From Mytilus californianus (taxonomy: Eukaryota), in assembly GCF_021869535.1 (NCBI RefSeq), contig NW_026262701.1, positions 2,542,001-2,606,000 on the forward strand: a DNA stretch of 64,000 nucleotides, given 5' to 3'. Position 1 is the stretch's first letter. Each line of letters starts with the position of its first letter. Positions 1 to 64,000 of the stretch are shown here, piece by piece. The notes under the pieces are model-generated. The model made no database searches. It saw only the letters and a program-made list of their open reading frames with translations, and was not told the origin of the DNA. A program made the translations under genes and the position numbers.

Positions 1-1000
1 AGTTAGAAATTCGGAAGTTTGTGTTATTTTCTTTGATTTTTGTTTGTGTGTGTGAATTGGTGTAAAAAAACATATGATACCCTTATTCGAGCATACGTCA
101 CTTGTTTCTGGAGTAACTTAACATTCATCAGGTACGGCAATCTCAGGACCAAAAGTTTTGATAGCTAATTAAAAGATTGAAAGCATGAAACAAGTGGTAT
201 ACCTCGAAACCCCAATTTCAAAGAAATCAATTCACATCATAGAAGCCAAGATAAATATATTTACAAAATTTGTTGTTGAAGAAAGCGGATCTGTGACATG
301 GCTTTTTATTAAAGCTTATAGAACTTACATTCGTAGGCGTTGATAAGACTTACTGTAAATATCTTATCAAACCTGAATACAAATGTTATACAAGATTTGC
401 AAATTATTCCAACGGTTTTAATGCATCTGCCTGAATGGGCGTCATAATGAAAACAAGATCGTACTTCCCAATTTAAGTTGTTAATATTGATGCACCTTAG
501 CTTGTTTGCTATGCAAATAATATAACAAAGCTTGTCATGGGATTCCATTTTAAATCAAATATCTGTATTTGGAATTGTACCATAGTGAATCTCTACATTT
601 ATGTGAGAAAAAAATGGTTAAATCTTGACCGAATTAATGAAATTTCTTTTTGATAACAGTAAAGATTACCTATTGTCTTATCCTTTATCCTACACTAACT
701 GGTTATACCAACCTATAGATTCTAACGCAAATGATATGTAGACGTCATCTCATTGATATTGCACTCTTCAGGTTTTGTTTTTAAACAAGACATTTTATTG
801 TGCCTCTAAATAAAGTTTTTATACATTTATTCCGATACAATTTTAATTAAGTTAATTGTTATATATCAAGACGATTGTGTGTGTGTGTTTTGTTTTGCTT
901 TGTGTTGTTGGTTTTTTCTTCCAAACTTTTTAATTTCTATATTTTAACTGTACTGTTTAGAATCTCCATGTTTAATATCTACTTTTTATTTGTTTGTCAG

Positions 1001-1564
1001 GATGTGATACAAAGGCAGATATAACTTTTATAGTTGACACATCAGATGATGTGGGGAAAGACAATTTTCAAAAACAGTTATCTTTTTTAAAACAAACTGT
1101 GAACAATATGAAGATAGCGCCGGACAAAACTCAAATAAGTGTTGTGACGTTTAGTTCTGGTGTTTACAACCAGTTCTTTTTAAATGCTTATGCATCAAAG
1201 GCGGATGTGCTAGCCGCGATTGACAGAATTCCTTATATTTCTGGTCGGACGCATACATCCGATGCATTAACTTACGTCACTCATACGTCATTTAACCCAA
1301 TTCACGGAGCAAGAAGCAATGTTCCTCATATCGGCGTTCTAATAACTGATGGGCCTTCAACGGCCAAGGATTTGACAAAAATTCAGGGACAAGTTGCAAA
1401 GGACAACAATATAATTATGTATGGAGTTGGAGTAGGTTCGGGAATAGATATGGACGAACTGTCCTCAGTAAGCAGCAGTCCAAGTCACAGATATATGTTA
1501 ACAGCAGAAAACTATGGTGCTTTGAATTCACTTTCAAGTTCATTGTCGACGAAGTTGTGCAATG
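1001..1564 (+). CDS. Exon 1: VWA domain 1
   Basis: tgtcag|GATGT...AATG|gtaaga; ADITFIVDTSDDVG...GRTHT...VLITDG, a typical VWA fold pattern; 564 nt, phase 1-1. Confidence 0.95.
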
Positions 1565-4500
1565 GTAAGATATAACACAATTCCTGTTATAAGATTACGA
1601 AACTGTTTTACGATCTCTTTTCACAGTAGTTTGTACACCAGATAAAACAATTTTTTATTCAAGTCTTACCACATAGAAGACGCTTCAAACAAAATACATA
1701 AAGAGGTGCGTCTAATTTAACTGGTATTGACTTTCATATTAGGGTCAAAATCCAAAAGTTGGTATCAATATCTTTCAGAATATTAAATATTATGAGTTTT
1801 AATGTATAACTTAAGGATTTTTCATCTATAGCAATGCTATTATCCGCTGCATACATGGCTGTTGCTGGTGAAGATAAATTTGATACATGGATGCAAATTT
1901 ATATGTTTTCGTAAAATTTAGTTTCCTTCATATTCAGTTGTTTGATAAAAACTCAAACAATCTCTCGAATCTTTCTTTGCAGTTTGCAGTTTTGTGCCTT
2001 TTTAAGCATTTGTAATTTGTTTACATCTTCAAAAGTACGACAAAATTTTATTAGAACCTCAAGTCTTTCTTAAAATAGACCTGAAGTGAAAATATGAGGA
2101 AATGTGTCCCACATTGCACCAGTAAGATGATGTTTAATAAGAAACAATCTAAAAGAAATTGTAGGAGGTGACAGCTATGTTTATTTGTAAGAATGTACTA
2201 GTATATATTTTTGCGCCCGCATGTGGCAGGTGTGCTCGGCTCCAGTCTTAATTGGCTAAGATTGTCAGATTTACTGCCGATTATCGGTAATTCTCTCCGC
2301 GCACTCCGGCTTCCTTCGCCAACAAGAATTGACTGCCACGAATAGTGCTGAAAGAGGCGTTAAACAACAATCAATCAATCAATATATTTTTACAGTTATC
2401 AAATTAGATTATTGGATTTTAAGACAAGGATTTTGATCCCTGAATAAAAGTACTCGTTTGTCAACATTTCAAGAACTGCAAACCATGCTTGTTGGTCGTT
2501 TATTGCTTAATCGTTGGGACATACGCCACATGTACACTGCTAGAAAATCACACAATCACTTTGTTTTCTGATAGTTTTATCAATGTTAATTTAATTTAAA
2601 TTTTAATTTCATAAGCTCTGGTGTTATTGACAGTGATTACAAATAGGTTAAAGAATTTAATGTTACCTTTCAGAGTTGCCATCAAATCCAAATCAACTGC
2701 CACCTCCAACATGTAAGTATGTCACGTGACACAATCATCAAACTGGTTCAAACTTAAAGTCGTACGGCCCGAACATGCATGAAATAGTTGCCACTGGACG
2801 TTTAGCAATCAATCAATCAAACAAATCTGAATATGGAAACGTTGAGATATATTCCAGACTTAAAATCTGTTCAATATGACAATAGCATATCTCTTTACGT
2901 AGAAAAAAGTACCAAGCATAAGGTACATGCATGCAGTATTATTTGATGCATTTCAAAGTAAACTTTATTTTTGTAAATTAAATAGTTTCCACAAAAAAGG
3001 AGGCGGAAAATACCATGGGCATATTTAAAACTCATAAGTCCAACATCTGATAAAAAAAATATTCATCATGGCATAATGAGTTTTCTATTAGCAATTTAGT
3101 TTTTGTCAGATTTTAGTATTAAGAATATTGTTATCTATTTACATATTAAACTTTCTTTGGGTTTTACTTTCAACGGTTTAAGAGGTCAAATTAAGCAGCA
3201 GATATAGCCATTATTCTTTATAACTTTTTTTTGAATTTATTTTCCTTTTGTTCTCATGTTGAGTTGTTTTTGTACTTTAGTCTTTGTTTGTTGGTATAAC
3301 AAAGATAAACATAAAAACAAATACGTGTTTGAATTCATGAAAATAATAGATAAGAAAGACTAGACAGGCTTTTGCGTCATAAAACATCTTGACATTTTAT
3401 TCTTATCACACCCTAGATATTACAACATTCTTTTACACCACAAATGTGTTTGTTTTTGCATATATTTTTATTTTGTTTTTTTCAAATGCTTACTAGGTCT
3501 GTATGTTTCTAATATATTTTTATCTCATCTGTTTGGTATATATTAACATTACTAGATTAAAATATAACTTTACGAGTTTTTTTGTTGATTTTTTAAAAAT
3601 ATATTCTGAACAACTTTTTGCCTTAGCTATATAAATTACTTTCTGTTTGTTTAACGTTTCCAATTCATTTCAAAGTTTCCGCTTTGTCATTTTCATTATT
3701 GCACAATCGTTGTATATAATTTTAGAGGCAATGTACAGTTATCAACTATTTTCTTTACTTGAACCAAGCTACTGAAAAGTATACGACTGAGTCAAAACAT
3801 TATTATTGAAATAATGTCAAAAGTTAAGTGCAATAAGTTTAAAATCTATGGATATTTTTGTCGAAAATATAAAAACTTATATTTTTTGAAGTTTTTTTTT
3901 CATATTCCATTTCAGCATGCTTGCATAAAGCCGATCTTGCTTTTCTGGTTGATTCCTCGTCGAGTGTTGGTTCAGGAAACTTTCAGAAACTAGAAAACTT
4001 TTTGAAAAATGCCGTCACAAAGCTTGACATCGGGAAAGATAAAGTACATGTTGGATTAATGCAATACAGCAGTTATCCTTCTATGCAGTTTCCACTTAAC
4101 ATGTATACAAACAGAGGGGACACACTAAAAGCCATTGAAGGGATGCAATTCATGGGTGGTGACACTAATACAGGAGATGCAATACAGAACATGCGCCAAC
4201 AAATGTTCTCTCAAACCGGTGGCGCAAGAAACAACGTTCCTCGCATTGCCATTGTAGTGACCGACGGCGGTTCTTCTAATAATGCAAAAACTACACAACA
4301 AGCCGATGGTGCCAGACGTGATCACATTGGTCTGATATCTGTAGGTGTTGGGTCAGCTGTCAACTCCTATGAACTTCAGCTCATTGCTGATGATCAGACA
4401 AAGGTCGTCAAGGTCAATAGCTTTGACCAGTTAGAGCAAGCAGTGGATCAGATTCTTCAGAAAGCATGTACTGGTAACTATAATGTTTATCTTTTTTAAA

Positions 4501-7500
4501 CTGCAAAGTTATATACATATATATGTATATAAACAGACTATCGATATGTCTTTATGTTTATTATGATTAAATGCTAATCAATTTTGTTCTTTTGAATGTA
4601 TGATTACTTAATCAGTAACTCGCTGTTGAATAAGAATAATAATTTGTTTTTCCTTTATTATACTATGACCAAAGTCTGATTTTTCCAAAAAGCTAAATGC
4701 GCCCTAAATGTAAAAAGTATTATAACTTTTACCTAATGATGATTGGTTACCTTGTGTATCTTTATTTTATAGTTCAGTCAACAGTAGCACCAACAACAGC
4801 AGGTAATTCTATGTTTATTCGTTTAAATCCATGAACATCATTATTATTGAAATAACTTCGTCATTCATATATTCATGTATCATGCATTTGAAGAAACTGG
4901 TTCGCATGTATTTTTTAACGACTTCAGAAAATAAAACATTGAACTTGTTATTATATACATATTATGGTCTTTTACATTTCGAAGTTCTAACCCTTCATAA
5001 TTGTGACTTTCTTAAGTTTTGGTTACATCCGAACCTGGTGAATGCCAATTGACTGCAGCGAAATTTTGCCATGTCAGTTCCGATGCCTGATATGACCGCT
5101 TATAGTGCATCTCGTGGAATTTTATGGATGAAAAGCAATATAAAGTTATACGATTGAGCAATATTCAGTTAAAGTTGTATGCACGACGTGCTATTACTTT
5201 ATATGTGCATGAACGACAGGAACTTAAAATGGCCAATGTACCAAGCTAACAATATGTTTATACAATGATGAATTTGACATTCATCTTAAAAGTACATGAT
5301 CGATTGAAGTACGAACAAAATACTGAGTCTGAAATGATGATAAACTGATACATCATATTCCATATTAGTTCCGATAACACACTGAGCTAGATATGAGATC
5401 CTTGATTAACGTCATGGGTAGAAGAAAAATGATGTGATGAGCGCTCCTGTCTTTTCGATCAACATCGACTCGGGTCTGTTAATATCATCTTGCACGGGTC
5501 TACATGGGAGATTGGTACGTGAAACGAGTAAAACAGATGTTGACAGATATTGAACTATCATAAACAAATTTTAAGAAGTTTATATCATTTATTCTTTAAA
5601 GAAATTATCTATCTATTGAAATTGAATCCAGTCGCCAATATCAACGCATCAAACAAATTCCTTGCTACTTAGTGGCCAATATTTGCTTTTCCAATATTTT
5701 GAAAATTGAAAAGTAAAAATACGACTTTCTTTATAGCATTAGGTTTGGGATTTCGTAAACTACCATCATCCAAAAATTTAAGATTAAAAGTTTATTACTT
5801 CCTCGTGAAATACTCTCGGTGAACTCATTCCGTCATAGTGTAACCTTATTTGAATATATAACTAATAGACCAATTACTAAATGAACCGAATGATGGTGTG
5901 ACAAGTTTTTATTCACTTCAATTTAGAATAATAGCCATTTTTATGATGTATGCTCAATCAAAGCTTAAGGTCTTTTTTACACAAATAAAACAAACCAGCT
6001 TGAGGGATTTATATGAAAATGCACATTAAATTTGCGATAACAAGTAATTATGTTGTAACTATAGAGACTATAAAAGAAAAAAAACGTGTATAAACTATTT
6101 CAGGAGCTACCAGTGCGCCTACAGCTTGTCAAAATAAACTAAATAACTGCAATTCTTATGGACTGTCTGTGTGTACACAATATCAACCATGGGCCAAGGA
6201 TAACTGTCAAGAGTACTGTGGTTTCTGTGTTAGTAAGTGTCTTCATTTATAAATATGTTTTAATTGTGAGAATAGCAAACTTATGGTTTTCTGTGCTTTA
6301 CTTATAAAACTATCTCTCTTTATTCATAAATTTGAATAAGTATGAATTGAATTAAAGTATGAATTGTACGGTATATAGTTTTCTATGTTGTGATGTTATA
6401 CTTTTGTTTCAGAAAAGGGAGAAGGTTTGGTACCATTAAAACGTTTAATCCCGCTGCAAATGTTTGCACCTGTCCTAGGTCAGGAATCTGATTACAGTAG
6501 TTGTCGTCTGTTTATGTAGTTCATACGTGTTTCTCGTTTCTCGTTTTTATATAGATTAGACCGTTAGTTTTTCCGTATGAATGGTTTTACACTAGTAATT
6601 TTTTTGGGGCCCTTTATAGCTTGCTGTTCGGTGTGAGCCAATGCTCCGTGTTGAAGGCCGTACCTTGACCTATAATGATTTACTTTTATAAATTGTAACT
6701 TGGATGGAGAGTTGTCTCATTGGCACTCATACGACATCTTCCTATATCTATATAAAGTATAAATGAAGAGATATGATTTTAATAACTTGATCCATTTCTT
6801 CTGCAGCACCTAAACCAACATGTGTAGATAAATTAACAAACTGCTTTGCCTATGGTAAATCATCTTGTACACAATATTCAGAGTGGGCACACCAAAATTG
6901 TCAACAATACTGTGGATTCTGTGGTATGTTATTAATTCTTATGGAACTTATTGTCTGGAAATACGGGAAATGACATTGTTATACATATATAACCCAAACT
7001 CAATACCATATGTAACAAACAGTTGCAACTTTCTTTTGCAAAACTTTTTAAAATGTTCGTGAAAGTCATACTAAGAATTTCGATAATGAATATTAAGTTA
7101 AGTGGTGGCATGAATATAATGGTCAGAGAACTATGCCGTCGGAGTAAATTGAGTAAAAAGCTAATGTGTTAAGTTTAAACATTGACTTTGACGGGACTCT
7201 ACTTTTGATGGTACGGATCAAAAATTTGTTTGAACGGAAAAATAACTTTGACAATCAATAATTAATATCTGATCATTGATATTAATCTATATGTTGTTTT
7301 TTTTTTTTCACAGCTGCAGCCGCTGTTACGTCAGGATTTTGTAAGTGACATTTTTCTTGTACATTATGTGGCTTTGAAATATTCAGTTTCAATGAAATAA
7401 CTGTTCGTATGCCGGTAATTTCAATATTTAAATTTTTTTTATGATAGGGACTTTTAAAGTTATTCTGATATAAGTCTTAAAACGCAATATATACAAATCT

Positions 7501-10500
7501 TGCCCAACCGCGTTGGCAATTCCCGCACAGTGTAGCGTCATGCGCGATGATTATGAAATTCAGGGATGTTCGACTGAATATTTCAGATTAGTAAATACAA
7601 TAGCCAAACAGGTGTACTCCTAACAACACAATTATTATATTTAAATTTACCTGTGTACGTTACTTTATTTAAAGACCAAACAGCCTATTGTTGATGCGCA
7701 TCAACTAACGCAACTTGGTAGTGACATAAAAGCTCTATGACGTTGTTTTTAGCCATGAAAAAAAACGTCAAATTATAACGTCCTATTTCGCGTTATTCAC
7801 GGATTCCAACATGGTGTACGCTTAAAACTACGTCTTCCAAGAAAAGTGGAATTAAGCGTCGCGCTGATACCTAGTGGAAATTAAACACAAATGGACACAA
7901 AAGATACTACACTATCTGTAACCTCCGTTCTAATAAAAATAGTAATAAAAATATAAATTTTTAACTCGGCTTTTTGCATTTGCGCCGATCTGCATTTCAC
8001 TTTTTTTCTTTCACTTGCGCCGATTTTGTCTTTCATTTGCGCCGATTGTGTACAGGTAAATTATAGGTGAAAGTTATTGTTTTATTTATCATAAAAACCT
8101 CTTCCGTTAGCCAGTTGTACATATGTTATGAATTGTCAATTACAACATGTATATAACTGTTGTCCCCTGCTCACAAAGGGGAGGTGGGAGTAGAATTTCG
8201 AGCAGAATAAGTCAATTTAAAAGATATTTGTGCACTCTGTATACATCTACTAAAATCACGGAGTAAAATTCTATTTACAGCATTTCAAAGCACCGCAATA
8301 AAATCCATAAAAATGTAATACTAGTACAATGAATTATTATCTTGCCGAGAATTTTTATGCCACACATCTGATATATTCCTTTCTTGTCATTTCATCTTTT
8401 CTATGCTTGTTGTACTTGCCAACAACGAAGTCCATCTTTTCTTTCTCGTGTCAAAACGAAGTTCTCGAACAATATGACCAAAATTATCTTAAACATAAGG
8501 GAACACTGTTTATATCCATATATTACCATGCAATATACATTCTAGGTTTACTACATTTACATGTATTTACTCGTATAGCAAATATAGTATCGGGGCTAGT
8601 GATAAAAAAAATAAAATAGGCGCTAATGAAAGAATCAAATCGGAGCAAATTAAAGATCGATTTTTTTTTTTAATCGGCACAAGTCTCGTACGCCCCTGTA
8701 ACTTTACACTGGTAAATTTATATGACTTACGCTTAGAACTTTAACTTAATATGTGATTTTCAAAATTGAGTTTTCAGAAGGTTAGGCCGATAAACAATAC
8801 TTTCTATAAGTTTCGATATACTGGCAACGTATGCATGTTGAGATTAACTTATTTCTTTAAGATTCTCGTAAAATAATGGTGATCTTGCAACGAAGTTAAA
8901 TTTTATCTATACTGCTTAATTGACAAAATCTTATAGTAAAAATAAAAATGATAAAGGTTCATTGTCATTTGTCATTTGTTTCATTTCAAATTGTCTCAAG
9001 GAGAAATGATAAAGATTTCGCCTGATCTCACAGAAGTTTAAGGCAAAAAATATAAGAAATTAATATACTCAGTGAATGTGAATTAAAATCAAAATTTACG
9101 GTTTTTAAAACTAAACTTGTTGTAAATTTAACTTATGACAAAAACAATTGCTTCAAGAATAAGATCCAACATAAAATTTCTCACTTTCAAAAAGCTACAA
9201 TGACCGGAAAGATTGAATACAAATTTCGATTTTCAATGCCGGCAATCTATACATACCTTGTCTTTGTTTTAATTTCCAAAATGAGCTATTTATAATTAGA
9301 TTTATAATATTTCATCCTGTTTTGAGAAATACTTTATAGTTTTCAACGGAAAATTATTTCTTAGATTCTAAATCAATTTTTGAATTAAAAATTTATTTGT
9401 ATTTTGTATTTACTGTCTCGTTTATTCAAAACACGTAAGGTAGTAATAACGGGGATCGTATTTTATGATAGGTTAAATGGATGTAAAACGTTTTAGGATC
9501 AAAAACTTTTAATTCATATATTATACCTATAATTTTGATTTTCTTATATCTTAAATATTCAAAAATAATGAATCCACAAACTAGATGGAATAATTTGTAT
9601 ACGTCCGTCTTGGTCGGGACACATAATGGCATAAAAAGTCCGTCCGTGCTAATGTGTCAACAGTAGCGAAAGAGTGCGCTAGGGCAAAGTTCTGAAATTG
9701 ACGAGACAAAAAACCCCACACATCTAGTTTAATATAGTCAAATAGTTTGTTAGTTAACCAGTGTCAACTTTCATTTCTCTTTTTGTTTTCAATGATTTTG
9801 CTAATGAGAGGGAGAGGACAAAAACAGACTTTCCTTTCTAAAGCGTCGTAAAAGGTTATTTCGAACAATTTTTCATTCCGACGGATGGTGTTTCTGAAGG
9901 TTAATTTTGTGCGGCAACACCATCATGAGATCTGATACTGATACATAAATGTGATCTCTTGTATTACCGGATAATAAAGTAAGTTAATATAGTTGTTATT
10001 TTTGATTCTTGAAAATTTAAATGTAGGTTTCAAACGTCCAATTTGCAATTTTTTTTCAAATAGTGCGCCAGCAAGGAAAACTTGTACTATGACGTCAGAT
10101 TCAATGTTCTGAAGAAAGACAACTCTTTTCTTTAAAACGAACGAGAAAAAAACATGAAAATTAATCATAACTTTAGGTCGGTGACATATACATTTTTTGG
10201 TTTTATTCTGAAGAGTACACATGGCACTTTCCTTCTTGAAATTTTTATGAAAAAATCACTGGTAGATATTTTTTAATACTTGAAACGTTTTTCATTCTTG
10301 CGTTTTGTTTTTGGCGGGAATGAAATAAATCATATTTTTTAAGATCAAAACAATAAGAGTCTTAAACTCTTGAACCTGTATTTGATAGACACAAATCTAC
10401 TGTTTAACATGAAACAAGAATTACGCTTGTAGGTTTGATATAATGGGATTTTTTGAGAGTTTAAATAACAAGCAAATATCATGTTAATATTCGGGAAAAC

Positions 10501-13500
10501 ACGAAACTGAGGTTGCTATAGTGACAAAACTAAGTCGGTGACCCCCAATATTTTTTCTCATATTTTGTTCCTCAAATCATGAAATACCTTCACACAAAAT
10601 TTTAAGGAAAAATCACTGGTAGAACTGAATAGGCTGTTTGGTCTTTAACGCCATTTTGTCCTAGGTTAAAGTTGTCTTTTTGACATTGAAACATCTTTTT
10701 AGCTCACCTTTCCAAATGAAATGTGAGCTTTTGTCATCACTTGGCGTCCGTCGTCGTCCGTCCGGTGTAAACTATTTCAAACATCTTCTCCTCTGAAACT
10801 ACTGAACCAATTCCAACCAAACTTTAATTGAATGATCCTTAGGGTATCTTGAAAAAACTTTGTGTTTTATTTTCTGTTTCGTCAAAAAACATGGCCGCCA
10901 TGGCTAAAAATAGAACATAGGGGTAAAATGCAGTTTTTGGCTTATATCTCAAAAACTAAAGCATTTAGACATGGGGTAAAAATGTTCATTAGGTCAAGTT
11001 CTATCAGCCCCGAAATTTTCAGATGAGTTTAACAACCCATTGTTGGGTTGCTGCCACTAAATTGGTAATTTTAAGGAAATTTTGCAGTTTTTGGTTATTA
11101 TCTTGAATATTATTATAGATAAAGATAATCTGTAAACAGCAAAAATGTTCAGCAAAGTAAGATCTACAAATGCAGTTTTTGACTTATATCTCAAAAACTA
11201 AAGCATTTAGAGCAAATCAGACAAGAAGTTAAAGTATTCATTAGGTCAAGGTCTACCTGCCTTGAAATTATCAGCCAAATCGGGTATCTGATTTTTAGGC
11301 TATTGCCCCTGAATTGATGATTTTAAGGAAATTTTGCAATTTTCGGTTATTATCTTGAATATTATTATAGATAAAGATAAACTGTAAACAGCAAAAATGT
11401 TCAGCAAAGTAAGATCTACAAATAAGTTTTATATGACCAAAATTGTCAATTGACCCCTTAAGGAGTTATTGTCCTTTTAAGACAATTTTTCACAATTTGT
11501 TCATCTAGTTTGCTTACTTTAAAAAATCTTCTCCTTTGAAACTGCTGAATCAATTTCAGCCAAACTTAGGCTGAATGAGTTTCAGAGTATCTAGTATAAA
11601 TTTTGTATTTTATTTCATTGTACGTCAAGAAACATAGCCACTGTGGCTAAAATGGAACATCGGGGTAAAATGCATTTTTTTGCTTTTGAAGAAAATATGA
11701 CAGACACAAAGAACATTTAAATGGCATTTTTAAGCCACTCATTAATATATATTGAAAAGAAAAAATAATCATTGATGAAAGATTTAAGCAACAAAAAAAA
11801 AAAGGTGAGCGATTCAGGCTCTTGAGAGCCTCTTGTTTATTTATATTGTGTCATAGATCAAACTTATTCGTTCAGTGTATATTTACTTGTTTTTGTGTAT
11901 TGTCTTTTTGATCGAGTTAAGCCATTTCAATTGATATTTTATTGTGTGTCTTTTTATGTTGTAATGTTATACCACTGTTTCAGGTTAGGGTGAAGGTTGG
12001 CGCCTGTTAAAATGTTTAAACCCGCTGCATTTTTATGCACCTGTCCTAAGTCAGGAGCCTGTTGCTCAGTGGTTGTCGTTTGTTGGTGTGGTTCATAAGT
12101 GTTTCTCGTTTCTCGTTGTTTTACATAGATTAGACCGTTGGTTTTCCTGTTTCAATTGTTTTACACTAGTCTTTTTGGGGGCCCTTTATAGCTTGCTGTT
12201 CGGTGTGAGCCAATGCTCCGTGTTGAAGGCCGTACTTTGACCTATAATTGTTTACTTTTTACACATTGTGACTTGGATGGATAGTTGTCTCATCGGCAAT
12301 CATACCACATCTTCTTATTTATATATATATATGAATAGGTTTGTTAATATATATATATGTATATCCGTAGTAGTGTTGATCTCTTTTATTCAAACTATAT
12401 GTCTATTGTCTATTGTTTTCACCAGTTCCTGTGTCGTTGACCTCACATCTCCTTTTATTTTAACAACTAGACTGTCTCTTTGACACATTCCCTGTTTCGA
12501 TTCTCTATTCTAATTTAGATGTTTGGCATAGCGAAATTTGTCGGGTTAGAATATTTATTTTCAAATTCTAACTAGACAGAAAATTTATTTTTAGTAATAT
12601 TTATATTATATTATTAATTCAGTGGCGTAATCGTGGAACAAACTTCTGAAAGTGACACTGAAGCAAAACAAAAAGCTTTTCTCTATAAATTATTATTACA
12701 GTGTAGAAGTTATTCAATATCCTCCTTCATTTTCGTTTTTAATTTCAATATTTTTCACAAAAAGTGTTGGAGCAAAACTCCCACCCCTGGATTCTACGCC
12801 AGTTTAATTTCTTGCTATTCTATAATAGGCGTCATATTCACAAGTTTGTTTTCTTTCTAGTTCGGTCACAATAAAATTGAGAATGGATATTCGTTTTCAA
12901 CTTTATGAGGCCGACATATTTAAAAATACCAAATACGTCCAGCCCCTACAGAATAAAAAAAAAAATATTTGAGACTATGCATTGTTATTGCTACAAAATT
13001 GTTTCAAACCTAGATTTGCACATATTCTTGAAAGTAAGCATTAAATGTACGTTATTGTCTACTATATAAACAGACACATGTCTGGTTCGCTGTTATTTCT
13101 ATTACTATTATTAGCGCCATATTTGAATCGTCTGCACAGTGTCAGTGTCCCACCGTTTTCGAACACAGGAGTAAGAACTGGTAGTTTTAGACAATAATCA
13201 ATTCTTATGCATATATGAGGGGCCTGATGGGGGTGTCTCATCACGATTCACGAGTTGATTTTTTTGTCAATCACGATTCACAGAAAATAAATTTCCATGA
13301 TCACGGATCACGAAAATATAAAAAAAAAAAAATCTGTAGAAAAACGGATCACGAAAGCGAAAATGCGCCGATCACGAAGAACGAAAATAACCCATCAGGC
13401 CCCTCATATATATGTCCTCAGGTGTTGATTTGTTTAGGATTCATCTGAATGCAATGACAAACAAGGGGAATTATATCGAAACAAATGTTTACAGATGATA

Positions 13501-16500
13501 CATTTGTACCTTCATGACCTTGGGAACAACAAAGCATTCATCTTTTTTTGGAGGAGAGAGTATATATGTGTAGGACTCTGAAATGCGATGGTCACTCTAA
13601 AGTGCGATGGTGTCAAAGGCTACAGTGCGATTATATGACACGCTTAAGTGCGATGCCGATGGTATGACACAAGAGTGCGATAGTATAACACGCTAAAGTG
13701 CGATGGTTGGTATGACACAAGAGTACGATAGTATAACACGCTACAGTGCGATGATGTAACGAAAATGGGGTTCAGACAATGGTTTTCGTTTAAATTCGTT
13801 GCAGTGTTCCTATTTATAGTGTATTTTTTTTGTTTATTATTATGTTTATTAATCAAGCCGATGTCTTTCTCTTTTGATTGTTTTTACACTGGTCATTGCC
13901 CTATATAGCTGGCTATGCGGCGTGGACCAAGGCTCCAAGTTAAAGGCCGTACAGTTATTAGTTGCATATATCAAAGACATTTGGTCTTGGGTGGATATTT
14001 GTGTCATTTTTTATTTAAAGTACGATAGTTGTCAAAAAAGTGTAATGGTTACATTGCAGTAGCTAGTATATACTGTCTCAAGCCAGGAACCTGTAATTCA
14101 GTGGTAGTCGTATGTTGCTGTATTTCATATTTATTTTCCGTTTATTGTTTTGAATATAGATCAGGTTTCACACTGGTTGTTTTGTGGCCCTTTGGTCCAT
14201 ATAGAATACTATGTCACAGTATGTGGTGTTAGCCAATGCTCCGCTTTAAAGGCCATGCGATAACCTATAGTAGCTTGCATTAATAACATTTGGTCTAGGA
14301 TGGAGAGTTGTCTCATTAGCAATTATACTATGATACTACACCTCTGGTAGTTCGGTTACTGTCTAGTTGACGTTTTATTGAATGATTCCGTCAGAATGTA
14401 AAAAAGTAGACTTTATTTCACGCAAGTTCATAACATGGGTATTCAAACATAGAAGGAGCTGCTAAATTAAATTTAAATTCAACATCCAAGTGAGCAATCT
14501 CCAGAATCTCTTTTTCCTCTTTAGTTAAATTACATTTTGCAACCTTAACATAAATAGTAGAAATACTAAAAAATTTTCAGTATAAATGATCAAATGGTCA
14601 TGCGTATGATCGTCCTGCATATGCATGTGATATTTGCCACTATACGTTCAACAAGCAAAAATTAGTTTACATTACTTTATTAATTTATTTGACCGAACTA
14701 CTGGAAAAAATGATTTTCAAAGTGTTTCATACACAGCGTCACTTTTACGGTAATCCTTTATCATTTTTGTTGATTTCCATTGTTATCGGGAAAACAAACT
14801 TAAGTGTATTGAGGCATCGGACTTTAGCGTCTTCCATTTAATAGCACAGACCATTGCACTTTAGCGTATCAAACCATCACACTTTAGCGTAGACCCTCGC
14901 ACTTTAGCGTGACCATCGCGTTTTAGCGTCCCCATCGCACTTTAGAGTCCTACAAATGAATAAAAGAAATGAATGGAACAGCAACCCAATGACAAAAATT
15001 AACAAAAGAAATCTATAAGGATATCATATACAGTAGTCATCAACACAAGTCTAGATATGATACAAACCACAGTAATTAATCACTAAAATTGAGTATGGAA
15101 ACAGGGAATACATGTATTAAAAAAAATAGTAAATTCCCAGGATAAATTTTCGGTAAATGTAGTTTTAATATCATGAAACTTAATACACATGTTCATTATG
15201 ATGAGAACTTTTTAACTTAAATACCAAATTATTTTTGACCCCAATGTCATGGATCAATTAACAAGGAAAATGATAGTGCAAGCAGGGCATGGTGTCAATG
15301 GACAAATATTCTTGTTATACCTCTGTGAGTCTGTGAGCATGGTTTAAGACAGATTACAATGTACATAAGTATTACTCTAGAACCAACCTAGTTTGAACAT
15401 GACAAATAAGCTAGTAATTTTGTTATATTATGTTATAGATGGACAGTGTTCATACAAAGGCAGATCTTATCAGACTGGTCAAAAGTGGCTAGATGGCTGT
15501 GATTATGAATGTGTTTGTCAGGATGGAAACACTGGAAAATATAAGTGTACAAACAGGTGTGTATGAACAGATAGAAAATGGCAGGATGGTTATTAGTGTA
15601 CAAACAGGTGTGTATGAACAAATAGAAAATGGCAGGATGGTTATTAGTGTAAAAACAGGTGTGTATGAACAAATAGAAAATGGCAGGATGGTTACTATTT
15701 TACAAACAGGTGTACATGAACAAATAGAAAATAGCAGGATGGTTACTATTGTACAAACAGGTGTGTATGAACAAATAGAAAATGGCAGGATGGTTACTAG
15801 TGTACAAACAGGTGTATATGAACAAATAGAAAATGGCAGGATGGTTACTAGTGTACAAACAGGTGTATATGAACAAATAGAAAATGCCAGGATGGTTACT
15901 AGTGTACAAACAGGTGTATATGAACAAATAGAAAATGGCAGGATGGTTACTATTGTACAAACAGGTGTGTATGAACAAATAGAAAATGGCAGGATGGTTA
16001 CTATTGTACAAACAGGTGTGTATGAACAAATAGAAAATGGCAGGATGGTTACTATTGTACAAACAGGTCTGTATGAACAAATAGAAAATGGCAGGATGGT
16101 TACTAGTGTACAAATAGGTGTGTATGAACAAACAGAAAATGGCAAGATGGTTACTGTTGTACAAATAGGTATGTATGATTTACAGATAGAAAATGACAGG
16201 ATGGTTACTATTGTACAAACAGGTGTGTATGAACAGATATAAAATGACAGGATGGTTACTAGTGTACAAACAGGTGTGTGTGAACAAATAGAAAATGGCA
16301 GGATGGTTACTAGTGAACAAATAGGTGTGTATGAACAAATAGGAAATGGCAGGATGGTTACTAGTGTACAAATAGGTGTATATGAACAAATAGAAAATAG
16401 CAGGATGGTTACTAGTGTACAAATAGGTGTGTATTGAACAAATGGAAAATGGCAGGATGGTTACTAGTGTACAAATAGGTCTGTATGAACAGATAAAATA

Positions 16501-19500
16501 TGACAGGATGGCTACTAGTGTACAAATAGGTGTGTATGAACAAACAGAAAATGGCAGGATGGTTACTAGTGTACAAATAGGTGTGTATGAACAAACAGAA
16601 AATGGCAGGATGGTTACTAGTGTACAAATAGGTGTGTATGAACAAATAGAAAATGACAGGATGGTTACTATTGTACAAATAGGTGTGTATGAACAGATAG
16701 AAAATGGCAGGATGGTTACTAGTGTACAAAAAGGTGTGTATGAACAGATAGAAAATGGCAGGATGGTTACTATTGTACAAACAGCTGTGTATGAACAAAT
16801 AGAAAATGGCAGGATGGTTACTAGTGTACAAATAGGTGTGTATGAACAGATAGAAAATGACAGGATGGTTATTAGTGTACAAACAGGTGTGTATGAACAA
16901 ATAAAATGGCAGGATGGTTACTACTGTACAAACAGGTGTGTATGAACAAATAGAAAATGGCAGGATGGTTACTATTGTAAAACTAGGTGTGTATGAACAA
17001 ACAGAAAATGGCAGGATGGTTACTATTGTACAAATAGGTGTGTTTGAACAAATAGAAAATGGCAGGATGGTTACTAGTGTACATGTACAAATAGGTGTGT
17101 ATAAACAAACAGAAAATGGCAGGATGGTTACTATTGTACAAATAGGTGTGTATGAACAGATAGAAAATGGCAGGATGGTTACTATTGTAAAACTAGGTGT
17201 GTATGAACAAACAGAAAATGGCAGGATGGTTACTATTGTACAAATAGGTGTGTTTGAACAAATAGAAAATGGCAGGATGGTTACTAGTGTTTGACATGCA
17301 TCTAGGACAGCAGATATGTTAACTGAAATTCAGCAAGATCTTACAATTACAAAAATGTTGTTTGTTGTAGAATTGATTCTTGTTCATTTACATGTACATT
17401 GTATGTTAGCCTTATTGAGACAAGTTCAAATGGTATTCTTATTATCAGCATTGTTGGAATAAAGGAGGATATTTATTATTTTTTTGGTTGAAATCTTAAA
17501 GGTTGATCACTGAACTAATATTTAAAACTTAACTGAGGAGAAATATTGTATAACACAAGATACAGTGGTTGAATTTGTTTCTCGAATGAATGATGACGAT
17601 ATGTTGGCTAATTTTAATGATTTGCAAAAAGATTGTGTTCTTTGTGATGTCATCAGTCATAGTTGGCTTTTGTGTGATGTCACAATTAAGAAATCCAGGA
17701 AGCGCAAGGACATTTTATGTTATAATTAAATTTTGACCAAAAAAGAGCTGAGATCCAGTGATTACATATATATAATAAAAAAACATTAACCATTCAGGGA
17801 AAGTATATATCTGCTTATTATAAGAATTAAAGAAAAATAAGTTATTATACATGGTATATGATGAAAGGCTACCAACATAAAATTCATTTTGAATAAAATA
17901 TATGGTATTGACCTGGCATTAGTTATTAACTACACTTACTGTCATTTGCTATGCAGAATTTATACTTTCCATGCTAAATGCAACTCAGAATTTTAAAGCC
18001 AATTTCTACATGTATGTTCAAAGATGTATTCGATTCACTTAGATACTATAAAGATCTGACCATATGCTTATTCATTAATGTCTTTCTTTGTATTTATTTA
18101 TAAAACAGTTTCTTTCTCTTTATTTAGGGAATATTTGGTTGAACTATTTACATTTCATTTGAAAAATTTATGTTTATTCTGTATTTCATATACAATGTAC
18201 ATGTATAGTTATTCTTTATATCATGAATTTCTGCAGTATTATATTGATTTTAAGAGATATGTGTTGCACAATACATGTATATATACTAATAGTCAACAAT
18301 AACTGGAAGATCTCACAGATTTTTTAAACCTTCAAATGAGGTTTTCGTTCTTTTAAATATAATTGAATAGAATGGAAAAACTGAAGTGTTGTTAGTAGAT
18401 ACTTTTCCTTTTTGATGATGCAAAATAATTATGAGGTCATCAAATTTCTTTTTGTGCCTACATTCTTCAAAGTGGAGTCATAGATGAAAAAATAGCCCCA
18501 AACATTGAAATAATTTAAACATTCTAGTGCTGTCTTTTTGGTCTTTTTGTTTGAACTGCAGAAATTGAATAGCTAGAACTTCAAAAAGGAGTTAATGAAG
18601 TTGGTGACCCTATGATCATGATGATCATGATGATTACGGTGTATTTGATAATTTTAGAAGATTTCAAAGTATATATAAAAGATAAATGCTTTTTTTTTCT
18701 AGTTCATAACTTTATAATTTATCATGCTGAGGTTGTATGTAGTCCTAATAAAATCTGACAGCTCCCACTTAATGTGACTTTTACTTAAGCTTACAATAAT
18801 AAACTAATATTAACAATTGCTTCAGGTGTCCGTTATACTATAACTTACCAAAGGACTGCACACTGGTGAAAAAGAATGGTGAATGTTGTCAGCAACCTGT
18901 ATGTAATTTTCATCAAACTATAACTAAAACTGAGAGTACAGGAAAAGGGAGAACAACGAATGGAATAGGTATGTAACTTTCATCAAACTATAAATAAAAC
19001 TGAGAGTACGGGAAAAGGGAGAACAACTAATGGAATAGGTATGTAACTTTCATCAAACTATAAATAAACAGAGTACGGGAAAAGGGAGAACAACTAGTAG
19101 AAAAGGTATGTAACTTTCATCAAACTATAAATAAACTGAGAGTACAGGAAAAGAGGGAGAACAACTAATGGAATAGGTATGTAACTTTCATCATACTATA
19201 AATAAAACTGAGAGAACGGGAAAAGGGAGAACAACTAATGGAATAGGTATGTAACTTTCATCAAACTATAAATAGACTGAGAGTACGGGAAAAGGGAGAA
19301 CAACTAGTAGAAAAGGTATGTAACTTTCATCAAACTATAAATAAACTGAGAGTACAGGAAAAGGAAGAACAACGAATGGAATAGGTATGATATTAACATA
19401 TATGATTTGTGTTTCAGTTTGCTCATCATACAATGACCTTCATCTGTTATGACCAGAAAAAGGAAAAAGTTGGGGGAGCTTGTATTGAATTGGTTGAAAA

Positions 19501-22500
19501 TTGTATGTTCCTTGGATGTTCAAGATTTGTTGATCTAAAAAAGGAAATAATAAAGTATTCATGGTTCTGTTTATGTTGATTCTGTATATTTCTTAAATTG
19601 AAATATTCAGATCATGTGCATAGACAGTGAACTCAATTCACACACAGGGACTGAAATTAACTAACATTATAAAGGCAGCATTTAGTCATGTTGTTTAAAA
19701 TATTAAAGCAAAAGGAAGCAACATTCTGACATTTTTTGGAAACTGGAAATATGACTTTATTTTACTTTTTACTGTGCACTTTTAATTAATTGTAAATTGC
19801 TTTTTAAATCAAAAAGAGGGATGCCATATTTTACAAAACATATAATTTATGAGTAACAGCTTTAACAATACAAATATGATTTTGTGTTTGTAGATGTATG
19901 TGTTTACAAAGGGAAGCAGTATTTCCAGAGACAAACATGGAGAGATGGATGTGATCAGATATGTATGTGTACTAATTCATCCAAGGGTTTATATCAGTGT
20001 GAATCAATGTAAGTTGTTAGCATTATCAGTCAGGGGACTTATTGAAATAAGTGATTTTTAAATCACTTATTTAAGTAGCAAATTCTAAGTTTTGTCACAA
20101 ATTGTGATTTTGTAGTTTTACCAAAATTTTAAACACATAGGTTTAGATAATATCTTTTCATTAGTAAAATTGAAAAAAAATGAACTTTTTGCTTCTTTTA
20201 AGCAGCAAGGTTTATGCCTTTGATTCAATCATTTAGCTGCAAATTCTATTTTAGTTGAAAAAATGCTATAAAAATGGCTTTACATAATGAACTGATACTT
20301 TCTTAACAGATTTTTCCCAGCAGTGGGAGTATTTTTCCTGTAAAATTCAAGGTTTCATCTTATAGATTATGTAATAAAATTCTACTGTTCGCGATCAAAA
20401 TTTCACTGTTTGGGGGTGTTGAAATTAGTGGAGGTTATTAAAATAATGATACTTAAAGAAGTGATTTTTTGGAAGGAAATTCAGGTATAATACTTAAACA
20501 AGTGATTTTTATGTCATTATCCTAGATTTAGTACAAGGTCATCACCTGACATGACCCGGTCATCCTATTAACACAGATGTTGGTTCTGATAATTTTAGCA
20601 ACATAATTAGTCCCTGGATCATTAGTATTCTATATTTAAAGCTACAATAAAATTAAATCACTTAGTCTAGTGATTAATTTGTACTACTTAAATAAGTGAT
20701 TATTAAAGAAAGACAACTCTTACTTCCAACCTTTATGGACATAAATATAATGTTACTTGAATCAATGATTTAGAAAATCACTCATTTAAGTAAGTCCCCT
20801 GACTGATTATACCAACTCATTCGTATACATTGTAAATTAGTATACCCCCTGCAAAGAAAAGTTGGGGGTGGTATATAGAAATCACTCTGTCTGTCAAGGC
20901 AAGTCATGTATATATGGTTACAAAATGCAACAGAAAACAACAAATGAATTGAGCAACAATGAACATTGTACAGAATTTGGGTGAACTGTTGTGTTAATGG
21001 AAGGAAAGACAGTTTTGACTGCATTTATTAATTTCTTTCAGATGTCCTAAATATAACAGTATTCCTGCTAACTGTCACATGAACACAGCACCAGGGGAGT
21101 GCTGTCAGAAACCTGCATGTGAATTTCATCAGCAGCATGGTAGTTTTACAGGACAAGGCTCAATCAGTGGCACTGGTGTTGGTTTGTATAATTTATTTTA
21201 TTGTTCAAAATTTTGTGTAGAGCCAGATATTTGACACTTTTTGTTGAATGTAATGTCTTTATATAGGTACATTTGACAGTTCTGGGATGTCATATGATTA
21301 GACTGAGTATTTTTGATCCTCATATAATTTACATTAACCTTAGAATTCATTTAGGGTTTCTTTGACAATTACCTTTTTTGTCACAATAAAAATATCAGTA
21401 AACAACAATAATTATATATGTTTTTTCATATTAAAAATAAAATTTCTGATACATGTGGATTGAAAATTTGCTGCATTACAGAAAAGTCAGACAGTAAATA
21501 TATTACATCATAAAAAGATATGCTCATGTATTGGTCCTTCACATAGAAATTGTGCTTTACTGAAAAGGTTGTGTTTAAAAGATTAATCACTTTTGAGATA
21601 CATGAAGGAGGCCTGAAAAGCAGAGGGAGTACAAACTAGTTTTTTTGTTGTAACTTACAGCATGATATAGTGCCTGCATAAATAAACATTTATTTTCTTG
21701 TTTATCTTTTTTTTTTTACTTTATGAAGTATGGGAGGGAAGTAAAACCAAATAAAAAATCAACTTTGTATCATTAAAAACATACAAGTATACATCAAATA
21801 TTATCAACCTCATGCAAAAGACTTAAAGGCTGTTCCTTTGAAATATACATGGGACAGAGGAAAGGCACTTGGAAATCTCAACTATGGGTGGGTGTTTAAA
21901 ACTTTTTTTTGTACAGTGAAAATGTAATTTAGAATCTAAAATGCCTCAATAGTTGTTACTCCCATTTTTAAAGTGCCTTCCCAGGGTACCATGTATGTTT
22001 TAGTAAAAAAATAATACTGAATATATGTACATATAAAATTGTGTATTTTTGTGACAGGTTTGAAGCCAACCACACAGAAGCCATGTGTAGATGCTGTCGG
22101 TACTTGTTCACAGTATGGTAAAGATGTTTGTACAACATACAGTGGCTGGGCTGGGGACAACTGTAGAAAGTTCTGTAATTTATGTGGTTAGTAGATAAAG
22201 CATTGTGATGGAATAAACATTAAATTTAATTCACTTAACTAGTGAAGGAATTTAATTCCTAATGAATTTTGTATGTAATGGAAAAACATGATTTATATAT
22301 TGAGGAGGTAATATCTACAGGTTACCTGACAGAATGCTTCTGTTTATCTAAAGTTTAATTTAACAGTAAAGATTTAAAGATTGCATTAGAATAGGATTAA
22401 TCATATTGTATTTTAATACTTGTCTAAAGTCAATTGTAGATATATAGTTGCCTTGAACACATTCAATGACTAAAAGCAACAATTGATGTAGACAAGTAAA

Positions 22501-25500
22501 AAAATACAATACAGTTATTCCTCAATTTTTCTGATTTTACAGATAAAGATGTTGTCATAAAATTTATAAACTAACAATTATTTTTGATGATAGGCTTTTT
22601 TTGTGAACAGAGCCAGAGAGTTTATTACAAAACTCTTGTAGAAAGTGCTTTGTGGACAATAGATTATCTGCCTTGATTTAACAAATGCAAAAAGCTATTA
22701 TGATATCCAAATATATTCCTTTTTTTTTCAGGTGGTCCACCAGTTGCAGGCAAAAATGGTATGTAAAGGTCAAAACAGGATGCAATTTAAACAGCTCTTG
22801 TTTTTATGCCCTTGCTAGGATAGTAGGAGGCGTTTCATGTCTGTGAATTTATTTGTCTGTCCTTTATCAGATAAAAGTTTTGTTTTCATTGTGAGGTGAT
22901 CTTTTGAATTGATATACTAAATTATGGTTTAACCTGGATTTCACATTTCACTAAACATGGAGATGTGATAGTTTGAGCTGCTCTTGATGTCCAGTGGACA
23001 TATTTATTGTCATTAATTTTGTTCACCTTGGATGAGTCAAAAAGCAAGACATAGGTATGCTGTTTCCTGCTGTGGCATTGTCAACAATGTATTAGTCTGT
23101 GATTAGGTCATTTTATGGGAAACCACTTATGGTAGGTCAATGATATTTTGTATGCAGATATATTAGCATTTGCACATTTCATTTCCATGGAGATTATTTG
23201 GCCCTTTTGTGGTCTTTTGACTTTGGATGATTTGCATAGTTTACATGTTAAAGTTTAAGATTAGATCAGTTTAAGATGAACCACTAATGTTAAGTCAATG
23301 ATATTTGGTTTGCAAGATTGTATGGCCCCCACCCCCTCATCATGGTTCATTGACTTTGAAACTTTTACATTACAAGTTAATATTTGTGTTTAGGTTTGTT
23401 TAAAGGGAAGGACTTATGATAAATCAACGGTATTTGGTATGCAGTTGTATTAGCATTGGCACATCTCATTTCCATGGAGATTGTTTGACCCTGTACATTC
23501 AGAATATTTTGCATAACTTGCATGTTAAAGTATTGTAATTTTAATTTCAACATTTGCATTATCAAAATAACAAAAAGGCAAGATATATCTCTGTGTTAAC
23601 AGTTCATGTTTTTATATATAGTTTCTGTATTTATTTGTAATTCTTTTTCTGTGAATTAAACTATTCACAAACTATCCCCCACACAAGAAAATATGCTTTG
23701 GAGTGAGTATAAAGGCATCTGTAGGACACCACATTAAAACTTATTGCCATGCTTGGGAATATCCACAATGTTTAATATTGCTGCTTTATATAACTAAGAT
23801 GTATATATTCATGCAAGTAGAAATTTTAGAAATAAAAGTACTTTCACTGTACAATGTGACAAACAAAGCCTCATTATAAGGTAAGAAGATGTGGTGTTAA
23901 CAAATTAACTTCTCACATTTTTCAGATACCTGCTTGTACCAAGGAAAGGATTATCGTCAGGGTCAAACATGGGATGTTGGATGTCATACTTATTGTACCT
24001 GTGAAAACGCTGTGTATGGATATTACAGGTGTACAGACATGTAAGTATTGTACGTGTGAGAATGTTGTGTATGGATATTACAGGTGTACAGACATGTAAG
24101 TATTGTACGTGTGAGAATGTTGTGTATGGATATTACAGGTGTACAGACATGTAAGTATTGTACCGTAATCGGGCTTGTATAGTTCGCACTGGTACATAGT
24201 CCGCACCCCCTTCTCACCACGAAATTTCAGGTAAAAAAACTTTTTGTAACTGTTAGAAAAGGTCTAATGAAACTCCGGTAATTTTAAATCGTTTGCGGTA
24301 TTTTCTTGGAAAACCCTATTTTTCATCACCAAACAGAAGCTGAAACTGCTTGTAAAAGTTTTCTAAAACACTTCACGCTGGTTAAAATAAGTCTAAATCA
24401 CACAAAAAACAATTTAGAAACTTGTGTATGTTTAAACCGGAAGTTTGAAAAGCACGTGTAAAAGATGAAAAAACCCGGTGAGAGTCGAAATCCGTATATA
24501 ATAGATATCACTATAATACGACTTTAAAAGTAAAACAGTTCCCTCCTTATGTAAAACAGTGTTTAATATATCTATCAAATTAATGTTTGAAGGGTCTTAA
24601 GCTAATACAAAACATATTTGTCAATAGGAGACACCAAAACGGAACGAATAATAACCGATTACGTTTTGTAGTTTACACATCGTAAGCTGGTTTACGGTTG
24701 TCTTTTTTTACTTTTTTTTACGATTTCATTCAAGCAGATACCAGTTTATATTTAGCAATGCATTGAAAAGAAACAAGAATTTTGTAATGAAGCATTTAAT
24801 TTTTAAATTTATCAGTATTAATTTGATATTGAATAAAAATAACTTATTAATATGGATTGGGTAAAATTATTGGTTTGAAAAATGATAAGAGCGCCCTCTA
24901 CAATGTCAATAACAAACATGGCGGAACGTAAACAAACCACATCGCGAAATTGAAATTTTCTCTCTTATTTCTTGCTTATTGTACTCTATAGTCCGCACCC
25001 CTGCTGTCAGGGTCAATTTTGAAGAATAAAACCGCGGACTATACAAGCCTTTTAACGGTACTTGTGAGAATGATGTGTATGGATATGACAGGTGTACGGA
25101 CATGTAAGTATTGTACTTGTGAGAATGCTGCAGGGGTTAAAAAAATTTGTCACAGCTCACTAGCCCAGGACTTATTGGTAGCAGGATTTTACTAGCCCTG
25201 TTGAAAGAGCTGCTAGCCCATCAAAACTGACCTGCTAGCCCGAGTATACCTTACAAATTTAGAGTGGGTGTCCCTTGTTTTGAATGCGGCATTATACACG
25301 GTATTTGATAAAATAAATCAAATAAATTTTTGTTTTATTAATTATATAACAAGGATCTCTAGACATCTTTTTGGATATCCCTTGTACTATGGGTTGTTAA
25401 ATATATTCGGGCACAGAAAACATGTTCATTGATCTTGTCATGTGAAACCAGTGGTTCAATTCGTATATTTGTTGTTCCCACATACAAGCAGACTTTTTAT

Positions 25501-28500
25501 CAGCGTGATCAGGAAAATAACGGCAATATTCACAAAACATCATCTCTTGTTTATCATCAGTAACAGTCGACCTTGCCCATGGGGAATCTTTCTGTCCATG
25601 ACACTATAAATGTTTTTTTCCGCTTTTCCTGGTCGTATTTGGCATTTTTTGGGATAAATTTTCAGCCTCATTACCCCCTTCATCTACCGTTTTTCGTTTT
25701 GAAACTGACAAAGTTCCTATGGTGGCCGTACTTAGATGTTTAGAAATAATTTGTGCATGGTTTCAACTGGGACTATTATACTAACATACATATTAGTATA
25801 ATAGTCCCAGGTTTCAAGCTCAAATTAACAGCTGTCCGACAAGACAGGTCAATATCGATCATTACATCATACACCCAAGTACCATTAATTGAAAATCTCG
25901 GCATAAGCAATGTACAATACCCCCTGTACTGAGAAATTGATATTGAAAGTACGTGAATTGCGATCAATACATGATACCGGTCCACCCAGAGTTAGTTGTT
26001 CTATTTTTAAAACATGTACAAAATCGGTTCAAATTCTTGGAATCCCGGATGACTTACGTAATTGAATCTGATTGGCTAAGATAGAATAGTGATGAGGGGA
26101 TTTTCCACTTACTATTTTGGAAATGCCAAGAATTGTTTGTTACTAGTTCGTCGGGCATATTCGGTTACAAGTTTTAATTGCCCGAAGTGTAAAAGTCTAG
26201 TACCGGGCGTCGGGCTAGTGGATTTTTTAACCCCTGTGCTGTGTATGGATATGACAGGTGTACGAACATGTAAGTATTGTACTTGTGAGAATGCTGTGTA
26301 TGGATATGACAGGTGTACGGACATGTAAGTATTGTACTTGTGAGAATGCTGTATATGGATATGACAGGTGTACGGACATGTAAGTATTGTACTTGTGAGA
26401 ATGCTGTGTATGGATATGACAGGTGTACGAACATGTAAGTATTGTACTTGTGAGAATGCTGTGTATGGATATGATAGGTGTACAGACATGTAATTATTGT
26501 ACTTGTAAGAATGCTTTTTATGGACTTGTTAGTATTGTACTTGTGAGAATGCTGTGCATGGATATTACAGGTGTATGGATACCAAGTTTTAATTACTTGA
26601 CTTGAAGTCTGGCAAATGAAGAAAAAAAAGTAATGCAATTTTGTAATATTTGTTTCTTATAAAGTTTTAACATTTTCACCAAATTGTTATCAAACTTTTA
26701 TATAAATGGGATCTTGTATAAAGTAATAGATCATTAACATGGTTATCTGCATTTAGAAACTATTATTAAAATACAATTCTAGTCAAGTCAGCTTGGTGTG
26801 ACTTAATATTAAAAAGTGCCATATAAATATATCTAGTATATTGTATGTCAGAGTATAAAATGTACTCTCATATTTATTATTTTTTGCAGATATATAATTG
26901 TGATGTACTGAAGAAATTTTCTTGTAGAAATTTAAATTTGTAGAACCAATATTCTAGTTCATACTTTCTACAATGAAAGGAAACTGGATGGCACAAAACA
27001 AATAAAAGCTTCTCATCAACCTCTTGCATTGACATATGAAATTCATTTCTTTTTAAAAATATATCAATTTTATTCTCATATATAGATGAAGTAAAAAACT
27101 TTTGTAGATGTCCAAAATACAACAATATGCCAAATGGGTGCCAAGAGGTGAGACGTAATGGAGAGTGTTGTCCGATAATGGAATGTGATAGTGGATCTTT
27201 TGTCACCTCTACAACCAATCTAAAGTCTATAGGAAACGGAGGATTAATACATGTGTTACGACCATCGGGATCAATGCAGTATGTACTACCAACTGGTCTG
27301 ACTGGGACAACTCCAGTCCCTGGTTCAGGAGGAACAGGCTTTGTAGCACCAAGATTACGTAAGTAAATGAAAAATAGTATCATTTTTAAATTAGTAGATC
27401 TAAAATCTCTGTTTATATTCATCAAATTTCAAAGACAGATGATAATCAGTAGAGTAAAGAGTGGTAAATTTTTAGGTAGAAAAGCAATATGAATAGTTAC
27501 TTTTAAAAACTTTTAGTCACATGAAAAAAAAACATCTTATAATTGAGTCCATAATTCTGTCTTCTTCTATTGTGTAAACTATGAAGGTTGTTTATGAAAA
27601 AAATGTGGCATTGGAAATCATTTTTTTTCTTTTACCCTTCTATGTGTAAAACTGAAGGTAATCAGTAAAACCATGTAAAATCAAATCAAGTACATAGGGA
27701 CTTTTCTACAGATCAGATATTTAACAATAGGGATACACATTATTTATAAAAATGCACATAGAAGTGTATTACAGCTTTATTACCTGTTGACAAGTCCCTA
27801 TGCTGAAGGACAGTTTTGTCAGTGTAATTTTCTGCTTACAGCTGGATGTTTATACAAAGGACAGCTATATGTACAGGACCAAGCATGGGAAGATGGCTGT
27901 GATTTCTCCTGTTTATGTACCAATGCAGTAACTGCCACATATTCTTGTAGACTCAAGTAAGATTTTTATTCAAAAATGAAAATTGCTTTGTGTCTTTCAA
28001 TAAGCTTTGGCTGATGTAAGAATGTTCCTTGTTGATTGGCAATGAGACACAGGGATAGAAATTAAGATTTTAATATAACTGGCCAAGCGGGCTTACTCCT
28101 TTCTAAATTAACTTGTCCTTCCAGACTTTTACTGGCCCTATAAAATTGAGAAAAAAAACATTGGTTGTCCTAGATGTAGTACTGTTTTAACTGTGTAATA
28201 AGATTCTAGATCTAAAGTAAGGTAATAAGGAAGAATGGTAATAGAACATTTTCGTACTGTTTACATATTTCACAATACATTCCACTGTCAACATTTTTTA
28301 ACCATGTGAATTCAGTCTCCCGTTTAAAGGAAATATTTCCTATTTTGACCTTCTTTTTTATAAACTCAGGTTTTCAATTCTGGAGCTATTTAATTTAGGC
28401 TCTTTGGCCTTAGGAATGTAATTGTTATGAAATCTTTCCATTTTAGATCATTTTAACTTTAATGTATGGGGCTGACATTTAATAATCAAAATCTCGTCGC

Positions 28501-31500
28501 CGATGCAACTCTGGGTTCCCCACAGAATGTAAATCAAGAGAGGGGGAGAAAGGTCAACAGTTACAGATGATGTGTAGCGTTTGATAAATTCGCTCCATGG
28601 ACACACATTTTCCTGATTTGTTGCTCATTTTGTGTCCTCTAAGGTGCTGGCATATCTATCTAATTTGAAGGTGGAATCTTGCATAATTGGTCCTATCAGT
28701 GGTCCCCACACTTTTAAAGAGCTATTAGACAGGGAGAAGGGAAGGCATAATAAGGCTCAGACTCCATATACTGCTTTTCATGTTATAAGTTTTGTAATTT
28801 AAAGGGGCTTCCTTTCATAACAAATTTAGATTTAATTTCAGTTGCTTAATGGAAGACCACAAGGTTTGATAGAAATAAGATAAGAATTTTCACAATGAAA
28901 AACATAAATCAACTATCCCCTTTAACCACATTACCCAGGCCAGACAACATCACAATGAGAAACATTGATCATTTATATCCTTTAGTCAAGGTACAAGGGA
29001 GATAACTTTGCAATGAGAAACATTGATCAACTATCTCCTTTATCTACGATACCCAAGGGAGACAACATCACAATGAGAAACATTAATCAGGTATATATCC
29101 TTTAGTCATGGTACAAGGGAGATAACTTAATAATGAGAAACATTAATCATCTAACCACTTTAACTATGGTACCTAGGGGATACAACATCACAATGAGATA
29201 CATTAATCATCTATCCACTTTAACTATGGTACCTAGGGGAGACAACATCACAATGAGAAACATTAATCATCTATCCACTTTTAACTAATGTATCCAAGAG
29301 AGACAATTTCACAATGAAGAACATCAAACAGCAAGCTCCTTTAACCAAGGTACCCAGGGAAGACAATTTTTCACTGAGGAACATTAATGAGATCCCACCT
29401 ATCACCATATCACATATCACCAAGGTAAACACCAAGGTACCATTGGGAGACAGATATACAATTATGGACATATCATCAGTGATTTCAGGTCACTTTAATT
29501 AATATCTTGCTGTAACTGTATATTTGATGTGATAAATATGCTTACATCCTATAATTGTTTACTTTTTATACATTGTGACTTGGATGGATATTTGTCTCAT
29601 TGGCACTCATACCACATCTTCTTATTTATATTATATGCAATTTGGATTTTATAGGTGCCCTACTTATGGATCCATCCCAGCTTCATGTCACATGGAAACT
29701 GATCCTAATGAACCCTGCTGTAAGGCACCTGTTTGTGCTTATGATCCATTCACAGGACAGACTTTTGTTCCTATCCCACAATTTCAACCAGCAGTAACAG
29801 GAAGTGGACAAGTTAAACCTCCATCAATAGGAGATTTGTTGAACCACACAATAAATGCAGGATCTGTTACCCTGTACCCAACTGGTTTAACTCCTTTACC
29901 ACCAACTGCAGCTACTGGTATATCAGGTGGTATTGGTAAGTAGTTGTCAAGTCTGTCAAATATACTATTAAACCTTCCTTTAAAATTATATGCAACTTTT
30001 AATTTTAACAAAAGACTTAAAACAGTTGTCCTGTAATATTAATTCTGTCAAATCCAATATGCCTTCTTTAAAGTGATAAGATCTTTGATTTTAATGAAAG
30101 AATCAATATGTTGTCGTGCAATATTAATTCAGCCAAACTATTACTGTATCTGTCATTGTTACGCAGTGAAATGACCAAATGTGCAAAATTTCAATAAAGG
30201 TTTAATTTTTTTGTCATTTTTAGTGTTCAGGTAATATGAGTATATGATCAGTTTTTACCAGAGTAACTTATTACCAACACATTTTTCTCCATTTGCTCAT
30301 ATTTTACAGGATATTGTCTGTATAAGGGCAGAAGATATACACAGGCAGAAACTTGGGATGAAGGATGTGACTTTACTTGTGTGTGTTCTGATTCAAGAAC
30401 TGGTTACTACAAATGTGTAGAAAAGTAAATATGTATATATATCATAAAACAATCAAATCTTCCATGCATATGAGAATTTATTCTTAAAAATTTAGAATAA
30501 AACCAATATTTCAAAGAGACCACAAGAACATATTACTTTTCTGTAGGACAACCAATCTTCATGGTGGTCTGAGTTTTTATGACGAGCAATTTCTATAAAC
30601 TTGGCTCAATACAGGTAACCTATATATTAAATTATTTATGTTTTTGATATTGTTTTTTTCAGCAAGATTATCTAGCAAAACCTGCAAAGTCGAGAATAAG
30701 AAATTAGGTCAAACATCTAGAAACATCTTATTTTTTTTTTTTTTTTGCTTACAAAAAACATTGTTCTTTTTTATGTATGACATCTTGTGCATTTCATTGA
30801 TTAACTGACAAATAGATATAAAAATTGTGACATTGCTGTATTGTTACTTGACATCATTGCCTAATATTTTCTAGTGTCACATCCTGTTTGTGTTTTAGAA
30901 AACAATATTAGACAGTAGGATCAAAGGGAAAATGTACAAATTGAAGATAAATGGAATTTTATAATGGAATATTATTTTCACACTTAAAACCTTTACTTTT
31001 TTTGACGCATAGATATTTAACAATTTGTGGACTGTTTTACAACATATAATTTTGATTACATTCCTTATCATTTAGAATTAATAAAGCATGATACTATGTA
31101 TATTTCAGATGTGTTCACTTTGGTAACTTGCCACAGCCTTATTGCTATTTGGTAAAGGATCCATCTAATCCTTGCTGTAAAATACCTAAATGTGAATTCC
31201 CTATAAATTTTGTCACACAGATTGGACTTATATCAACGGCAAAGCCAGCTACAGGTTTGTTTTATCTTGTTTTTGACACACGTCAAACCTTTTTTATTGG
31301 AAACCATAAAAATGAAGATTAGTGCACTTGAGATAAGAATCGCATTAAAAAAACAGTCTAAATTTTATGATGACAAATCAAAAAGAAAATAGAAGAGAGA
31401 GGGGGTACTGGCATTATAATTTTATCAATCAAACAAGCCAAAGTAATGAGGTATATAACATTGGATTTTATTGCAAATTATTTTCTTTGTTTACAACAGA

Positions 31501-34500
31501 CCAAGTTTAGAATATTAAAGATAATTTATGAAATAGATTAGAATAGAATCTACCAGTGGTTCAGAAAATTAATTACAGGCTTTGGAAAAGGATACAGAAA
31601 ACATTTTAGTGTCAAGTTGCAAAGATTTTGTACAAAATAAACACTAAATCAATGAGATAGGTTCTTGACATTTGTTCACTTGGAAAAATGGGTTAGAATC
31701 AACTACTGCTTGAAAAGGAAGAAAGGCCCCTATGATTTGATTAAGGTTATCTTTTGAACATTCAGAGAGTTAATGCAAGGGTTTTTTTTAGTCTGCACAT
31801 AGTATGACACTCTTCTAACATGGAACATTAGATTGGATGTCTCCATTCAAAGGGATATGACTGTATATATTTACCTCCTGCATAGTCAAACAAGGGTGTC
31901 CTTAACATAAGCTTAATAAGATATGTCCTTTGGAAATGAAGAACAGTTTTAATATTTGTCTTTTTCTATGTATATATGACTGTTGATGACATGTTTTTTA
32001 ACAGATTACTGTGAATATGGTGGTGTGAAGTATTCCCAGGGTCAGTCATGGTACGATGGATGTAGTTACAGATGTACATGTGAAAATGCTCTCGGTGGAG
32101 TTTACAGGTGTATGCAGAGGTACGTCACTAATCTTTGTTAATATGTAATTACTAAAGTAAAGATAGAACCACCTCTGTTGTTTTCGTGGTAGAGTGTTCG
32201 CCTCTAGTGCGGTTGGTTGTTGATTCAAACCTCAGCCGGGTCAAATCAAAGGCTTAGAAATTGGTATTTGCTGCTTCCCCCCTAAGCACACAGCATTATG
32301 GCGTAAGAGCAAAGACTGGTTGGGTCTGAGTAAGAATAATGTGTCTGGGTAAGGTGACATGTCTTCCTGTGCACTGAACATTACTTTGTGAACTAATAGA
32401 AAAACAAAGGATATGGGGTATCCATCCATGACACAAAATCAGTACATGCACAGCAAAAAAAACACAAAAAGCAAAGGAACAGTGCTTTCATCATGGTTCT
32501 TCATCTCAAAACTAGCATGTTAAAAATCTGGCTCAGTGTGTTGGTCTAGTACAAAGCAGGGTTAATATCCATATTACATTGACATTCTTGTCCTGAATAT
32601 GCATTTAATTTGCCGCTGGACATAAAACTGCCATCCATCATCATCATCTAAATCTAAATCTAAATTTAAAATAAAGATCAATGATAACCCACAAAGTCAA
32701 TCAAACAAACTGTTATATGGTCTATCAGTTTCAGACTTTGACCAGCTAAACTAATTTGGGCTTCAATGAAAAAAATAATGTACCCATTTGTTTTGTGAAT
32801 TGTCAACTTTCAGCTTGGTTTACATCCTTAATTAAATCCGTGTCATTAAAAAAGTTATGCCTCTTTAAACAGCCAAGTTCTACTTTGGTATTATCTTTTA
32901 TATTCAATTTTTATGCCCCACCTACGATAGTAGTAGGGGCATTATGTTTTCTGGTTTGTTCGTTCGTTTGTCCATCCGTCTGTCCCACTTTAGGTTAAAG
33001 TTTTTGGTCAAGGTAGTTTTTGATGAAGTTGAAGTCCAATCAACTTGAAACTTAGTACACACATTCCCTAAGATGTGATATTTCTAATTTTAATGCCAAA
33101 TTAGAGTTTTGACCCCAATTTCACGGTCCACTGAACATAGAAAATGATAGTGCGAGTGGGGCATCCATTTACTATAGACACATTTTTGTTTTAAATATAT
33201 TGACAATTGCAGCTATCATAATACTATAAAAAATGAACTTAATTATTTTCCAATGTGTGTAATTTTTTACTACCGATATAATCCTGTTCTATTTCCAACT
33301 GATATGACACTTGATTTCAGATGTCCAACATACCAGAATATTAACCCTAACTGTAAATTTGTTCCTGATCCAAATGATCCATCATGTTGTCAGATGCCAC
33401 AATGTGCACCTGTTGGGAATGTAACAGTTTCTACAGGGACAGGAAAAGTACCTACCCCTGCACCTTCTGGTGTATACCAAGGTGTAGATCATGGAACAGC
33501 AGGCAAGATATTACAATTTATACAAGGTTTCAGATATGCCTAACAAGTAGTTTCCAAATATTGTTTTAAAATAAAATTATTGATTTACTATAAACACAAA
33601 AACCTTTAAAGACTATAATGTAGGTAATTTTATTACCGCAAAGACACAATTACATACACATTCCAGGGGCGGATCCAGCCATTTTTAAAAGGGGGGGTTC
33701 CAACTATATGTCCCCATTCAAATGCTTTGATCGTCAAAAAAGGGGGGTTTCAACCCCCCCCCCCCCCCCCCCTAGATCCGCCACTGCATTCATAACTGGA
33801 TGAAAATGAGAGTGAAAAAAAAGGTTCCCCCTTAAATAGAAATTCAATAAATAATTAAATGAAATATATTATACCATTAATTTTGCTGCAATATTTGAAA
33901 GTTTTATGTACATTAGTTTTATATTTGGTTATTGATTTGTAGGGAAGTGTACATACAAAGGTAGGCAGTATACACAGGGACAGAAATGGGCTGATGGATG
34001 TGATTTTAACTGTGAATGTAAAGATGCCTCCAGAGGTTACTATGAATGTACAGACATGTAAGTGTTTATTCATGTAAACATGACACCCAACATACTCTTT
34101 CTGTAGCTAGCTGTATATATTTCTTCTTTTAAATTTTAAGTTTGCCTTTGTTTGTTTTGTCATTTTAGTAAATTACCCTCTCTTGGAAAAGAGGTAAGGT
34201 GACCTGTAGCTGTTTACAACCTCATCATTTGTCCTTTGTTAGATAGTTTCTCATTTGCAATCGTACCACATCTCCTTATTTTCATAGGAGGTGGATATAC
34301 ATGAGGCATTAAACTAGAATTCAGAGATTATTATGTGCAAGTATTACTTAAATTGATGGTCAACAGGAAAATATTTATAGAACATTAATGGAAACGTCTT
34401 TTCATTGATAGTACATCAATGGAAACGTCTTTTCATTGCTGTTTATTATTTTACCAGATGCTTGAAAGTCTCTAGTTCTGAATTAAATAGCTCACACCCT

Positions 34501-37500
34501 ACAGTAAGGTCCTAAATTATACTCAGTATTGGCTCATAGCCATGTCTAATGTAATTCAACAAGCATGTGTGAGAGAAAGGTACATTTTTTTATTGATTCA
34601 GCCATGCTGGATCTATGCGATCACTCTGGTTTTGGAGATGGTGCAGAATACTAAGTTGAAGACATATCATGAAACTAATTATGTGTTTTTATGACTTGCA
34701 GAAACTTTCTACACCATTTTAATCATCAACTGCAATCTTTTGACATGTTATTTGCCCTTAAATTAAGAAAAGATCGGTCGAATAGTGACTTTATTTTAGA
34801 TATACACTTGCATATAGTTCCTTTCTTAATCAAAATTTATGATGATTTACTATTTATGAATTAATTTGAAAAAGTATTTGTACATCAATTGAATCAGTTG
34901 ATAAGAATTTTGAAAGTATTATATAAGTATCTTGTGCTTGTGTAAATTATTGTTCAATGAAATGTAGGTCAACATGTGTATTAATATATCTAAGTTGATT
35001 CCCAAACTTTTTTGAAATGGTATTACTCCAATTCTTTCCATAGGCAAGTAAGAGTCAGAATGATTATTAACTGTCATGATTTTCAAATAAGTATTAATTA
35101 GAAACATCCCCAGGCTTAATTCAAAACAGTTAATATCTCATGACCTGTTACATAATTAAATAGACACAATTTATGACACACCTAACTGAATACACACATT
35201 CTTGACCTCAATAGTAAACCTACAAATGTATTATTTATTTTGATCTACATTACATTAAAATATTCTGTTAATTTTGCTAGCTAGCTGAATGATTATTCTG
35301 ATGTGTTTTTTTTCTCAAAGAAAATACTTAAAATGAAAAAAAATATGTATAAAAAATGCAAGCAAATTTTATTTTACTTGTAAAATCAGTGCCATTATCA
35401 TCTGACATAAGTCAATAAGCAAGTTCCAATTAATTAGTTACAATTATCAGAAATTTGGTTGAAATATTAAACAAAATGGCATAACTCTTACCTGAGCATT
35501 TTCTGCAATACAATTTATTTGTTTGTTTTACATTTATATCCCATTATATTGCTATTTAACAGTAATTGGAAATATCTCAGCATTAGGTATTTGTACATTC
35601 AGATTTGAATACAGGAAATGTATTTTTTCTTAATGAAGAATGAACACCAATTTAGATAAAAAATAGTTATTATTTTTTTTAATTTTTGTTGTTGAGAAAG
35701 TGCATTTATAAGGCCTCTTTCTGGAAATTATTAAAACCTATAATTATTAATGGCATATAAAAAACATATTACTTGTTTGACGATTTTCCTTTCCATTCTT
35801 GTCAAAAATAAAATCTGACAGAGTCTAAAATTGAAAGATCAGTATATATATATTTATATTTGCATCAATATTGCGAAATCACCTACCTTTGGACAATAAC
35901 ATAGAAATTTTACAGTAAGATTGGACATGAAAAGAGAGAAAAATTAGAAAAAAGTATGGTCAGAAAGAATATCAGACTAGCTATGAATATGGCTGGATCA
36001 CAACATCAACGATGCTTTGATTTTGTTGTGTTGTTTGGTTGCAGTCTCATTTTAACCCATATTTCTATTTATTGATATGAAAACAATGACTTATAGATAC
36101 ATAGATAATTTTTGTTGATTACAGAATGTTAAACCTTGAATTTGATCATTTCTTCTGTTGACAGGTGTCCTCGTTACAATGATGTTCCACCACAGTGTAA
36201 ACTGGTAACTGACTTCACTAATCCCTGTTGTAAGAAACCAGATTGTGACTTTACAGCTACAACAGCAAGTATCAGTGGTAACCAGACCCAATCACCAAAT
36301 CCTATACCAACACTGGCACCCAATATGCGTATGTAATTTAAATTCTTCATCAAATTTGTTTTTATTTCCATAAGGATCATAAATGATTTTTTTTTTAAAT
36401 ATCTATTTTAGAGCTGTACAAGAAAAATTACAAGAAGGATTCTGCTCCATTCTATTGAGCCTATAAGGGTTATTTTTGCTCCTGGGCCTCTTTGGTCTTT
36501 AATCCCGTCTCAATTTTTAATGATACATCTTAGCAGTCAATTTGCAAAGTAAGTAATTAAATTTTACTCAAATTAAGGTTGAATTCTCTTGTCAGATTAA
36601 AGTTGCAGTCGGAAGTGAAATAATCTGAAAGGTCTGGCAATTTTGGCTATTCACTGCTTCTTAGGGCAACTTTGGTTTTATATTTACCCAGCAAACAGTT
36701 GGAGTGCCTTCGAATGAAGATCACTTTAATAAAGATACACAAGCCTAATTAATTACCCCCGCTTTAAAAAAGTGGGGGTATTCTGTTTTACCTCTGTCTG
36801 TCCGTCCGTTTATTTAAGTCAGTTGTGATGCTTTTTCAGATTTATCACTCAACAACTTCCTGTTTATCGTCAAGTATTTTGGAGGGGGTATCATCAGTGA
36901 GCAGTAGCTCGCAGTTTCACTTGTTTTAGAATTATCTTGCTGACATTTTCATTGAATTTGTTCATTGTTCCATTTTTCACTTGGCCCTTATGTCAAACAA
37001 ATCTAAACTCATTTTAAAATATATTAGTGGCCCTGAAAAGTCTGTTAAGTCTATCAAGATCTTTTTTTGCACAATAGCCAAATAAATTTCCAGAAATGTA
37101 TGTTGCCATTTTGTCAACAGACGCCAGTGATGTCATTTTGATGGGAGATATTTATTGTACAAACAAAGAGACTGAAGTAGGTTATTCATCAGTTAATCAT
37201 AGGTTTATGTCTCTTAATAATGTTTTACACAATCGAATTATGTATTATGTATAAAAATATATATACATGTAAAGTATAATGATATTAATTTATTTTATTT
37301 GAAAATGCAGTGTTACTGAGATATCAAATAACTTATCACAGTAGAAATGAAGTCTGTTTTAAAAATTTATACATGAAAGTATTTTGATTTTTTTCCAGAG
37401 TATTGTTCCTACAGAGGAGCTAAGTACATCCAAAGTCAGACTTGGGTGGATGGTTGTACGTACAGATGCAGATGTGACGATTCTTCTAGAGGAGTTTATA

Positions 37501-40500
37501 CATGTAGTGAAAGGTACTTCATTGAAGTCCACAAAAGTTACAATGACTGACTGTCAAAAAAAGTAAAATAACAAAAATACAGAACTCTGAGGAAAATTCA
37601 AAATGGAAAGTCTATAATCAAATGGCAAAATCAAAAGCTCAAACACATCAAATGAATTGATAACAACTGTCATATTCCTGACTTGATACAGGCATTTTCT
37701 TATGTAGAAAATAGTAGATTAAACCTGGTTTTATAGCTAGCTAAACCTCTCAATTGTCAATATAGTTGATTTTGATGCGACTGTCATACAAGTGAGAGGT
37801 TTGGCGAGCTATAAAACCAGGTTCAATCCACAATTTTCTACATAAGAAAATGCCTGTACCAAGTCAGGAATATGAGTTGATTAGGGACTTTCCTTTTTGA
37901 ATTTTCCTCGGAGTTCAGTATTTTTGTGATTTTACTTTTTTTTGTATGACAGTCCATTGACAACGATGTGTGAACAAAACAAACAGACATGATAAGTAAA
38001 AAATTCAAAAATTGAGGTACAGCTGAAGGATAACAAAAATGAAATAATCCAGGGTATATGATTTGTATTGAGTAAAAAAGAAGCTGATAACACACTGAAA
38101 TTTTTAATAAAATGTTTCCAATTCAGTGAAATTCAGTGTTAAAAATTTAAATTTGAAATACAATCTTTTAAAAATTGAAAATGAGCTGATCGTATCTTTA
38201 CCTGTTTAATACATGAATAAATCATCCTAATTATCAAGGCAAATAGTCCATGAATATATCCTTCTGGAAGAAAAGATCTTGATCTCAACTTCAATAGTAT
38301 TTTTTTAAGGGGGTAGACCTCCTGGCTAAGAGGGTGTCCACTGGAAATTATTCTAAAGAAAAATTGTACCAGAGGAAAATAATCCATAATACATCCTTCC
38401 AGAGGAAAAATCTACTGTATAGAAAAGAGGATCCAATATGGAGAAGAATAACCCATGTTATATATTTTGTTAGGAAAATAACTAAATTGATTTCAGTTGA
38501 TAGAAAAATCAAAAGGGATTTTGAATTAGCAATCTTTTATGCATAATTTATTTATGATTACAAAATTTTTTACAAACAATCGTTTGTTTATGTGCGGTAT
38601 GAGCTTTAGCTAAAAACAATTATTTTTTTGACAATTTATTTTAATTTCTGTTTACAGGTGTCCAACATATCCAATGAGTTCAGCAGATTGTAAGATGGTA
38701 TCTGATCCTAAAGATCCATGTTGTCTGGTACCACAGTGTCCATCTCCTACTGGTGCCCCTAACCAGGTTCCTACCTTGGCTCCAGGCAAGATCAGTGGAA
38801 ATATCAACATTCCAACACCAAAGCCTGGATCATCTGTATCTCCTCCTTTACTCAGTATGAACACTTATTCTAATCGTTTGTAACGTTCACATTGATTGGA
38901 TAACGTCACCAATTTTTTCATGGCAATTGATGCTATGGAAATGTACGCGCAAGCTCAGATGACGATTGACATATTTTAAATGTATGATTTGACATTGTTT
39001 TCTGTCAGTTACATTAGAATGGAGATAACGTGTCACCAGTAAACTTAAACAAATCACCAATTGATGGCGTCAGAGCTTAAAATTCAATACAGTTATCTCC
39101 TAATTGCACCTCTAAAAGAATATCGTATTCTTCTCATTCCAGACAATCCCTATAAATACATTATCTTAATTTCCCTAATAAGATATGTACAATAATTATA
39201 GATTATCAATGATTCTTCAAACGAGAGGGAGATTCTTCGCTACAATCTCATCGAAGGGTGATAGCCCTTGATGATGTAGCAGAGAAACACCCCAAGTTTG
39301 AAAGACTATGGGTAATCTGTTTATTGCTATTTTCCTAGGCAACATCAATGACATAGTATTATGATGTCATACATGTCGTACAGAAGTTCTACTGACTGAG
39401 AAAATCCAATATTATGCGAGTAGCATGATATGAAAAATTATCAACGAAAAATAAAATCCTTTATCAGGCAACACCATCTTTTTCATCAGTACATGTAATG
39501 TAGAAGCAATGAAATTGTTATCTCGGATTAAAATTTGAAATTTATTTAATTGGTATTGAAAAAAGAATAAAAGCAATATTAAAACTATCTTTCTTGCTAT
39601 TCTTAACTAGGATAAAAATTGACTTTAATTTCAGTGACAAAATCTCTTTACATGTTTTAAGTTAAATTGACATTTTCAATCTTCCAGCCTTCTGTTTGTA
39701 CAAGAGTAAACAATACAAACAAGGAGAAAAATGGATGGATGGTTGTGATTATTCTTGTGAATGTACTGATGCTTCTACTGGCAAATATGTCTGTAATGAA
39801 AGGTATATATATCTATATAATGATAGAAAGTACACATATACATGTTCAGCATTTAACACAACACTTCTTTACATTTAAAAGAGTCAGAAACCAATTAGAC
39901 AATTAAACCAGAAAAGACATCCATATATTACATACAGTCTATAACAATTGACAAATGTTTATACAATATCAGTTTTAAAATATCCTGGGATAAGGCAAGT
40001 TATGAAGAATATTTACGAAGACTATCATCAATTGGCTGATAGTTCCTGTCGATCAATTCATTTGTTCTAGAATCTGTTCCTGGTTACGGCTTTGGTTTTC
40101 AATAGTTTGCATATGTGTGAAGTTAAAACTTAGTACACATGTTTGTTATGAGGGTGAACTTTTTAGAGAATATGTCAAATTAATGTTTTGACCATGATTT
40201 TGCAGTTCATTGAACATGGAAATGTGATGGTGTAAGCAGGGCATAGTGTCCATAGTGGTGTCATATGGACAAATACTCTTGCTTCTTCATATAAATGGAC
40301 AAATAAAAATAGGGAAAGGAAAGAAAAAACAACTCAGAATTAATAAAACTTTATGAAATCTCATATCTTGTTTTTTAAACAGAATAATGACTGTATTTTC
40401 AGATGTACAAGGTATACCAATATTCCAGCTAATTGTTTCTTGGTGAAGGATGCCTCCAATCCATGTTGTAAGAAACCACAGTGTACCAACAATACACCAA

Positions 40501-43500
40501 CACCAGGGCCATATGGTTCAACTTTGTCTCCTCCCCTTAATCCTAATACACCAACACCAGCACCAAGCTTAAAAGGTGAGACCTATCACGATAACTTCTA
40601 TATTATTCACGGAAAATTTTTCAGCCTATTTTGTTCTACTGTAGATTCATTATTATTCATTGGACATTTTTCGTGGATTTCTAACATAAAGATGAACAAC
40701 AAATTCAAATGTTCTAGGTAGTACAAATCTTCTATAGGCTTGTATGCAGACTTTCGAAAAACCAAGAAATCAAGTTTTCTTGAAAGTATGATTGTTCCTG
40801 AAGCCACGAATATTGGTACCCATGAAAATAAATGAATCCACCGTATTTAACCTTGTAAAAATGAACCGCTGGGTATAAAACAGCATGCACATCAGGAAGA
40901 AAGATAACTTCATCTGAATGGAAATATCTGATGCATATCCTTAGATTCAATTTTTAGTTTACACCAATGAATATGTTTGGGATTTTAGAGCACCCTCAGT
41001 GTCCATATTCATATGAAAATACCCATTTAGGTCAACTAGAAGCTCTCATATCATATTTGCCTGCACTCATGCATATCTTCATTTGGTAGTAACGTTTCCT
41101 GTAAGACTGTGTTACCATTGAAAACAGGCAAATGCTGTATTGTTTTCTATTCATTGGCTTTGGTTGAAATTTATATCCGCAATGGCATAGTGAGATCACT
41201 TTGCAGATATTTTTTTTTGTTTTTTTCTAATTTTTATTTTTGATATATCTATATTTAGAGGTGCAGCCAACTGTCAGGTCCAGGAAAATTGTGATGAAAA
41301 AGGAAGTGGGGGGGTGGGGTATACTTGTTTACTTCCATTCCTTTGTCCGTCCATATGTTCCATGAAATTTTGGTCTGAAGCTTTACGTGAGCATGCTATA
41401 CAGCTCTGTGTGATGCATTTTCTATTTATGGAATACTTATATTTCCTTACACATTACCAGTAACACTTTTTGTCATGTTTATCTCAGGAACTACAAATAA
41501 GTGTATCTTGAAATTTAGCATTATGCTTTACATCATTCATGCTATACCATACATGTGAACCTCCCGACGGGAGTACAATAATCCCGTTTTCAGGGGTCTC
41601 CTCCCGACCTCCCGTTGAAGAGAAAAAAATCCTGTGTATGAAATTTTTCATGAATGAAAAATTTCTGCCCAACATATCATCTCAGGCATCTGGTGTAACT
41701 GACATTACCTGAAGTTATATTTTACCTGTAAATCAATTAACATGCATAATTATATGGCTTCACTTGTCAGCTTGGGTGTCAAACATACTGGTAATCAACG
41801 ATTTTTACCTCAGGCTAACTGCCGTTGTGTAATAAAAACTTTGTGTATTTATTGGGTTACTTCCCTTGATTTATCCTGTTTTAAGTTACTTTCCTTTAAA
41901 TAATGAAAATTTTTAAAAGAATATAAATAAAATATAAATTGAACAAATAATCATAAAAGGATGGTAATTAAATGATTTTAAATGTCTTAGGACAAATAAA
42001 AAAATAATAATTTGAAATTTATTTGAGGGTTCTATACTTCCTTTCAAGGCTTAAATTGAAATTTATATATTAACTATGACCCTTGTAAAATTTTCTGAGT
42101 ATGCAAAAAAAAACTCTTTACAGATAATTAAACAAATGTCCTGATTGCAATGATTGTTCTATAGAATAATGATATAAAAGATGAAGTAAAAAATTTAAAG
42201 AACATACAAAAAAAAAAAAGAATGTTAGATTGAACATGTAGAATATAAAGATAGAGAAAATTTATAAGTACAAGGGTACTATAAACATAATACATTGGAT
42301 GGAAAGTTGAAGAAAACACACTTTAAAAGACAATTTTTACAGCACACAGTGGTTACATTTACGACAAAATTTATGTCGATTAAAAACCTCCTGATCTGAG
42401 TCCTAATCTCCTGACCAAAATTTCCCAATCTCCTGATCTGAGTTTCACAGTCCATCACATGTATGCTATACTGTGTGCTTCTCTTTCAATTTTATCACTC
42501 ATCCACTTCCTGTTTACTTAATACTTATAGCTATAGCTCAGTTCAACTTGTTATAATCCATGCAAGGACTAGCTACTGTGGATTCATTTATTTTCGTGGG
42601 TACCAATTTTCGTGGATTAAGGAAAACTTGCATTTTCATGGATATTGAATTTCGTGGTTTTGCCGACGTCTGCATTCAAGCCTATAGAAAATTTGTTATT
42701 CGTTGAACATTTAATTTCGTGATTCATCTGTACCCATGAAATCCACGAAAGATGGTATCCAACGAATAATAATGAATCCACAGTATTACCTAAAGTGTGT
42801 ATACATTTTTGTTTAAGGGCCAGCTGAGGCCAGCCTGCGGGTGCACGATTTTCTCACTGTGTTGAAGACCCATTGGTGGCCTTTGGCTGTTTTCTGCTCT
42901 TTGGTCGGATTGTTGTTGCTTTTTTTTTTCCATTCACTTTTTGATATTTCAGGTAAATGTGTATACAGAGGTGTTGCTTACTCTCAGGGCCAGCAATGGT
43001 TTGATGACTGTAGTCTGAAGTGTGTATGTGAAGATGGACCTGCAGGACTCTACAGATGTAGTGAAAGGTAATCATTGCACTTTGCACAATGTTGAATAGA
43101 ATGTTTATAAAACCTAAAAAGACATACAAGGTATGCCTCGTGGGATGAGTGTTGGTTACTATCAAAGACCCTTATGTTTGCTAGGTGGAAGGCCTTTGAT
43201 TATACCAGTTCGTAGTCCATGTAGAGAAAAGCATAGCTTCCTGGTTATGTATTCTATAGTGTAGCAAGCATAGTACATTTAATTTACACTTGCAAGCACA
43301 GATAAAGCACAGATATCCTTAAAATGAAGGGAAAGCCCGAGACGGCCCAAAATATAGGTGGTGCTCCTGTCATTGGAGGGAACACAACACAGTTTTGTAC
43401 ACAAATATGGCAACATGAAACACGATCGGAAATCCATTTTATGATGTCTAACCGTTTAGATACGAGGGGGAAAATAATAATTGACACACTAGCCCTGATA

Positions 43501-46500
43501 TTTGCCAGTCTATGCGCCATTTCTGGTCAAAATGCGCAATTTGCGCATGGTACTGGACCTTCCCGATCACTGACATTGTAAATAATTAACTGTAACTTAC
43601 ACTTGCTCATAACAATATAAAAAAGGTGATAATCAGAGACAATCCTTGGTTAACATATAGGTCAAATTTTTAATGGCATCTTCATCAGAAACTTCAAGGA
43701 TAAATATTCCCAAACTTTCTATGAATGTTGACTATACATTTTAACCAGATCTTATTTATAATCAATGTTGAATGTGGGTGACACTAGCTCAGTTTCTTCA
43801 GAATCTGTAGTCGCTCGTCAGCCTACTGAAATCAAAACAAAAATTCTTCTCTTTCCTTTGCTAGTTTTATTTTGCAGTCTGTCTGCAACCCCTTATTTAT
43901 TGTCTGGCTCTACATAAATGTCCAAAAAGTTTTAAAGACTGATTGTTCAATGTTTGATACAAGTTAAGCAGGATGTTAGATTTGATGCTATGTGTGGATA
44001 ACAGAGGTTGTTTTAGGATTAAACACCTTTTTCTGAATAAAAGTCTGATTGATGTAAAGTTCTTGGACAGTGTCAAAGTTTACAAATCATTGACCTCTAC
44101 ACAAAATGTTTTTAATCCTTTTAATTCTCAACCCAAACTTTTGATTGTTTTTTCTTTCAATTTGAACTAGCTTTCTTGGAACCCAAGGATTCCATTCTTG
44201 TCTATGGCATATGAATATATTACACTGAAAACAGCATTGTTTATAGAATAAATTTCATGAACATGATCTATTGGACTAGCGTTAACTAAGGAAAATAAAT
44301 TCTAACACACCAATCACAACAAATGATTTGTTTATATGGAAATGATATCAGAATTACTATCTTTAACTATGCATGCTAATGTTTTTGTAAGATGTTTTGT
44401 GTTTAATGATTGATAGGTCGTCTTTGTTAACACTTCTATTTCATCTTTTTTTTTTTTATTCATTAAATGTATTTGATGTTTTATTTCAGAATGACAGAAA
44501 GACAATTAATGGACAAAAAACTATACATTTTAAGAAATATATATTTTTAAAAATGTTTGCCTTAGCTGAGGAGACAGTGTTATAACTAAGTCTTCACTTT
44601 ATAGGGATTGTATTTTTATAATAGCAATACTATATATAGAGTTATTTTTTATTACACAGATGTGCCAAATATACTGGACTGCCATCTACATGTACATTAA
44701 TACCAGATCCTCAAGATCCCATCTGTTGTCAGGCACCTAAATGTACATACACCAATGGTACTGGCTTTGCTACAGCACCACCTGGTGTCATTTCCGGAGG
44801 TATTGTTACACCAACACCACAACCATATCAACAGCCAACACCATACCCTGGATACACTGGACCGACCTCAGCTCCAACCGTGGCTCCAACATTTAAAGGT
44901 AAATTGTCACATCTGATTGATCTATATTTATTAGATTTTAGAATAAGCTATGCTATAATCTGAAAAAGAATAGGATAAATTAGATTTTTTATACCCCTGC
45001 TATGACTTCTGAGTGAGGATATACTAAACAACAACTTGTCAGTTTATGAAATTTTTCGTTGCATACTTCTCAGGAACTTTAATCTAGAGCTTCCTTAAAC
45101 TGTGAATCAGGCTTCCCTTAGCATGCTAATCCATATGAAACTGTGACTCAGGCTTCCCTTAGAATGCTATACCAAAAGAAACTGAATCAGGCTTCCCTTA
45201 GCATGCTATACCATATGAAACTGTGAATCAGGCTTCCCTTAGCATGCTATACCATATGAAACTGTGAATCAGGCTTCCCTTAGCATGCTATACCATATGA
45301 AACTGTGAATCAGGCTTCCCATAGCATGCTATACCATATGATGTGTTGTCACATTAGTTGCCCATTTAACTTCCTGTTTAAAAGAATACTTATATACTTG
45401 TTTTTTGCTTAATGTCCAGTGACAAACATCTTATGCATATTTAGAACAAGTAAAAATTAAGAAGAAATCCATTTTTTTACAGATGTTTGTGTGTACAAAG
45501 GAAAGCAGTATTCTCAGGACCAGAAATGGCAGGATGGTTGTGACTTTGACTGTGTTTGTCAAGATTCCAAAAAAGGATTGTACAAGTGTACAGAGAAGTA
45601 AGTAAAGCAAAAATATTGTCTTAACATAAATTATATTTACTGCATTATTCTGTGAAGGGAGTGAATAAAAGAAATAATATATGTATGTTATGTATGGTAA
45701 CGCAGTTGCTCATATTTAAATATTAATGACAAGATAGCAAAATGAGGCTATCTTTTAAGTTTTTGCTGTTTTGCACTTAAGAAGTTTGAAACCCTAATGC
45801 CAATATTTATGACAAAATTCAAAAATATAAATGTATACTGATGTCTTATGAACATTTGAAGGATGCTATTTGGTAGATTTATAATTCCTTTTTGATTTTT
45901 AAATTCAAAAGACCTTATCATACATTCTCTTTTTCAAATTTTGAATGAAAACAACTAAAAGCCTGTATTTGAATTCATGGGTTTGGTATTAATTTCATTC
46001 ATTACTTATAAATTTAACATTAGCATGGTGCAACTTGCTAACAGAAGGCATTTAAACATGAAAATAACAGTGTGACTTAGTTATAATTCTGACCAAAAGA
46101 CAAAAAAATATTCTTTTCATTGTAATATAAAATTGATGGTTTATGATGAAGCACAATGTGGTAGTACATTACATCAAATTTGTTAACACATCATCATAAT
46201 AGTGCAATTTCCTATTATAGGAACTTATAGTAGGGAACAAGTATAATTTGAATAAAAGATATTAAGCATAAAATGGACAACAATATGAGATTGATTATTG
46301 CGATTTTATGAAAAGCTGCATATAGATATATGTATCAGATATCAGAATGTGAATTCTTGATATTGCAATGCTTATCCAGTCGCATCATTGGCATATATTA
46401 CACACTTGAATTTACAGTATTATTTTGTCAAACTTTCTAGAAAAATGTTGGTCCAAGTGTAAGATAGTTTCTTTATTCATTCTGTCACCAGCATATTGTT

Positions 46501-49500
46501 TTTGATCGCTACACATCTTCCACTTTGTTAGATCAGCAGTAAGTCATTAATGACCGTACCATTTCAGATAACAACTATCATTTAACATTTTATTACCTTT
46601 TGACACTAAAAGGATTTCTATTTCTAACTAATAAATGATTTCAGGTGTCCAAAGTTTGTAGACATTCCTAAAGAATGTACACTGACCCGAGATTACCAAA
46701 ATCCTTGTTGTATGAAGGTTAAATGTCAACCATCATTGATCCCATCACCAGGACCTAATGCCTCACCAACCCCTGCTGGTAAGATACTACAGATTTTATT
46801 CTTATGGTGAAGGATTTCCGGTATCACAGGAATTAGTAGGCATAATTTGATCAGATTTACTACAAAGAAAAAAACTTGAAGCACCTTGTGGATAATTGAA
46901 TATATCATGTTAGTGGAAAAGTCCTCGCAATGTACAAAATCTCTCAAGTTAAAATTAGAAATGGAAAGGTTCTAATGATGATATTGATAAAATAAGATAT
47001 CAGAAAGTGGTAAGATAATCAAATAAGCTAAACAGTATGCCCCTGATTAATGTTTTCTTCAACAGAGAAAAAATATAAATACTTAAAATCAAGTCATAAA
47101 AACTAAGTAAGCTGCAAATTCTTAGTCAGAAGCATATGGTTCTTTGATTCATATAGGCAACACTTTTATAGCTGACTATGCGGTATGGGCTTTGCTGATT
47201 GTTGAAGGCCGTACATGCAGTGACCTATATTTGTTAATTTCTGTGTCATTTGGTCTCTTCTGAAGAGTTGTCTCAATGGCAATCATCCCACATCTAATTT
47301 TTATAACTCAATTGCAAGTCCACTACACACAAGAAATAAGGGGGAAAAAAGTCCATTTCACAAATTTGTTGGAGGCAAAATCATTCTATTAAAATTGACT
47401 TGAGCGGGTAGAAAGGGACTTTAAAATTTCTTTGAAAACCAGCATACTGTGAATAATACTGCATAAATTATAAGAACTTACAACTATAAATGACTTTTGA
47501 TACATGTCCTAAAATAAAACTTCTATTCCCACTTCTCAAATTCATTTTTACTGGAAAAGCCTTCAACATGTGTGAAAACAAAATTAAAATTTACAAATGA
47601 AGACTATGCTATTTTATATTATTTTTTTCAGCATTAAATTATCAGCAGTGTAAATAAATTTTGTTTATAAGTTATTTACAGTATAGAAAAATATGTAATG
47701 AGAGATATGTAATTTTGTTTAAAGGTCAATGTATGTATAATGGTGTACCATTTAACGAAGGACAGACATGGAATGATGGATGTGATCTAAGATGTTCCTG
47801 TGAGAATGGCACCACAGGGTATTACAGATGCAGTGATAGGTATGTAGTTTGGTGGAACTAAATGCATGTGTACCCTTTTTATGCTTTTGAATTATGGTTA
47901 CTTCACAAACTAATTTTAGCATGTTGTATAAAATGTCATTTGCCTAAATCCCACTCTTGGTCACAATAAATACTATAACAAAACAGGACAGATAAGAATG
48001 TTTTTCTATTATTTCATTTATAAAGATGATATACATGTATCAGGGTTTTTTAATGTTCTAATTTACATAACTTACAAAAAATTAAGAGAATTGAAGAGCT
48101 AAGAAGTAAATACAAAGCAAATCCAATCAAAATATTTCTTTAAGGTGGTACTTAACACTACAGGGAGATAACTCTGTAAAAATCAGTTGAACGTTTTAAT
48201 CACATTCTATTTTTAAGAAAATGTAAAGCTTCTCAATGATCAAAATAAGTGTTTGTCAAACTGCTATATATCCAATGTAATTTTTCCGATAAAGTGTGTG
48301 GTTCAAGTATTTTGAAATTTTCATATTTTGTTCAAAGGTCAAATTAAATATTTTGTCAAAATTTTATGAAAATTAAACGAGCCAAATTAATTTTAGTCAA
48401 GGTGTTTGGTACAACCTTAAATGAGTGAATATATTATGTTTTAGATGTGCTAAGTATCCAAATATTCCAAGCTACTGCACAATGGAGACTGATCCAAATG
48501 ATCAGTGCTGTATGAAACCAAGGTGTCAACCAGCACCTGCTACAACAGTTATACCTACAATATCACCATATCTTACACCAGGACCAGGTGTGACTTACCC
48601 ACCAAACAAGGTACCAACTCAGTATCCAGGTCAAACATTTGCACCTGGGAAAGCACCAACACTTGAACCATTCAAACCATACCCACCTGGACTTCAGCCA
48701 ACTATGTCACCTTTATTGACACCAGGTCCTGGTTATACCTATCCACCAGGAAAAGTACCAACACAATATCCAGGACAAACATTTCTACCAGGCAAAGCAC
48801 CAACATTGGCACCATATAAACCATTCCCACCAGATCTGCAACCAACAGCATCACCATTTCTAACACCTGGCCCAGGCTACACTTATCCTCCAGGAAAAGT
48901 CCCAACTCAGTATCCTGGACAAACATTCAAACCAGGAAAGGAACCTACATTGTCACCCAACAAACCTTTCCCTCCAGATTTGTTACCAACAATGTCACCA
49001 TATTTGACACCAGGAGTAGGTTACACATATCCACCCGGTAGAGTCCCAACTCAGTATCCAGGACAAACTTTCCCTCCAGGAAAAGAGCCAACATTATCTC
49101 CATACAAACCGTTCCCACCAAATTTGAGACCAACAATGTCACCTTATAGAACTCCAGGTCCAGGATATACATACCCACCTGGGAAAGTTCCACCTACCAG
49201 TTTCCCTGGAGAGATACCAACTTTGTCACCATTCAAACCATTCCCACCAGATCTTCTGCCGACTTTAGCTCCTTATTTGACACCAGGACCAGGCTACACT
49301 TATCCACCAGGAAAAGTACCACCAACCAGTTATCCTGGAGAAATTCCAACTCTTCCTCCATACAAACCATTCCCAAAAGGACTAGAACCAACATTGTCAC
49401 CGTACCTAACACCAGGACCAGGCTATACATATCCACCAGGCAGAGTTCCAACTCAATATCCAGGACAGACCTTTCAACCTGGGAAGGAACCAACTCTGGC

Positions 49501-52500
49501 TCCAAACAAGCCTTTCCCTCCTGGACTGATGCCTACAATGGGACCTTATAGAACACCAGGACCAGGCTACACCTATCCCCCAGGAAAAGTACCACCTACA
49601 AGTTTCCCTGGTGAAATTCCAACTCTGTCACCATATCAAACATTCCCACCAGATCTTTTGCCAACACAGTCACCATACTTAACACCTGGACCAGGTTACA
49701 CCTACCCACGAGGGAAAGTACCAACAGAGTATCCAGGGCAGACATTTGCCCCAGGAAAGGAACCAACTCTTGCTCCAAACAAACCATTTCCACCAGGACT
49801 TGGACCAACTTTGTCACCATACCTCACTCCAGGACCAGGCTACACATACCCCCCAGGTAGGTACACATATCTACTTACTTTGTTCCTTTATGGCCCAGCT
49901 TAGGTAAAGGGAAAAACTAACAAAGCATTCCCACCAGGACTTTGACCAATTTATCACCATACCTGACTCCAGGACCAGGGTACACATACCCAACAGGTAG
50001 GTACACATATCTACTTACATTGTACCTTCATGACCTGGCTTAGGTAAAAGGAAAAACAAACAAAGAAAAAAGAAAGTGGGGGTAATTTCAGTCATCTGAC
50101 AATTAGAATGTACAATTCACTATTTACCAACAAATAAACAAAAGATATATCAAAAGTAAAGAATTTTGTAAATGGCAGCATATGATGAAGATATATCATG
50201 CAATAATATCATGCTTAACTTTAAATAAATGTATTTTCAGGGAGAGTACCAACACAGTACCCAGGACAAACCTTCCAACCAGGGAAAGAACCAACTCTGT
50301 CACCATATAAACCTTTCCCACCAAATCTTCTACCAACAATGGGGCCATATTTGACACCAGGACCCGGATACACATATCCACCTGGAAAGGTTCCACCAAC
50401 CAGTTACCCTGGAGAGATACCAACTTTATCACCTTACAAACCATTCCCACCTGACCTCATGCCAACACAGGCACCTTACATTACACCAGGACCAGGGTAT
50501 ACCTACCCACCAGGAAAAGTGCCAACACAGTATCCAGGTCAAACATATAAACCAGGGCATGCACCAACATTAGCACCTAATAAACCTTTTCCACCAGATT
50601 TGTTGCCAACACAGGCACCATATTTGACACCTGGCTATGGCTACACATATCCTCAGGGTTATAAGATACCTACACAGTTTCCAGGACAGACTTTCCCTCC
50701 AGGACAGATACCTACATTAGAACCAAATAAACCATTTCCGCCAGGACTTGGACCAACTCTATCACCTTATTTAACACCAGGACCAGGATATACTTATCCT
50801 TCTGGACAGGTACCTCCAACCAGGTATCCTGGAGAAATACCAACACTAGCACCATATAAGCCATTCCCACCAGGACTGGGTCCAACGATTTCTCCATATC
50901 TGACACCAGGACCAGGGTATACATATCCACTTGGAAAAGTACCAACACAATATCCTGGACAGACCTTCCAACCAGGAAAGGAACCAACATTGCCACCATA
51001 TAAACCATTTCCTACAGGATTATTGCCAACATTGTCACCATTATTAACCCCTGGACCAGATTACACATATCCACCAGGGAAAGTGCCAACACAGTATCCT
51101 GGACAGACATTTGCTCCAGGGAAGGAACCAACATTATCACCATATCAGACATTCCCTCCTGGTCTCAGGCCAACAATGTCTCCATATCTAACACCAGGGC
51201 CAGGAGTTACCTATCCACCAGGAAAAGTACCAACTCAATACCCAGGACAGACATACCAACCTGGCAAGGAACCAACATTGGTACCTAATCTTCCATATCC
51301 TAGCTATTTGTTACCAACAAGAAGTCCATATCGAACACCAGGACCAGGCTACACTTACCCACCAGGAAAAGTTCCACCAACCAAATTCCCAGGAGAGATT
51401 CCGACACTGTCACCATACAAACCTTTCCCAACAGATTTGTTGCCAACAGCTTCACCATACTTGACACCAGGACCAGGCTACACATACCCACCTGGGAAAG
51501 TTCCACCAACCAGTTTCCCTGGAGAGATACCAACTTTGTCACCATTCAAACCATTCCCACCAGATCTTCTGCCAACAGTTGCACCGTATCTGACACCAGG
51601 CCCAGGCTACACTTATCCCCCTGGTAAAGTCCCAACTCAGTATCCAGGCCAAACATTCCAACCTGGGAAAGAACCAACTTTATCCCCTGACAAGCCTTTT
51701 CCTCCAGGTCTTCTGCCAACAGTTAGACCATATTTCACTCCAGGACCAGGCTACACATACCCACCAGGGAAGGTTCCAACTCAGTATCCAGGCCAAACAT
51801 TTGCTCCAGGAAAGGAACCAACTCTTGCTCCAAACAAACCATTTCCACCAGGACTTGGACCTACTTTGTCACCATACCTCACACCAGGACCAGGCTACAC
51901 ATACCCACCAGGAAAAGTTCCACCAACCAGATTCCCAGGAGAGATACCAACATTATCACCATACAAACCTTTCCCACCAGATTTGTTGCCAACAGCTTCA
52001 CCATACTTGACACCAGGACCAGGCTACACTTATCCTAAAGGAAAAGTCCCAACACAGTATCCTGGACAAACATTCCAACCAGGAAAGGAACCTACACTCC
52101 AACCGGACAAACCATTTCCTCCAGATCTACTACCAACAGTAGCTCCATACTTTACACCAGGACCGGGCTACACCTACCCTCCAGGAAAAGTACCAACTCA
52201 ATATCCAGGCCAGACATTTGCACCTGGGAAAGCACCAACCCTGCCACCTTGGAATCCATTCCCTCCAGGATTAGGACCAACTCTGTCACCTTATCTTACA
52301 CCAGGACCAGGCTATACATACCCACCAGGAAAGGTTCCACCAACAAAATTCCCAGGAGAGATACCTACACTGTCACCTTACAAACCATTCCCACCAGATC
52401 TGTTACCAACAAAAGCACCCTATTTGACTCCAGGACCAGGGTACACATATCCTAAAGGAAAAGTACCACCAACCAGTTTTCCAGGAGAGATACCAACACT

Positions 52501-55500
52501 AGCACCTTATGAGACTTTTCCACCAGATTTATTACCAACAATCAGGCCTTATTTCACACCAGGACTAGGTTACACATATCCACAAGGAAAAGTACCACCA
52601 ACAAGTTTCCCTGGAGAAATTCCAACATTAGCTCCATACAAACCATTCCCACCAGGACTTGGACCAACTTTGTCTCCATACCTGACTCCTGGACCTGGCT
52701 ACACGTACCCACCAGGAAAGGTCCCACCAACACAGTATCCAGGACAGATTCCTACACTGTCACCATACAAACCATTCCCACCAGGATTAATTCCAACAGC
52801 TTCACCATACCTTACACCTGGACCAGGAGTAACATATCCTCCAGGGAAAGTACCAACACAGTATCCAGGTCAAACATATCCACCAGGACTGGCACCAACA
52901 CTGGCACCTAACAAACCATATCCCCCAGGTCTTTTACCAACACTATCACCATACTTGACACCAGGACCAGGATACACATATCCTCCAGGCAGAGTACCAA
53001 CACAATACCCAGGACAAACTTTCCTTCCAGGAAAAGCACCAACTCTGTCACCATATCAAACTTTCCCACCAGGTCTCCAACCAACATTGTCACCTTATCT
53101 AACCCCAGGACCAGGTTACACATACCCACCAGGAAAAGTTCCACCAACCAATTTCCCTGGAGAGATTCCAACATTGCCACCATATCAACCATTCCCACCA
53201 GATTTGATACCAACTGTCTCCCCTTATAGAACACCAGGACCAGGTTACACTTACCCACCAGGCAAAGTACCACCAACTAGTTATCCAGGAGAAATACCAA
53301 CACTGTCTCCCTACAAACCATTCCCATTGGATCTGTATCCAACAGCATCACCATATCTGACACCAGGACCAGGCTATACATACCCGCCAGGAAAGGTCCC
53401 ACCGACACAATATCCAGGACAGATTCCAACACTGTCTCCATTCAAACCCTTCCCACCAGGTCTGATACCAACTGCCTCACCTTATAGAACACCAGGACCA
53501 GGTTACACTTACCCACCAGGCAAAGTACCACCAACTAGTTATCCAGGAGAAATACCAACACTGTCTCCAAACAAACCATTCCCACCAGATTTATTTCCAA
53601 CCCTTGGTCCTTATGCAACACCAGGACCAGGCTATACCTACCCACCAGGAAAAGTACCACCAACAACTTTCCCAGGAGAGATTCCAACCTTGTCTCCATA
53701 CAAAACATTCCCACCAGATCTCAAGCCTACATTGTCACCATATAGAACACCAGGGCCAGGCTACACGTATCCTCCAGGAAAGGTCCCAACACAATATCCA
53801 GGACAGACTTACCAACCTGGAAAGGAGCCAACTTTGTCACCATACAAACCTTTCCCAACAGACTTGTTGCCAACTATATCACCGTATCTGACACCAGGAC
53901 CAGGTTACACATATCCACTTGGGAAAGTACCAACACAATATCCTGGACAGACATTCCCACCAGGAAAAGAACCAACATTGTCACCATATAAACCATTCCC
54001 ACCTGATCTTCTGCCAACATTAGGTCCATATTTGACTCCAGGACCAGGCTACACTTACCCACCAAATAAGGTACCAACTCAGTATCCAGGTCAAACGTTT
54101 GCACCTGGGAAGGCACCAACATTGTCCCCATACCTTCCCTTCCCACCAGGATTGAGACCAACACCTGGACCAACGAATGCTCCAACCAAGAAGCCTTATT
54201 TAATACCTACGGCCATACCTGGTATCATCACTGGCCAAGGTGTTGGAGTAAACGGAAGTAGGTATTTTAAAAAAGATAATTGGTAATACACAAAATTAAT
54301 TCTGGATAATTTTTAAGTTATTCCATTAGATAATCATGTGATATTATTTTCATCAGGTAATCACACAGAGGAAATCTTGTAATAACATATTCTAATTTAA
54401 TTTTATGGAACAGTTTTTTATATTGGTTAAGATTTACCTTCACAGTTGACATGACTTAGCTAAAAAGTGAGCCACCATATTGAATTGCTTTGATCAACAA
54501 ATGTTTAATTACTACAATATAATCAAAAATAAAACAACACTATCCTCAAAAACAGTATTAAGATGTAATTTAATCCAAATTTGAATAGTAGAAGTAATGT
54601 AATAAACCTTCAGTTTGGTAGTTTTCATTTGTGTGACATCATGTTTGGCCATGACGTTTATGTGCCAAAATCATTCATGAAATTTTGCAGAATTTTATTT
54701 TATTTCAAAAAAAAATTTCTCAAGCTCTAACTTATTATTTTTTGTTGTAATGCATTAGAATCGGAATAACAGTACTGTGGTTGAAGAATTGCCACCATCT
54801 ATTTGGATTTGATGGTCACAAATATCCATTTTACTGACTCCCCTACACATCGCCAGTAAAACTGCATTTGCAACCATTAAATCACCAATTGACGGAGGCA
54901 ACTCTTCGACTACAGTTTTTCCTTAAGTTACGATTTATAGCAGTGTTTTAAATACTGGATGTCTATCTGTCTAGTTTGGTAAGTGCTATCACACATTTCA
55001 ATTCTTGCCATATTTTAGGGAATTTATATGAAAGGAAATATCAGCAATGCTCAGACAAGTTGTAAAATAAGTGCTTAACCATTTTATGCCGCTTGGAAAT
55101 ATTGATTATATGGAAAGATGTATAAGCGCTCTTAAGGGTACATTTCTTGTAGGTTTTTTAGTGAAAGTTGATAATCAAAGGTTTATATCAGCAATATCTC
55201 GATAAATTTGAAAATCAGATTTGATCAATTATTTTTACAGGAGTTATACCCCTTAGAAATAGAAATTTAATGTAAATTTGCATTGTTAAAGATAGGCGAA
55301 AGATACCAAATGAACATTCAAACTCGTTAGTCAAAAATAAACTGACAATGCCATGCCAAAAAACTAAAAAATGATCAAAAGACATTTAGACAAACAACAG
55401 GAAATCATCTAAGCATCTAATTTCATTTAGGATATTTATGGAAATATATTTCACATGATGTTAATACTGTTGATATACTTTTCTTCAAGGGTATCAATTT

Positions 55501-58500
55501 TCCTGGTTTGTGAAAATATTGTCGGTTAACAGTGTTTTAAATTTTTTGTTTTATGATTTACACATTCAAATTCAATGGGAAATATAAATTTAAAAATCTA
55601 GATAAATTGGTACCCCACATATAATCCAGTCAAATTTATAAGTTTTTAGCTTCATGATGGAATTGAGTTATAGGTTACTTTTACTTCATGAAATTGTGAA
55701 ACTATCAAAGAATTTTGAAAGTTTTATTTTTTATTGGGAGAAAATCTTTGAATTGCAAATTTTAGGAAGAGAATGGGAAATAAGGTGTATGAAAATCCAA
55801 TTTCAAGTGGTCCAAAGTCCAAAGACACTGGGAATAATTATAACATCAAACAATAGACCAAATAGATAATGTCGCCTATTCTCATGGTGAAGGCCCTAAT
55901 GTCACCTATTATCATGGTAAAGGCCCTAATGTCACCTATTCTCATGGTAAAGACCCTAATGTCACCTATTCTCATGGTAAAGACGGTAAAGACCCTAATG
56001 TCACCCATTCTCATGGTAAAGACCCTCATGTCACCTATTGTCATGGTAAAGACCCCAATGTCACCTATTATCATGGTAAAGACCCTGATATCACCTATTG
56101 TCATGGTAAAGACCCTAATGTCACCTATTCTCATTGTAAAGACCCTTTTTAGATTATAAAAAGTGATGTTTCACTGCTATGTAATTATATATGTAATTTA
56201 TTGACATGTTTTTCAGAGTCGTGTATGTACAAAGGTGTATCCTATAAGAAGGGAGATAAATGGGAAGATGGATGTCAGTACAAATGTGAATGTATGGATG
56301 ATATGACTGGCAGCTATCAATGCAAAGAAAGGTAACATTTCTGTCTAGTTATAGTCCACACCGTATTTAGTTACTTCCACGTTAATGATGTGCAGTTTGA
56401 ATAGAATTGACGAATCCTTTCTATAATATGATCATACATTGTGCAGACATTTTATTTTTAAATAGTTTGAAATTATAGTCATTTCAAAATATTTTGTTTT
56501 TTATACCCCAGCCTTAAAAAAGTGGGGGTATACTGTTTTACCTCAGTCTGTCCTTCTGTCCATCCATCCCTCCGTCAGTCCGTCCATCCGTCCCATGAAT
56601 ATTTTTCATCGCATTTTTCTCAGAAACTACAATACAAGGATTTCTGAAATTTGGTTTCAGGGTTTATATAAGTTGGCTATACCGTATGATGCATTTTTAG
56701 ATTCATCACTCAACAACTTCCTGAATGAAATATTTGGGTGGTGGTATCATCAGTGAGCAGTAGCTTGCAGTTTCACTTGTTTTTAGTGTGTATGTTTGTT
56801 TTATTTTATGGGATGGAGCTATAGGTTGGGTATAATAAATGTTTTGTGTGTTAAGGCTAGTTCTCTATATGAATAAAGGATATATTACCTCAGAATTGTA
56901 CATAGACACTGATACAACCTTCTGGGGTTTCACAGCGAATGACAAGTTTTTGGCCTCTTGTACTTTCAACATCACCCTTTAAATGGCTTTTGATTAAAAA
57001 AAGAATAAAACACATAAAAAGTCTGTAATGTAAAAACAGTCCTAAGAATAAGATAAAACACATAATTTCCTCCTTTAGGTGAAAAGTCTTACAAATGAAC
57101 TAGCCATTCCTCTCTCAAAATTTGCATATTTTATTAAAGATATAGACCGATTGTTGTTTGCTTTCTTACAAACTTATATGGCAGTAGATACACAATCTAC
57201 CTTAACCCCATATTTGTTAATATTTTATATATAAAAATAAGTAGATGTATGATTGCCAATGAGACATTAACTATCCACTAGAGACCAAATGACTAGGATT
57301 TTAACAACTATAACCAATATTTGACATGCCTTGATAGATTAGTAACACCTGAAGTTGATATAATCAAATCAATGAATATTATCCATAAATGTCCTTTTAA
57401 TGACATTTAGTGTAAAGGGTGTCGGGCTTTTAAAATTGTAAAAGGAACAACAGCACAAAATGCTTAATGAACATCTCATTAATTTTATATTTAAAGTATT
57501 AATATAAACAGTACCATTTTTACTTCACCAGATGCATATTTAGTCAATGTCTCTTCAGTGATGTTGAGTCAATAAAGAGTCATGACAGTTGTATACGCTG
57601 TTCAATAGTCATAATTCGATTAAGCAAAAACATTGGATAATCCAAAACCTAATTCAAGCATTGAAAAGTCAACGAGTGATTTTAAATATGCAATAATATT
57701 ATTTGAAAGATATTGATTCCTTTGAAAAATAAGTTGTTAGTTAACTGTTAGAAATAAAAGACAAATTTGACTGTAAAGTCAGTCTTCAAAAGTGAAAGAA
57801 TTGGTACACATGTATTGTGAAATTAAAAGGCCTATTTATCAAAAACATCAGAAAATCTATATAGTTTTGTTTTATATTAATGTGCCACCTATTTGTTAGT
57901 ATGAATGTGATTTTGAATCTGCATGTACTTTAAATAGAACAAATCAGCATTTAATTCAATAGTCAATTTAAGTAATTCACCACAATGATACATGCATTCT
58001 GTATTACAGGTGTCCAACCTACACAGATATACCAGCCAGCTGTCGACTCACCATTGATCCTAAAGATTCATGTTGTATGGTTCCTTCCTGTGCACAGCCC
58101 ACACCAACACCTGCACCATATTTAGGTCCTAGTACACAAATACCTCCCGTTACAGGTGAGTACTCAGCCATGCTGGACTGACATTAACACTTGCACCATA
58201 TCTAGGTCCTACTACGCAAATACCTCTGATACTGAGCCAACACTGATATATACCTAGGTCTCATTACCCTAATATCTATCTTGACAATTGAGCCACTAGA
58301 TATCTCAAGTTGTAGTTGATTACATACCTACATTGAGCTGTCACCACTTTAAATTTGCACAATATCAAGGTCCTAAGTACTCTGATACCTCTCTATAGAT
58401 TACTCAGCTGCATAAAAAGTTGCAACATATATATATTTTTTTTTTCTAAGCACTTTATATATATATATACAGATATTACTTTTTGAATTATTTCTAGTTG

Positions 58501-61500
58501 TGAATAATAAGAAAATACAAGTTTTAAATTCAACATGGAAAACACAATAGGTGATAACATACTGTGGATTCATTATTATTCGTTGGATACCAATTTTCGT
58601 TGGTTTCGTGGGTACAGGTGAACCACGAAATCAAATGTTCAACGAATATCATATTTTCAATACGCTTTGTATACAGAGATTGGCAATCCACAGTAGATGC
58701 TAACGGTAATTGTGAAGAATTTTGGATCAAAGTTATTGTTTTGATTAACTGTCTACTTGTTACATATTTTCGTTCATTACCCATTCGGAACAAGTCACTG
58801 TTAAGACATCATTTTGAAGCTTCATTTTTGTTATAACTTTGTAACAATATGCACTTGAGTCATTCAAATTATTAATTTCTTCTGGTTTCTCGGGGACTAT
58901 CTATAGTAAAAAGTGATCTATTCATCTCTTATTTAATTCCTAATAATGAATGAACACACAAGTCTTACAATGTCTGATGAAACAATTTAATTTCTGCAGT
59001 ATGGAAAGAAAACTTTGACAATGAAATTGGAAACCAGAACTTTATGCTTTTTGCAAATATTGTAAACAAGACTTCAATTCAGTGTGATGGTTGGTGTTCC
59101 GGTCCTCAGGTGCTCATCAACTTTGAATGGTAGTCTTCATAAACAAAGGAAGTCATTGATTTGTAACTGTGTGCATAGTTGTTAGTATGATTTTTATAAA
59201 ATTTTATGAAAAAAAATATTATTACTGAAAAAAATCTCAAATTACGGAAATCTTGATACTTTTTAACTGATTGCAGGAGGTTGGCATCTAACAGTATTTT
59301 GATTTTACACTTGTAGCCAAACCTGACATCAATGCTTGTTTATACAAGGGTAATGTGTACACCCAGGGACAGAAATGGTACGATGACTGTGACAAAGTAT
59401 GTGTATGTCAAGATGCCAAAATGGGATTTTATAGCTGTCAAGACAGGTAAAATTTTATGTTTTTTTTTTTTTTTTATGTTTTAAAAACTAAAATCTGTAT
59501 TGTAGCAATTTACTGTGTGTCCAAATAATGAATCTCTAAAAACATTTGAGGTTATTCGAATGTACATCATATATATGGTAAGTAAAATTATCATCCTTTA
59601 CCACAGACAAAAAACAACTGATCTGCAAGATTTACCATCACTTGCCGCTATACATCATGTACTGTGTTACAACCTTAGATAAAGCCGACAAAGAAAGGCA
59701 TTACTTGACTAATGAAAGCTATATTTTTATATAGCCTAGTTGGTCTAGTGGTCTATGGAATGAACATAGTGCAAGCGGTGTTGCCACGATGTGTCCGATG
59801 CAGTGATTTGAATCCCTCTGAGGATGACTGCCAATGAGACAAATTTCCAACAGAGACCAACCAACATAACTATTGTTCCATATAGTTTTTCAAAAAGGTC
59901 AAAAACCACACCATATAGCAAGCAATAAAAGACCCTGACATGGAAAATGTAAAACAATTTGAACCTTCACTTGACAAAAATTCATCTGGACTTTACAAAA
60001 AGCGCTGTATAGCTAGCTTTTATTAAGTTATGGATACATTTAGCAAGGACTATTTAATATATGCAATTGAAAGATGTATACAGAGATGATCACATATAAG
60101 GTTCGTAACATGGGGCATCCAAATCAAAATGGTGAGCTGTAACTTGTATTTTATGCTCCTGTTGCTAAGCAAAGGGGGCATTAAGTGTTACCCTTGACAG
60201 TGGGATTTGGGCAGTTAGTAACTTACCGTTCAAGAGTTATCTTGCTCCTTTATAACTTGCAAAATTACAATTTTTCCTTATCCAAATTTTATGAAACTCA
60301 CACAATGCTTAGAACCAAAACTTGCAGACAGAATTGGAACTTGGTAGTGAGTTATCTTGTTAAGTACTTTTTTCAAGAAATTATTAACTCACAAATTTTT
60401 AAAGTTTTTTAAAAAGAACAAACAAAAACAGGCAGCCTTGACCTTAGATAGCATTTACATTTAAATGTCACTTTTGTCGGCCTCAAATATGAGAAAACAG
60501 TACTTATCTTGTTTATATATATTTCAGATGTGCCAAGTACTCTAACCTAGGCCCTAACTGTGTGATGGTACCTGATAGTAGAGACCCACAATGTTGCCAA
60601 GCTCCTGACTGCAACAACAAAAATACAACAAATATCCAAGGTGTACAGGGAACCATAACTGGTACTGGTACTCTGCCTCCACCCACTGTTGTGCCTGGTA
60701 AACCAACAATAGCTCCAAAGGGTAAGTCTATTGTATAAAGGCAACCCTGTACTGATACAATGTTTCATTTAAATATTGTAGCTGAAAAGGGGAGGTCATT
60801 ATCAAAGGTCCGGTTACTTGTATTTTAATTTTCATTAATGATGCTTTTCTACCTAGTAAACAATTTGAAGCTTAACATTAAATATGATACTAAGAAAATG
60901 TGGTATGATTGTCAATGAGACAACTTTCCACTAGATACCAAATGACACAAATTAACAACTATGGGTCATTGTATGGCCTTCAACAATGAGCAAAATCCAT
61001 ACCACATAGTCAGTTTGAAACAGCACCGAAATGACAAATGTCAAATAATTCAAATGAGAAAACTAACAACCTGCTTAATTTACAAAACAATGAGTGAAAA
61101 AGAAATATGAAATACAGCAACAAACAACAACCAATGAATTATAGGCTCTTGACTAGGGGCAGGTACATGCAGAATGGAGTGGGGTTAAACATGATACAGT
61201 TCTCTTTCATGACAGGACTGTAGCTTTTGTTTTGATAACCACAATTTATAAAGAATTAGAACCATCCTACTTTGTGTATAAGTCTATTTGTAACACATAA
61301 TCATGATAATATTTCAATTCAGAATTCACCACAACATTCATGTTATATAGTTTGTATAAGAATTCATTATTATTTTGGTTAGTTTATTCTATATTTGACA
61401 CCTAAAGTCAATTTCAACATTTCAGTCGATATTTGTGGTGATATATCCCTAATATTTGACTGTTGTTGTCAACTTTTATAAAATTCTATGTCAGGTTACC

Positions 61501-63701
61501 AGGACATTTCGTGTTAAGCTCCATGTATTAGGTAACCATTATTATACCACTTTTTGTGCTATATTGGTAGACATAGTTCTGGTGTATTTTGGTAAAAAAA
61601 ATGACCAACATTATGTAAATAAGGTGTGATATGATTGCCAATGAGACAACTATTAAACAGAGTCCAAATGACAGGGATCAATTATAAGTCACTATACTGC
61701 TTTCAGCAATGAGCAAAACCCAACCCTTTACAGCTATAATGTACTATACATGCATTAATGACTACTCTATACTTTATAGGTGTAAGTCATACATTTACCA
61801 TCATGTTTATAGTTTATCTTCTCATTGTAGCTGTATGTGTATACAAGGGTAAACAGTACACTCAGGGACAGAAGTGGCAGGATGGTTGTTCATTTGATTG
61901 TGAATGTGTTGATGGTAAAATGGGACAGTTCCAGTGTACAGACAAGTATGTATAATATATTTAAGATACAATACAAGTTTGATGTACTAGTAGATCAACA
62001 GAGTTTATCTTCTGTTTCCCTTTGTTTTGTATTTTGTATTTATCTTTCAAGACAATAGGTTTGTTATAATTCTTAAAACTTTTTGTTTGCATCCTTTGCT
62101 TGTGATTATACATTATCCTTAAAGTAAAGAAACAACTGAACAGAATGACTTCATATTTGGTCAACAGCTTGACAATAATGAGATGTAAAAGAGGGACGAA
62201 AGATACCAGAGGGACAGTCAAACTCATAGATAAAAAAAAACAAACTGACAACGCCATGTAATGTATGAGCACTTTTCAGAACTGTCGGATACTGACTTCC
62301 TGTTTGCCAATACTTTGAATTTTTCAATATGTTGATGAACTTACTGAATTAAATCTAAGGTAAATTCAATTGCAATCATTTACAATTGAACTGTTAAGAC
62401 GGTCAACCTGAAAGCGTGAATACGATTTTTTGCAAGTAGCTTTTTCTGTTTTTACTTCTAGGTGCAAGAGATATCCAAATCTACCACCCACTTGTCAGAT
62501 GGTATACGATTCACAAAATCCTTGTTGTGAGAAACCAGTTTGTGGACTGGTACCAACTGCTGCTCCATACCTGGGTCCATCAACTGTATCCCCTCCATCA
62601 CAGGGGCCAACAACAGCACCTACTGTAGGTTAGTGATAATCCTAGAAAAAGTGTGACTGGAAATGTTAGTTCTTTCCTTTAATGATAAGGTATTACAACC
62701 ACTTCTTTTGAACTTTGGTGGATAGTTGTCTCATTGGCAATCATACCACATCTCCTTATTTTTATATTACTGATTTTCTAGTATTCAACAAAGAATGAGT
62801 TCTCCAAGAGCAATAAAGAACTCCATCAAAGATTTAGGGAACGAAACATAACTGATGATTTTAAAGGATGTTTATTTAATCTGCAACAGACCATATCAAT
62901 GACATGAATGTGAGTAAATACTGAGGAGCAAGATTATGTTCACCATTATTGTAGTAGTATTGTATGTGAGTGTTCATCACTCTGTACCATTTAACATGGA
63001 AAACATTTAAACAAATTCTAACATACTTTAGCAAACCAGGTATCTACCAATTCCTTACCAAAAATACAATTGTATTTGATAAGACAACAATAGACAATAG
63101 AGCCTGCCATTGACTCCATTTCTTTGTCTCTTTTCAGATTTCTGTATATACAATGGTATTTTATACAGACAAGGACAGACATGGCAGTCAGGTTGTGATA
63201 TGACATGTAGATGTGATGATGCTAAATCTGGACTCATTAATTGTAATGAAAGGTACTGAAAAACTGAATTTTTTAATGAATTTTATTCTACATCATATTT
63301 TTAAGTTACCATTCATATAAACAAAACCGTTCAGTTTAGAAAAAAAATGTCAAACAAATTCATGAAGCAACTATAGAAAAAAAATGAAAAATATCTCATG
63401 AGTATACAAAGATTTTATTTTTAAAAAACAATTTTAAACATTTCCATAAATTTTTTGTTGTGCCAATCAGCAGTAGTATCATTGACATATACCCTACATT
63501 TCTTTGCATTCCTTTCCAGATGTCCAATCTACCCAGCACTGCCTTCCAGCTGTACATATGTGACAGATCCAAAAGACCCATGTTGTGAAGTTCCATCATG
63601 TATCAGTCCTAATGCCACTATTCCTACACAGGTTGTCAATGGTACTAAGGGAACTGTATTTATACAGCCACAACTCAACCCTCCAATTATTGGCAAGAGA
63701 G
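1001..63701 (+). CDS. Multi-exon gene model (42 exons, partial at both ends): giant secreted VWA/ShK/VWC-like/Pro-Thr-Gly-Tyr-repeat protein, at least about 3,880 aa
   Basis: All 42 exons have AG acceptors, GT donors (one probable GC) and matching phases (1-1 for VWA/ShK/linker exons, 1-2-1 for VWC pairs), with no in-frame stops in the joined frame. No initiator or signal peptide and no stop codon in the window. Confidence 0.9.
2215..2385 (+). mobile_element. SINE 3' fragment
   Basis: GC-rich core TCTCCGCGCACTCCGGCTTCCTT and 3' end GGCGTTAAAC followed by an (AATC)n tail, resembling mollusc tRNA-SINE tails; family not assigned. Confidence 0.55.
2674..2712 (+). CDS. Exon 2: 39-nt linker microexon (ELPSNPNQLPPPT)
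   Basis: ctttcag|AG...ACAT|gtaagt; phase 1-1 joins VWA1 to VWA2. Confidence 0.8.
3916..4473 (+). CDS. Exon 3: VWA domain 2
   Basis: tttcag|CATGC...ACTG|gtaact; FLVDSSSSVG (intact DxSxS), GDTNT, VVTDG; 558 nt. Confidence 0.95.
4773..4802 (+). CDS. Exon 4: 30-nt linker microexon (VQSTVAPTTA)
   Basis: ttttatag|TT...GCAG|gtaatt; phase 1-1. Confidence 0.75.
6104..6232 (+). CDS. Exon 5: ShK-like domain 1
   Basis: CQNKLNNCNSYGLSVCTQYQPWAKDNCQEYCGFC, 6 Cys ending CxxxCxxC; tttcag| ... |gtaagt. Confidence 0.9.
6375..6752 (-). mobile_element. Abundant interspersed repeat (mussel-type family)
   Basis: Shares GAGAGTTGTCTCATTGGCA-TCATACCACATCTT and upstream blocks with copies at about 11915-12322, 13860-14340, 29545-29630, 34200-34285, 47150-47305, 62700-62765, and in opposite orientation at 57240, 59820, 60890-61200, 61620. 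Confidence 0.8.
6807..6923 (+). CDS. Exon 6: ShK-like domain 2
   Basis: CVDKLTNCFAYGKSSCTQYSEWAHQNCQQYCGFC; ctgcag| ... |gtatgt. Confidence 0.9.
7314..7340 (+). CDS. Exon 7: 27-nt linker microexon (AAAAVTSGF)
   Basis: Poly-T tract, cacag|CT...TTTT|gtaagt; phase 1-1. Confidence 0.75.
7673..10644. mobile_element. Kolobok-like non-autonomous DNA transposon (about 3 kb)
   Basis: Perfect 17-bp TIR AGACCAAACAGCCTATT / AATAGGCTGTTTGGTCT flanked on both sides by TTAA; no transposase ORF seen. Confidence 0.65.
7975..8698. mobile_element. Nested element with subterminal inverted TTTGCGCCGAT motifs
   Basis: Three TTGCGCCGAT copies at about 7979-8047 mirrored by ATCGGAGCAAA/ATCGGCACAAG at about 8638-8683; right end CGTACGCCCCTG; left terminus not identifiable. 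Confidence 0.45.
10699..11836 (+). mobile_element. HINE / Helentron-associated non-autonomous element
   Basis: Subterminal IR GCTCACCT/AGGTGAGC, (GTCC/GTC)n microsatellite near the 5' end, two internal repeats of about 240 bp, 3' hairpin AGGCTCT-TG-AGAGCCT, T-rich insertion site. Confidence 0.8.
11915..12322 (-). mobile_element. Second long copy of the abundant interspersed repeat
   Basis: Collinear with 6375-6752. Confidence 0.8.
13217..13405. mobile_element. Sola2-like MITE
   Basis: Perfect TIR GAGGGGCCTGATGGG / CCCATCAGGCCCCTC, 4-bp TSD ATAT, internal ATCACG motif repeats; GRG termini with a 4-bp TSD fit Sola2. Confidence 0.6.
13569..14954. mobile_element. TGT...ACA TIR element with subterminal motif arrays
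   Basis: TIR TGTAGGACTCT(G/A)AA(A/G)TGCGATGG at both ends; repeated ACGCTAAAGTGCGAT motifs inverted between the arms; flanks TATG/AATG. Confidence 0.65.
15439..15556 (+). CDS. VWC-like module 1, first half
   Basis: YGQCSYKGRSYQTGQKWLDGCDYECVCQDGNTGKYKCTNR; atag| ... AG|gtgtgt. Confidence 0.85.
15544..17290 (+). repeat. 51-bp minisatellite (about 34 copies) built from the exon 3' end plus donor
   Basis: Unit AGTGTACAAACAG|GTGTGTATGAACAAATAGAAAATGGCAGGATGGTTACT; first copy overlaps exon 15439-15556. Confidence 0.95.
18826..18968 (+). CDS. VWC-like module 1, second half plus linker
   Basis: CPLYYNLPKDCTLVKKNGECCQQPVCNFHQ...; ttcag| ... G|gtatgt. Confidence 0.85.
18899..19384 (+). repeat. 70-bp tandem repeat (7 copies) of the last 70 nt of exon 18826-18968
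   Basis: Units start at 18899, 18969, 19039, 19106, 19177, 19247, 19316. Confidence 0.95.
19894..20008 (+). CDS. VWC-like module 2, first half
   Basis: VCVYKGKQYFQRQTWRDGCDQICMCTNSSKGLYQCES; 115 nt. Confidence 0.88.
20027..20805. mobile_element. Non-autonomous TIR element with a 5-bp TSD (ATTAT)
   Basis: TIR CAGTCAGGGGACTTA / TAAGTCCCCTGACTG; ATTAT on both flanks; internal AAGTGATTT motifs. Confidence 0.8.
21042..21181 (+). CDS. VWC-like module 2, second half
   Basis: CPKYNSIPANCHMNTAPGECCQKPACEF...; |gtttgt. Confidence 0.85.
22058..22186 (+). CDS. ShK-like domain 3
   Basis: CVDAVGTCSQYGKDVCTTYSGWAGDNCRKFCNLC; phase 1-1. Confidence 0.9.
22732..22758 (+). CDS. 27-nt linker microexon (GGPPVAGKN)
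   Basis: Poly-T cag|GT...AATG|gtatgt; phase 1-1. Confidence 0.75.
23926..24040 (+). CDS. VWC-like module 3, first half
   Basis: TCLYQGKDYRQGQTWDVGCHTYCTCENAVYGYYRCTD; 115 nt. Confidence 0.88.
24163..25058. mobile_element. Tc2-like (Tc1/mariner superfamily) non-autonomous element
   Basis: Imperfect TIR of about 26 bp CCGT...GGCTTGTATAGT(T/C)CGC, TA TSD; removing it restores a repeat unit exactly. Confidence 0.8.
25131..26236. mobile_element. hAT-like non-autonomous element with a 5-bp TSD (TGCTG)
   Basis: Perfect 14-bp TIR CAGGGGTTAAAAAA; ACTAGCCC subterminal motifs; TSD unambiguous because the target is a known repeat unit. Confidence 0.85.
27108..27358 (+). CDS. VWC-like module 3, second half plus Gly/Thr linker
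   Basis: CPKYNNMPNGCQEVRRNGECCPIMECDSG...; matches ORF 27127..27366. Confidence 0.88.
27842..27956 (+). CDS. VWC-like module 4, first half
   Basis: GCLYKGQLYVQDQAWEDGCDFSCLCTNAVTATYSCRL; 115 nt. Confidence 0.88.
28891..29460. repeat. Degenerate minisatellite of about 60 bp (about 9 copies)
   Basis: Unit about CACAATGAGAAACATTAATCATCTATCCACTTTAACTATGGTACCTAGGGGAGACAACAT. Confidence 0.85.
29655..29935 (+). CDS. VWC-like module 4, second half plus linker
   Basis: CPTYGSIPASCHMETDPNEPCCKAPVC...; |gtaagt. Confidence 0.88.
30310..30424 (+). CDS. VWC-like module 5, first half
   Basis: YCLYKGRRYTQAETWDEGCDFTCVCSDSRTGYYKCVE; 115 nt. Confidence 0.88.
31109..31254 (+). CDS. VWC-like module 5, second half
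   Basis: CVHFGNLPQPYCYLVKDPSNPCCKIPKCEF... Confidence 0.87.
32005..32119 (+). CDS. VWC-like module 6, first half
   Basis: YCEYGGVKYSQGQSWYDGCSYRCTCENALGGVYRCMQR; 115 nt. Confidence 0.88.
32167..32650 (+). mobile_element. tRNA-derived SINE (degenerate, with an internal insertion)
   Basis: A-box-like GTGGTAGAGTG (32186), B-box-like GATTCAAACC (32222), central TGGTATTTGCTGCTTC...AGAGCAAAGACTGGTTGG block, (CAT)n tail. Confidence 0.7.
32909..33189 (+). mobile_element. HINE-type element (second family)
   Basis: Subterminal IR ATGCCCCAC/GTGGGGCAT, (GTTC/GTCC)n microsatellite, T-rich ends; 3'-end fragments also at about 15270 and 40230. Confidence 0.7.
33321..33502 (+). CDS. VWC-like module 6, second half (3' end uncertain: GC donor at 33503 or weak GT donor at 33527)
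   Basis: CPTYQNINPNCKFVPDPNDPSCCQMPQC...; both candidate donors preserve phase 1. Confidence 0.8.
33664..33786. mobile_element. 123-bp MITE with a 5-bp TSD (CATTC)
   Basis: TIR CAGGGGCGGATCCAG / CTAGATCCGCCACTG; CATTC on both flanks. Confidence 0.75.
33943..34057 (+). CDS. VWC-like module 7, first half
   Basis: KCTYKGRQYTQGQKWADGCDFNCECKDASRGYYECTD; 115 nt. Confidence 0.88.
36165..36328 (+). CDS. VWC-like module 7, second half
   Basis: CPRYNDVPPQCKLVTDFTNPCCKKPDC... Confidence 0.87.
36753..36925 (+). mobile_element. HINE-type element, internally deleted (third family)
   Basis: Same 5' (TACCCCC...AAAAAAGTGGGGGTA) and 3' (GGTATCATCAGTGAGCAGTAGCTCGCAGTTTCAC) ends as 56501-56781. Confidence 0.7.
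37399..37513 (+). CDS. VWC-like module 8, first half
   Basis: YCSYRGAKYIQSQTWVDGCTYRCRCDDSSRGVYTCSER; 115 nt. Confidence 0.88.
37556..37943. repeat. Fold-back: two inverted copies of a dispersed repeat
   Basis: Left arm 37556-37752 is reverse-complementary to 37793-37943, apart from an indel of about 50 nt. Confidence 0.85.
38658..38854 (+). CDS. VWC-like module 8, second half
   Basis: CPTYPMSSADCKMVSDPKDPCCLVPQC... Confidence 0.87.
39688..39802 (+). CDS. VWC-like module 9, first half
   Basis: FCLYKSKQYKQGEKWMDGCDYSCECTDASTGKYVCNER; 115 nt. Confidence 0.88.
40403..40575 (+). CDS. VWC-like module 9, second half
   Basis: CTRYTNIPANCFLVKDASNPCCKKPQC... Confidence 0.87.
40639..40843. mobile_element. 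TA-flanked MITE (CTGT(G/A)GATTCAT TIR family)
   Basis: TIR family shared with 42576-42783 and 58562-58693. Confidence 0.7.
42576..42783. mobile_element. TA-flanked MITE (Tc1/mariner-type TSD)
   Basis: CTGTGGATTCATT...AATGAATCCACAG with TA on both flanks. Confidence 0.8.
42953..43067 (+). CDS. VWC-like module 10, first half
   Basis: KCVYRGVAYSQGQQWFDDCSLKCVCEDGPAGLYRCSER; 115 nt. Confidence 0.88.
44660..44898 (+). CDS. VWC-like module 10, second half plus Pro/Thr/Tyr linker
   Basis: CAKYTGLPSTCTLIPDPQDPICCQAPKC...PTPQPYQQPTPYPGYTGPT. Confidence 0.87.
45103..45340. repeat. 41-bp minisatellite (6 copies)
   Basis: Unit TGAATCAGGCTTCCCTTAGCATGCTATACCATATGAAACTG. Confidence 0.92.
45483..45597 (+). 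CDS. VWC-like module 11, first half
   Basis: VCVYKGKQYSQDQKWQDGCDFDCVCQDSKKGLYKCTE; 115 nt. Confidence 0.88.
46645..46778 (+). CDS. VWC-like module 11, second half
   Basis: CPKFVDIPKECTLTRDYQNPCCMKVKC... Confidence 0.87.
47725..47839 (+). CDS. VWC-like module 12, first half
   Basis: QCMYNGVPFNEGQTWNDGCDLRCSCENGTTGYYRCSDR; 115 nt. Confidence 0.88.
48144..48416. mobile_element. Kolobok-like MITE
   Basis: TTAA on both flanks; imperfect TIR GGTGGTACTTAACAC / GTGTTTGGTACAACC. Confidence 0.65.
48445..49856 (+). CDS. VWC-like module 12 second half plus Pro/Thr/Gly/Tyr repeat units 1-10
   Basis: CAKYPNIPSYCTMETDPNDQCCMKPRC then TPGPGYTYPPGKVP... repeats; ttag| ... CCAG|gtaggt; 1412 nt. Confidence 0.92.
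49919..50065 (+). repeat. Degenerate intronic copy (about 141 bp) of the exon end plus donor of 48445-49856
   Basis: Matches 49778-49918, including CAG|GTAGGTACACATATCTACTTAC (second donor at 49997); carries a TGA and a frameshift. Confidence 0.85.
50241..54257 (+). CDS. 4-kb exon: Pro/Thr/Gly/Tyr repeat units 10-38
   Basis: tttcag|GGAGAG...GGAA|gtaggt; 4017 nt open frame (ORF 50339..54286); synonymous sites vary while the peptide motif is conserved. Confidence 0.95.
54774..54916. repeat. Near-complete 143-bp palindrome (MITE-like hairpin)
   Basis: ACTGTGGTTGAAGAATTGCC...TTTTACTG / CAGTAAAA...GGCAACTCTTCGACTACAGT pair along most of their length. Confidence 0.7.
55867..56150. repeat. 30-bp minisatellite (about 9 copies)
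   Basis: Unit TAATGTCACCTATTCTCATGGTAAAGACCC. Confidence 0.92.
56217..56331 (+). CDS. VWC-like module 13, first half
   Basis: SCMYKGVSYKKGDKWEDGCQYKCECMDDMTGSYQCKER; 115 nt. Confidence 0.88.
56501..56781 (+). mobile_element. HINE-type element (third family)
   Basis: TTATACCCC...GTGGGGGTATA 5' end, (GTCC/ATCC)n microsatellite, GGTATCATCAGTGAGCAGTAGC 3' end. Confidence 0.75.
58010..58155 (+). CDS. VWC-like module 13, second half
   Basis: CPTYTDIPASCRLTIDPKDSCCMVPSC...; |gtgagt. Confidence 0.87.
58562..58693. mobile_element. Short copy of the TA-flanked MITE family
   Basis: TA-CTGTGGATT...AATCCACAG-TA. Confidence 0.7.
59317..59446 (+). CDS. VWC-like module 14, first half
   Basis: KPDINACLYKGNVYTQGQKWYDDCDKVCVCQDAKMGFYSCQDR; 130 nt. 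Confidence 0.87.
60528..60721 (+). CDS. VWC-like module 14, second half
   Basis: CAKYSNLGPNCVMVPDSRDPQCCQAPDC...; |gtaagt. Confidence 0.87.
61831..61945 (+). CDS. VWC-like module 15, first half
   Basis: VCVYKGKQYTQGQKWQDGCSFDCECVDGKMGQFQCTD; 115 nt. Confidence 0.88.
62462..62628 (+). CDS. VWC-like module 15, second half
   Basis: CKRYPNLPPTCQMVYDSQNPCCEKPVC... Confidence 0.87.
63138..63252 (+). CDS. VWC-like module 16, first half
   Basis: FCIYNGILYRQGQTWQSGCDMTCRCDDAKSGLINCNER; 115 nt. Confidence 0.88.
63520..63701 (+). CDS. VWC-like module 16, second half
   Basis: CPIYPALPSSCTYVTDPKDPCCEVPSC...; AGAG|gtgagt. Confidence 0.87.
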
Positions 63702-64000
63702 GTGAGTAGTATACAGGGCACTGTATTTATACAGCCACAACTCAACCCTCCAATTATTGGCAAGAGAGGTGAGTAGTATACAGGGCACTGTATTTATACA
63801 GCCACAACTCAACCCACCAATTATTGGCAAGAGAGGTGAGTAGTATACAGGGCACTGTATTTATACAGCCACAACTCAACCCTTCAATTATTGGCAAGAG
63901 AGGTGAGTAGTATACAGGGCACTGTATTTATACAGCCACAACTCAACCCTCCAATTATTGGCAAGAGAGGTGAGTAGTATACAGGGCACTGTATTTATAC
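63649..64000 (+). repeat. 67-bp tandem repeat (at least 5.3 copies, runs off the window) of the exon 3' end plus donor
   Basis: Units at 63649, 63716, 63783, 63850, 63917, 63984; GTGAGT donors at 63702, 63769, 63836, 63903, 63970. Confidence 0.95.

Follow-up and report, generated by a model that had tools for sequence, protein, structure and literature searches.

A giant VWA-ShK-VWC gene with a long Pro/Tyr rod in a mussel, probably encoding a secreted matrix protein of a conserved molluscan family

The window (the whole stretch of 64,000 nucleotides of Mytilus californianus DNA analysed here) probably represents the first two thirds of one plus-strand gene of about 106 kb, which would encode a secreted extracellular-matrix protein of about 5,300 amino acids in a Mytilus-type mussel, with the family membership, rod and domain order described below. 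Within the window the order is two VWA domains, two ShK domains, two VWC modules, a further ShK domain, ten VWC modules, a 1,782-aa Pro/Tyr rod and four VWC modules. As judged by sequence comparison, the gene belongs to a conserved, uncharacterised molluscan family with the same domain order; the distinctive point of the Mytilus gene is the long, sequence-constrained Pro/Tyr rod, not the order of its domains. The features are as follows.

1001..1564, plus strand: VWA domain 1, single exon, phase 1 at both ends, Pfam VWA E 2.8e-41
3916..4473, plus strand: VWA domain 2, single exon, Pfam VWA E 1e-44
6104..6232, plus strand: ShK domain 1, Pfam ShK 21.7 bits, six-Cys pattern, splice sites
6807..6923, plus strand: ShK domain 2, Pfam ShK 23.0 bits, six-Cys pattern, splice sites
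15439..18968 (15439-15556, 18826-18968), plus strand: VWC module 1, N-half matching Pfam VWC positions 1-36, E 0.012
19894..21181 (19894-20008, 21042-~21181), plus strand: VWC module 2, weak donor choice among 21139, 21175 and 21181
22058..22186, plus strand: ShK domain 3, Pfam ShK 20.4 bits (marginally below the gathering score), six-Cys pattern, splice sites
23926..27358 (23926-24040, 27108-27358), plus strand: VWC module 3, Cys patterns, splice sites
27842..29935 (27842-27956, 29655-29935), plus strand: VWC module 4, Cys patterns, splice sites
30310..31254 (30310-30424, 31109-31254), plus strand: VWC module 5, Cys patterns, splice sites
32005..33481 (32005-32119, 33321-~33481), plus strand: VWC module 6, donor uncertain
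33943..36328 (33943-34057, 36165-~36328), plus strand: VWC module 7, donor uncertain
37399..38875 (37399-37513, 38658-~38875), plus strand: VWC module 8, donor uncertain
39688..40575 (39688-39802, 40403-40575), plus strand: VWC module 9, Cys patterns, splice sites
42953..44898 (42953-43067, 44660-44898), plus strand: VWC module 10, Cys patterns, splice sites
45483..46778 (45483-45597, 46645-46778), plus strand: VWC module 11, Cys patterns, splice sites
47725..48528 (N-half 47725-47839, C-half the first 84 nt of exon 48445-49856), plus strand: VWC module 12
48529..49856, plus strand: rod part 1, about 443 aa, open frame 48425-49900, phase-1 donor at 49856, RNA contig cover
49857..50240, plus strand: intron within the rod, 384 nt (a multiple of three), GT..AG
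50241..54257, plus strand: rod part 2, 4,017 nt, 1,339 codons, phase 1 at both ends, frame 50225-54283, donor at 54257
56217..58155 (56217-56331, 58010-58155), plus strand: VWC module 13, Cys patterns, splice sites
59317..60721 (59317-59446, 60528-60721), plus strand: VWC module 14, Cys patterns, splice sites
61831..62628 (61831-61945, 62462-62628), plus strand: VWC module 15, Cys patterns, splice sites
63138..63701 (63138-63252, 63520-63701), plus strand: VWC module 16, the gene going on past the window end

Much of this architecture had been proposed by a sequence-only reading of the window, and it held up well. The single phase-consistent chain of about 3,880 aa described there was recovered as 38 plus-strand exons of 11,523 nt, which give a measured length of 3,840 aa; its two VWA, three ShK and 16 VWC-like modules are all present on the plus strand where it had placed them, and its 1,800-aa Tyr/Pro repeat corresponds to the Cys-free rod of 1,782 aa (48529-49856 and 50241-54257). 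When concatenated by script, the 38 exons show AG/GT at every border, join in phase and contain zero stop codons. The chain was also said to be open at both window ends, as indeed it is, and downstream exons were found past the window. Followed up to the fourth ShK domain it comprises 55 exons without a stop and with AG/GT at all borders, and no stop codon occurs across the 4,819 codons of the gene's chain. Elsewhere in the window stops occur at 0.064 per codon, and at that rate 1,353 codons would stay open by chance with a probability of about 1e-39. Exons were searched singly against Pfam and were joined only in scripts, for stops, length, composition and unit statistics. The introns are often packed with transposon pieces and minisatellites.

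The two VWA domains reached 142.1 and 153.3 bits against Pfam VWA (PF00092; cutoff 23.8), matching profile positions 1-172 and 1-174 of 174. With the MIDAS defined as DxSxS, then T, then D, the site is complete in VWA2 (DSSSS, T in GDTNTGD, D in VTDG), and an alignment of both domains gives VWA1 the metal-site motif D-T-S-D-D, in which the third MIDAS position is Asp, not Ser. The Pfam ShK (PF01549) gathering score is 20.9 bits. The Lys-Tyr dyad of potassium-channel toxins was sought before the fourth Cys of the three ShK domains and was absent, the residues there being WAKDNC, WAHQNC and WAGDNC; because of this, the in-window ShK domains are best regarded as putative structural modules rather than toxins.

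The VWC modules were identified by Cys patterns together with phase-matched AG/GT sites. Each of the 16 in the window is split over an N-half and a C-half exon, with the N-half donor always exactly 8 nt past the fifth Cys codon (phase 2) and the C-half acceptor always 1 nt ahead of the sixth, so that intron position and phase are identical in all split modules found. The C-half of module 12 and the start of the rod share one exon (48445-49856). A natural unsplit module (L006:8355-8792) aligned with positions 1-56 of the 57 of Pfam VWC (PF00093), at 22.9 bits against a gathering score of 27.6, and whole homologue models pass that profile (P0014 45.5, P0036 61.5 and P0090 27.7 bits). AlphaFold modelled the unsplit module with a pLDDT of 91.7, and the top Foldseek matches of the model in the PDB were the vWC domains of CCN3 (5nb8; E 4.6e-4, TM 0.55/0.59) and of collagen IIA (5nir). 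The unsplit module is thus predicted by its model to have the VWC fold.

Past the window, about 40 kb of downstream sequence holds nine more VWC modules, three ShK domains, a conserved domain of about 205 aa, two VWC modules and a stop, which brings the whole gene to 27 VWC modules in tandem, six ShK domains and about 5,300 aa, the stop lying at about C121:2646153. The terminal module is a VWC-type C-half ending at the stop. The M. galloprovincialis model P0090 is colinear with positions 73,046 to 104,144 on the window scale and ends at the same stop; its AlphaFold model is poor (mean pLDDT 50, and below 65 over the ~205-aa domain). That domain had no Pfam match, and the Atlas clusters returned for it were dismissed, being unnamed and at 0.85, which is noise level. 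An apparent conserved match at about 86.5 kb (window scale) was rejected as an exon, as it contains stops and matches in several frames. At the other end, a candidate signal-peptide exon is predicted 2.3 kb upstream of the window, at -2266 (C121:2539734-2539815). The Mercenaria protein agrees with this, since its initial signal peptide leads straight into a VWA domain that carries the same NFQKQL motif. First-exon candidates at -31 and 731 were rejected for want of a good donor.

About 38 units, 43 or 48 aa long, make up the rod, and their core TPGPGYTYPPGKVP is near-invariant. Of these, 37 could be delimited in full: 17 measure 43 aa, 19 measure 48 aa and one measures 49 aa. Compared with one another, the units are 81-84% identical in amino acids, with pS of 0.53-0.59 and pN of 0.11-0.13, and they are under purifying selection (pN/pS ~0.21). 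The composition is 30% Pro, 9.5% Tyr and 11% Gly, with Pro+Thr+Ser at 45%, 2P+G at 0.70 and no Cys; 35 Tyr-x-Tyr sites occur, and a Y-P-P-G-K motif is also present. On sequence grounds, the best explanation of the rod would be a greatly expanded, sequence-constrained version of the Pro/Gly/Thr-rich linkers between VWC modules.

Sequence searches found the rod only in the Mytilus gene, in a neighbouring membrane-anchored gene and, as a shorter version, in an ark clam. When the 1,353-aa frame of the rod was used in a word search, only the orthologue of the neighbour came back, and HMMER with the rod against 1.84 billion representatives gave 23 matches, the genuine ones being only the neighbour's orthologues and a fragment from Tegillarca granosa. 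Bacterial and metagenome matches were rejected as Pro/Thr-rich chance matches carrying unrelated domains. Among annotated proteins in two large libraries, none has the rod except orthologues of the neighbouring gene, which fits a fragmented annotation but also means that no independent full-length model exists. No paper with the rod motif came up in a full-text literature search, and the literature on shell, byssus and mucus, searched by domain words, gave nothing specific. The neighbour lies upstream in the same chromosomal neighbourhood (orthologues LOC143080960/XP_076113277.1 in M. galloprovincialis and XP_071172351.1 in M. edulis); it shares the repeat motif LTPGPGYTYPPGKVPTQYPGQT and has one VWC module of the same type, but differs in its length of 919-964 aa, its transmembrane segment and short cytoplasmic tail behind a signal peptide, and in having no VWA or ShK.

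A gene pair of this kind could also be read as mucin-like, that is, as a glycoprotein that protects or lubricates the epithelium of gill, mantle or foot, in which the rod is a heavily O-glycosylated PTS-type domain and the neighbour a membrane-tethered form. The Cys-free rod with its Pro+Thr+Ser content agrees with this, as do the Cys-rich VWC domains on both of its sides, which are placed as around mucin PTS domains and recall the VWC domains flanking the large Pro/Thr/Ser-rich domain of gel-forming mucins and VWF. The paralogue upstream, with its signal peptide, rod, single VWC, transmembrane segment and short tail, resembles a tethered mucin, and a brachiopod relative has been auto-named mucin-19. 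In the nematode Tc-MUC proteins, as cited in PMC7333891, ShK (SXC) domains flank the mucin cores, a point counted in favour. However, gel-forming mucins and VWF have VWD-C8-TIL assemblies and a C-terminal cystine knot, and no VWD or CTCK, and no Pfam match to such assemblies or knot, was seen in any scanned exon or homologue model. In typical PTS domains, only the composition is conserved. The Mytilus rod, in contrast, is conserved in sequence and not just in composition, position by position and including Tyr, Gly, Lys, Phe and Leu, at the pN/pS given above. We therefore consider a mucin rather unlikely, and a structural matrix protein remains the preferred reading.

Part of this putative matrix gene can be followed in RNA, from reads and contigs placed on 46500-52499. 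The splice within the rod, 49856/50241, shows in contigs from two runs, X11 (recorded as RNA) and X16 (joint 49853>50238, cut +3), and is the only RNA-confirmed splice junction in that placement. Contigs of both runs cover the rod exons and leave transposon-free introns uncovered, and there is RNA contig depth over the N-half exon of VWC module 12 (47725-47839). The expected junction between the two halves of module 12 was not among the listed contig joints; one contig gave a non-canonical 47785>48487. Over the rod, the first mates of the raw RNA reads of run X21 lie on the minus strand only, which in most stranded libraries would indicate plus-strand RNA.

The sequence-only reading had recognised no characterised protein with this architecture, and had warned that automated annotation could fragment it. 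The first claim stands in part: no characterised protein matches, but the domain order is not unique and recurs in bivalves and gastropods. The relatives found are all "uncharacterized" or "hypothetical" or carry borrowed names (collagen alpha-4(VI), SAS-like, CSP-like, mucin-19), and they are known as computer predictions. They include Mercenaria mercenaria LOC123550590 (P0091), Ruditapes philippinarum LOC132753729 (P0094), Batillaria attramentaria BaRGS_019101 (P0087), Littorina saxatilis P0038, Mya arenaria P0034 ("SAS-like" being the name given by its source) and Tegillarca granosa KAJ8302509.1 (P0014). The order VWA, ShK, VWC array, three ShK, ~205-aa domain and two VWC recurs in bivalve and gastropod gene models, and the likeness extends to an N-terminal VWA, two ShK, two VWC and one ShK ahead of the array and to the module consensus CxYKGxxYxQGxxWxDGC...CC..P.C. 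These relatives have no long Pro/Tyr rod, and their inter-module linkers of 60-110 aa are rich in Gly, Thr, Pro and Ser; the Tegillarca fragment alone has a related Pro/Ala/Gly/Tyr stretch, of at least 175 aa, while the venerid clams differ in having four VWA domains and a TSP1 domain. The 3' order of the Mytilus gene is also preserved in a diverged paralogue at C121:73.13 Mb, which speaks for a single chain. As to annotation, the warning was justified, since P0090 of M. galloprovincialis and P0092 of M. edulis span only the last third, and P0092 begins with an out-of-frame reading of the internal N22 exon.

Such fragments raise the question of one gene or several, since the exons might be shared among two or more genes or transcripts in head-to-tail order, such as one gene with VWA and ShK, a second with VWC and the rod, and a 3' gene with VWC, ShK and the ~205-aa domain. 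P0090 begins only at module 22 and has its own Met and signal peptide there, so that the 3' third may have a promoter or transcript of its own; the M. galloprovincialis locus numbers LOC143080960 and LOC143080963 leave two IDs between them, so that there may be several models across the orthologous region; and RNA confirms a single junction. Nevertheless, all borders are phase-compatible, neither an in-frame stop nor a Met or signal-peptide exon occurs at the suspected breaks, and the out-of-frame start of P0092 at N22 is the mark of a truncated prediction. The Met exon of P0090 was absent from the 184 kb of M. californianus sequence in which it was sought. Mercenaria P0091 and Ruditapes P0094 each carry VWA, two ShK, two VWC, one ShK and a further VWC series within a single RefSeq model, a local order shared with M. 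californianus that supports one chain, and Batillaria P0087 unites VWA, VWC, ShK and the ~205-aa domain; single models of these three species thus join the parts supposed to be separate. Separate genes are in our view decidedly unlikely.

With one chain as the preferred reading, its 27 tandem VWC modules invite comparison with kielin and KCP, which are likewise secreted with a long tandem VWC (CR) array, and with crossveinless-2. A BMP/TGF-beta signalling regulator of this type, in which the chordin-like CR modules bind growth factors, would also agree with the CCN3 and collagen IIA vWC domains being among the best structural matches of the modelled module. But kielin, KCP and crossveinless-2 have a C-terminal VWD (with TSPN in kielin), and no Pfam match to VWD, TSPN or CHRD was found in the scanned exons or homologue models. 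The Mytilus gene adds the ~205-aa domain; it also has two VWA domains, six ShK domains and a structural-looking rod of 1,782 aa, and these three are not features of known regulators. Its VWC Cys spacing is a variant too (C2-x3-C3-x-C4 and CC-x4-C), the usual one being C2-xx-C3-x-C4 and CC-xx-C. A signalling regulator is consequently highly improbable. A decaying or non-functional gene copy, which the transposon pieces and minisatellites filling many introns might suggest, is hardly credible in view of 4,819 stop-free codons, purifying selection on the rod units and the correct splice in RNA contigs.

Other known systems resemble the putative matrix protein in parts. The mussel proximal thread matrix protein 1 (PTMP1; PDB 4CN8) and the N-terminal VWA of collagen VI alpha-3 have Cys at both domain ends, as here; the Mytilus pair scores 69-82 bits with the domains of PTMP1 and at most 84 bits with those of collagen VI, VWA2 reaching about 82 bits with PTMP1 domain A2 and 84 bits with the collagen VI alpha-3 N-domain. 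PTMP1 has no parts other than its two VWA domains, and a specific kinship with it was rejected, given that the Mytilus VWA domains are equally close to vertebrate collagen VI and VWF A domains. Collagen VI has a Gly-X-Y triple-helical region between its VWA domains, which the Mytilus gene lacks: no collagen match to Pfam was found in the exons scanned, and the rod units, of 43 or 48 aa and 11% Gly, are not Gly-X-Y. Proteins of the Drosophila Sas (stranded at second) type combine VWC with FN3, a transmembrane segment and a cytoplasmic tail; neither FN3 nor a transmembrane segment was found in the giant gene, the latter occurring only in its neighbour. In style the rod is like plant extensins and mussel foot protein 1 (fp-1), which are also Cys-free, Pro-rich repeat rods with regularly spaced Tyr. 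The extensin YxY is a cross-link motif, and fp-1 has a decapeptide. Their units measure 5-10 aa against 43 or 48 aa in the rod, and neither was among the HMMER matches to it.

The sequence-only reading had put the protein forward as a candidate scaffold of mucus, periostracum, shell or byssus. From the domain content and composition we infer a structural matrix-protein role. The disulfide-rich VWC and ShK beads, together with the two VWA domains of collagen-VI/PTMP1 type, would anchor it to collagen or to other partners in the matrix, and the Cys-free rod would form a long extended spacer, about 550 nm if it adopts a polyproline-II helix, that may be elastic. Its roughly 38 Tyr-Thr-Tyr and Lys sites, which recur at regular spacing, might undergo hydroxylation, glycosylation or oxidative cross-linking. 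By analogy one may go further and suppose that the rod is an animal counterpart of extensin, some 0.5 micrometre of polyproline-II whose evenly spaced Tyr-Thr-Tyr sites, with Lys and Pro-Pro beside them, are hydroxylated and oxidatively cross-linked by tyrosinase or peroxidase; the protein would then be a missed load-bearing component of a tanned material (byssus, periostracum or ligament), which the membrane-anchored paralogue would tether to the secreting epithelium. We offer this as a speculation that is unlikely to hold.

The byssus, periostracum and shell matrices of mussels are models for underwater adhesives and tough biopolymers, and inventories of their proteins come from proteomics searched against annotated gene sets. 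Such work would miss a protein of about 5,300 aa when annotation splits its gene or lacks part of it, and above all the Tyr-rich rod of 1,782 aa; sequences of this kind are those that acquire DOPA or cross-links. The analysis also defines a conserved, as yet unnamed family of putative molluscan matrix proteins, including a ~205-aa domain without a Pfam match.

The first outcome of this analysis is that the giant chain is a real gene. Read from stop to stop, the + strand has a pair of VWA frames (about 190 aa each), short frames rich in Cys and two very long ones (492 and 1,353 aa); outside the rod, the longest open frames in the window reach 249 aa (+) and 323 aa (-). Stops occur in the rest of the window at 0.064 per codon, a rate at which a frame as long as 1,353 codons would arise with a probability of about 1e-39; it is not due to chance. 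The GC content of the window is about 30-35%, rising to 42-47% across 48-54 kb. The sequence-only reading had proposed a single phase-consistent open chain, and this was borne out: 38 exons with chosen borders (11,523 nt, 3,840 aa) join without a stop and with AG/GT at all borders. The two VWA, three ShK and 16 VWC-like modules and the Cys-free Tyr/Pro repeat of about 1,800 aa that it had described were all recovered, the rod measuring 1,782 aa. With 17 downstream exons the chain remains open and reaches 4,819 aa, and the whole gene is estimated at about 106 kb and 5,300 aa.

Exons of the VWA and ShK domains and of the Pro/Tyr rod (window positions)
1001-1564, + strand: VWA1 exon (Pfam E-value 2.8e-41)
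3916-4473, + strand: VWA2 exon (Pfam E-value 1e-44)
6104-6232, + strand: ShK exon (Pfam 21.7 bits)
6807-6923, + strand: ShK exon (Pfam 23.0 bits)
22058-22186, + strand: ShK exon (Pfam 20.4 bits)
48445-49856, + strand: one exon shared by VWC module 12 (C-half) and the rod (its first 443 aa)
50241-54257, + strand: second rod exon, 4,017 nt, phase 1 at both ends

The Pfam gathering score for ShK is 20.9, and the Lys-Tyr dyad of channel toxins is absent from the ShK modules in the window. The MIDAS motif is complete in VWA2 and has Asp in its third position in VWA1. Each VWC module in the window is formed by an N-half exon with five Cys (C.Y.G..Y..G..W.DGC...C.C......Y.C) and a C-half exon with another five (RCP.Y...P..C.......CC....C), in an invariant splice geometry: every N-half donor is in phase 2, 8 nt past the codon of the fifth Cys, every C-half acceptor lies 1 nt ahead of the codon of the sixth, and N-half acceptors and C-half donors are in phase 1. 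Five C-half donors were weak choices (modules 2, 6, 7, 8 and, outside the window, 19). Profile and fold were assessed on a natural unsplit module just beyond the window (L006:8355-8792), not on joined halves. This module matches positions 1-56 of 57 of Pfam VWC with 22.9 bits, below the threshold of 27.6 that whole homologues exceed; its AlphaFold model has a pLDDT of 91.7 and, among PDB structures, comes closest to the vWC domains of CCN3 and collagen IIA.

Because the rod begins in the exon that also encodes the C-half of module 12, no splicing is needed to link VWC modules and rod. The rod contains 29.6% Pro, 12.7% Thr, 11.4% Gly, 9.5% Tyr, 8.1% Leu, 5.2% Lys and no Cys (2P+G 0.70; 35 Tyr-x-Tyr sites), and its contour length, computed as a polyproline-II helix, is about 550 nm. 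It is built from units of a 43-aa type, PTLSPYLTPGPGYTYPPGKVPPTSFPGEIPTLSPYKPFPPDLL, and a 48-aa type (...VPTQYPGQTFQPGKEPTLSPYKPFPPGLL), 37 full units being resolved. Between units, protein identity is 81-84% whereas DNA identity is only 75-78%, and pS is 0.53-0.59 against a pN of 0.11-0.13; the ratio of about 0.21, together with the higher protein identity, indicates that the units are old and held by selection at the protein level. The repeat is neither young nor purely compositional, and the selection on its units speaks against the rival reading of the locus as a pseudogene. Short motifs like APYLGPS also occur in the ordinary linkers that follow modules 13 and 15; the rod resembles such a linker in amplified form. 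Since the second rod exon is in phase 1 at both ends, its skipping would preserve the frame and leave a rod of about 443 instead of 1,782 aa, a hypothetical short-rod isoform.

Another rival reading divides the exons among several separate transcripts. The RNA evidence comes from positions 46500-52499. In X11 (recorded as RNA) and X16, contigs reach a depth of about 10 on the rod exons and leave transposon-free intron stretches uncovered, except for a depth of 12 in X11 at 49900-50099, within the intra-rod intron; the GT..AG joint 49856>50241 is present in both. Raw RNA reads of X21 are thin over the rod, and all their first mates map to the minus strand, which in most stranded libraries indicates + strand RNA. 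The N12 exon has depth, the expected N12>C12 joint is not among the listed joints, and the C11 exon has no depth; one X16 contig carries an odd, ambiguous joint, 47785>48487, with unknown letters between. The intron pieces 47100-47299 and 48100-48499 are very deep in all four runs and show numerous loose ends as well as consistent base differences; in this they behave like copies of an abundant repeat element that is transcribed. Another repeat, at 2216-2390, is present in dozens of copies genome-wide at about 80% identity. Runs of a sister species (organism A) contain about half of the rod 31-mers, an estimated rod divergence of about 2%. The gene is transcribed and spliced, and it encodes a modular chain of secreted type, rich in disulfides and carrying a constrained Pro/Tyr rod.

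Beyond the window (same scale, to which 2,542,000 is added for C121 positions), nine more VWC modules lie at 65.2-80.6 kb, one of them unsplit at 72425-72709, followed by three ShK domains, the first sharing an exon with the C-half of module 25, by a conserved domain of about 205 aa in four exons (85.08-89.5 kb) and by the last VWC modules (93022/94431 and 95748/104024), the final exon reaching its stop at about 104,153. A further copy of the terminal C-half exon, also ending in a stop (…CPAWSHIVITYPPGYTEE and stop), lies at 122347-122547, 18 kb past the first copy; it could be an alternative last exon or the remnant of a duplication. The ~205 aa domain (exons L008:1079-1309, 3551-3724, 4195-4374 and ~5445-5510) follows the ShK triplet, precedes the last two VWC modules and has four Cys and the motifs MKGVxGV, PGHYKP, VxIYKNGVEKA, GWMxIST and KPAFYYAPG; it matches no Pfam family, lacks a confident AlphaFold model and is found in gastropods and bivalves. 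Upstream of the window the frames are those of transposons, with no additional VWA among them. The candidate first exon, at -2266..-2185, encodes MVRRLAGILILVSAITAEILSKRQNSG and ends at a phase-1 donor (GAG|GTAAGT); in the Mercenaria relative a signal peptide is directly followed by a VWA with the same NFQKQL motif. Six introns of the gene open with tandem arrays (units of 51, 70, 55, 140, 67 and 65/58 bp) at 15544-17290, 18899-19389, 23991-24163 (and 26237-26524), 49776-50065, 63648-64000 and, in the downstream stretch L007, about 82331-83487. They duplicate the last exon bases together with the GT donor, which is therefore repeated many times; at the N1 array the exon frame meets a stop just past the first donor.

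The same 3' order (VWC with ShK, ShK, ShK, ~205 aa domain, VWC, terminal CY.W-type VWC) is kept at two other loci of contig NW_026262701.1 (C121): a diverged paralogue at 73.13 Mb, about 50-60% identical (L015-L016, C121:73127001-73147000), and 2.35-2.39 Mb (L017-L020, C121:2350001-2390000), with a local duplication of the ShK/~205 aa domain part and about 90% identity in the ~205 aa domain exon. In this genome the rod repeat is restricted to the gene, to its neighbour and to a degenerate locus at C121:2.087-2.094 Mb. The latter (C121:2087408-2094561) has rod-like repeats of 40-79% identity whose matches are interrupted by many stops, and it is possibly a copy that has decayed or is rich in introns. 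The neighbour (about -47.5 to -26.7 kb, C121:2494511-2515300) codes for a single-pass membrane protein composed of a signal peptide, the Pro/Tyr repeat shared with this gene, a single VWC, a transmembrane segment and a short tail, and is the orthologue of M. galloprovincialis LOC143080960, likewise uncharacterised.

The nearest proteins are from Mytilus galloprovincialis, M. edulis and M. coruscus. In library protein searches the rod matched only the neighbour's orthologues (LOC143080960 and others), which have its signal peptide, repeat, single VWC, transmembrane segment and tail, and a Tegillarca granosa fragment, in which a shorter Pro/Ala/Gly/Tyr stretch precedes VWC and ShK modules; no library protein holds the gene's rod. 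The VWC/ShK part and the ~205 aa domain match a family in bivalves, gastropods and one brachiopod, whose domain order, mapped by regex, is VWA x4, ShK x2, VWC x2, ShK, VWC xN in P0091 (Mercenaria) and P0094 (Ruditapes); VWC xN, ShK x3-4, ~205 aa domain, VWC x2 in P0088, P0089 and P0038 (Littorina saxatilis); and VWA, VWC x6, ShK x5, ~205 aa domain in P0087 (Batillaria). All are predictions without function, so the view that the architecture is uncharacterised holds in that respect, although its domain order is shared by these relatives. The expectation that automated annotation would fragment the gene proved correct: M. galloprovincialis P0090 (936 aa, LOC143080963) is colinear only with 73,046-104,144, its first 24 residues having no counterpart within the 184 kb examined, and M. 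edulis P0092 starts with a wrong-frame translation of the N22 exon.

As to function, the rival readings are a mucin-like glycoprotein and a BMP regulator. In the reading as a matrix protein, the VWA domains, one with an intact MIDAS, and the VWC beads would bind collagen or matrix partners, the rod would act as an extended, possibly elastic spacer, and its Tyr, Lys and Pro sites would be open to modification and cross-linking. The gene is the long-rod form of an unstudied molluscan VWA-ShK-VWC family, of which the rod variant is new, and it would be important mainly if the protein proves to be located in byssus, periostracum or a similar material.

What the first reader, a model, noticed from the sequence alone, without database searches (positions are those of the whole stretch)
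15544..64000. Recurrent tandem amplification of exon 3' end plus splice donor at six independent exons
Seen: unrelated arrays with units of 51, 70, 55, about 141, about 80 and 67 bp each begin inside an exon, span its donor and are copied into the downstream intron (exons ending 15556, 18968, 24040, 49856, 58155, 63701). I found no equivalent array spanning an acceptor. The copies range from near-perfect (63.7 kb) to decayed (58.2 kb), so the process recurred over time. In the four intact arrays, reading through the first donor hits an in-frame stop within 3 codons (AGG TGT GTA TGA; GGT ATG TAA; ATG TAA; GGT GAG TAG), so only the proximal donor gives full-length protein. Inference: either a mutational mechanism is seeded at 5' splice sites, or selection tolerates only donor-side duplications because the first copy stays functional. 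The decoy donors could act as an NMD or truncation rheostat.
Basis: partly seen in the sequence, partly recalled or inferred. Interest (0 to 1): 0.8.

Follow-up and report, generated by a model that had tools for sequence, protein, structure and literature searches.

The report
Splice-donor minisatellites in a mussel gene
One very long mussel gene built of about 50 small exons has, at six (seven counting one just past the window) of its exon ends, tandem copies of the exon tail plus its splice donor; this is real, but it is a known and probably silent repeat type ("mirage" minisatellites) that is common in this genome and also occurs at splice acceptors.

Summary
TRF and a systematic exon-by-exon search find unrelated tandem arrays (51, 70, 55, 140 and 67 bp) whose first unit is the exon tail plus the GT donor at 15556, 18968, 24040, 49856 and 63701. 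At 58155 there is only one decayed extra copy. No acceptor in the gene (0 of 48) has an array. A seventh donor array lies 18 kb past the window in the same gene.

The host is a multi-VWC gene of about 50 exons (window 15.4 kb to about 82.4 kb), so it is very rich in splice junctions. The arrays differ in age. The 67-bp array has 16 copies here and one copy in a related sample; the 55-bp array was later split by two mobile elements.

One RNA contig uses the first donor at 18968. Another fits the second copy's donor, which could equally be an allele.

Donor enrichment within the gene is nominally significant (P about 0.001-0.01), but the gene was picked after the fact, and the unseen part of the gene shows no excess. 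I checked an acceptor-spanning array elsewhere in this genome (WDR7 locus). Nothing supports an NMD rheostat.

The repeat type is published (amphioxus "mirages", human F7/IFI6/CBS). This scan has already noted it about 25 times on other DNA of this genome.

The parts
15439..15556 (+). Exon A1 (first half of a VWC domain, phase 1 to 2); donor CAG|GTGTGT at 15556
   Evidence: ORF, Cys pattern and phase; Pfam VWC N-terminal half, E=0.0019. No RNA support: only a 45-nt match from a paralogue.
15544..17290 (+). Array 1: 34 copies of 51 bp (13 nt exon tail + 38 nt intron); GT kept in 33 of 34 copies
   Evidence: The unit is found only here in the 1.65-Gb genome.
18826..18968 (+). Exon B1 (second half of VWC plus linker, phase 2 to 1); donor TAG|GTATGT at 18968
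   Evidence: An RNA contig of X14 covers 18824-18965 and joins 18968 to 19894.
18899..19389 (+). Array 2: 7.07 copies of 70 bp. The whole unit is the exon's last 70 nt. The array is bounded by GTATG at both ends, consistent with slippage between a coding GTATG and the donor GTATG. GT kept in 7 of 7 copies.
23926..24040 (+). Exon A3 (first half of VWC); donor CAT|GTAAGT at 24040
23991..24163 (+). Array 3, first part: 3.1 copies of 55 bp (50 nt exon + GTAAG)
24164..25061 (.). Dispersed element of about 900 bp with terminal inverted repeats, inserted into array 3
   Evidence: Inverted arms 24160-24187 / 25034-25061. At least 40 scored copies at 94-96% identity on many contigs.
25058..25130 (+). 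Remnant of array 3 (about 1.3 units) between the two inserted elements
   Evidence: This stretch matches the 55-bp units on either side.
25131..26236 (.). Second inserted element, with 14-nt perfect terminal inverted repeats (CAGGGGTTAAAAAA)
26237..26579 (+). Array 3, distal part: about 6 more copies of the same 55-bp unit, most with CAT|GTAAGT
48445..49856 (+). Exon B12: second half of VWC followed by a Pro/Tyr-rich coding repeat; donor CAG|GTAGGT at 49856
49776..50065 (+). Array 4: 2.07 copies of 140 bp (81 nt exon + 59 nt intron), 88% alike, decoy donor intact. It sits at the edge of a coding repeat of similar period (129-144 bp).
58010..58155 (+). Exon B13; donor CAG|GTGAGT at 58155
58106..58249 (+). 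Array 5 (decayed): exon tail plus donor, then one extra copy of about 80 bp whose donor was lost by a 10-bp deletion. A third copy at 58342-58413 is doubtful.
63520..63701 (+). Exon B16; donor GAG|GTGAGT at 63701
   Evidence: The orthologous exon is 97% identical in two Logan contigs.
63648..64000 (+). Array 6: 67 bp (54 nt exon + 13 nt intron). It continues to 64720 beyond the window, 16 copies, 97-98% alike, GT kept in 16 of 16. A related sample has a single copy.

Best explanation
These are splice-junction minisatellites of the known "mirage" / human F7 intron 7 type.

Inferred mechanism: a short stretch covering an exon tail and its 5' splice site was duplicated in tandem, by replication slippage or unequal exchange. 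At array 2 the break points are two GTATG pentamers. At array 4 the likely cause is misalignment of the neighbouring coding repeat. Unequal exchange then expanded and homogenised the copies.

The duplications are tolerated because the spliceosome keeps using the first, exon-adjacent donor, so the later copies are simply intron. Arrays are born, grow, are hit by transposons and decay, which gives the observed spread of ages.

The gene carries many such arrays mainly because it is packed with junctions (about 50 exons, one per 1.3 kb) in a genome rich in minisatellites. Some extra local proneness cannot be excluded. The donor-only pattern is a feature of this gene, not a rule of the genome.

Shown here: the anatomy, the independence of the arrays, their different ages, the derived state of array 6, and first-donor use at array 2. 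Inferred: the duplication mechanism, and silence of the decoys at the other arrays.
For: - Anatomy and counts.
- Units are unrelated to each other and of local origin.
- Array 6 has 16 copies here but one copy in two Logan contigs, which are collinear from exon A16 to A17. In those contigs the intron continues with exactly the sequence that follows the 16th copy here.
- Array 3 is split by a young element of about 900 bp and by a second inverted-repeat element.
- An RNA contig holding the whole of exon B1 joins 18968 to 19894, which is the first donor.
- Decoy donors carry no more changes than other unit positions; the arrays hold too few changes to reveal selection for or against them.
- Literature: in human F7, LMNB2 and PDGF only the upstream donor is used, and in IFI6 and CBS the first two or three are used (PMC1557585). 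Amphioxus mirages do not disturb splicing and occur at both boundaries (PMC3087553).
- Acceptor and donor arrays verified at other loci of this genome (L025 and L026).
Against: - The donor excess over a uniform seeding model is nominally strong: 5 observed against 0.7-1.4 expected, P between 8e-4 and 9e-3. Tolerance alone cannot create an excess.
- One contig of run X17 joins 19038 to 19894, the donor of the second copy, so the decoys may not be wholly silent.
- Only one of the seven donors has RNA evidence. Exon A1 has none.
- The run type of X17 and the species of the Logan contigs are not on record.
Confidence: 0.72

Rival explanations
1. Exon-intron junctions are preferred seeding sites for tandem duplication in this genome; that is, a mutational bias rather than chance plus tolerance. 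Possible causes (my inference, untested): the junction is a boundary between conserved exon and highly polymorphic intron, where repair synthesis copied from the homologue cannot re-anneal and re-invades; or the junction is a nucleosome boundary prone to breaks. Both donors and acceptors would be affected, and arrays would cluster in genes.
For: - In-gene excess at donors.
- Further junction arrays turned up unasked in the two other loci I fetched: a donor array beside the WDR7 acceptor array, and a second donor array in POLE.
- The scan's notes list several genes with 5-8 junction arrays (unchecked).
- Amphioxus, the other lineage known for mirages, is to my knowledge also extremely polymorphic.
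Against: - All the counts come from loci chosen for the pattern.
- The unseen part of this gene shows 1 array against 0.42 expected, not significant.
- Donors and acceptors pooled give P=0.014 within the gene, before any correction for about 800 windows scanned.
- My rough estimate, from my own approximate gene and intron numbers and not a tool result, is that uniform seeding alone would put a few per cent of all arrays on junctions. That would be more than the scan has flagged.
- Three arrays inspected in the flanks are not at junctions.
Confidence: 0.2
2. The decoy donors are functional. They could act as an NMD or truncation rheostat. Alternatively they could be a field of U1-binding sites that strengthens the true donor or suppresses premature polyadenylation in AT-rich introns.
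For: - GT is kept in nearly all copies (33/34, 7/7, 16/16).
- Every decoy would introduce a stop codon.
- One contig end fits the second donor of array 2.
Against: - GT retention is what young, homogenised arrays show at every position.
- In the oldest array the decoy donor is deleted.
- Array 6 is absent from a related sample, so it is not a conserved part of the gene.
- The two differences between copy 1 and copy 2 in the 41 letters at issue are synonymous. An unequal-exchange allele therefore explains the X17 contig equally well.
- In published cases the decoys are silent or constitutively minor (PMC1557585, PMC3087553).
Confidence: 0.05
3. The arrays are assembly artefacts: spurious tandem expansion in a long-read assembly.
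For: None found. No DNA reads were laid on the arrays.
Against: - The copies differ from one another in a structured way: 91% identity over 34 copies, and subfamilies with CAG and TAG donors.
- Transposons sit inside array 3.
- The same repeat type recurs at many loci.
Confidence: 0.02

Closest known systems
Amphioxus "mirage" minisatellites (Adh3, globin genes BflGb6 and BflGb9)
   Same: Tandem repeats whose unit spans an exon-intron boundary. Units are tens to about 160 bp. Many copies keep the AG/GT signals. Copy number is unstable, and regular splicing is undisturbed (PMC3087553).
   Different: In amphioxus both 5' and 3' boundaries are reported, one or two per gene. Here there are seven, all on donors, in one gene, in a mollusc. 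My literature searches found no report of the type in Mytilus.
Human F7 intron 7 VNTR, and the IFI6 (6-16), CBS, LMNB2 and PDGF donor minisatellites
   Same: The first monomer spans the exon-intron boundary, so identical pseudo 5' splice sites follow the true one. The most upstream site is used, or in IFI6 and CBS the first two or three (PMC1557585).
   Different: In the human genes there is one array per gene, with a demonstrated splicing outcome and population polymorphism. Here RNA evidence exists for one array only.
Intron gain or sliding by tandem duplication of an AGGT-containing segment
   Same: In array 2 the unit is wholly exon-derived, and the array is bounded by two GTATG sites, one in the coding sequence (Val-Cys) and one at the donor.
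   Different: No new intron is created, and the ancestral donor is still the one used. I did not test whether the intron position is ancestral.

Membership tests
Mirage / splice-junction minisatellite | Head-to-tail tandem array with a unit of minisatellite size (about 10-160 bp) | tested here: met
   Units of 51, 70, 55, 140 and 67 bp (and 65/58 bp outside the window), with 2 to 34 copies.
Mirage / splice-junction minisatellite | The unit contains an exon end (or start) together with its splice signal, and the terminal copy is the real junction | tested here: met
   The first unit overlaps a phase-consistent exon and its GT at all of them. The junction is RNA-proven only at 18968; the others rest on exon homology and phase.
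Mirage / splice-junction minisatellite | Copy number is unstable between haplotypes, individuals or species | tested here: met
   Array 6 has 16 copies here and 1 copy in two Logan contigs from other samples. The other arrays were not tested.
Mirage / splice-junction minisatellite | Regular splicing is not disturbed (only the authentic copy is used) | tested here: inconclusive
   The X14 contig uses the first donor. The X17 contig end fits copy 2 (decoy or allele). There is no RNA on the other arrays.
F7-type donor VNTR | Pseudo 5' splice sites identical in sequence to the authentic one | tested here: met
   Array 6: the first eight donor 9-mers, including the authentic one, are identical (GAGGTGAGT). 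Arrays 1-4: many or all 9-mers are identical to the authentic donor.
VWC-domain protein (host gene) | Pfam VWC (PF00093) match over the full domain | tested here: inconclusive
   The fused exon L005:8427-8708 matches profile positions 1-56 of 57 at E=3.9e-5 and 24.3 bits, just under the 27.6-bit cut-off. Half-domain exons match the N-terminal half at E=0.002. About 26 such modules were found by Cys pattern.

The most novel reading that the evidence does not exclude
Minisatellites in this mussel (and in amphioxus) are preferentially born at exon-intron junctions and cluster in particular genes, through a junction-linked mutational process. One candidate is repair synthesis that starts in the conserved exon and stalls or re-invades at the border with highly polymorphic intron. 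Under this reading the seven donor arrays of this gene would be a hotspot, not chance.
Probability: 0.2. Interest if true: 0.7.

Novelty: new member of a known kind. Interest (0 to 1): 0.3.

Why it matters
Taken alone, this is one more natural example of many identical decoy 5' splice sites behind a true one. Up to 33 sit behind a single donor, in seven arrays within one gene. That could serve as a test bed for how the first donor is chosen.

Its wider value depends on a question left open here: whether splice junctions really attract tandem duplication in highly polymorphic genomes. If they do, that would bear on how minisatellites arise, on intron and exon-end evolution, and on coding change. 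At array 6 the exonic copy shares a Val-to-Ile change with the internal copies, so array turnover can rewrite the exon tail. Such arrays can also mislead gene annotation in mollusc genomes.

Tried and rejected
1. Random genome sample. I planned 1.4 Mb in 10-kb pieces for an unbiased count of junction arrays.

2. Annotation-free test. I compared stop-free runs abutting array ends with runs at random positions. The null is too high (P of a run of 50 or more codons is 0.15-0.18), so the test has no power. Three flank arrays with long runs, inspected by eye, are not at junctions.

3. Naming the gene from the giant Pro/Tyr exon. The search found only a 919-aa uncharacterised M. galloprovincialis protein at 51% identity, and its locus is not on record.

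4. Orthologous contigs for other arrays. The exon B1 peptide found no candidate. The window's own ORFs across A1 and B16 are not on record.

5. Intron origin at 49857-50240. I asked whether this intron derives from the coding repeat. Only the duplicated exon tail inside it matches, so the idea was dropped.

6. Inheritance of arrays by exon duplication. The units share only chance 9-13-nt matches, so this was rejected.

7. Spliced gene model. 
Full report
WHAT IS THERE

The window is G000:C121:2542001-2606000 of a 1.65-Gb assembly. Earlier notes of this scan call it the California mussel. I did not verify the species. GC is about 32%.

On the + strand, from 15.4 kb onward, lies one very long gene made of alternating small exons.
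- "A" exons encode the first half of a von Willebrand factor type C (VWC) domain. They enter in phase 1 and leave in phase 2.
- "B" exons encode the second half plus a Pro-rich linker. They enter in phase 2 and leave in phase 1.

Domain evidence:
- A exons match the N-terminal half of Pfam VWC (E about 0.002).
- One fused A+B exon matches the whole domain (E=3.9e-5).
- Two giant exons (48445-49856 and about 50241-54240) carry a Pro/Tyr-rich coding repeat.

With 100 kb fetched on each side, the gene continues to about 82.4 kb in window coordinates. It ends with two weakly ShK-like exons. I count about 48-51 exons in 67 kb, or one exon per 1.3 kb.

THE ARRAYS

TRF and direct reading confirm the following.

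| Array | Span (window coordinates) | Unit and copies | Exon + intron share of unit | Decoy GT kept |
|---|---|---|---|---|
| 1 | 15544-17290 | 51 bp x 34 | 13 + 38 nt | 33/34 |
| 2 | 18899-19389 | 70 bp x 7.07 | 70 + 0 nt | 7/7 |
| 3 | 23991-24163, resuming 25058-25130 and 26237-26579 | 55 bp, about 10 copies in all | 50 nt + GTAAG | 6/8 |
| 4 | 49776-50065 | 140 bp x 2.07, 88% alike | 81 + 59 nt | 2/2 |
| 5 | 58106-58249 | about 80 bp, one decayed extra copy | about 50 + 30 nt | 0/1 |
| 6 | 63648-64720 (runs off the window) | 67 bp x 16, 97-98% alike | 54 + 13 nt | 16/16 |

- Array 2: the unit is exactly the exon's last 70 nt, and the array is bounded by GTATG on both sides. This is what slippage between a coding GTATG and the donor GTATG would leave.
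- Array 3: it is split by a dispersed inverted-repeat element of about 900 bp, which has at least 40 copies at 94-96% identity elsewhere. It is split again by a second inverted-repeat element.
- Array 4: it lies at the edge of a coding repeat of similar period.
- Array 5: the extra copy is 57/79 identical and lost its GT through a 10-bp deletion. A third copy is doubtful. TRF does not call this array.

A seventh array of the same build lies outside the window at 82313-83643 (L006:8313-9643). It has 65/58-bp units in about 21 copies, on the end of the second ShK-like exon.

The units share no similarity with one another. The 51-bp unit occurs only in its own array in the whole genome. The arrays therefore arose locally and independently.

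Such stops are unremarkable in AT-rich introns and within donor consensus sequences.

MORE THAN CHANCE?

I blasted exon tail plus donor against the downstream intron for 48 exons. This gave strong hits (50 bits or more) at exactly the six claimed exons. Acceptor plus exon start against the upstream intron gave none. The wrong-side controls gave only 24-28-bit noise.

| Null model | Expected donor-spanning arrays | Observed | P |
|---|---|---|---|
| Random placement of the 16 non-coding arrays | 1.4 | 5 | 0.009 |
| Seed model (unit length x donors / gene length) | 0.70 | 5 | 8e-4 |
| Seed model, donors and acceptors pooled | 1.4 | 5 | 0.014 |

Random placement expects 1.45 acceptor-spanning arrays. 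Zero observed gives P=0.21, so the lack of acceptor arrays is not significant in itself.

Two cautions apply.
- The window was picked because of this pattern, out of about 800 windows noted in this genome.

A planned unbiased sample of the chromosome could not be fetched. An annotation-free substitute had no power.

AGE AND TURNOVER

A peptide search with exon B16 led to two Logan contigs from other samples, L027 and L028. L028 is collinear with the window from exon A16 through B16 to A17, at 81-84% identity. It contains exactly one copy of the 67-bp unit. Its intron then continues with the sequence that here follows the 16th copy.

Array 6 is therefore a derived, young expansion. Short-read contigs could in principle collapse a repeat, but an unbranched path through the junction argues for a single copy.

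The exonic first copy shares a derived A (Val to Ile) with the internal copies, while the last copy keeps the ancestral G. Homogenisation has therefore reached into the coding sequence.

Array 3 predates two transposon insertions, and array 5 is nearly erased.

RNA

Only one call of the reads tool was available, and I used it on 15400-21300.
- An RNA contig of run X14 contains the whole of exon B1. It joins 18968 to 19894 and then 20008 to 21042. This confirms the exon model there and use of the first donor of array 2.
- A contig of run X17 matches the next two exons perfectly. Its run type is not on record, and its species label is that of the best holders of this stretch. It joins 19038 to 19894, the donor of the second copy, but only 41 letters lie left of the joint.
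- Copies 1 and 2 differ there at two synonymous positions. An allele produced by unequal exchange explains the X17 joint as well as decoy use does.
- No reads lay on array 1. Exon A1 was touched only by a paralogue's transcript.

The regulatory idea therefore has no positive support.

DONOR-ONLY?

Within this gene, yes: 7 donor arrays and 0 acceptor arrays. Within the genome, no.

Following a note of this scan, I fetched the WDR7 locus (L025).
- It holds a 48-bp x 6.1 array, each unit ending in ...TTACAG plus the exon start.
- The array is followed by an open exon that runs to a GTAAGT donor.
- The preceding exon's end plus donor is also duplicated (58 bp x 2.2), so both ends of one intron carry arrays.

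At the POLE locus (L026, minus strand) there are two donor arrays at neighbouring exons, 62 bp x 37 and 25 bp x 32.

The scan's notes list about 25 "mirage" findings in this genome, several with 5-8 arrays in one gene. I did not check those. The scan has thus found this before on other DNA, and this gene is one of several array-rich, exon-dense genes.

KNOWN KIND

Tandem repeats that span exon-intron boundaries were named "mirages" in amphioxus. There both 5' and 3' boundaries are duplicated, copy number is unstable, splicing is undisturbed and the mechanism is unknown (PMC3087553).

Human F7, IFI6, CBS, LMNB2 and PDGF carry donor minisatellites. In these the most upstream site, or the first two or three, is used (PMC1557585).

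The arrays here meet the defining features that I could test. My literature searches found no report of the type in Mytilus.

MECHANISM AND VERDICT

Most likely (0.72): these are ordinary minisatellite births by slippage or unequal exchange that happened to span a donor. They are tolerated because the first donor stays in use, and they then expand and decay. They are numerous here because the gene is dense in junctions and the genome is rich in minisatellites.

A junction-linked mutational bias remains possible (0.2) and is the interesting open question. A regulatory role for the decoys is unlikely (0.05), and an assembly artefact is very unlikely (0.02).

The finding is real, is a new member of a known kind, and is of modest interest.

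Noticed in passing
L006:8313-9643 (window coordinates 82313-83643, outside the window): A seventh donor-spanning array in the same gene. It has 65-bp units changing to 58-bp units, about 21 copies, built from the end of a ShK-like exon (…CNLCPKPSVPSVQVT) and its CAA|GTATGT donor.
   Followed up: partly
L025:3009-3133 and L025:4258-4549: At the WDR7 locus, one intron carries a donor-spanning array (58 bp x 2.2) at its 5' end and an acceptor-spanning array (48 bp x 6.1) at its 3' end. A third, purely intronic array (58 bp x 6.2) lies between them.
   Followed up: partly
L026:4197-6489 and L026:8305-9101 (minus strand): At the POLE locus, two neighbouring exons each have a donor-spanning array (62 bp x 37 and 25 bp x 32). 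This is another case of junction arrays clustering in one gene.
   Followed up: partly
window 63648-63701 compared with L027/L028: The exonic first copy of the 67-bp array shares a derived base (Val to Ile, PPIIGKR against PPVIGKR in the related sample) with the internal copies. The last copy keeps the ancestral base. Array homogenisation has therefore changed the coding sequence.
   Followed up: partly
window 24164-25061: A young dispersed element of about 900 bp with 28-nt imperfect terminal inverted repeats. It has at least 40 scored copies at 94-96% identity on many contigs (1478 first-look candidates).
   Followed up: partly
window 20019-20805: An intronic stretch with high depth in all four runs laid (contig depth 40-170, plus raw RNA reads on both strands) and many variant letters. 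It is probably an expressed repeat family, not part of the gene's mRNA.
   Followed up: no
L005:8425-8709 (window coordinates 72425-72709): One VWC module has its two halves fused in a single exon, with no A/B intron. This suggests intron loss in one of about 26 modules.
   Followed up: no
window 13593-13760 and 14850-14949: Two short arrays of 19-23-bp units that are reverse complements of each other (CACGCTAAAGTGCGATG… / ACCATCGCACTTTAGCGTG), about 1.1 kb apart, just upstream of the first VWC exon. This looks like a mobile element with subterminal inverted repeat arrays.
   Followed up: no
window 55867-56146: A 30-bp x 9 array, 70 bp upstream of the acceptor of exon A13. Its unit contains a donor-like CATG|GTAAAG. 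It spans no junction of the present exon model.
   Followed up: no
extended coordinates 75610-76102, 83819-84480, 86753-87197 and 91992-92445: Four arrays with a period of 163-166 bp and about 3 copies each, in and beyond the 3' part of the gene. The shared period suggests a satellite, perhaps carried by a mobile element.
   Followed up: no

Follow-up and report, generated by a model that had tools for sequence, protein, structure and literature searches.

The PTS domains of mucins, whether secreted, membrane-tethered or combined with ShK/SXC domains as in nematode Tc-MUC, are long, unfolded Pro/Thr-rich tandem repeats with Cys-rich flanks and very large exons, and their Ser+Thr content is roughly 25-40% or more. 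Mussel foot protein 1 (mfp-1; Mcfp-1), found in the byssal cuticle, is a basic, Cys-free, unfolded and stand-alone protein, made of a DOPA/hydroxyproline-rich decapeptide repeat of the A-K-P-S-Y-P-P-T-Y-K type with ~20% Lys and ~20% Tyr/DOPA. Plant extensins are Pro-rich, extended basic repeats in which Y-x-Y recurs, and elastin, resilin, HMW glutenin and titin PEVK combine high Pro+Gly with Pro-Gly turns, resilin also using Tyr for dityrosine. A different architecture is found in kielin/chordin-like protein, CRIM1, Lingula LOC106173996, Gigantopelta LOC121389349 and Tegillarca KUTeg_018905, with many 10-Cys VWC domains, VWA, ShK and Pro/Thr-rich linkers; the invertebrate ones are uncharacterised.

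Here we analysed a repeat array in a 64,000-nucleotide stretch of Mytilus californianus DNA (the window), which resembles each of these systems in part. The array shares with mucin PTS domains the long Pro/Thr-rich repeat, the very large exons, the apparent lack of fold and the Cys-rich flanks; however, its Ser+Thr content of 15.9% falls short of theirs, and it differs further in Tyr (10%), in Phe (4%) and in its long (43/48 aa), strongly conserved units with a dN/dS of 0.12. With mfp-1, known from the same genus, it has in common a basic, Cys-free and probably unfolded Pro/Tyr/Thr/Lys tandem repeat with Tyr-Pro-Pro, whereas its period is 43/48 aa, its Lys content 5% and its Tyr content 10%, and it lies within a VWA/ShK/VWC giant. 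Tandem Repeats Finder detected no 30-nt period, that of the mfp-1 decapeptide, and Pfam, word and HMMER searches gave no sequence similarity to mfp-1. The likeness to extensins comes down to one tripeptide: the units hold no Ser-Pro-Pro-Pro-Pro blocks, the Pfam extensin family has no match at E<=1, and the kingdom and the cross-linking enzymes differ. High Pro+Gly, Pro-Gly turns and the absence of a predicted fold are shared with the elastomeric proteins, as is Tyr with resilin, and the 'PGQ' and 'GY.YP' motifs are reminiscent of repeats in glutenin; compared with elastin and resilin, Thr is high and Gly lower, and there is no homology. The host gene is built like the multi-VWC proteins named above, yet none of these has a 43/48-aa unit or an array this long.

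Host gene and exon structure of the array

The host gene exceeds 95 kb, spans 2.54-2.64 Mb of the contig and runs past the end of the window. Its features are as follows (slashes mark splice sites).

976..63256, + strand: part of the host gene inside the window, with VWA, ShK, then split VWC domains with short Pro/Thr-rich linkers
976-1572 and 3873-4496, + strand: two VWA domains
6094-6249, 6791-6970 and 22021-22188, + strand: three ShK domains
47725..47839, + strand: 115-nt exon upstream of the array, VWC first half (CMYNG...YYRCSD-R); acceptor ...aaag/GT, donor GATAG/GTATGT
48445..48529, + strand: start of exon A, VWC second half (CAKYPNIPSYC...DPNDQCCMKPRC); acceptor tttag/A
48575..49856, + strand: remainder of exon A, units 1-9 and the first 10 codons and one base of unit 10; donor CCAG/GTAGGT, RNA contig coverage
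49857..50240, + strand: phase-1 intron of 384 nt within unit 10; RNA-contig joint 49853>50238 ('GT..AG, cut +3')
50241..54178, + strand: repeat part of exon B, remainder of unit 10 and units 11-38; acceptor ttttcag/GG, all bins RNA-covered
54179..54257, + strand: non-repeat tail of exon B (PTPGPTNAPTKKPYLIPTAIPGIITGQGVGVNG-); donor GGAA/GTAGGT
56217..56331, + strand: 115-nt exon, first half of the next VWC (SCMYKGVSYKKGDKWEDGC...); Pfam VWC match, equal to the RNA loose-end consensus

In the host gene more than 20 VWC domains were found, every one divided between two exons, and their halves reach at least contig position 2637753. The first halves score 18-21 bits against PF00093, for which the cut-off is 27.6 bits, as only half a domain is present; the ten-Cys pattern (C-x-x-C-x-C, C-C-x-x-C) is complete when both half-exons are read together, and intact VWC domains above the cut-off occur in the relatives P0009, P0010 and P0019. 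The exon at 47725..47839 matches positions 1-32 of the Pfam VWC profile and is spliced to exon A, the RNA-contig loose end at 48442 being its last 30 nt, while the second half that opens exon A follows a pattern common to ~20 other VWC second-half exons of the gene. On the far side, RNA contigs carry the loose end of exon B at 54257 into the first 30 nt of the 56217 exon. Related motifs (PTPAPYLGPST, PTAAPYLGPST, PIPTLAPN, FTGQTFVPIP and PYPGYTGPT) are present in other inter-VWC linkers of the gene. The array is a hugely expanded inter-VWC linker, in which amplification of a 43/48-residue unit has produced 38 copies.

Neither VWD nor CHRD domains were seen in the host gene. A gel-forming mucin of vertebrate type was rejected because no VWD (PF00094) lies near the gene; the closest match on the contig (26.1 Mb) comes from a search of the whole assembly in which the best candidates were scored and a weak copy could escape.

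When split at the TPG(P)G start, the array resolves into 38 tandem units on the + strand in frame 1 (48575-54178), so the 38-unit repeat proposed in the earlier note is real. Twenty units, including the last, are 48 aa long, 17 are 43 aa and one is 49 aa. The two main types differ in that the 43-aa type has 'VPPTSFPGEIPTL' at the place of 'VPTQYPGQTFxPGKEPTL' in the 48-aa type. Together the units amount to ~1,780 residues (about 1,800), with a mass of ~185 kDa and a pI of 9.4. Tandem Repeats Finder reported 129- and 144-nt periods and, at higher order, 258, 273, 288 and 417-420 nt. Frame 1 is free of stops across 48425-49903 and 50225-54286, and the coding sequence is divided between exon A (48445-49856; 1.4 kb) and exon B (50241-54257; 4.0 kb). 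The single exon assumed earlier was therefore wrong: a GT..AG intron cuts unit 10, in agreement with the RNA contigs of runs X11 and X1, from which it has been removed (depth zero in bin 49992-50190). Between 49901 and 50000 this intron carries a degenerate, stop-containing copy of the end of exon A and its donor, and the duplication appears as a 140-nt x2.1 repeat at 49776-50065.

RNA covers 29 of 30 bins in two runs, contig depth is 350-1800 in X1, and all 24 of the raw reads from run X21 have their first mate on the minus strand; run X22 gave no raw reads. In RNA contigs exons A and B are joined to the flanking VWC half-exons; the array exons are included in the spliced contigs seen, with no sign there of the skipping that, according to the earlier note, would refute its idea. 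Our literature search found no gene-specific tissue or proteome report for byssus, shell, periostracum, mucus, crystalline style or digestive gland. The digestive gland of another mytilid shows enrichment of the Pfam terms VWC and ShK (PMC5549309), which does not in itself identify this gene.

Relatives of the array

Exons A and B were searched separately in the databases and joined locally for the parsing of unit 10 and for composition. Close relatives of the array come from Mytilus only. The word search returned a single match, the Mytilus paralogue, and the exhaustive HMMER search returned 42 matches, 2 of them below 1e-30; one HMMER match, the bacterial VCBS protein P0013, was put down to composition. 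Short fragments led to contigs from metagenomes and to the M. edulis genome only, none of them with tissue information. No Pfam family was found in exons A and B at E<=1, and no ESM-atlas look-alike scored above 0.80, which is under the useful range. The third atlas match is a fragment of a viral mucin-like glycoprotein G, noted as a lead only.

The paralogue (P0001/P0004) is Mytilus galloprovincialis LOC143080960, which has, in order, a signal peptide, array-type units, degenerate units, one VWC, a TM helix and a short tail. Its repeat is outermost, as in membrane-tethered mucins, and its VWC adjoins a single TM helix, as in CRIM1. The motif of the exon B tail is also found in P0001, and the M. 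californianus counterpart of LOC143080960 lies 27 kb upstream of the window. Searching with the VWC-plus-linker part led to relatives that bear the automatic names mucin-19 or mucin-2-like or that are uncharacterized, and a Tegillarca protein has a shorter repeat, 'APGQTYAPGxIPT', at a like position. A search of 8.4 million papers with peptide strings did not find the motifs of the array. The array and its host gene are undescribed, bearing only 'uncharacterized' labels.

Selection on the repeat units

A neutral, unstable minisatellite that is in open frame by chance, or a misassembled repeat, would be a trivial explanation for such an array. Repeats of this size are liable to assembly error and copy-number change, and introns of the host gene do hold several true non-coding minisatellites. 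However, the first, second and third codon positions show between-unit identities of 0.84, 0.86 and 0.52 in the 48-aa type and of 0.86, 0.91 and 0.57 in the 43-aa type, and unit pairs differ by 9.4 amino acids, compared with 23.1 when equal numbers of nucleotide changes are placed at random. The earlier observation that silent sites vary while amino acids are conserved holds under this control. By the Nei-Gojobori method, among-unit dN/dS is about 0.12 for both unit types, far from the value near 1 that would speak against protein-level constraint, with a dS of 1.0-1.3. Silent sites between units are thus near saturation, indicating that the array is old, and at 62-95% DNA identity the units are both old and distinguishable. 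In addition, the array is matched colinearly by independent RNA contigs of other samples, with ~1.5% differences and no indels, and 32 of the 40 listed differences from the near-identical transcript set are synonymous and 8 non-synonymous. We regard the minisatellite or misassembly explanation as refuted by the dN/dS, the unit divergence and the colinear RNA contigs, and give it next to no credence. The array is maintained by purifying selection.

Possible functions of the array

Units 1-37 consist of 29.8% Pro, 12.6% Thr, 11.3% Gly, 9.6% Tyr, 8.3% Leu and 5.2% Lys, with no Cys in the composition count, which bears out the description of the array as Cys-free and about one-third Pro; GYTY, said to occur in most units, is present in 34 of 38. 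Using AlphaFold2 on four units with a 31-row paralogue alignment, no fold was obtained (pLDDT 40, pTM 0.20). The array is probably disordered, a low pLDDT not being proof of disorder.

On balance, we favour the view that the array is a selected, disordered and extended spacer, probably O-glycosylated and/or elastomeric. Of the two options in the earlier note, the spacer is thereby preferred to the adhesive or sclerotising rod, because the array occupies a linker position in a giant VWA/ShK/VWC gene, array-type units are outermost in the membrane-anchored paralogue, and AlphaFold2 finds no fold. The array would act as a long unfolded spacer with abundant polyproline-II and beta-turn conformations, which could keep the disulfide-rich binding modules on either side at distances of up to several hundred nanometres and lend hydration and elasticity to a secreted matrix or gel. 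A net positive charge is kept in each unit. There are 35 T-P-x-P sites, about one kept per unit, which would offer a good context for mucin-type O-glycosylation; XTPXP is the mucin-type consensus as quoted in PMC4123919. Pro stands at -1, +1 or +3 of 258 of the 276 Ser/Thr, and no N-glycosylation sequon occurs in the array. Against a glycosylated spacer, Ser+Thr is well under that of typical mucin domains, and the units are much better conserved than most mucin repeats.

The Pro-Gly dipeptides (174 in the array, five or six per unit, with 34 Gly-Pro-Gly) would form turns and are candidate prolyl-hydroxylase sites, and the evenly spaced aromatics may serve as weak 'stickers' in self-association. 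Aromatics make up 13.8% of residues at a mean spacing of 7.2 and a largest gap of 18. These features could also indicate an elastomeric or phase-separating domain, that is, an entropic spring or coacervating block in which glycosylation is not the main point. The boundary between elastomeric and amyloid sequences reportedly lies at ~0.6 in 2P+G. At 0.71, and with a pLDDT of 40, the array falls on the elastomeric side, a likeness of composition only and not membership by descent. The conservation of hydrophobic and aromatic columns also exceeds what a pure spacer needs. However, the likeness to elastin, resilin and glutenin is compositional only, with no sequence relation from Pfam or the atlas, and we consider this explanation rather improbable as the main role.

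The array could instead be a tyrosinase or peroxidase substrate, whose Tyr, chiefly in Y-x-Y, is converted to DOPA or di/isodityrosine, hardening or gluing a secretion (byssus, periostracum, gastric shield). Among the 37 column-tabulated units, Tyr8 of Y-x-Y is kept in all and Tyr6 in 34, and the array holds 36 Y-x-Y motifs. The high Tyr content, the basic pI and the very high contig depth of some runs, which a structural secretion would be expected to show, agree with such a role. 'YPPGK' recalls the hydroxylated 'YPPTYK' of mfp-1. Mytilus is a producer of DOPA proteins, and PMC6641155 names peroxidase-like proteins of the byssus. Yet a Lys or Arg lies within two residues of only 32 of the 167 Tyr, and Phe and Tyr swap freely at several aromatic columns, which argues that aromaticity, not Tyr chemistry, matters there. 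A glue would be oddly placed at the head of a membrane-anchored paralogue, where array-type units are found, and the literature search gave no tissue or proteome report that would place the protein in such a secretion. The mussel DOPA proteins known to us are small or simple-repeat and lack VWA/ShK/VWC arrays. Taken together, cross-linking as the main role appears unlikely; added on top of the spacer function it may occur, though the evidence does not require it. A bolder combination, in which the 43/48-residue unit is a new mussel structural module that coacervates and is then locked by DOPA or dityrosine at Y-x-Y, giving a giant cross-linkable elastomer on a VWC/VWA scaffold for byssus, periostracum, gastric shield or crystalline style, is rather improbable.

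For tough coatings and wet adhesives made of protein, Mytilus is the organism of reference, yet this Tyr-studded repeat of ~185 kDa bears no more than an 'uncharacterized' label. Here a short inter-domain linker grew by amplification into a domain whose size exceeds that of most proteins, and strong purifying selection has kept it since. Low-complexity spacers do not usually show such constraint, which implies that the precise unit is important. RNA contigs back the junctions of the gene model, which offers a concrete target for proteomics. If the array is glycosylated, its unit would define a Tyr-rich, Thr-poor variant of mucin; if it is cross-linked or elastomeric, it would provide a new building block for mussel-inspired materials.

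Units, exons and transcription of the array

The window is AT-rich (GC ~0.30-0.35), whereas GC reaches 0.42-0.47 across 48-54 kb, a region with a strong skew of C over G and of A over T. On the + strand, a single frame is open across 48425-49903 and 50225-54286. Tandem Repeats Finder detected array periods of 129 nt and 144 nt, with higher-order ones at 258, 273, 288 and 417-420 nt. By cutting the translation at each TPG(P)G start, 38 units were parsed at 48575-54178, comprising 20 of 48 aa (the last unit included), 17 of 43 aa and one of 49 aa, with long (L) and short (s) units in the order LLLLssLsLLsLLsLLLssLLsLLssssLLsssssLLL. The two types diverge in one segment, which reads 'VPTQYPGQTFxPGKEPTL' in the 48-aa unit and 'VPPTSFPGEIPTL' in the 43-aa unit. 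The repeat part has 1,733 residues (~185 kDa, pI 9.4) and is rich in Pro (29.8%), Thr (12.6%), Gly (11.3%), Tyr (9.6%), Leu (8.3%) and Lys (5.2%) but free of Cys; 34 of the 38 units contain GYTY. Given where Lys and Arg stand, trypsin would release peptides of ~12-35 residues from each unit. This parse and composition indicate that the earlier note, which had described a Cys-free, Tyr-studded repeat of 38 units with GYTY in most of them, was correct in all essentials. The array is encoded by two exons, A and B. Unit 10 was parsed and residues were counted on their joined translation, and the database searches used the exons separately.

Boundaries of the array exons (window positions)
48445, + strand: start of exon A; acceptor tttag/A; opens with the second half of a VWC domain
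49856, + strand: end of exon A; donor CCAG/GTAGGT
50241, + strand: start of exon B; acceptor ttttcag/GG; unit 10 resumes in frame
54257, + strand: end of exon B; donor GGAA/GTAGGT and RNA-contig loose end

RNA contigs and reads from coded sequencing runs were placed on 48400-54350 (30 bins). Of the 30 bins, 29 are covered by contigs of X1 and X11 (RNA on record), the one at zero depth being the intron bin; a GT..AG joint in these contigs corresponds to 49856>50241. Their loose end at 48442 continues with the letters that end exon 47725-47839, and that at 54257 with the letters that start exon 56217-56331, which places the end of exon B at 54257. The joint and both loose ends together show that, in spliced mRNA, exons A and B are flanked on both sides by a VWC first-half exon; skipping of the array exons, considered as a possibility at the outset, is not what these contigs (X11, X1) display, since both exons are included. 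Contig depth over the array is 350-1800 in X1, so expression is high in that sample. In each of the few raw reads of X21 (n=24) the first mate maps to the minus strand, which is consistent with + strand RNA in a stranded library. X22 yielded 0 raw reads on 48400-54350 and hence carries no weight as a test.

At 49776-50065, ~98 nt of the end of exon A and the first ~45 nt of the intron, GTAGGT donor included, recur as a second, tandem copy within the intron (140-nt period, 88% match). An in-frame stop interrupts that copy, and none of the RNA contigs seen is spliced at its donor.

Selection on the units

Pairwise Nei-Gojobori comparison of units of equal length gave dN 0.16 and dS 1.28 for the 48-aa units, and dN 0.12 and dS 1.04 for the 43-aa units. 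The ratio is ~0.12 for both types, and below 0.5 in 98-99% of pairs. Identity between units at codon positions 1, 2 and 3 is 0.84, 0.86 and 0.52 (48-aa) and 0.86, 0.91 and 0.57 (43-aa), and a pair of units differs by 9.4 amino acids, vs 23.1 when the same nucleotide changes fall at random. The earlier note's reading that silent sites vary while amino acids are kept is thus borne out, both by the lowest identity at position 3 and by a dN/dS between units far from 1. DNA identity between units is 62-95%, so no very recent duplication has taken place. Against the window, the X1 and X11 contigs show ~1.5% divergence and no indel; the listed differences number 40, of which 32 are synonymous and 8 non-synonymous, several of the latter giving back a consensus Pro. 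A neutral minisatellite is refuted by the dN/dS of ~0.12, the codon-position pattern, the synonymous excess (32 vs 8) and the colinear contigs without indel. The array is old, stable and under protein-level constraint.

Host gene and relatives of the array

The whole + strand of the window belongs to one gene, which encodes two VWA domains (Pfam E 1e-41 and 1e-44) and three ShK-like domains, after which come split VWC domains, each made of a 115-nt first-half exon and a second-half exon running into a short Pro/Thr-rich linker. VWC halves continue past the window end to at least G000:C121:2637753 (position on the contig bearing the window), so the host gene exceeds 95 kb. Across the window and G000:C121:2606001-2646000, neither its 5' end, with the first exon and the signal peptide, nor its last exon was found; the domain types and the paralogue described below suggest that the protein is secreted. 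Several motifs of the array unit, namely PTPAPYLGPST, PTAAPYLGPST, PIPTLAPN, FTGQTFVPIP and PYPGYTGPT, also occur in other linkers of the gene; the 38-unit array is therefore an inter-VWC linker that has been amplified.

Smaller repeats are found in the same gene. A 51-nt minisatellite at 15544-17290 (34 copies, 91% match, very strong G-over-C skew of 0.38) sits in the intron after a VWC first-half exon; it is open in several frames on both strands and therefore probably non-coding. At 18899-19389, immediately after a VWC second-half exon, a 70-nt unit is repeated seven times, every copy opening with GTATGT; these repeats are a multiplied splice donor and exon end. At 23991-24163 and 26237-26524, a VWC first-half exon end and its donor (…CTCENAVYGYYRCTDM / GTAAG) are copied in tandem with a 55-nt unit, giving strings of pseudo-exon ends within the intron. 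A 30-nt minisatellite (9 copies, 85% match) occupies 55867-56146, within the intron that separates exon B from the VWC exon after it.

A word search with exon B had one match, the Mytilus galloprovincialis protein LOC143080960, which shares its cluster with M. edulis members. It opens with a signal peptide, followed by ~11 array-type units with the array's tail motif and then degenerate units; after these come a short 20-aa repeat and a single VWC, and the protein closes with a TM helix and a tail of 50 aa. The counterpart of this gene in the M. californianus assembly lies at G000:C121:2494742-2515282, 27 kb upstream of the window, and is a membrane-tethered version of the array repeat with a short cytoplasmic tail. 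A third locus bearing the unit (G000:C121:2087411-2094619; 40-65% identity, many stop codons) is likely a decayed copy or heavily split by introns.

Exon A, searched exhaustively against 1.84 billion representatives, had 42 matches, of which just 2 fell below 1e-30. The named matches come from M. galloprovincialis and M. coruscus (the paralogue family) and from Tegillarca granosa, whose KUTeg_018905 (P0009) is a blood-clam VWC/ShK protein whose opening repeat, 'APGQTYAPGxIPT', contains Tyr but is shorter. Within this gene family, Pro/Thr linkers that bear Tyr are either older than Mytilus or arose twice. Only the VWC-plus-linker part matched giant uncharacterised proteins of Gigantopelta, Lingula, Aplysia and Batillaria, as well as Lingula 'mucin-19' and Pomacea 'mucin-2-like'. 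The 43/48-aa unit itself thus appears confined to Mytilus, as far as the searched library reaches.

Predicted structure and role of the array

AlphaFold2 was run on four units with an alignment of 31 paralogous four-unit windows; the model has a mean pLDDT of 40 and a pTM of 0.20 and contains no regular secondary structure. The array has a 2P+G of 0.71, with 174 Pro-Gly, 47 Pro-Pro-Gly and 34 Gly-Pro-Gly. T-P-x-P occurs 35 times with an invariant Thr, Pro stands at -1, +1 or +3 of 258 of the 276 Ser/Thr, and no N-glycosylation sequon is found in the array. The array is a transcribed, selected, basic and Tyr-studded giant linker of a VWA/ShK/VWC matrix gene, predicted to be unfolded, and its unit also serves the outer end of a membrane-anchored paralogue. 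With some reserve, we favour a role as an elastic tether or extended spacer whose T-P-x-P sites probably carry O-glycans and whose Pro residues may be hydroxylated.

Of the array residues, 13.8% are aromatic (mean spacing 7.2, longest gap 18); being patterned, they may support weak self-association. Among the 37 units tabulated by column, Tyr8 is invariant and Tyr6 is kept in 34. This invariant Y-x-Y, together with the Mytilus setting, speaks for the Tyr cross-linking proposed in the earlier note, which is compatible with a spacer role. As the main role, however, cross-linking is unlikely: several other aromatic columns exchange Phe and Tyr (e.g. F16/Y4, F17/Y3, F10/Y7), the domain context is VWA/ShK/VWC, and array units are also carried by the membrane-tethered paralogue. 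Lys or Arg lies within two residues of only 32 of the 167 Tyr. The composition would also fit a purely elastomeric or condensate-forming array, which we regard as improbable.

The favoured spacer is, in its working, most like a mucin PTS region or an elastomeric spacer. It differs from mucins in composition, with Ser+Thr at 15.9%, and, among the best-scoring candidates in the assembly, no VWD domain is found anywhere near the host gene. Identity with mfp-1 was rejected because period, composition and architecture all differ, and identity with extensin because Ser-Pro4 blocks are absent. The peptide motifs of the array had no match in the searched literature, nor was any tissue or proteome report on the host gene or the array found there; another mytilid shows enrichment of the Pfam terms for VWC and ShK in its digestive gland, a result not specific to the host gene (PMC5549309). 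We file the array as a Pro/Thr-rich tandem-repeat spacer in a Cys-rich modular matrix protein, notable for its size, the conservation of its units (dN/dS 0.12) and its Tyr patterning.
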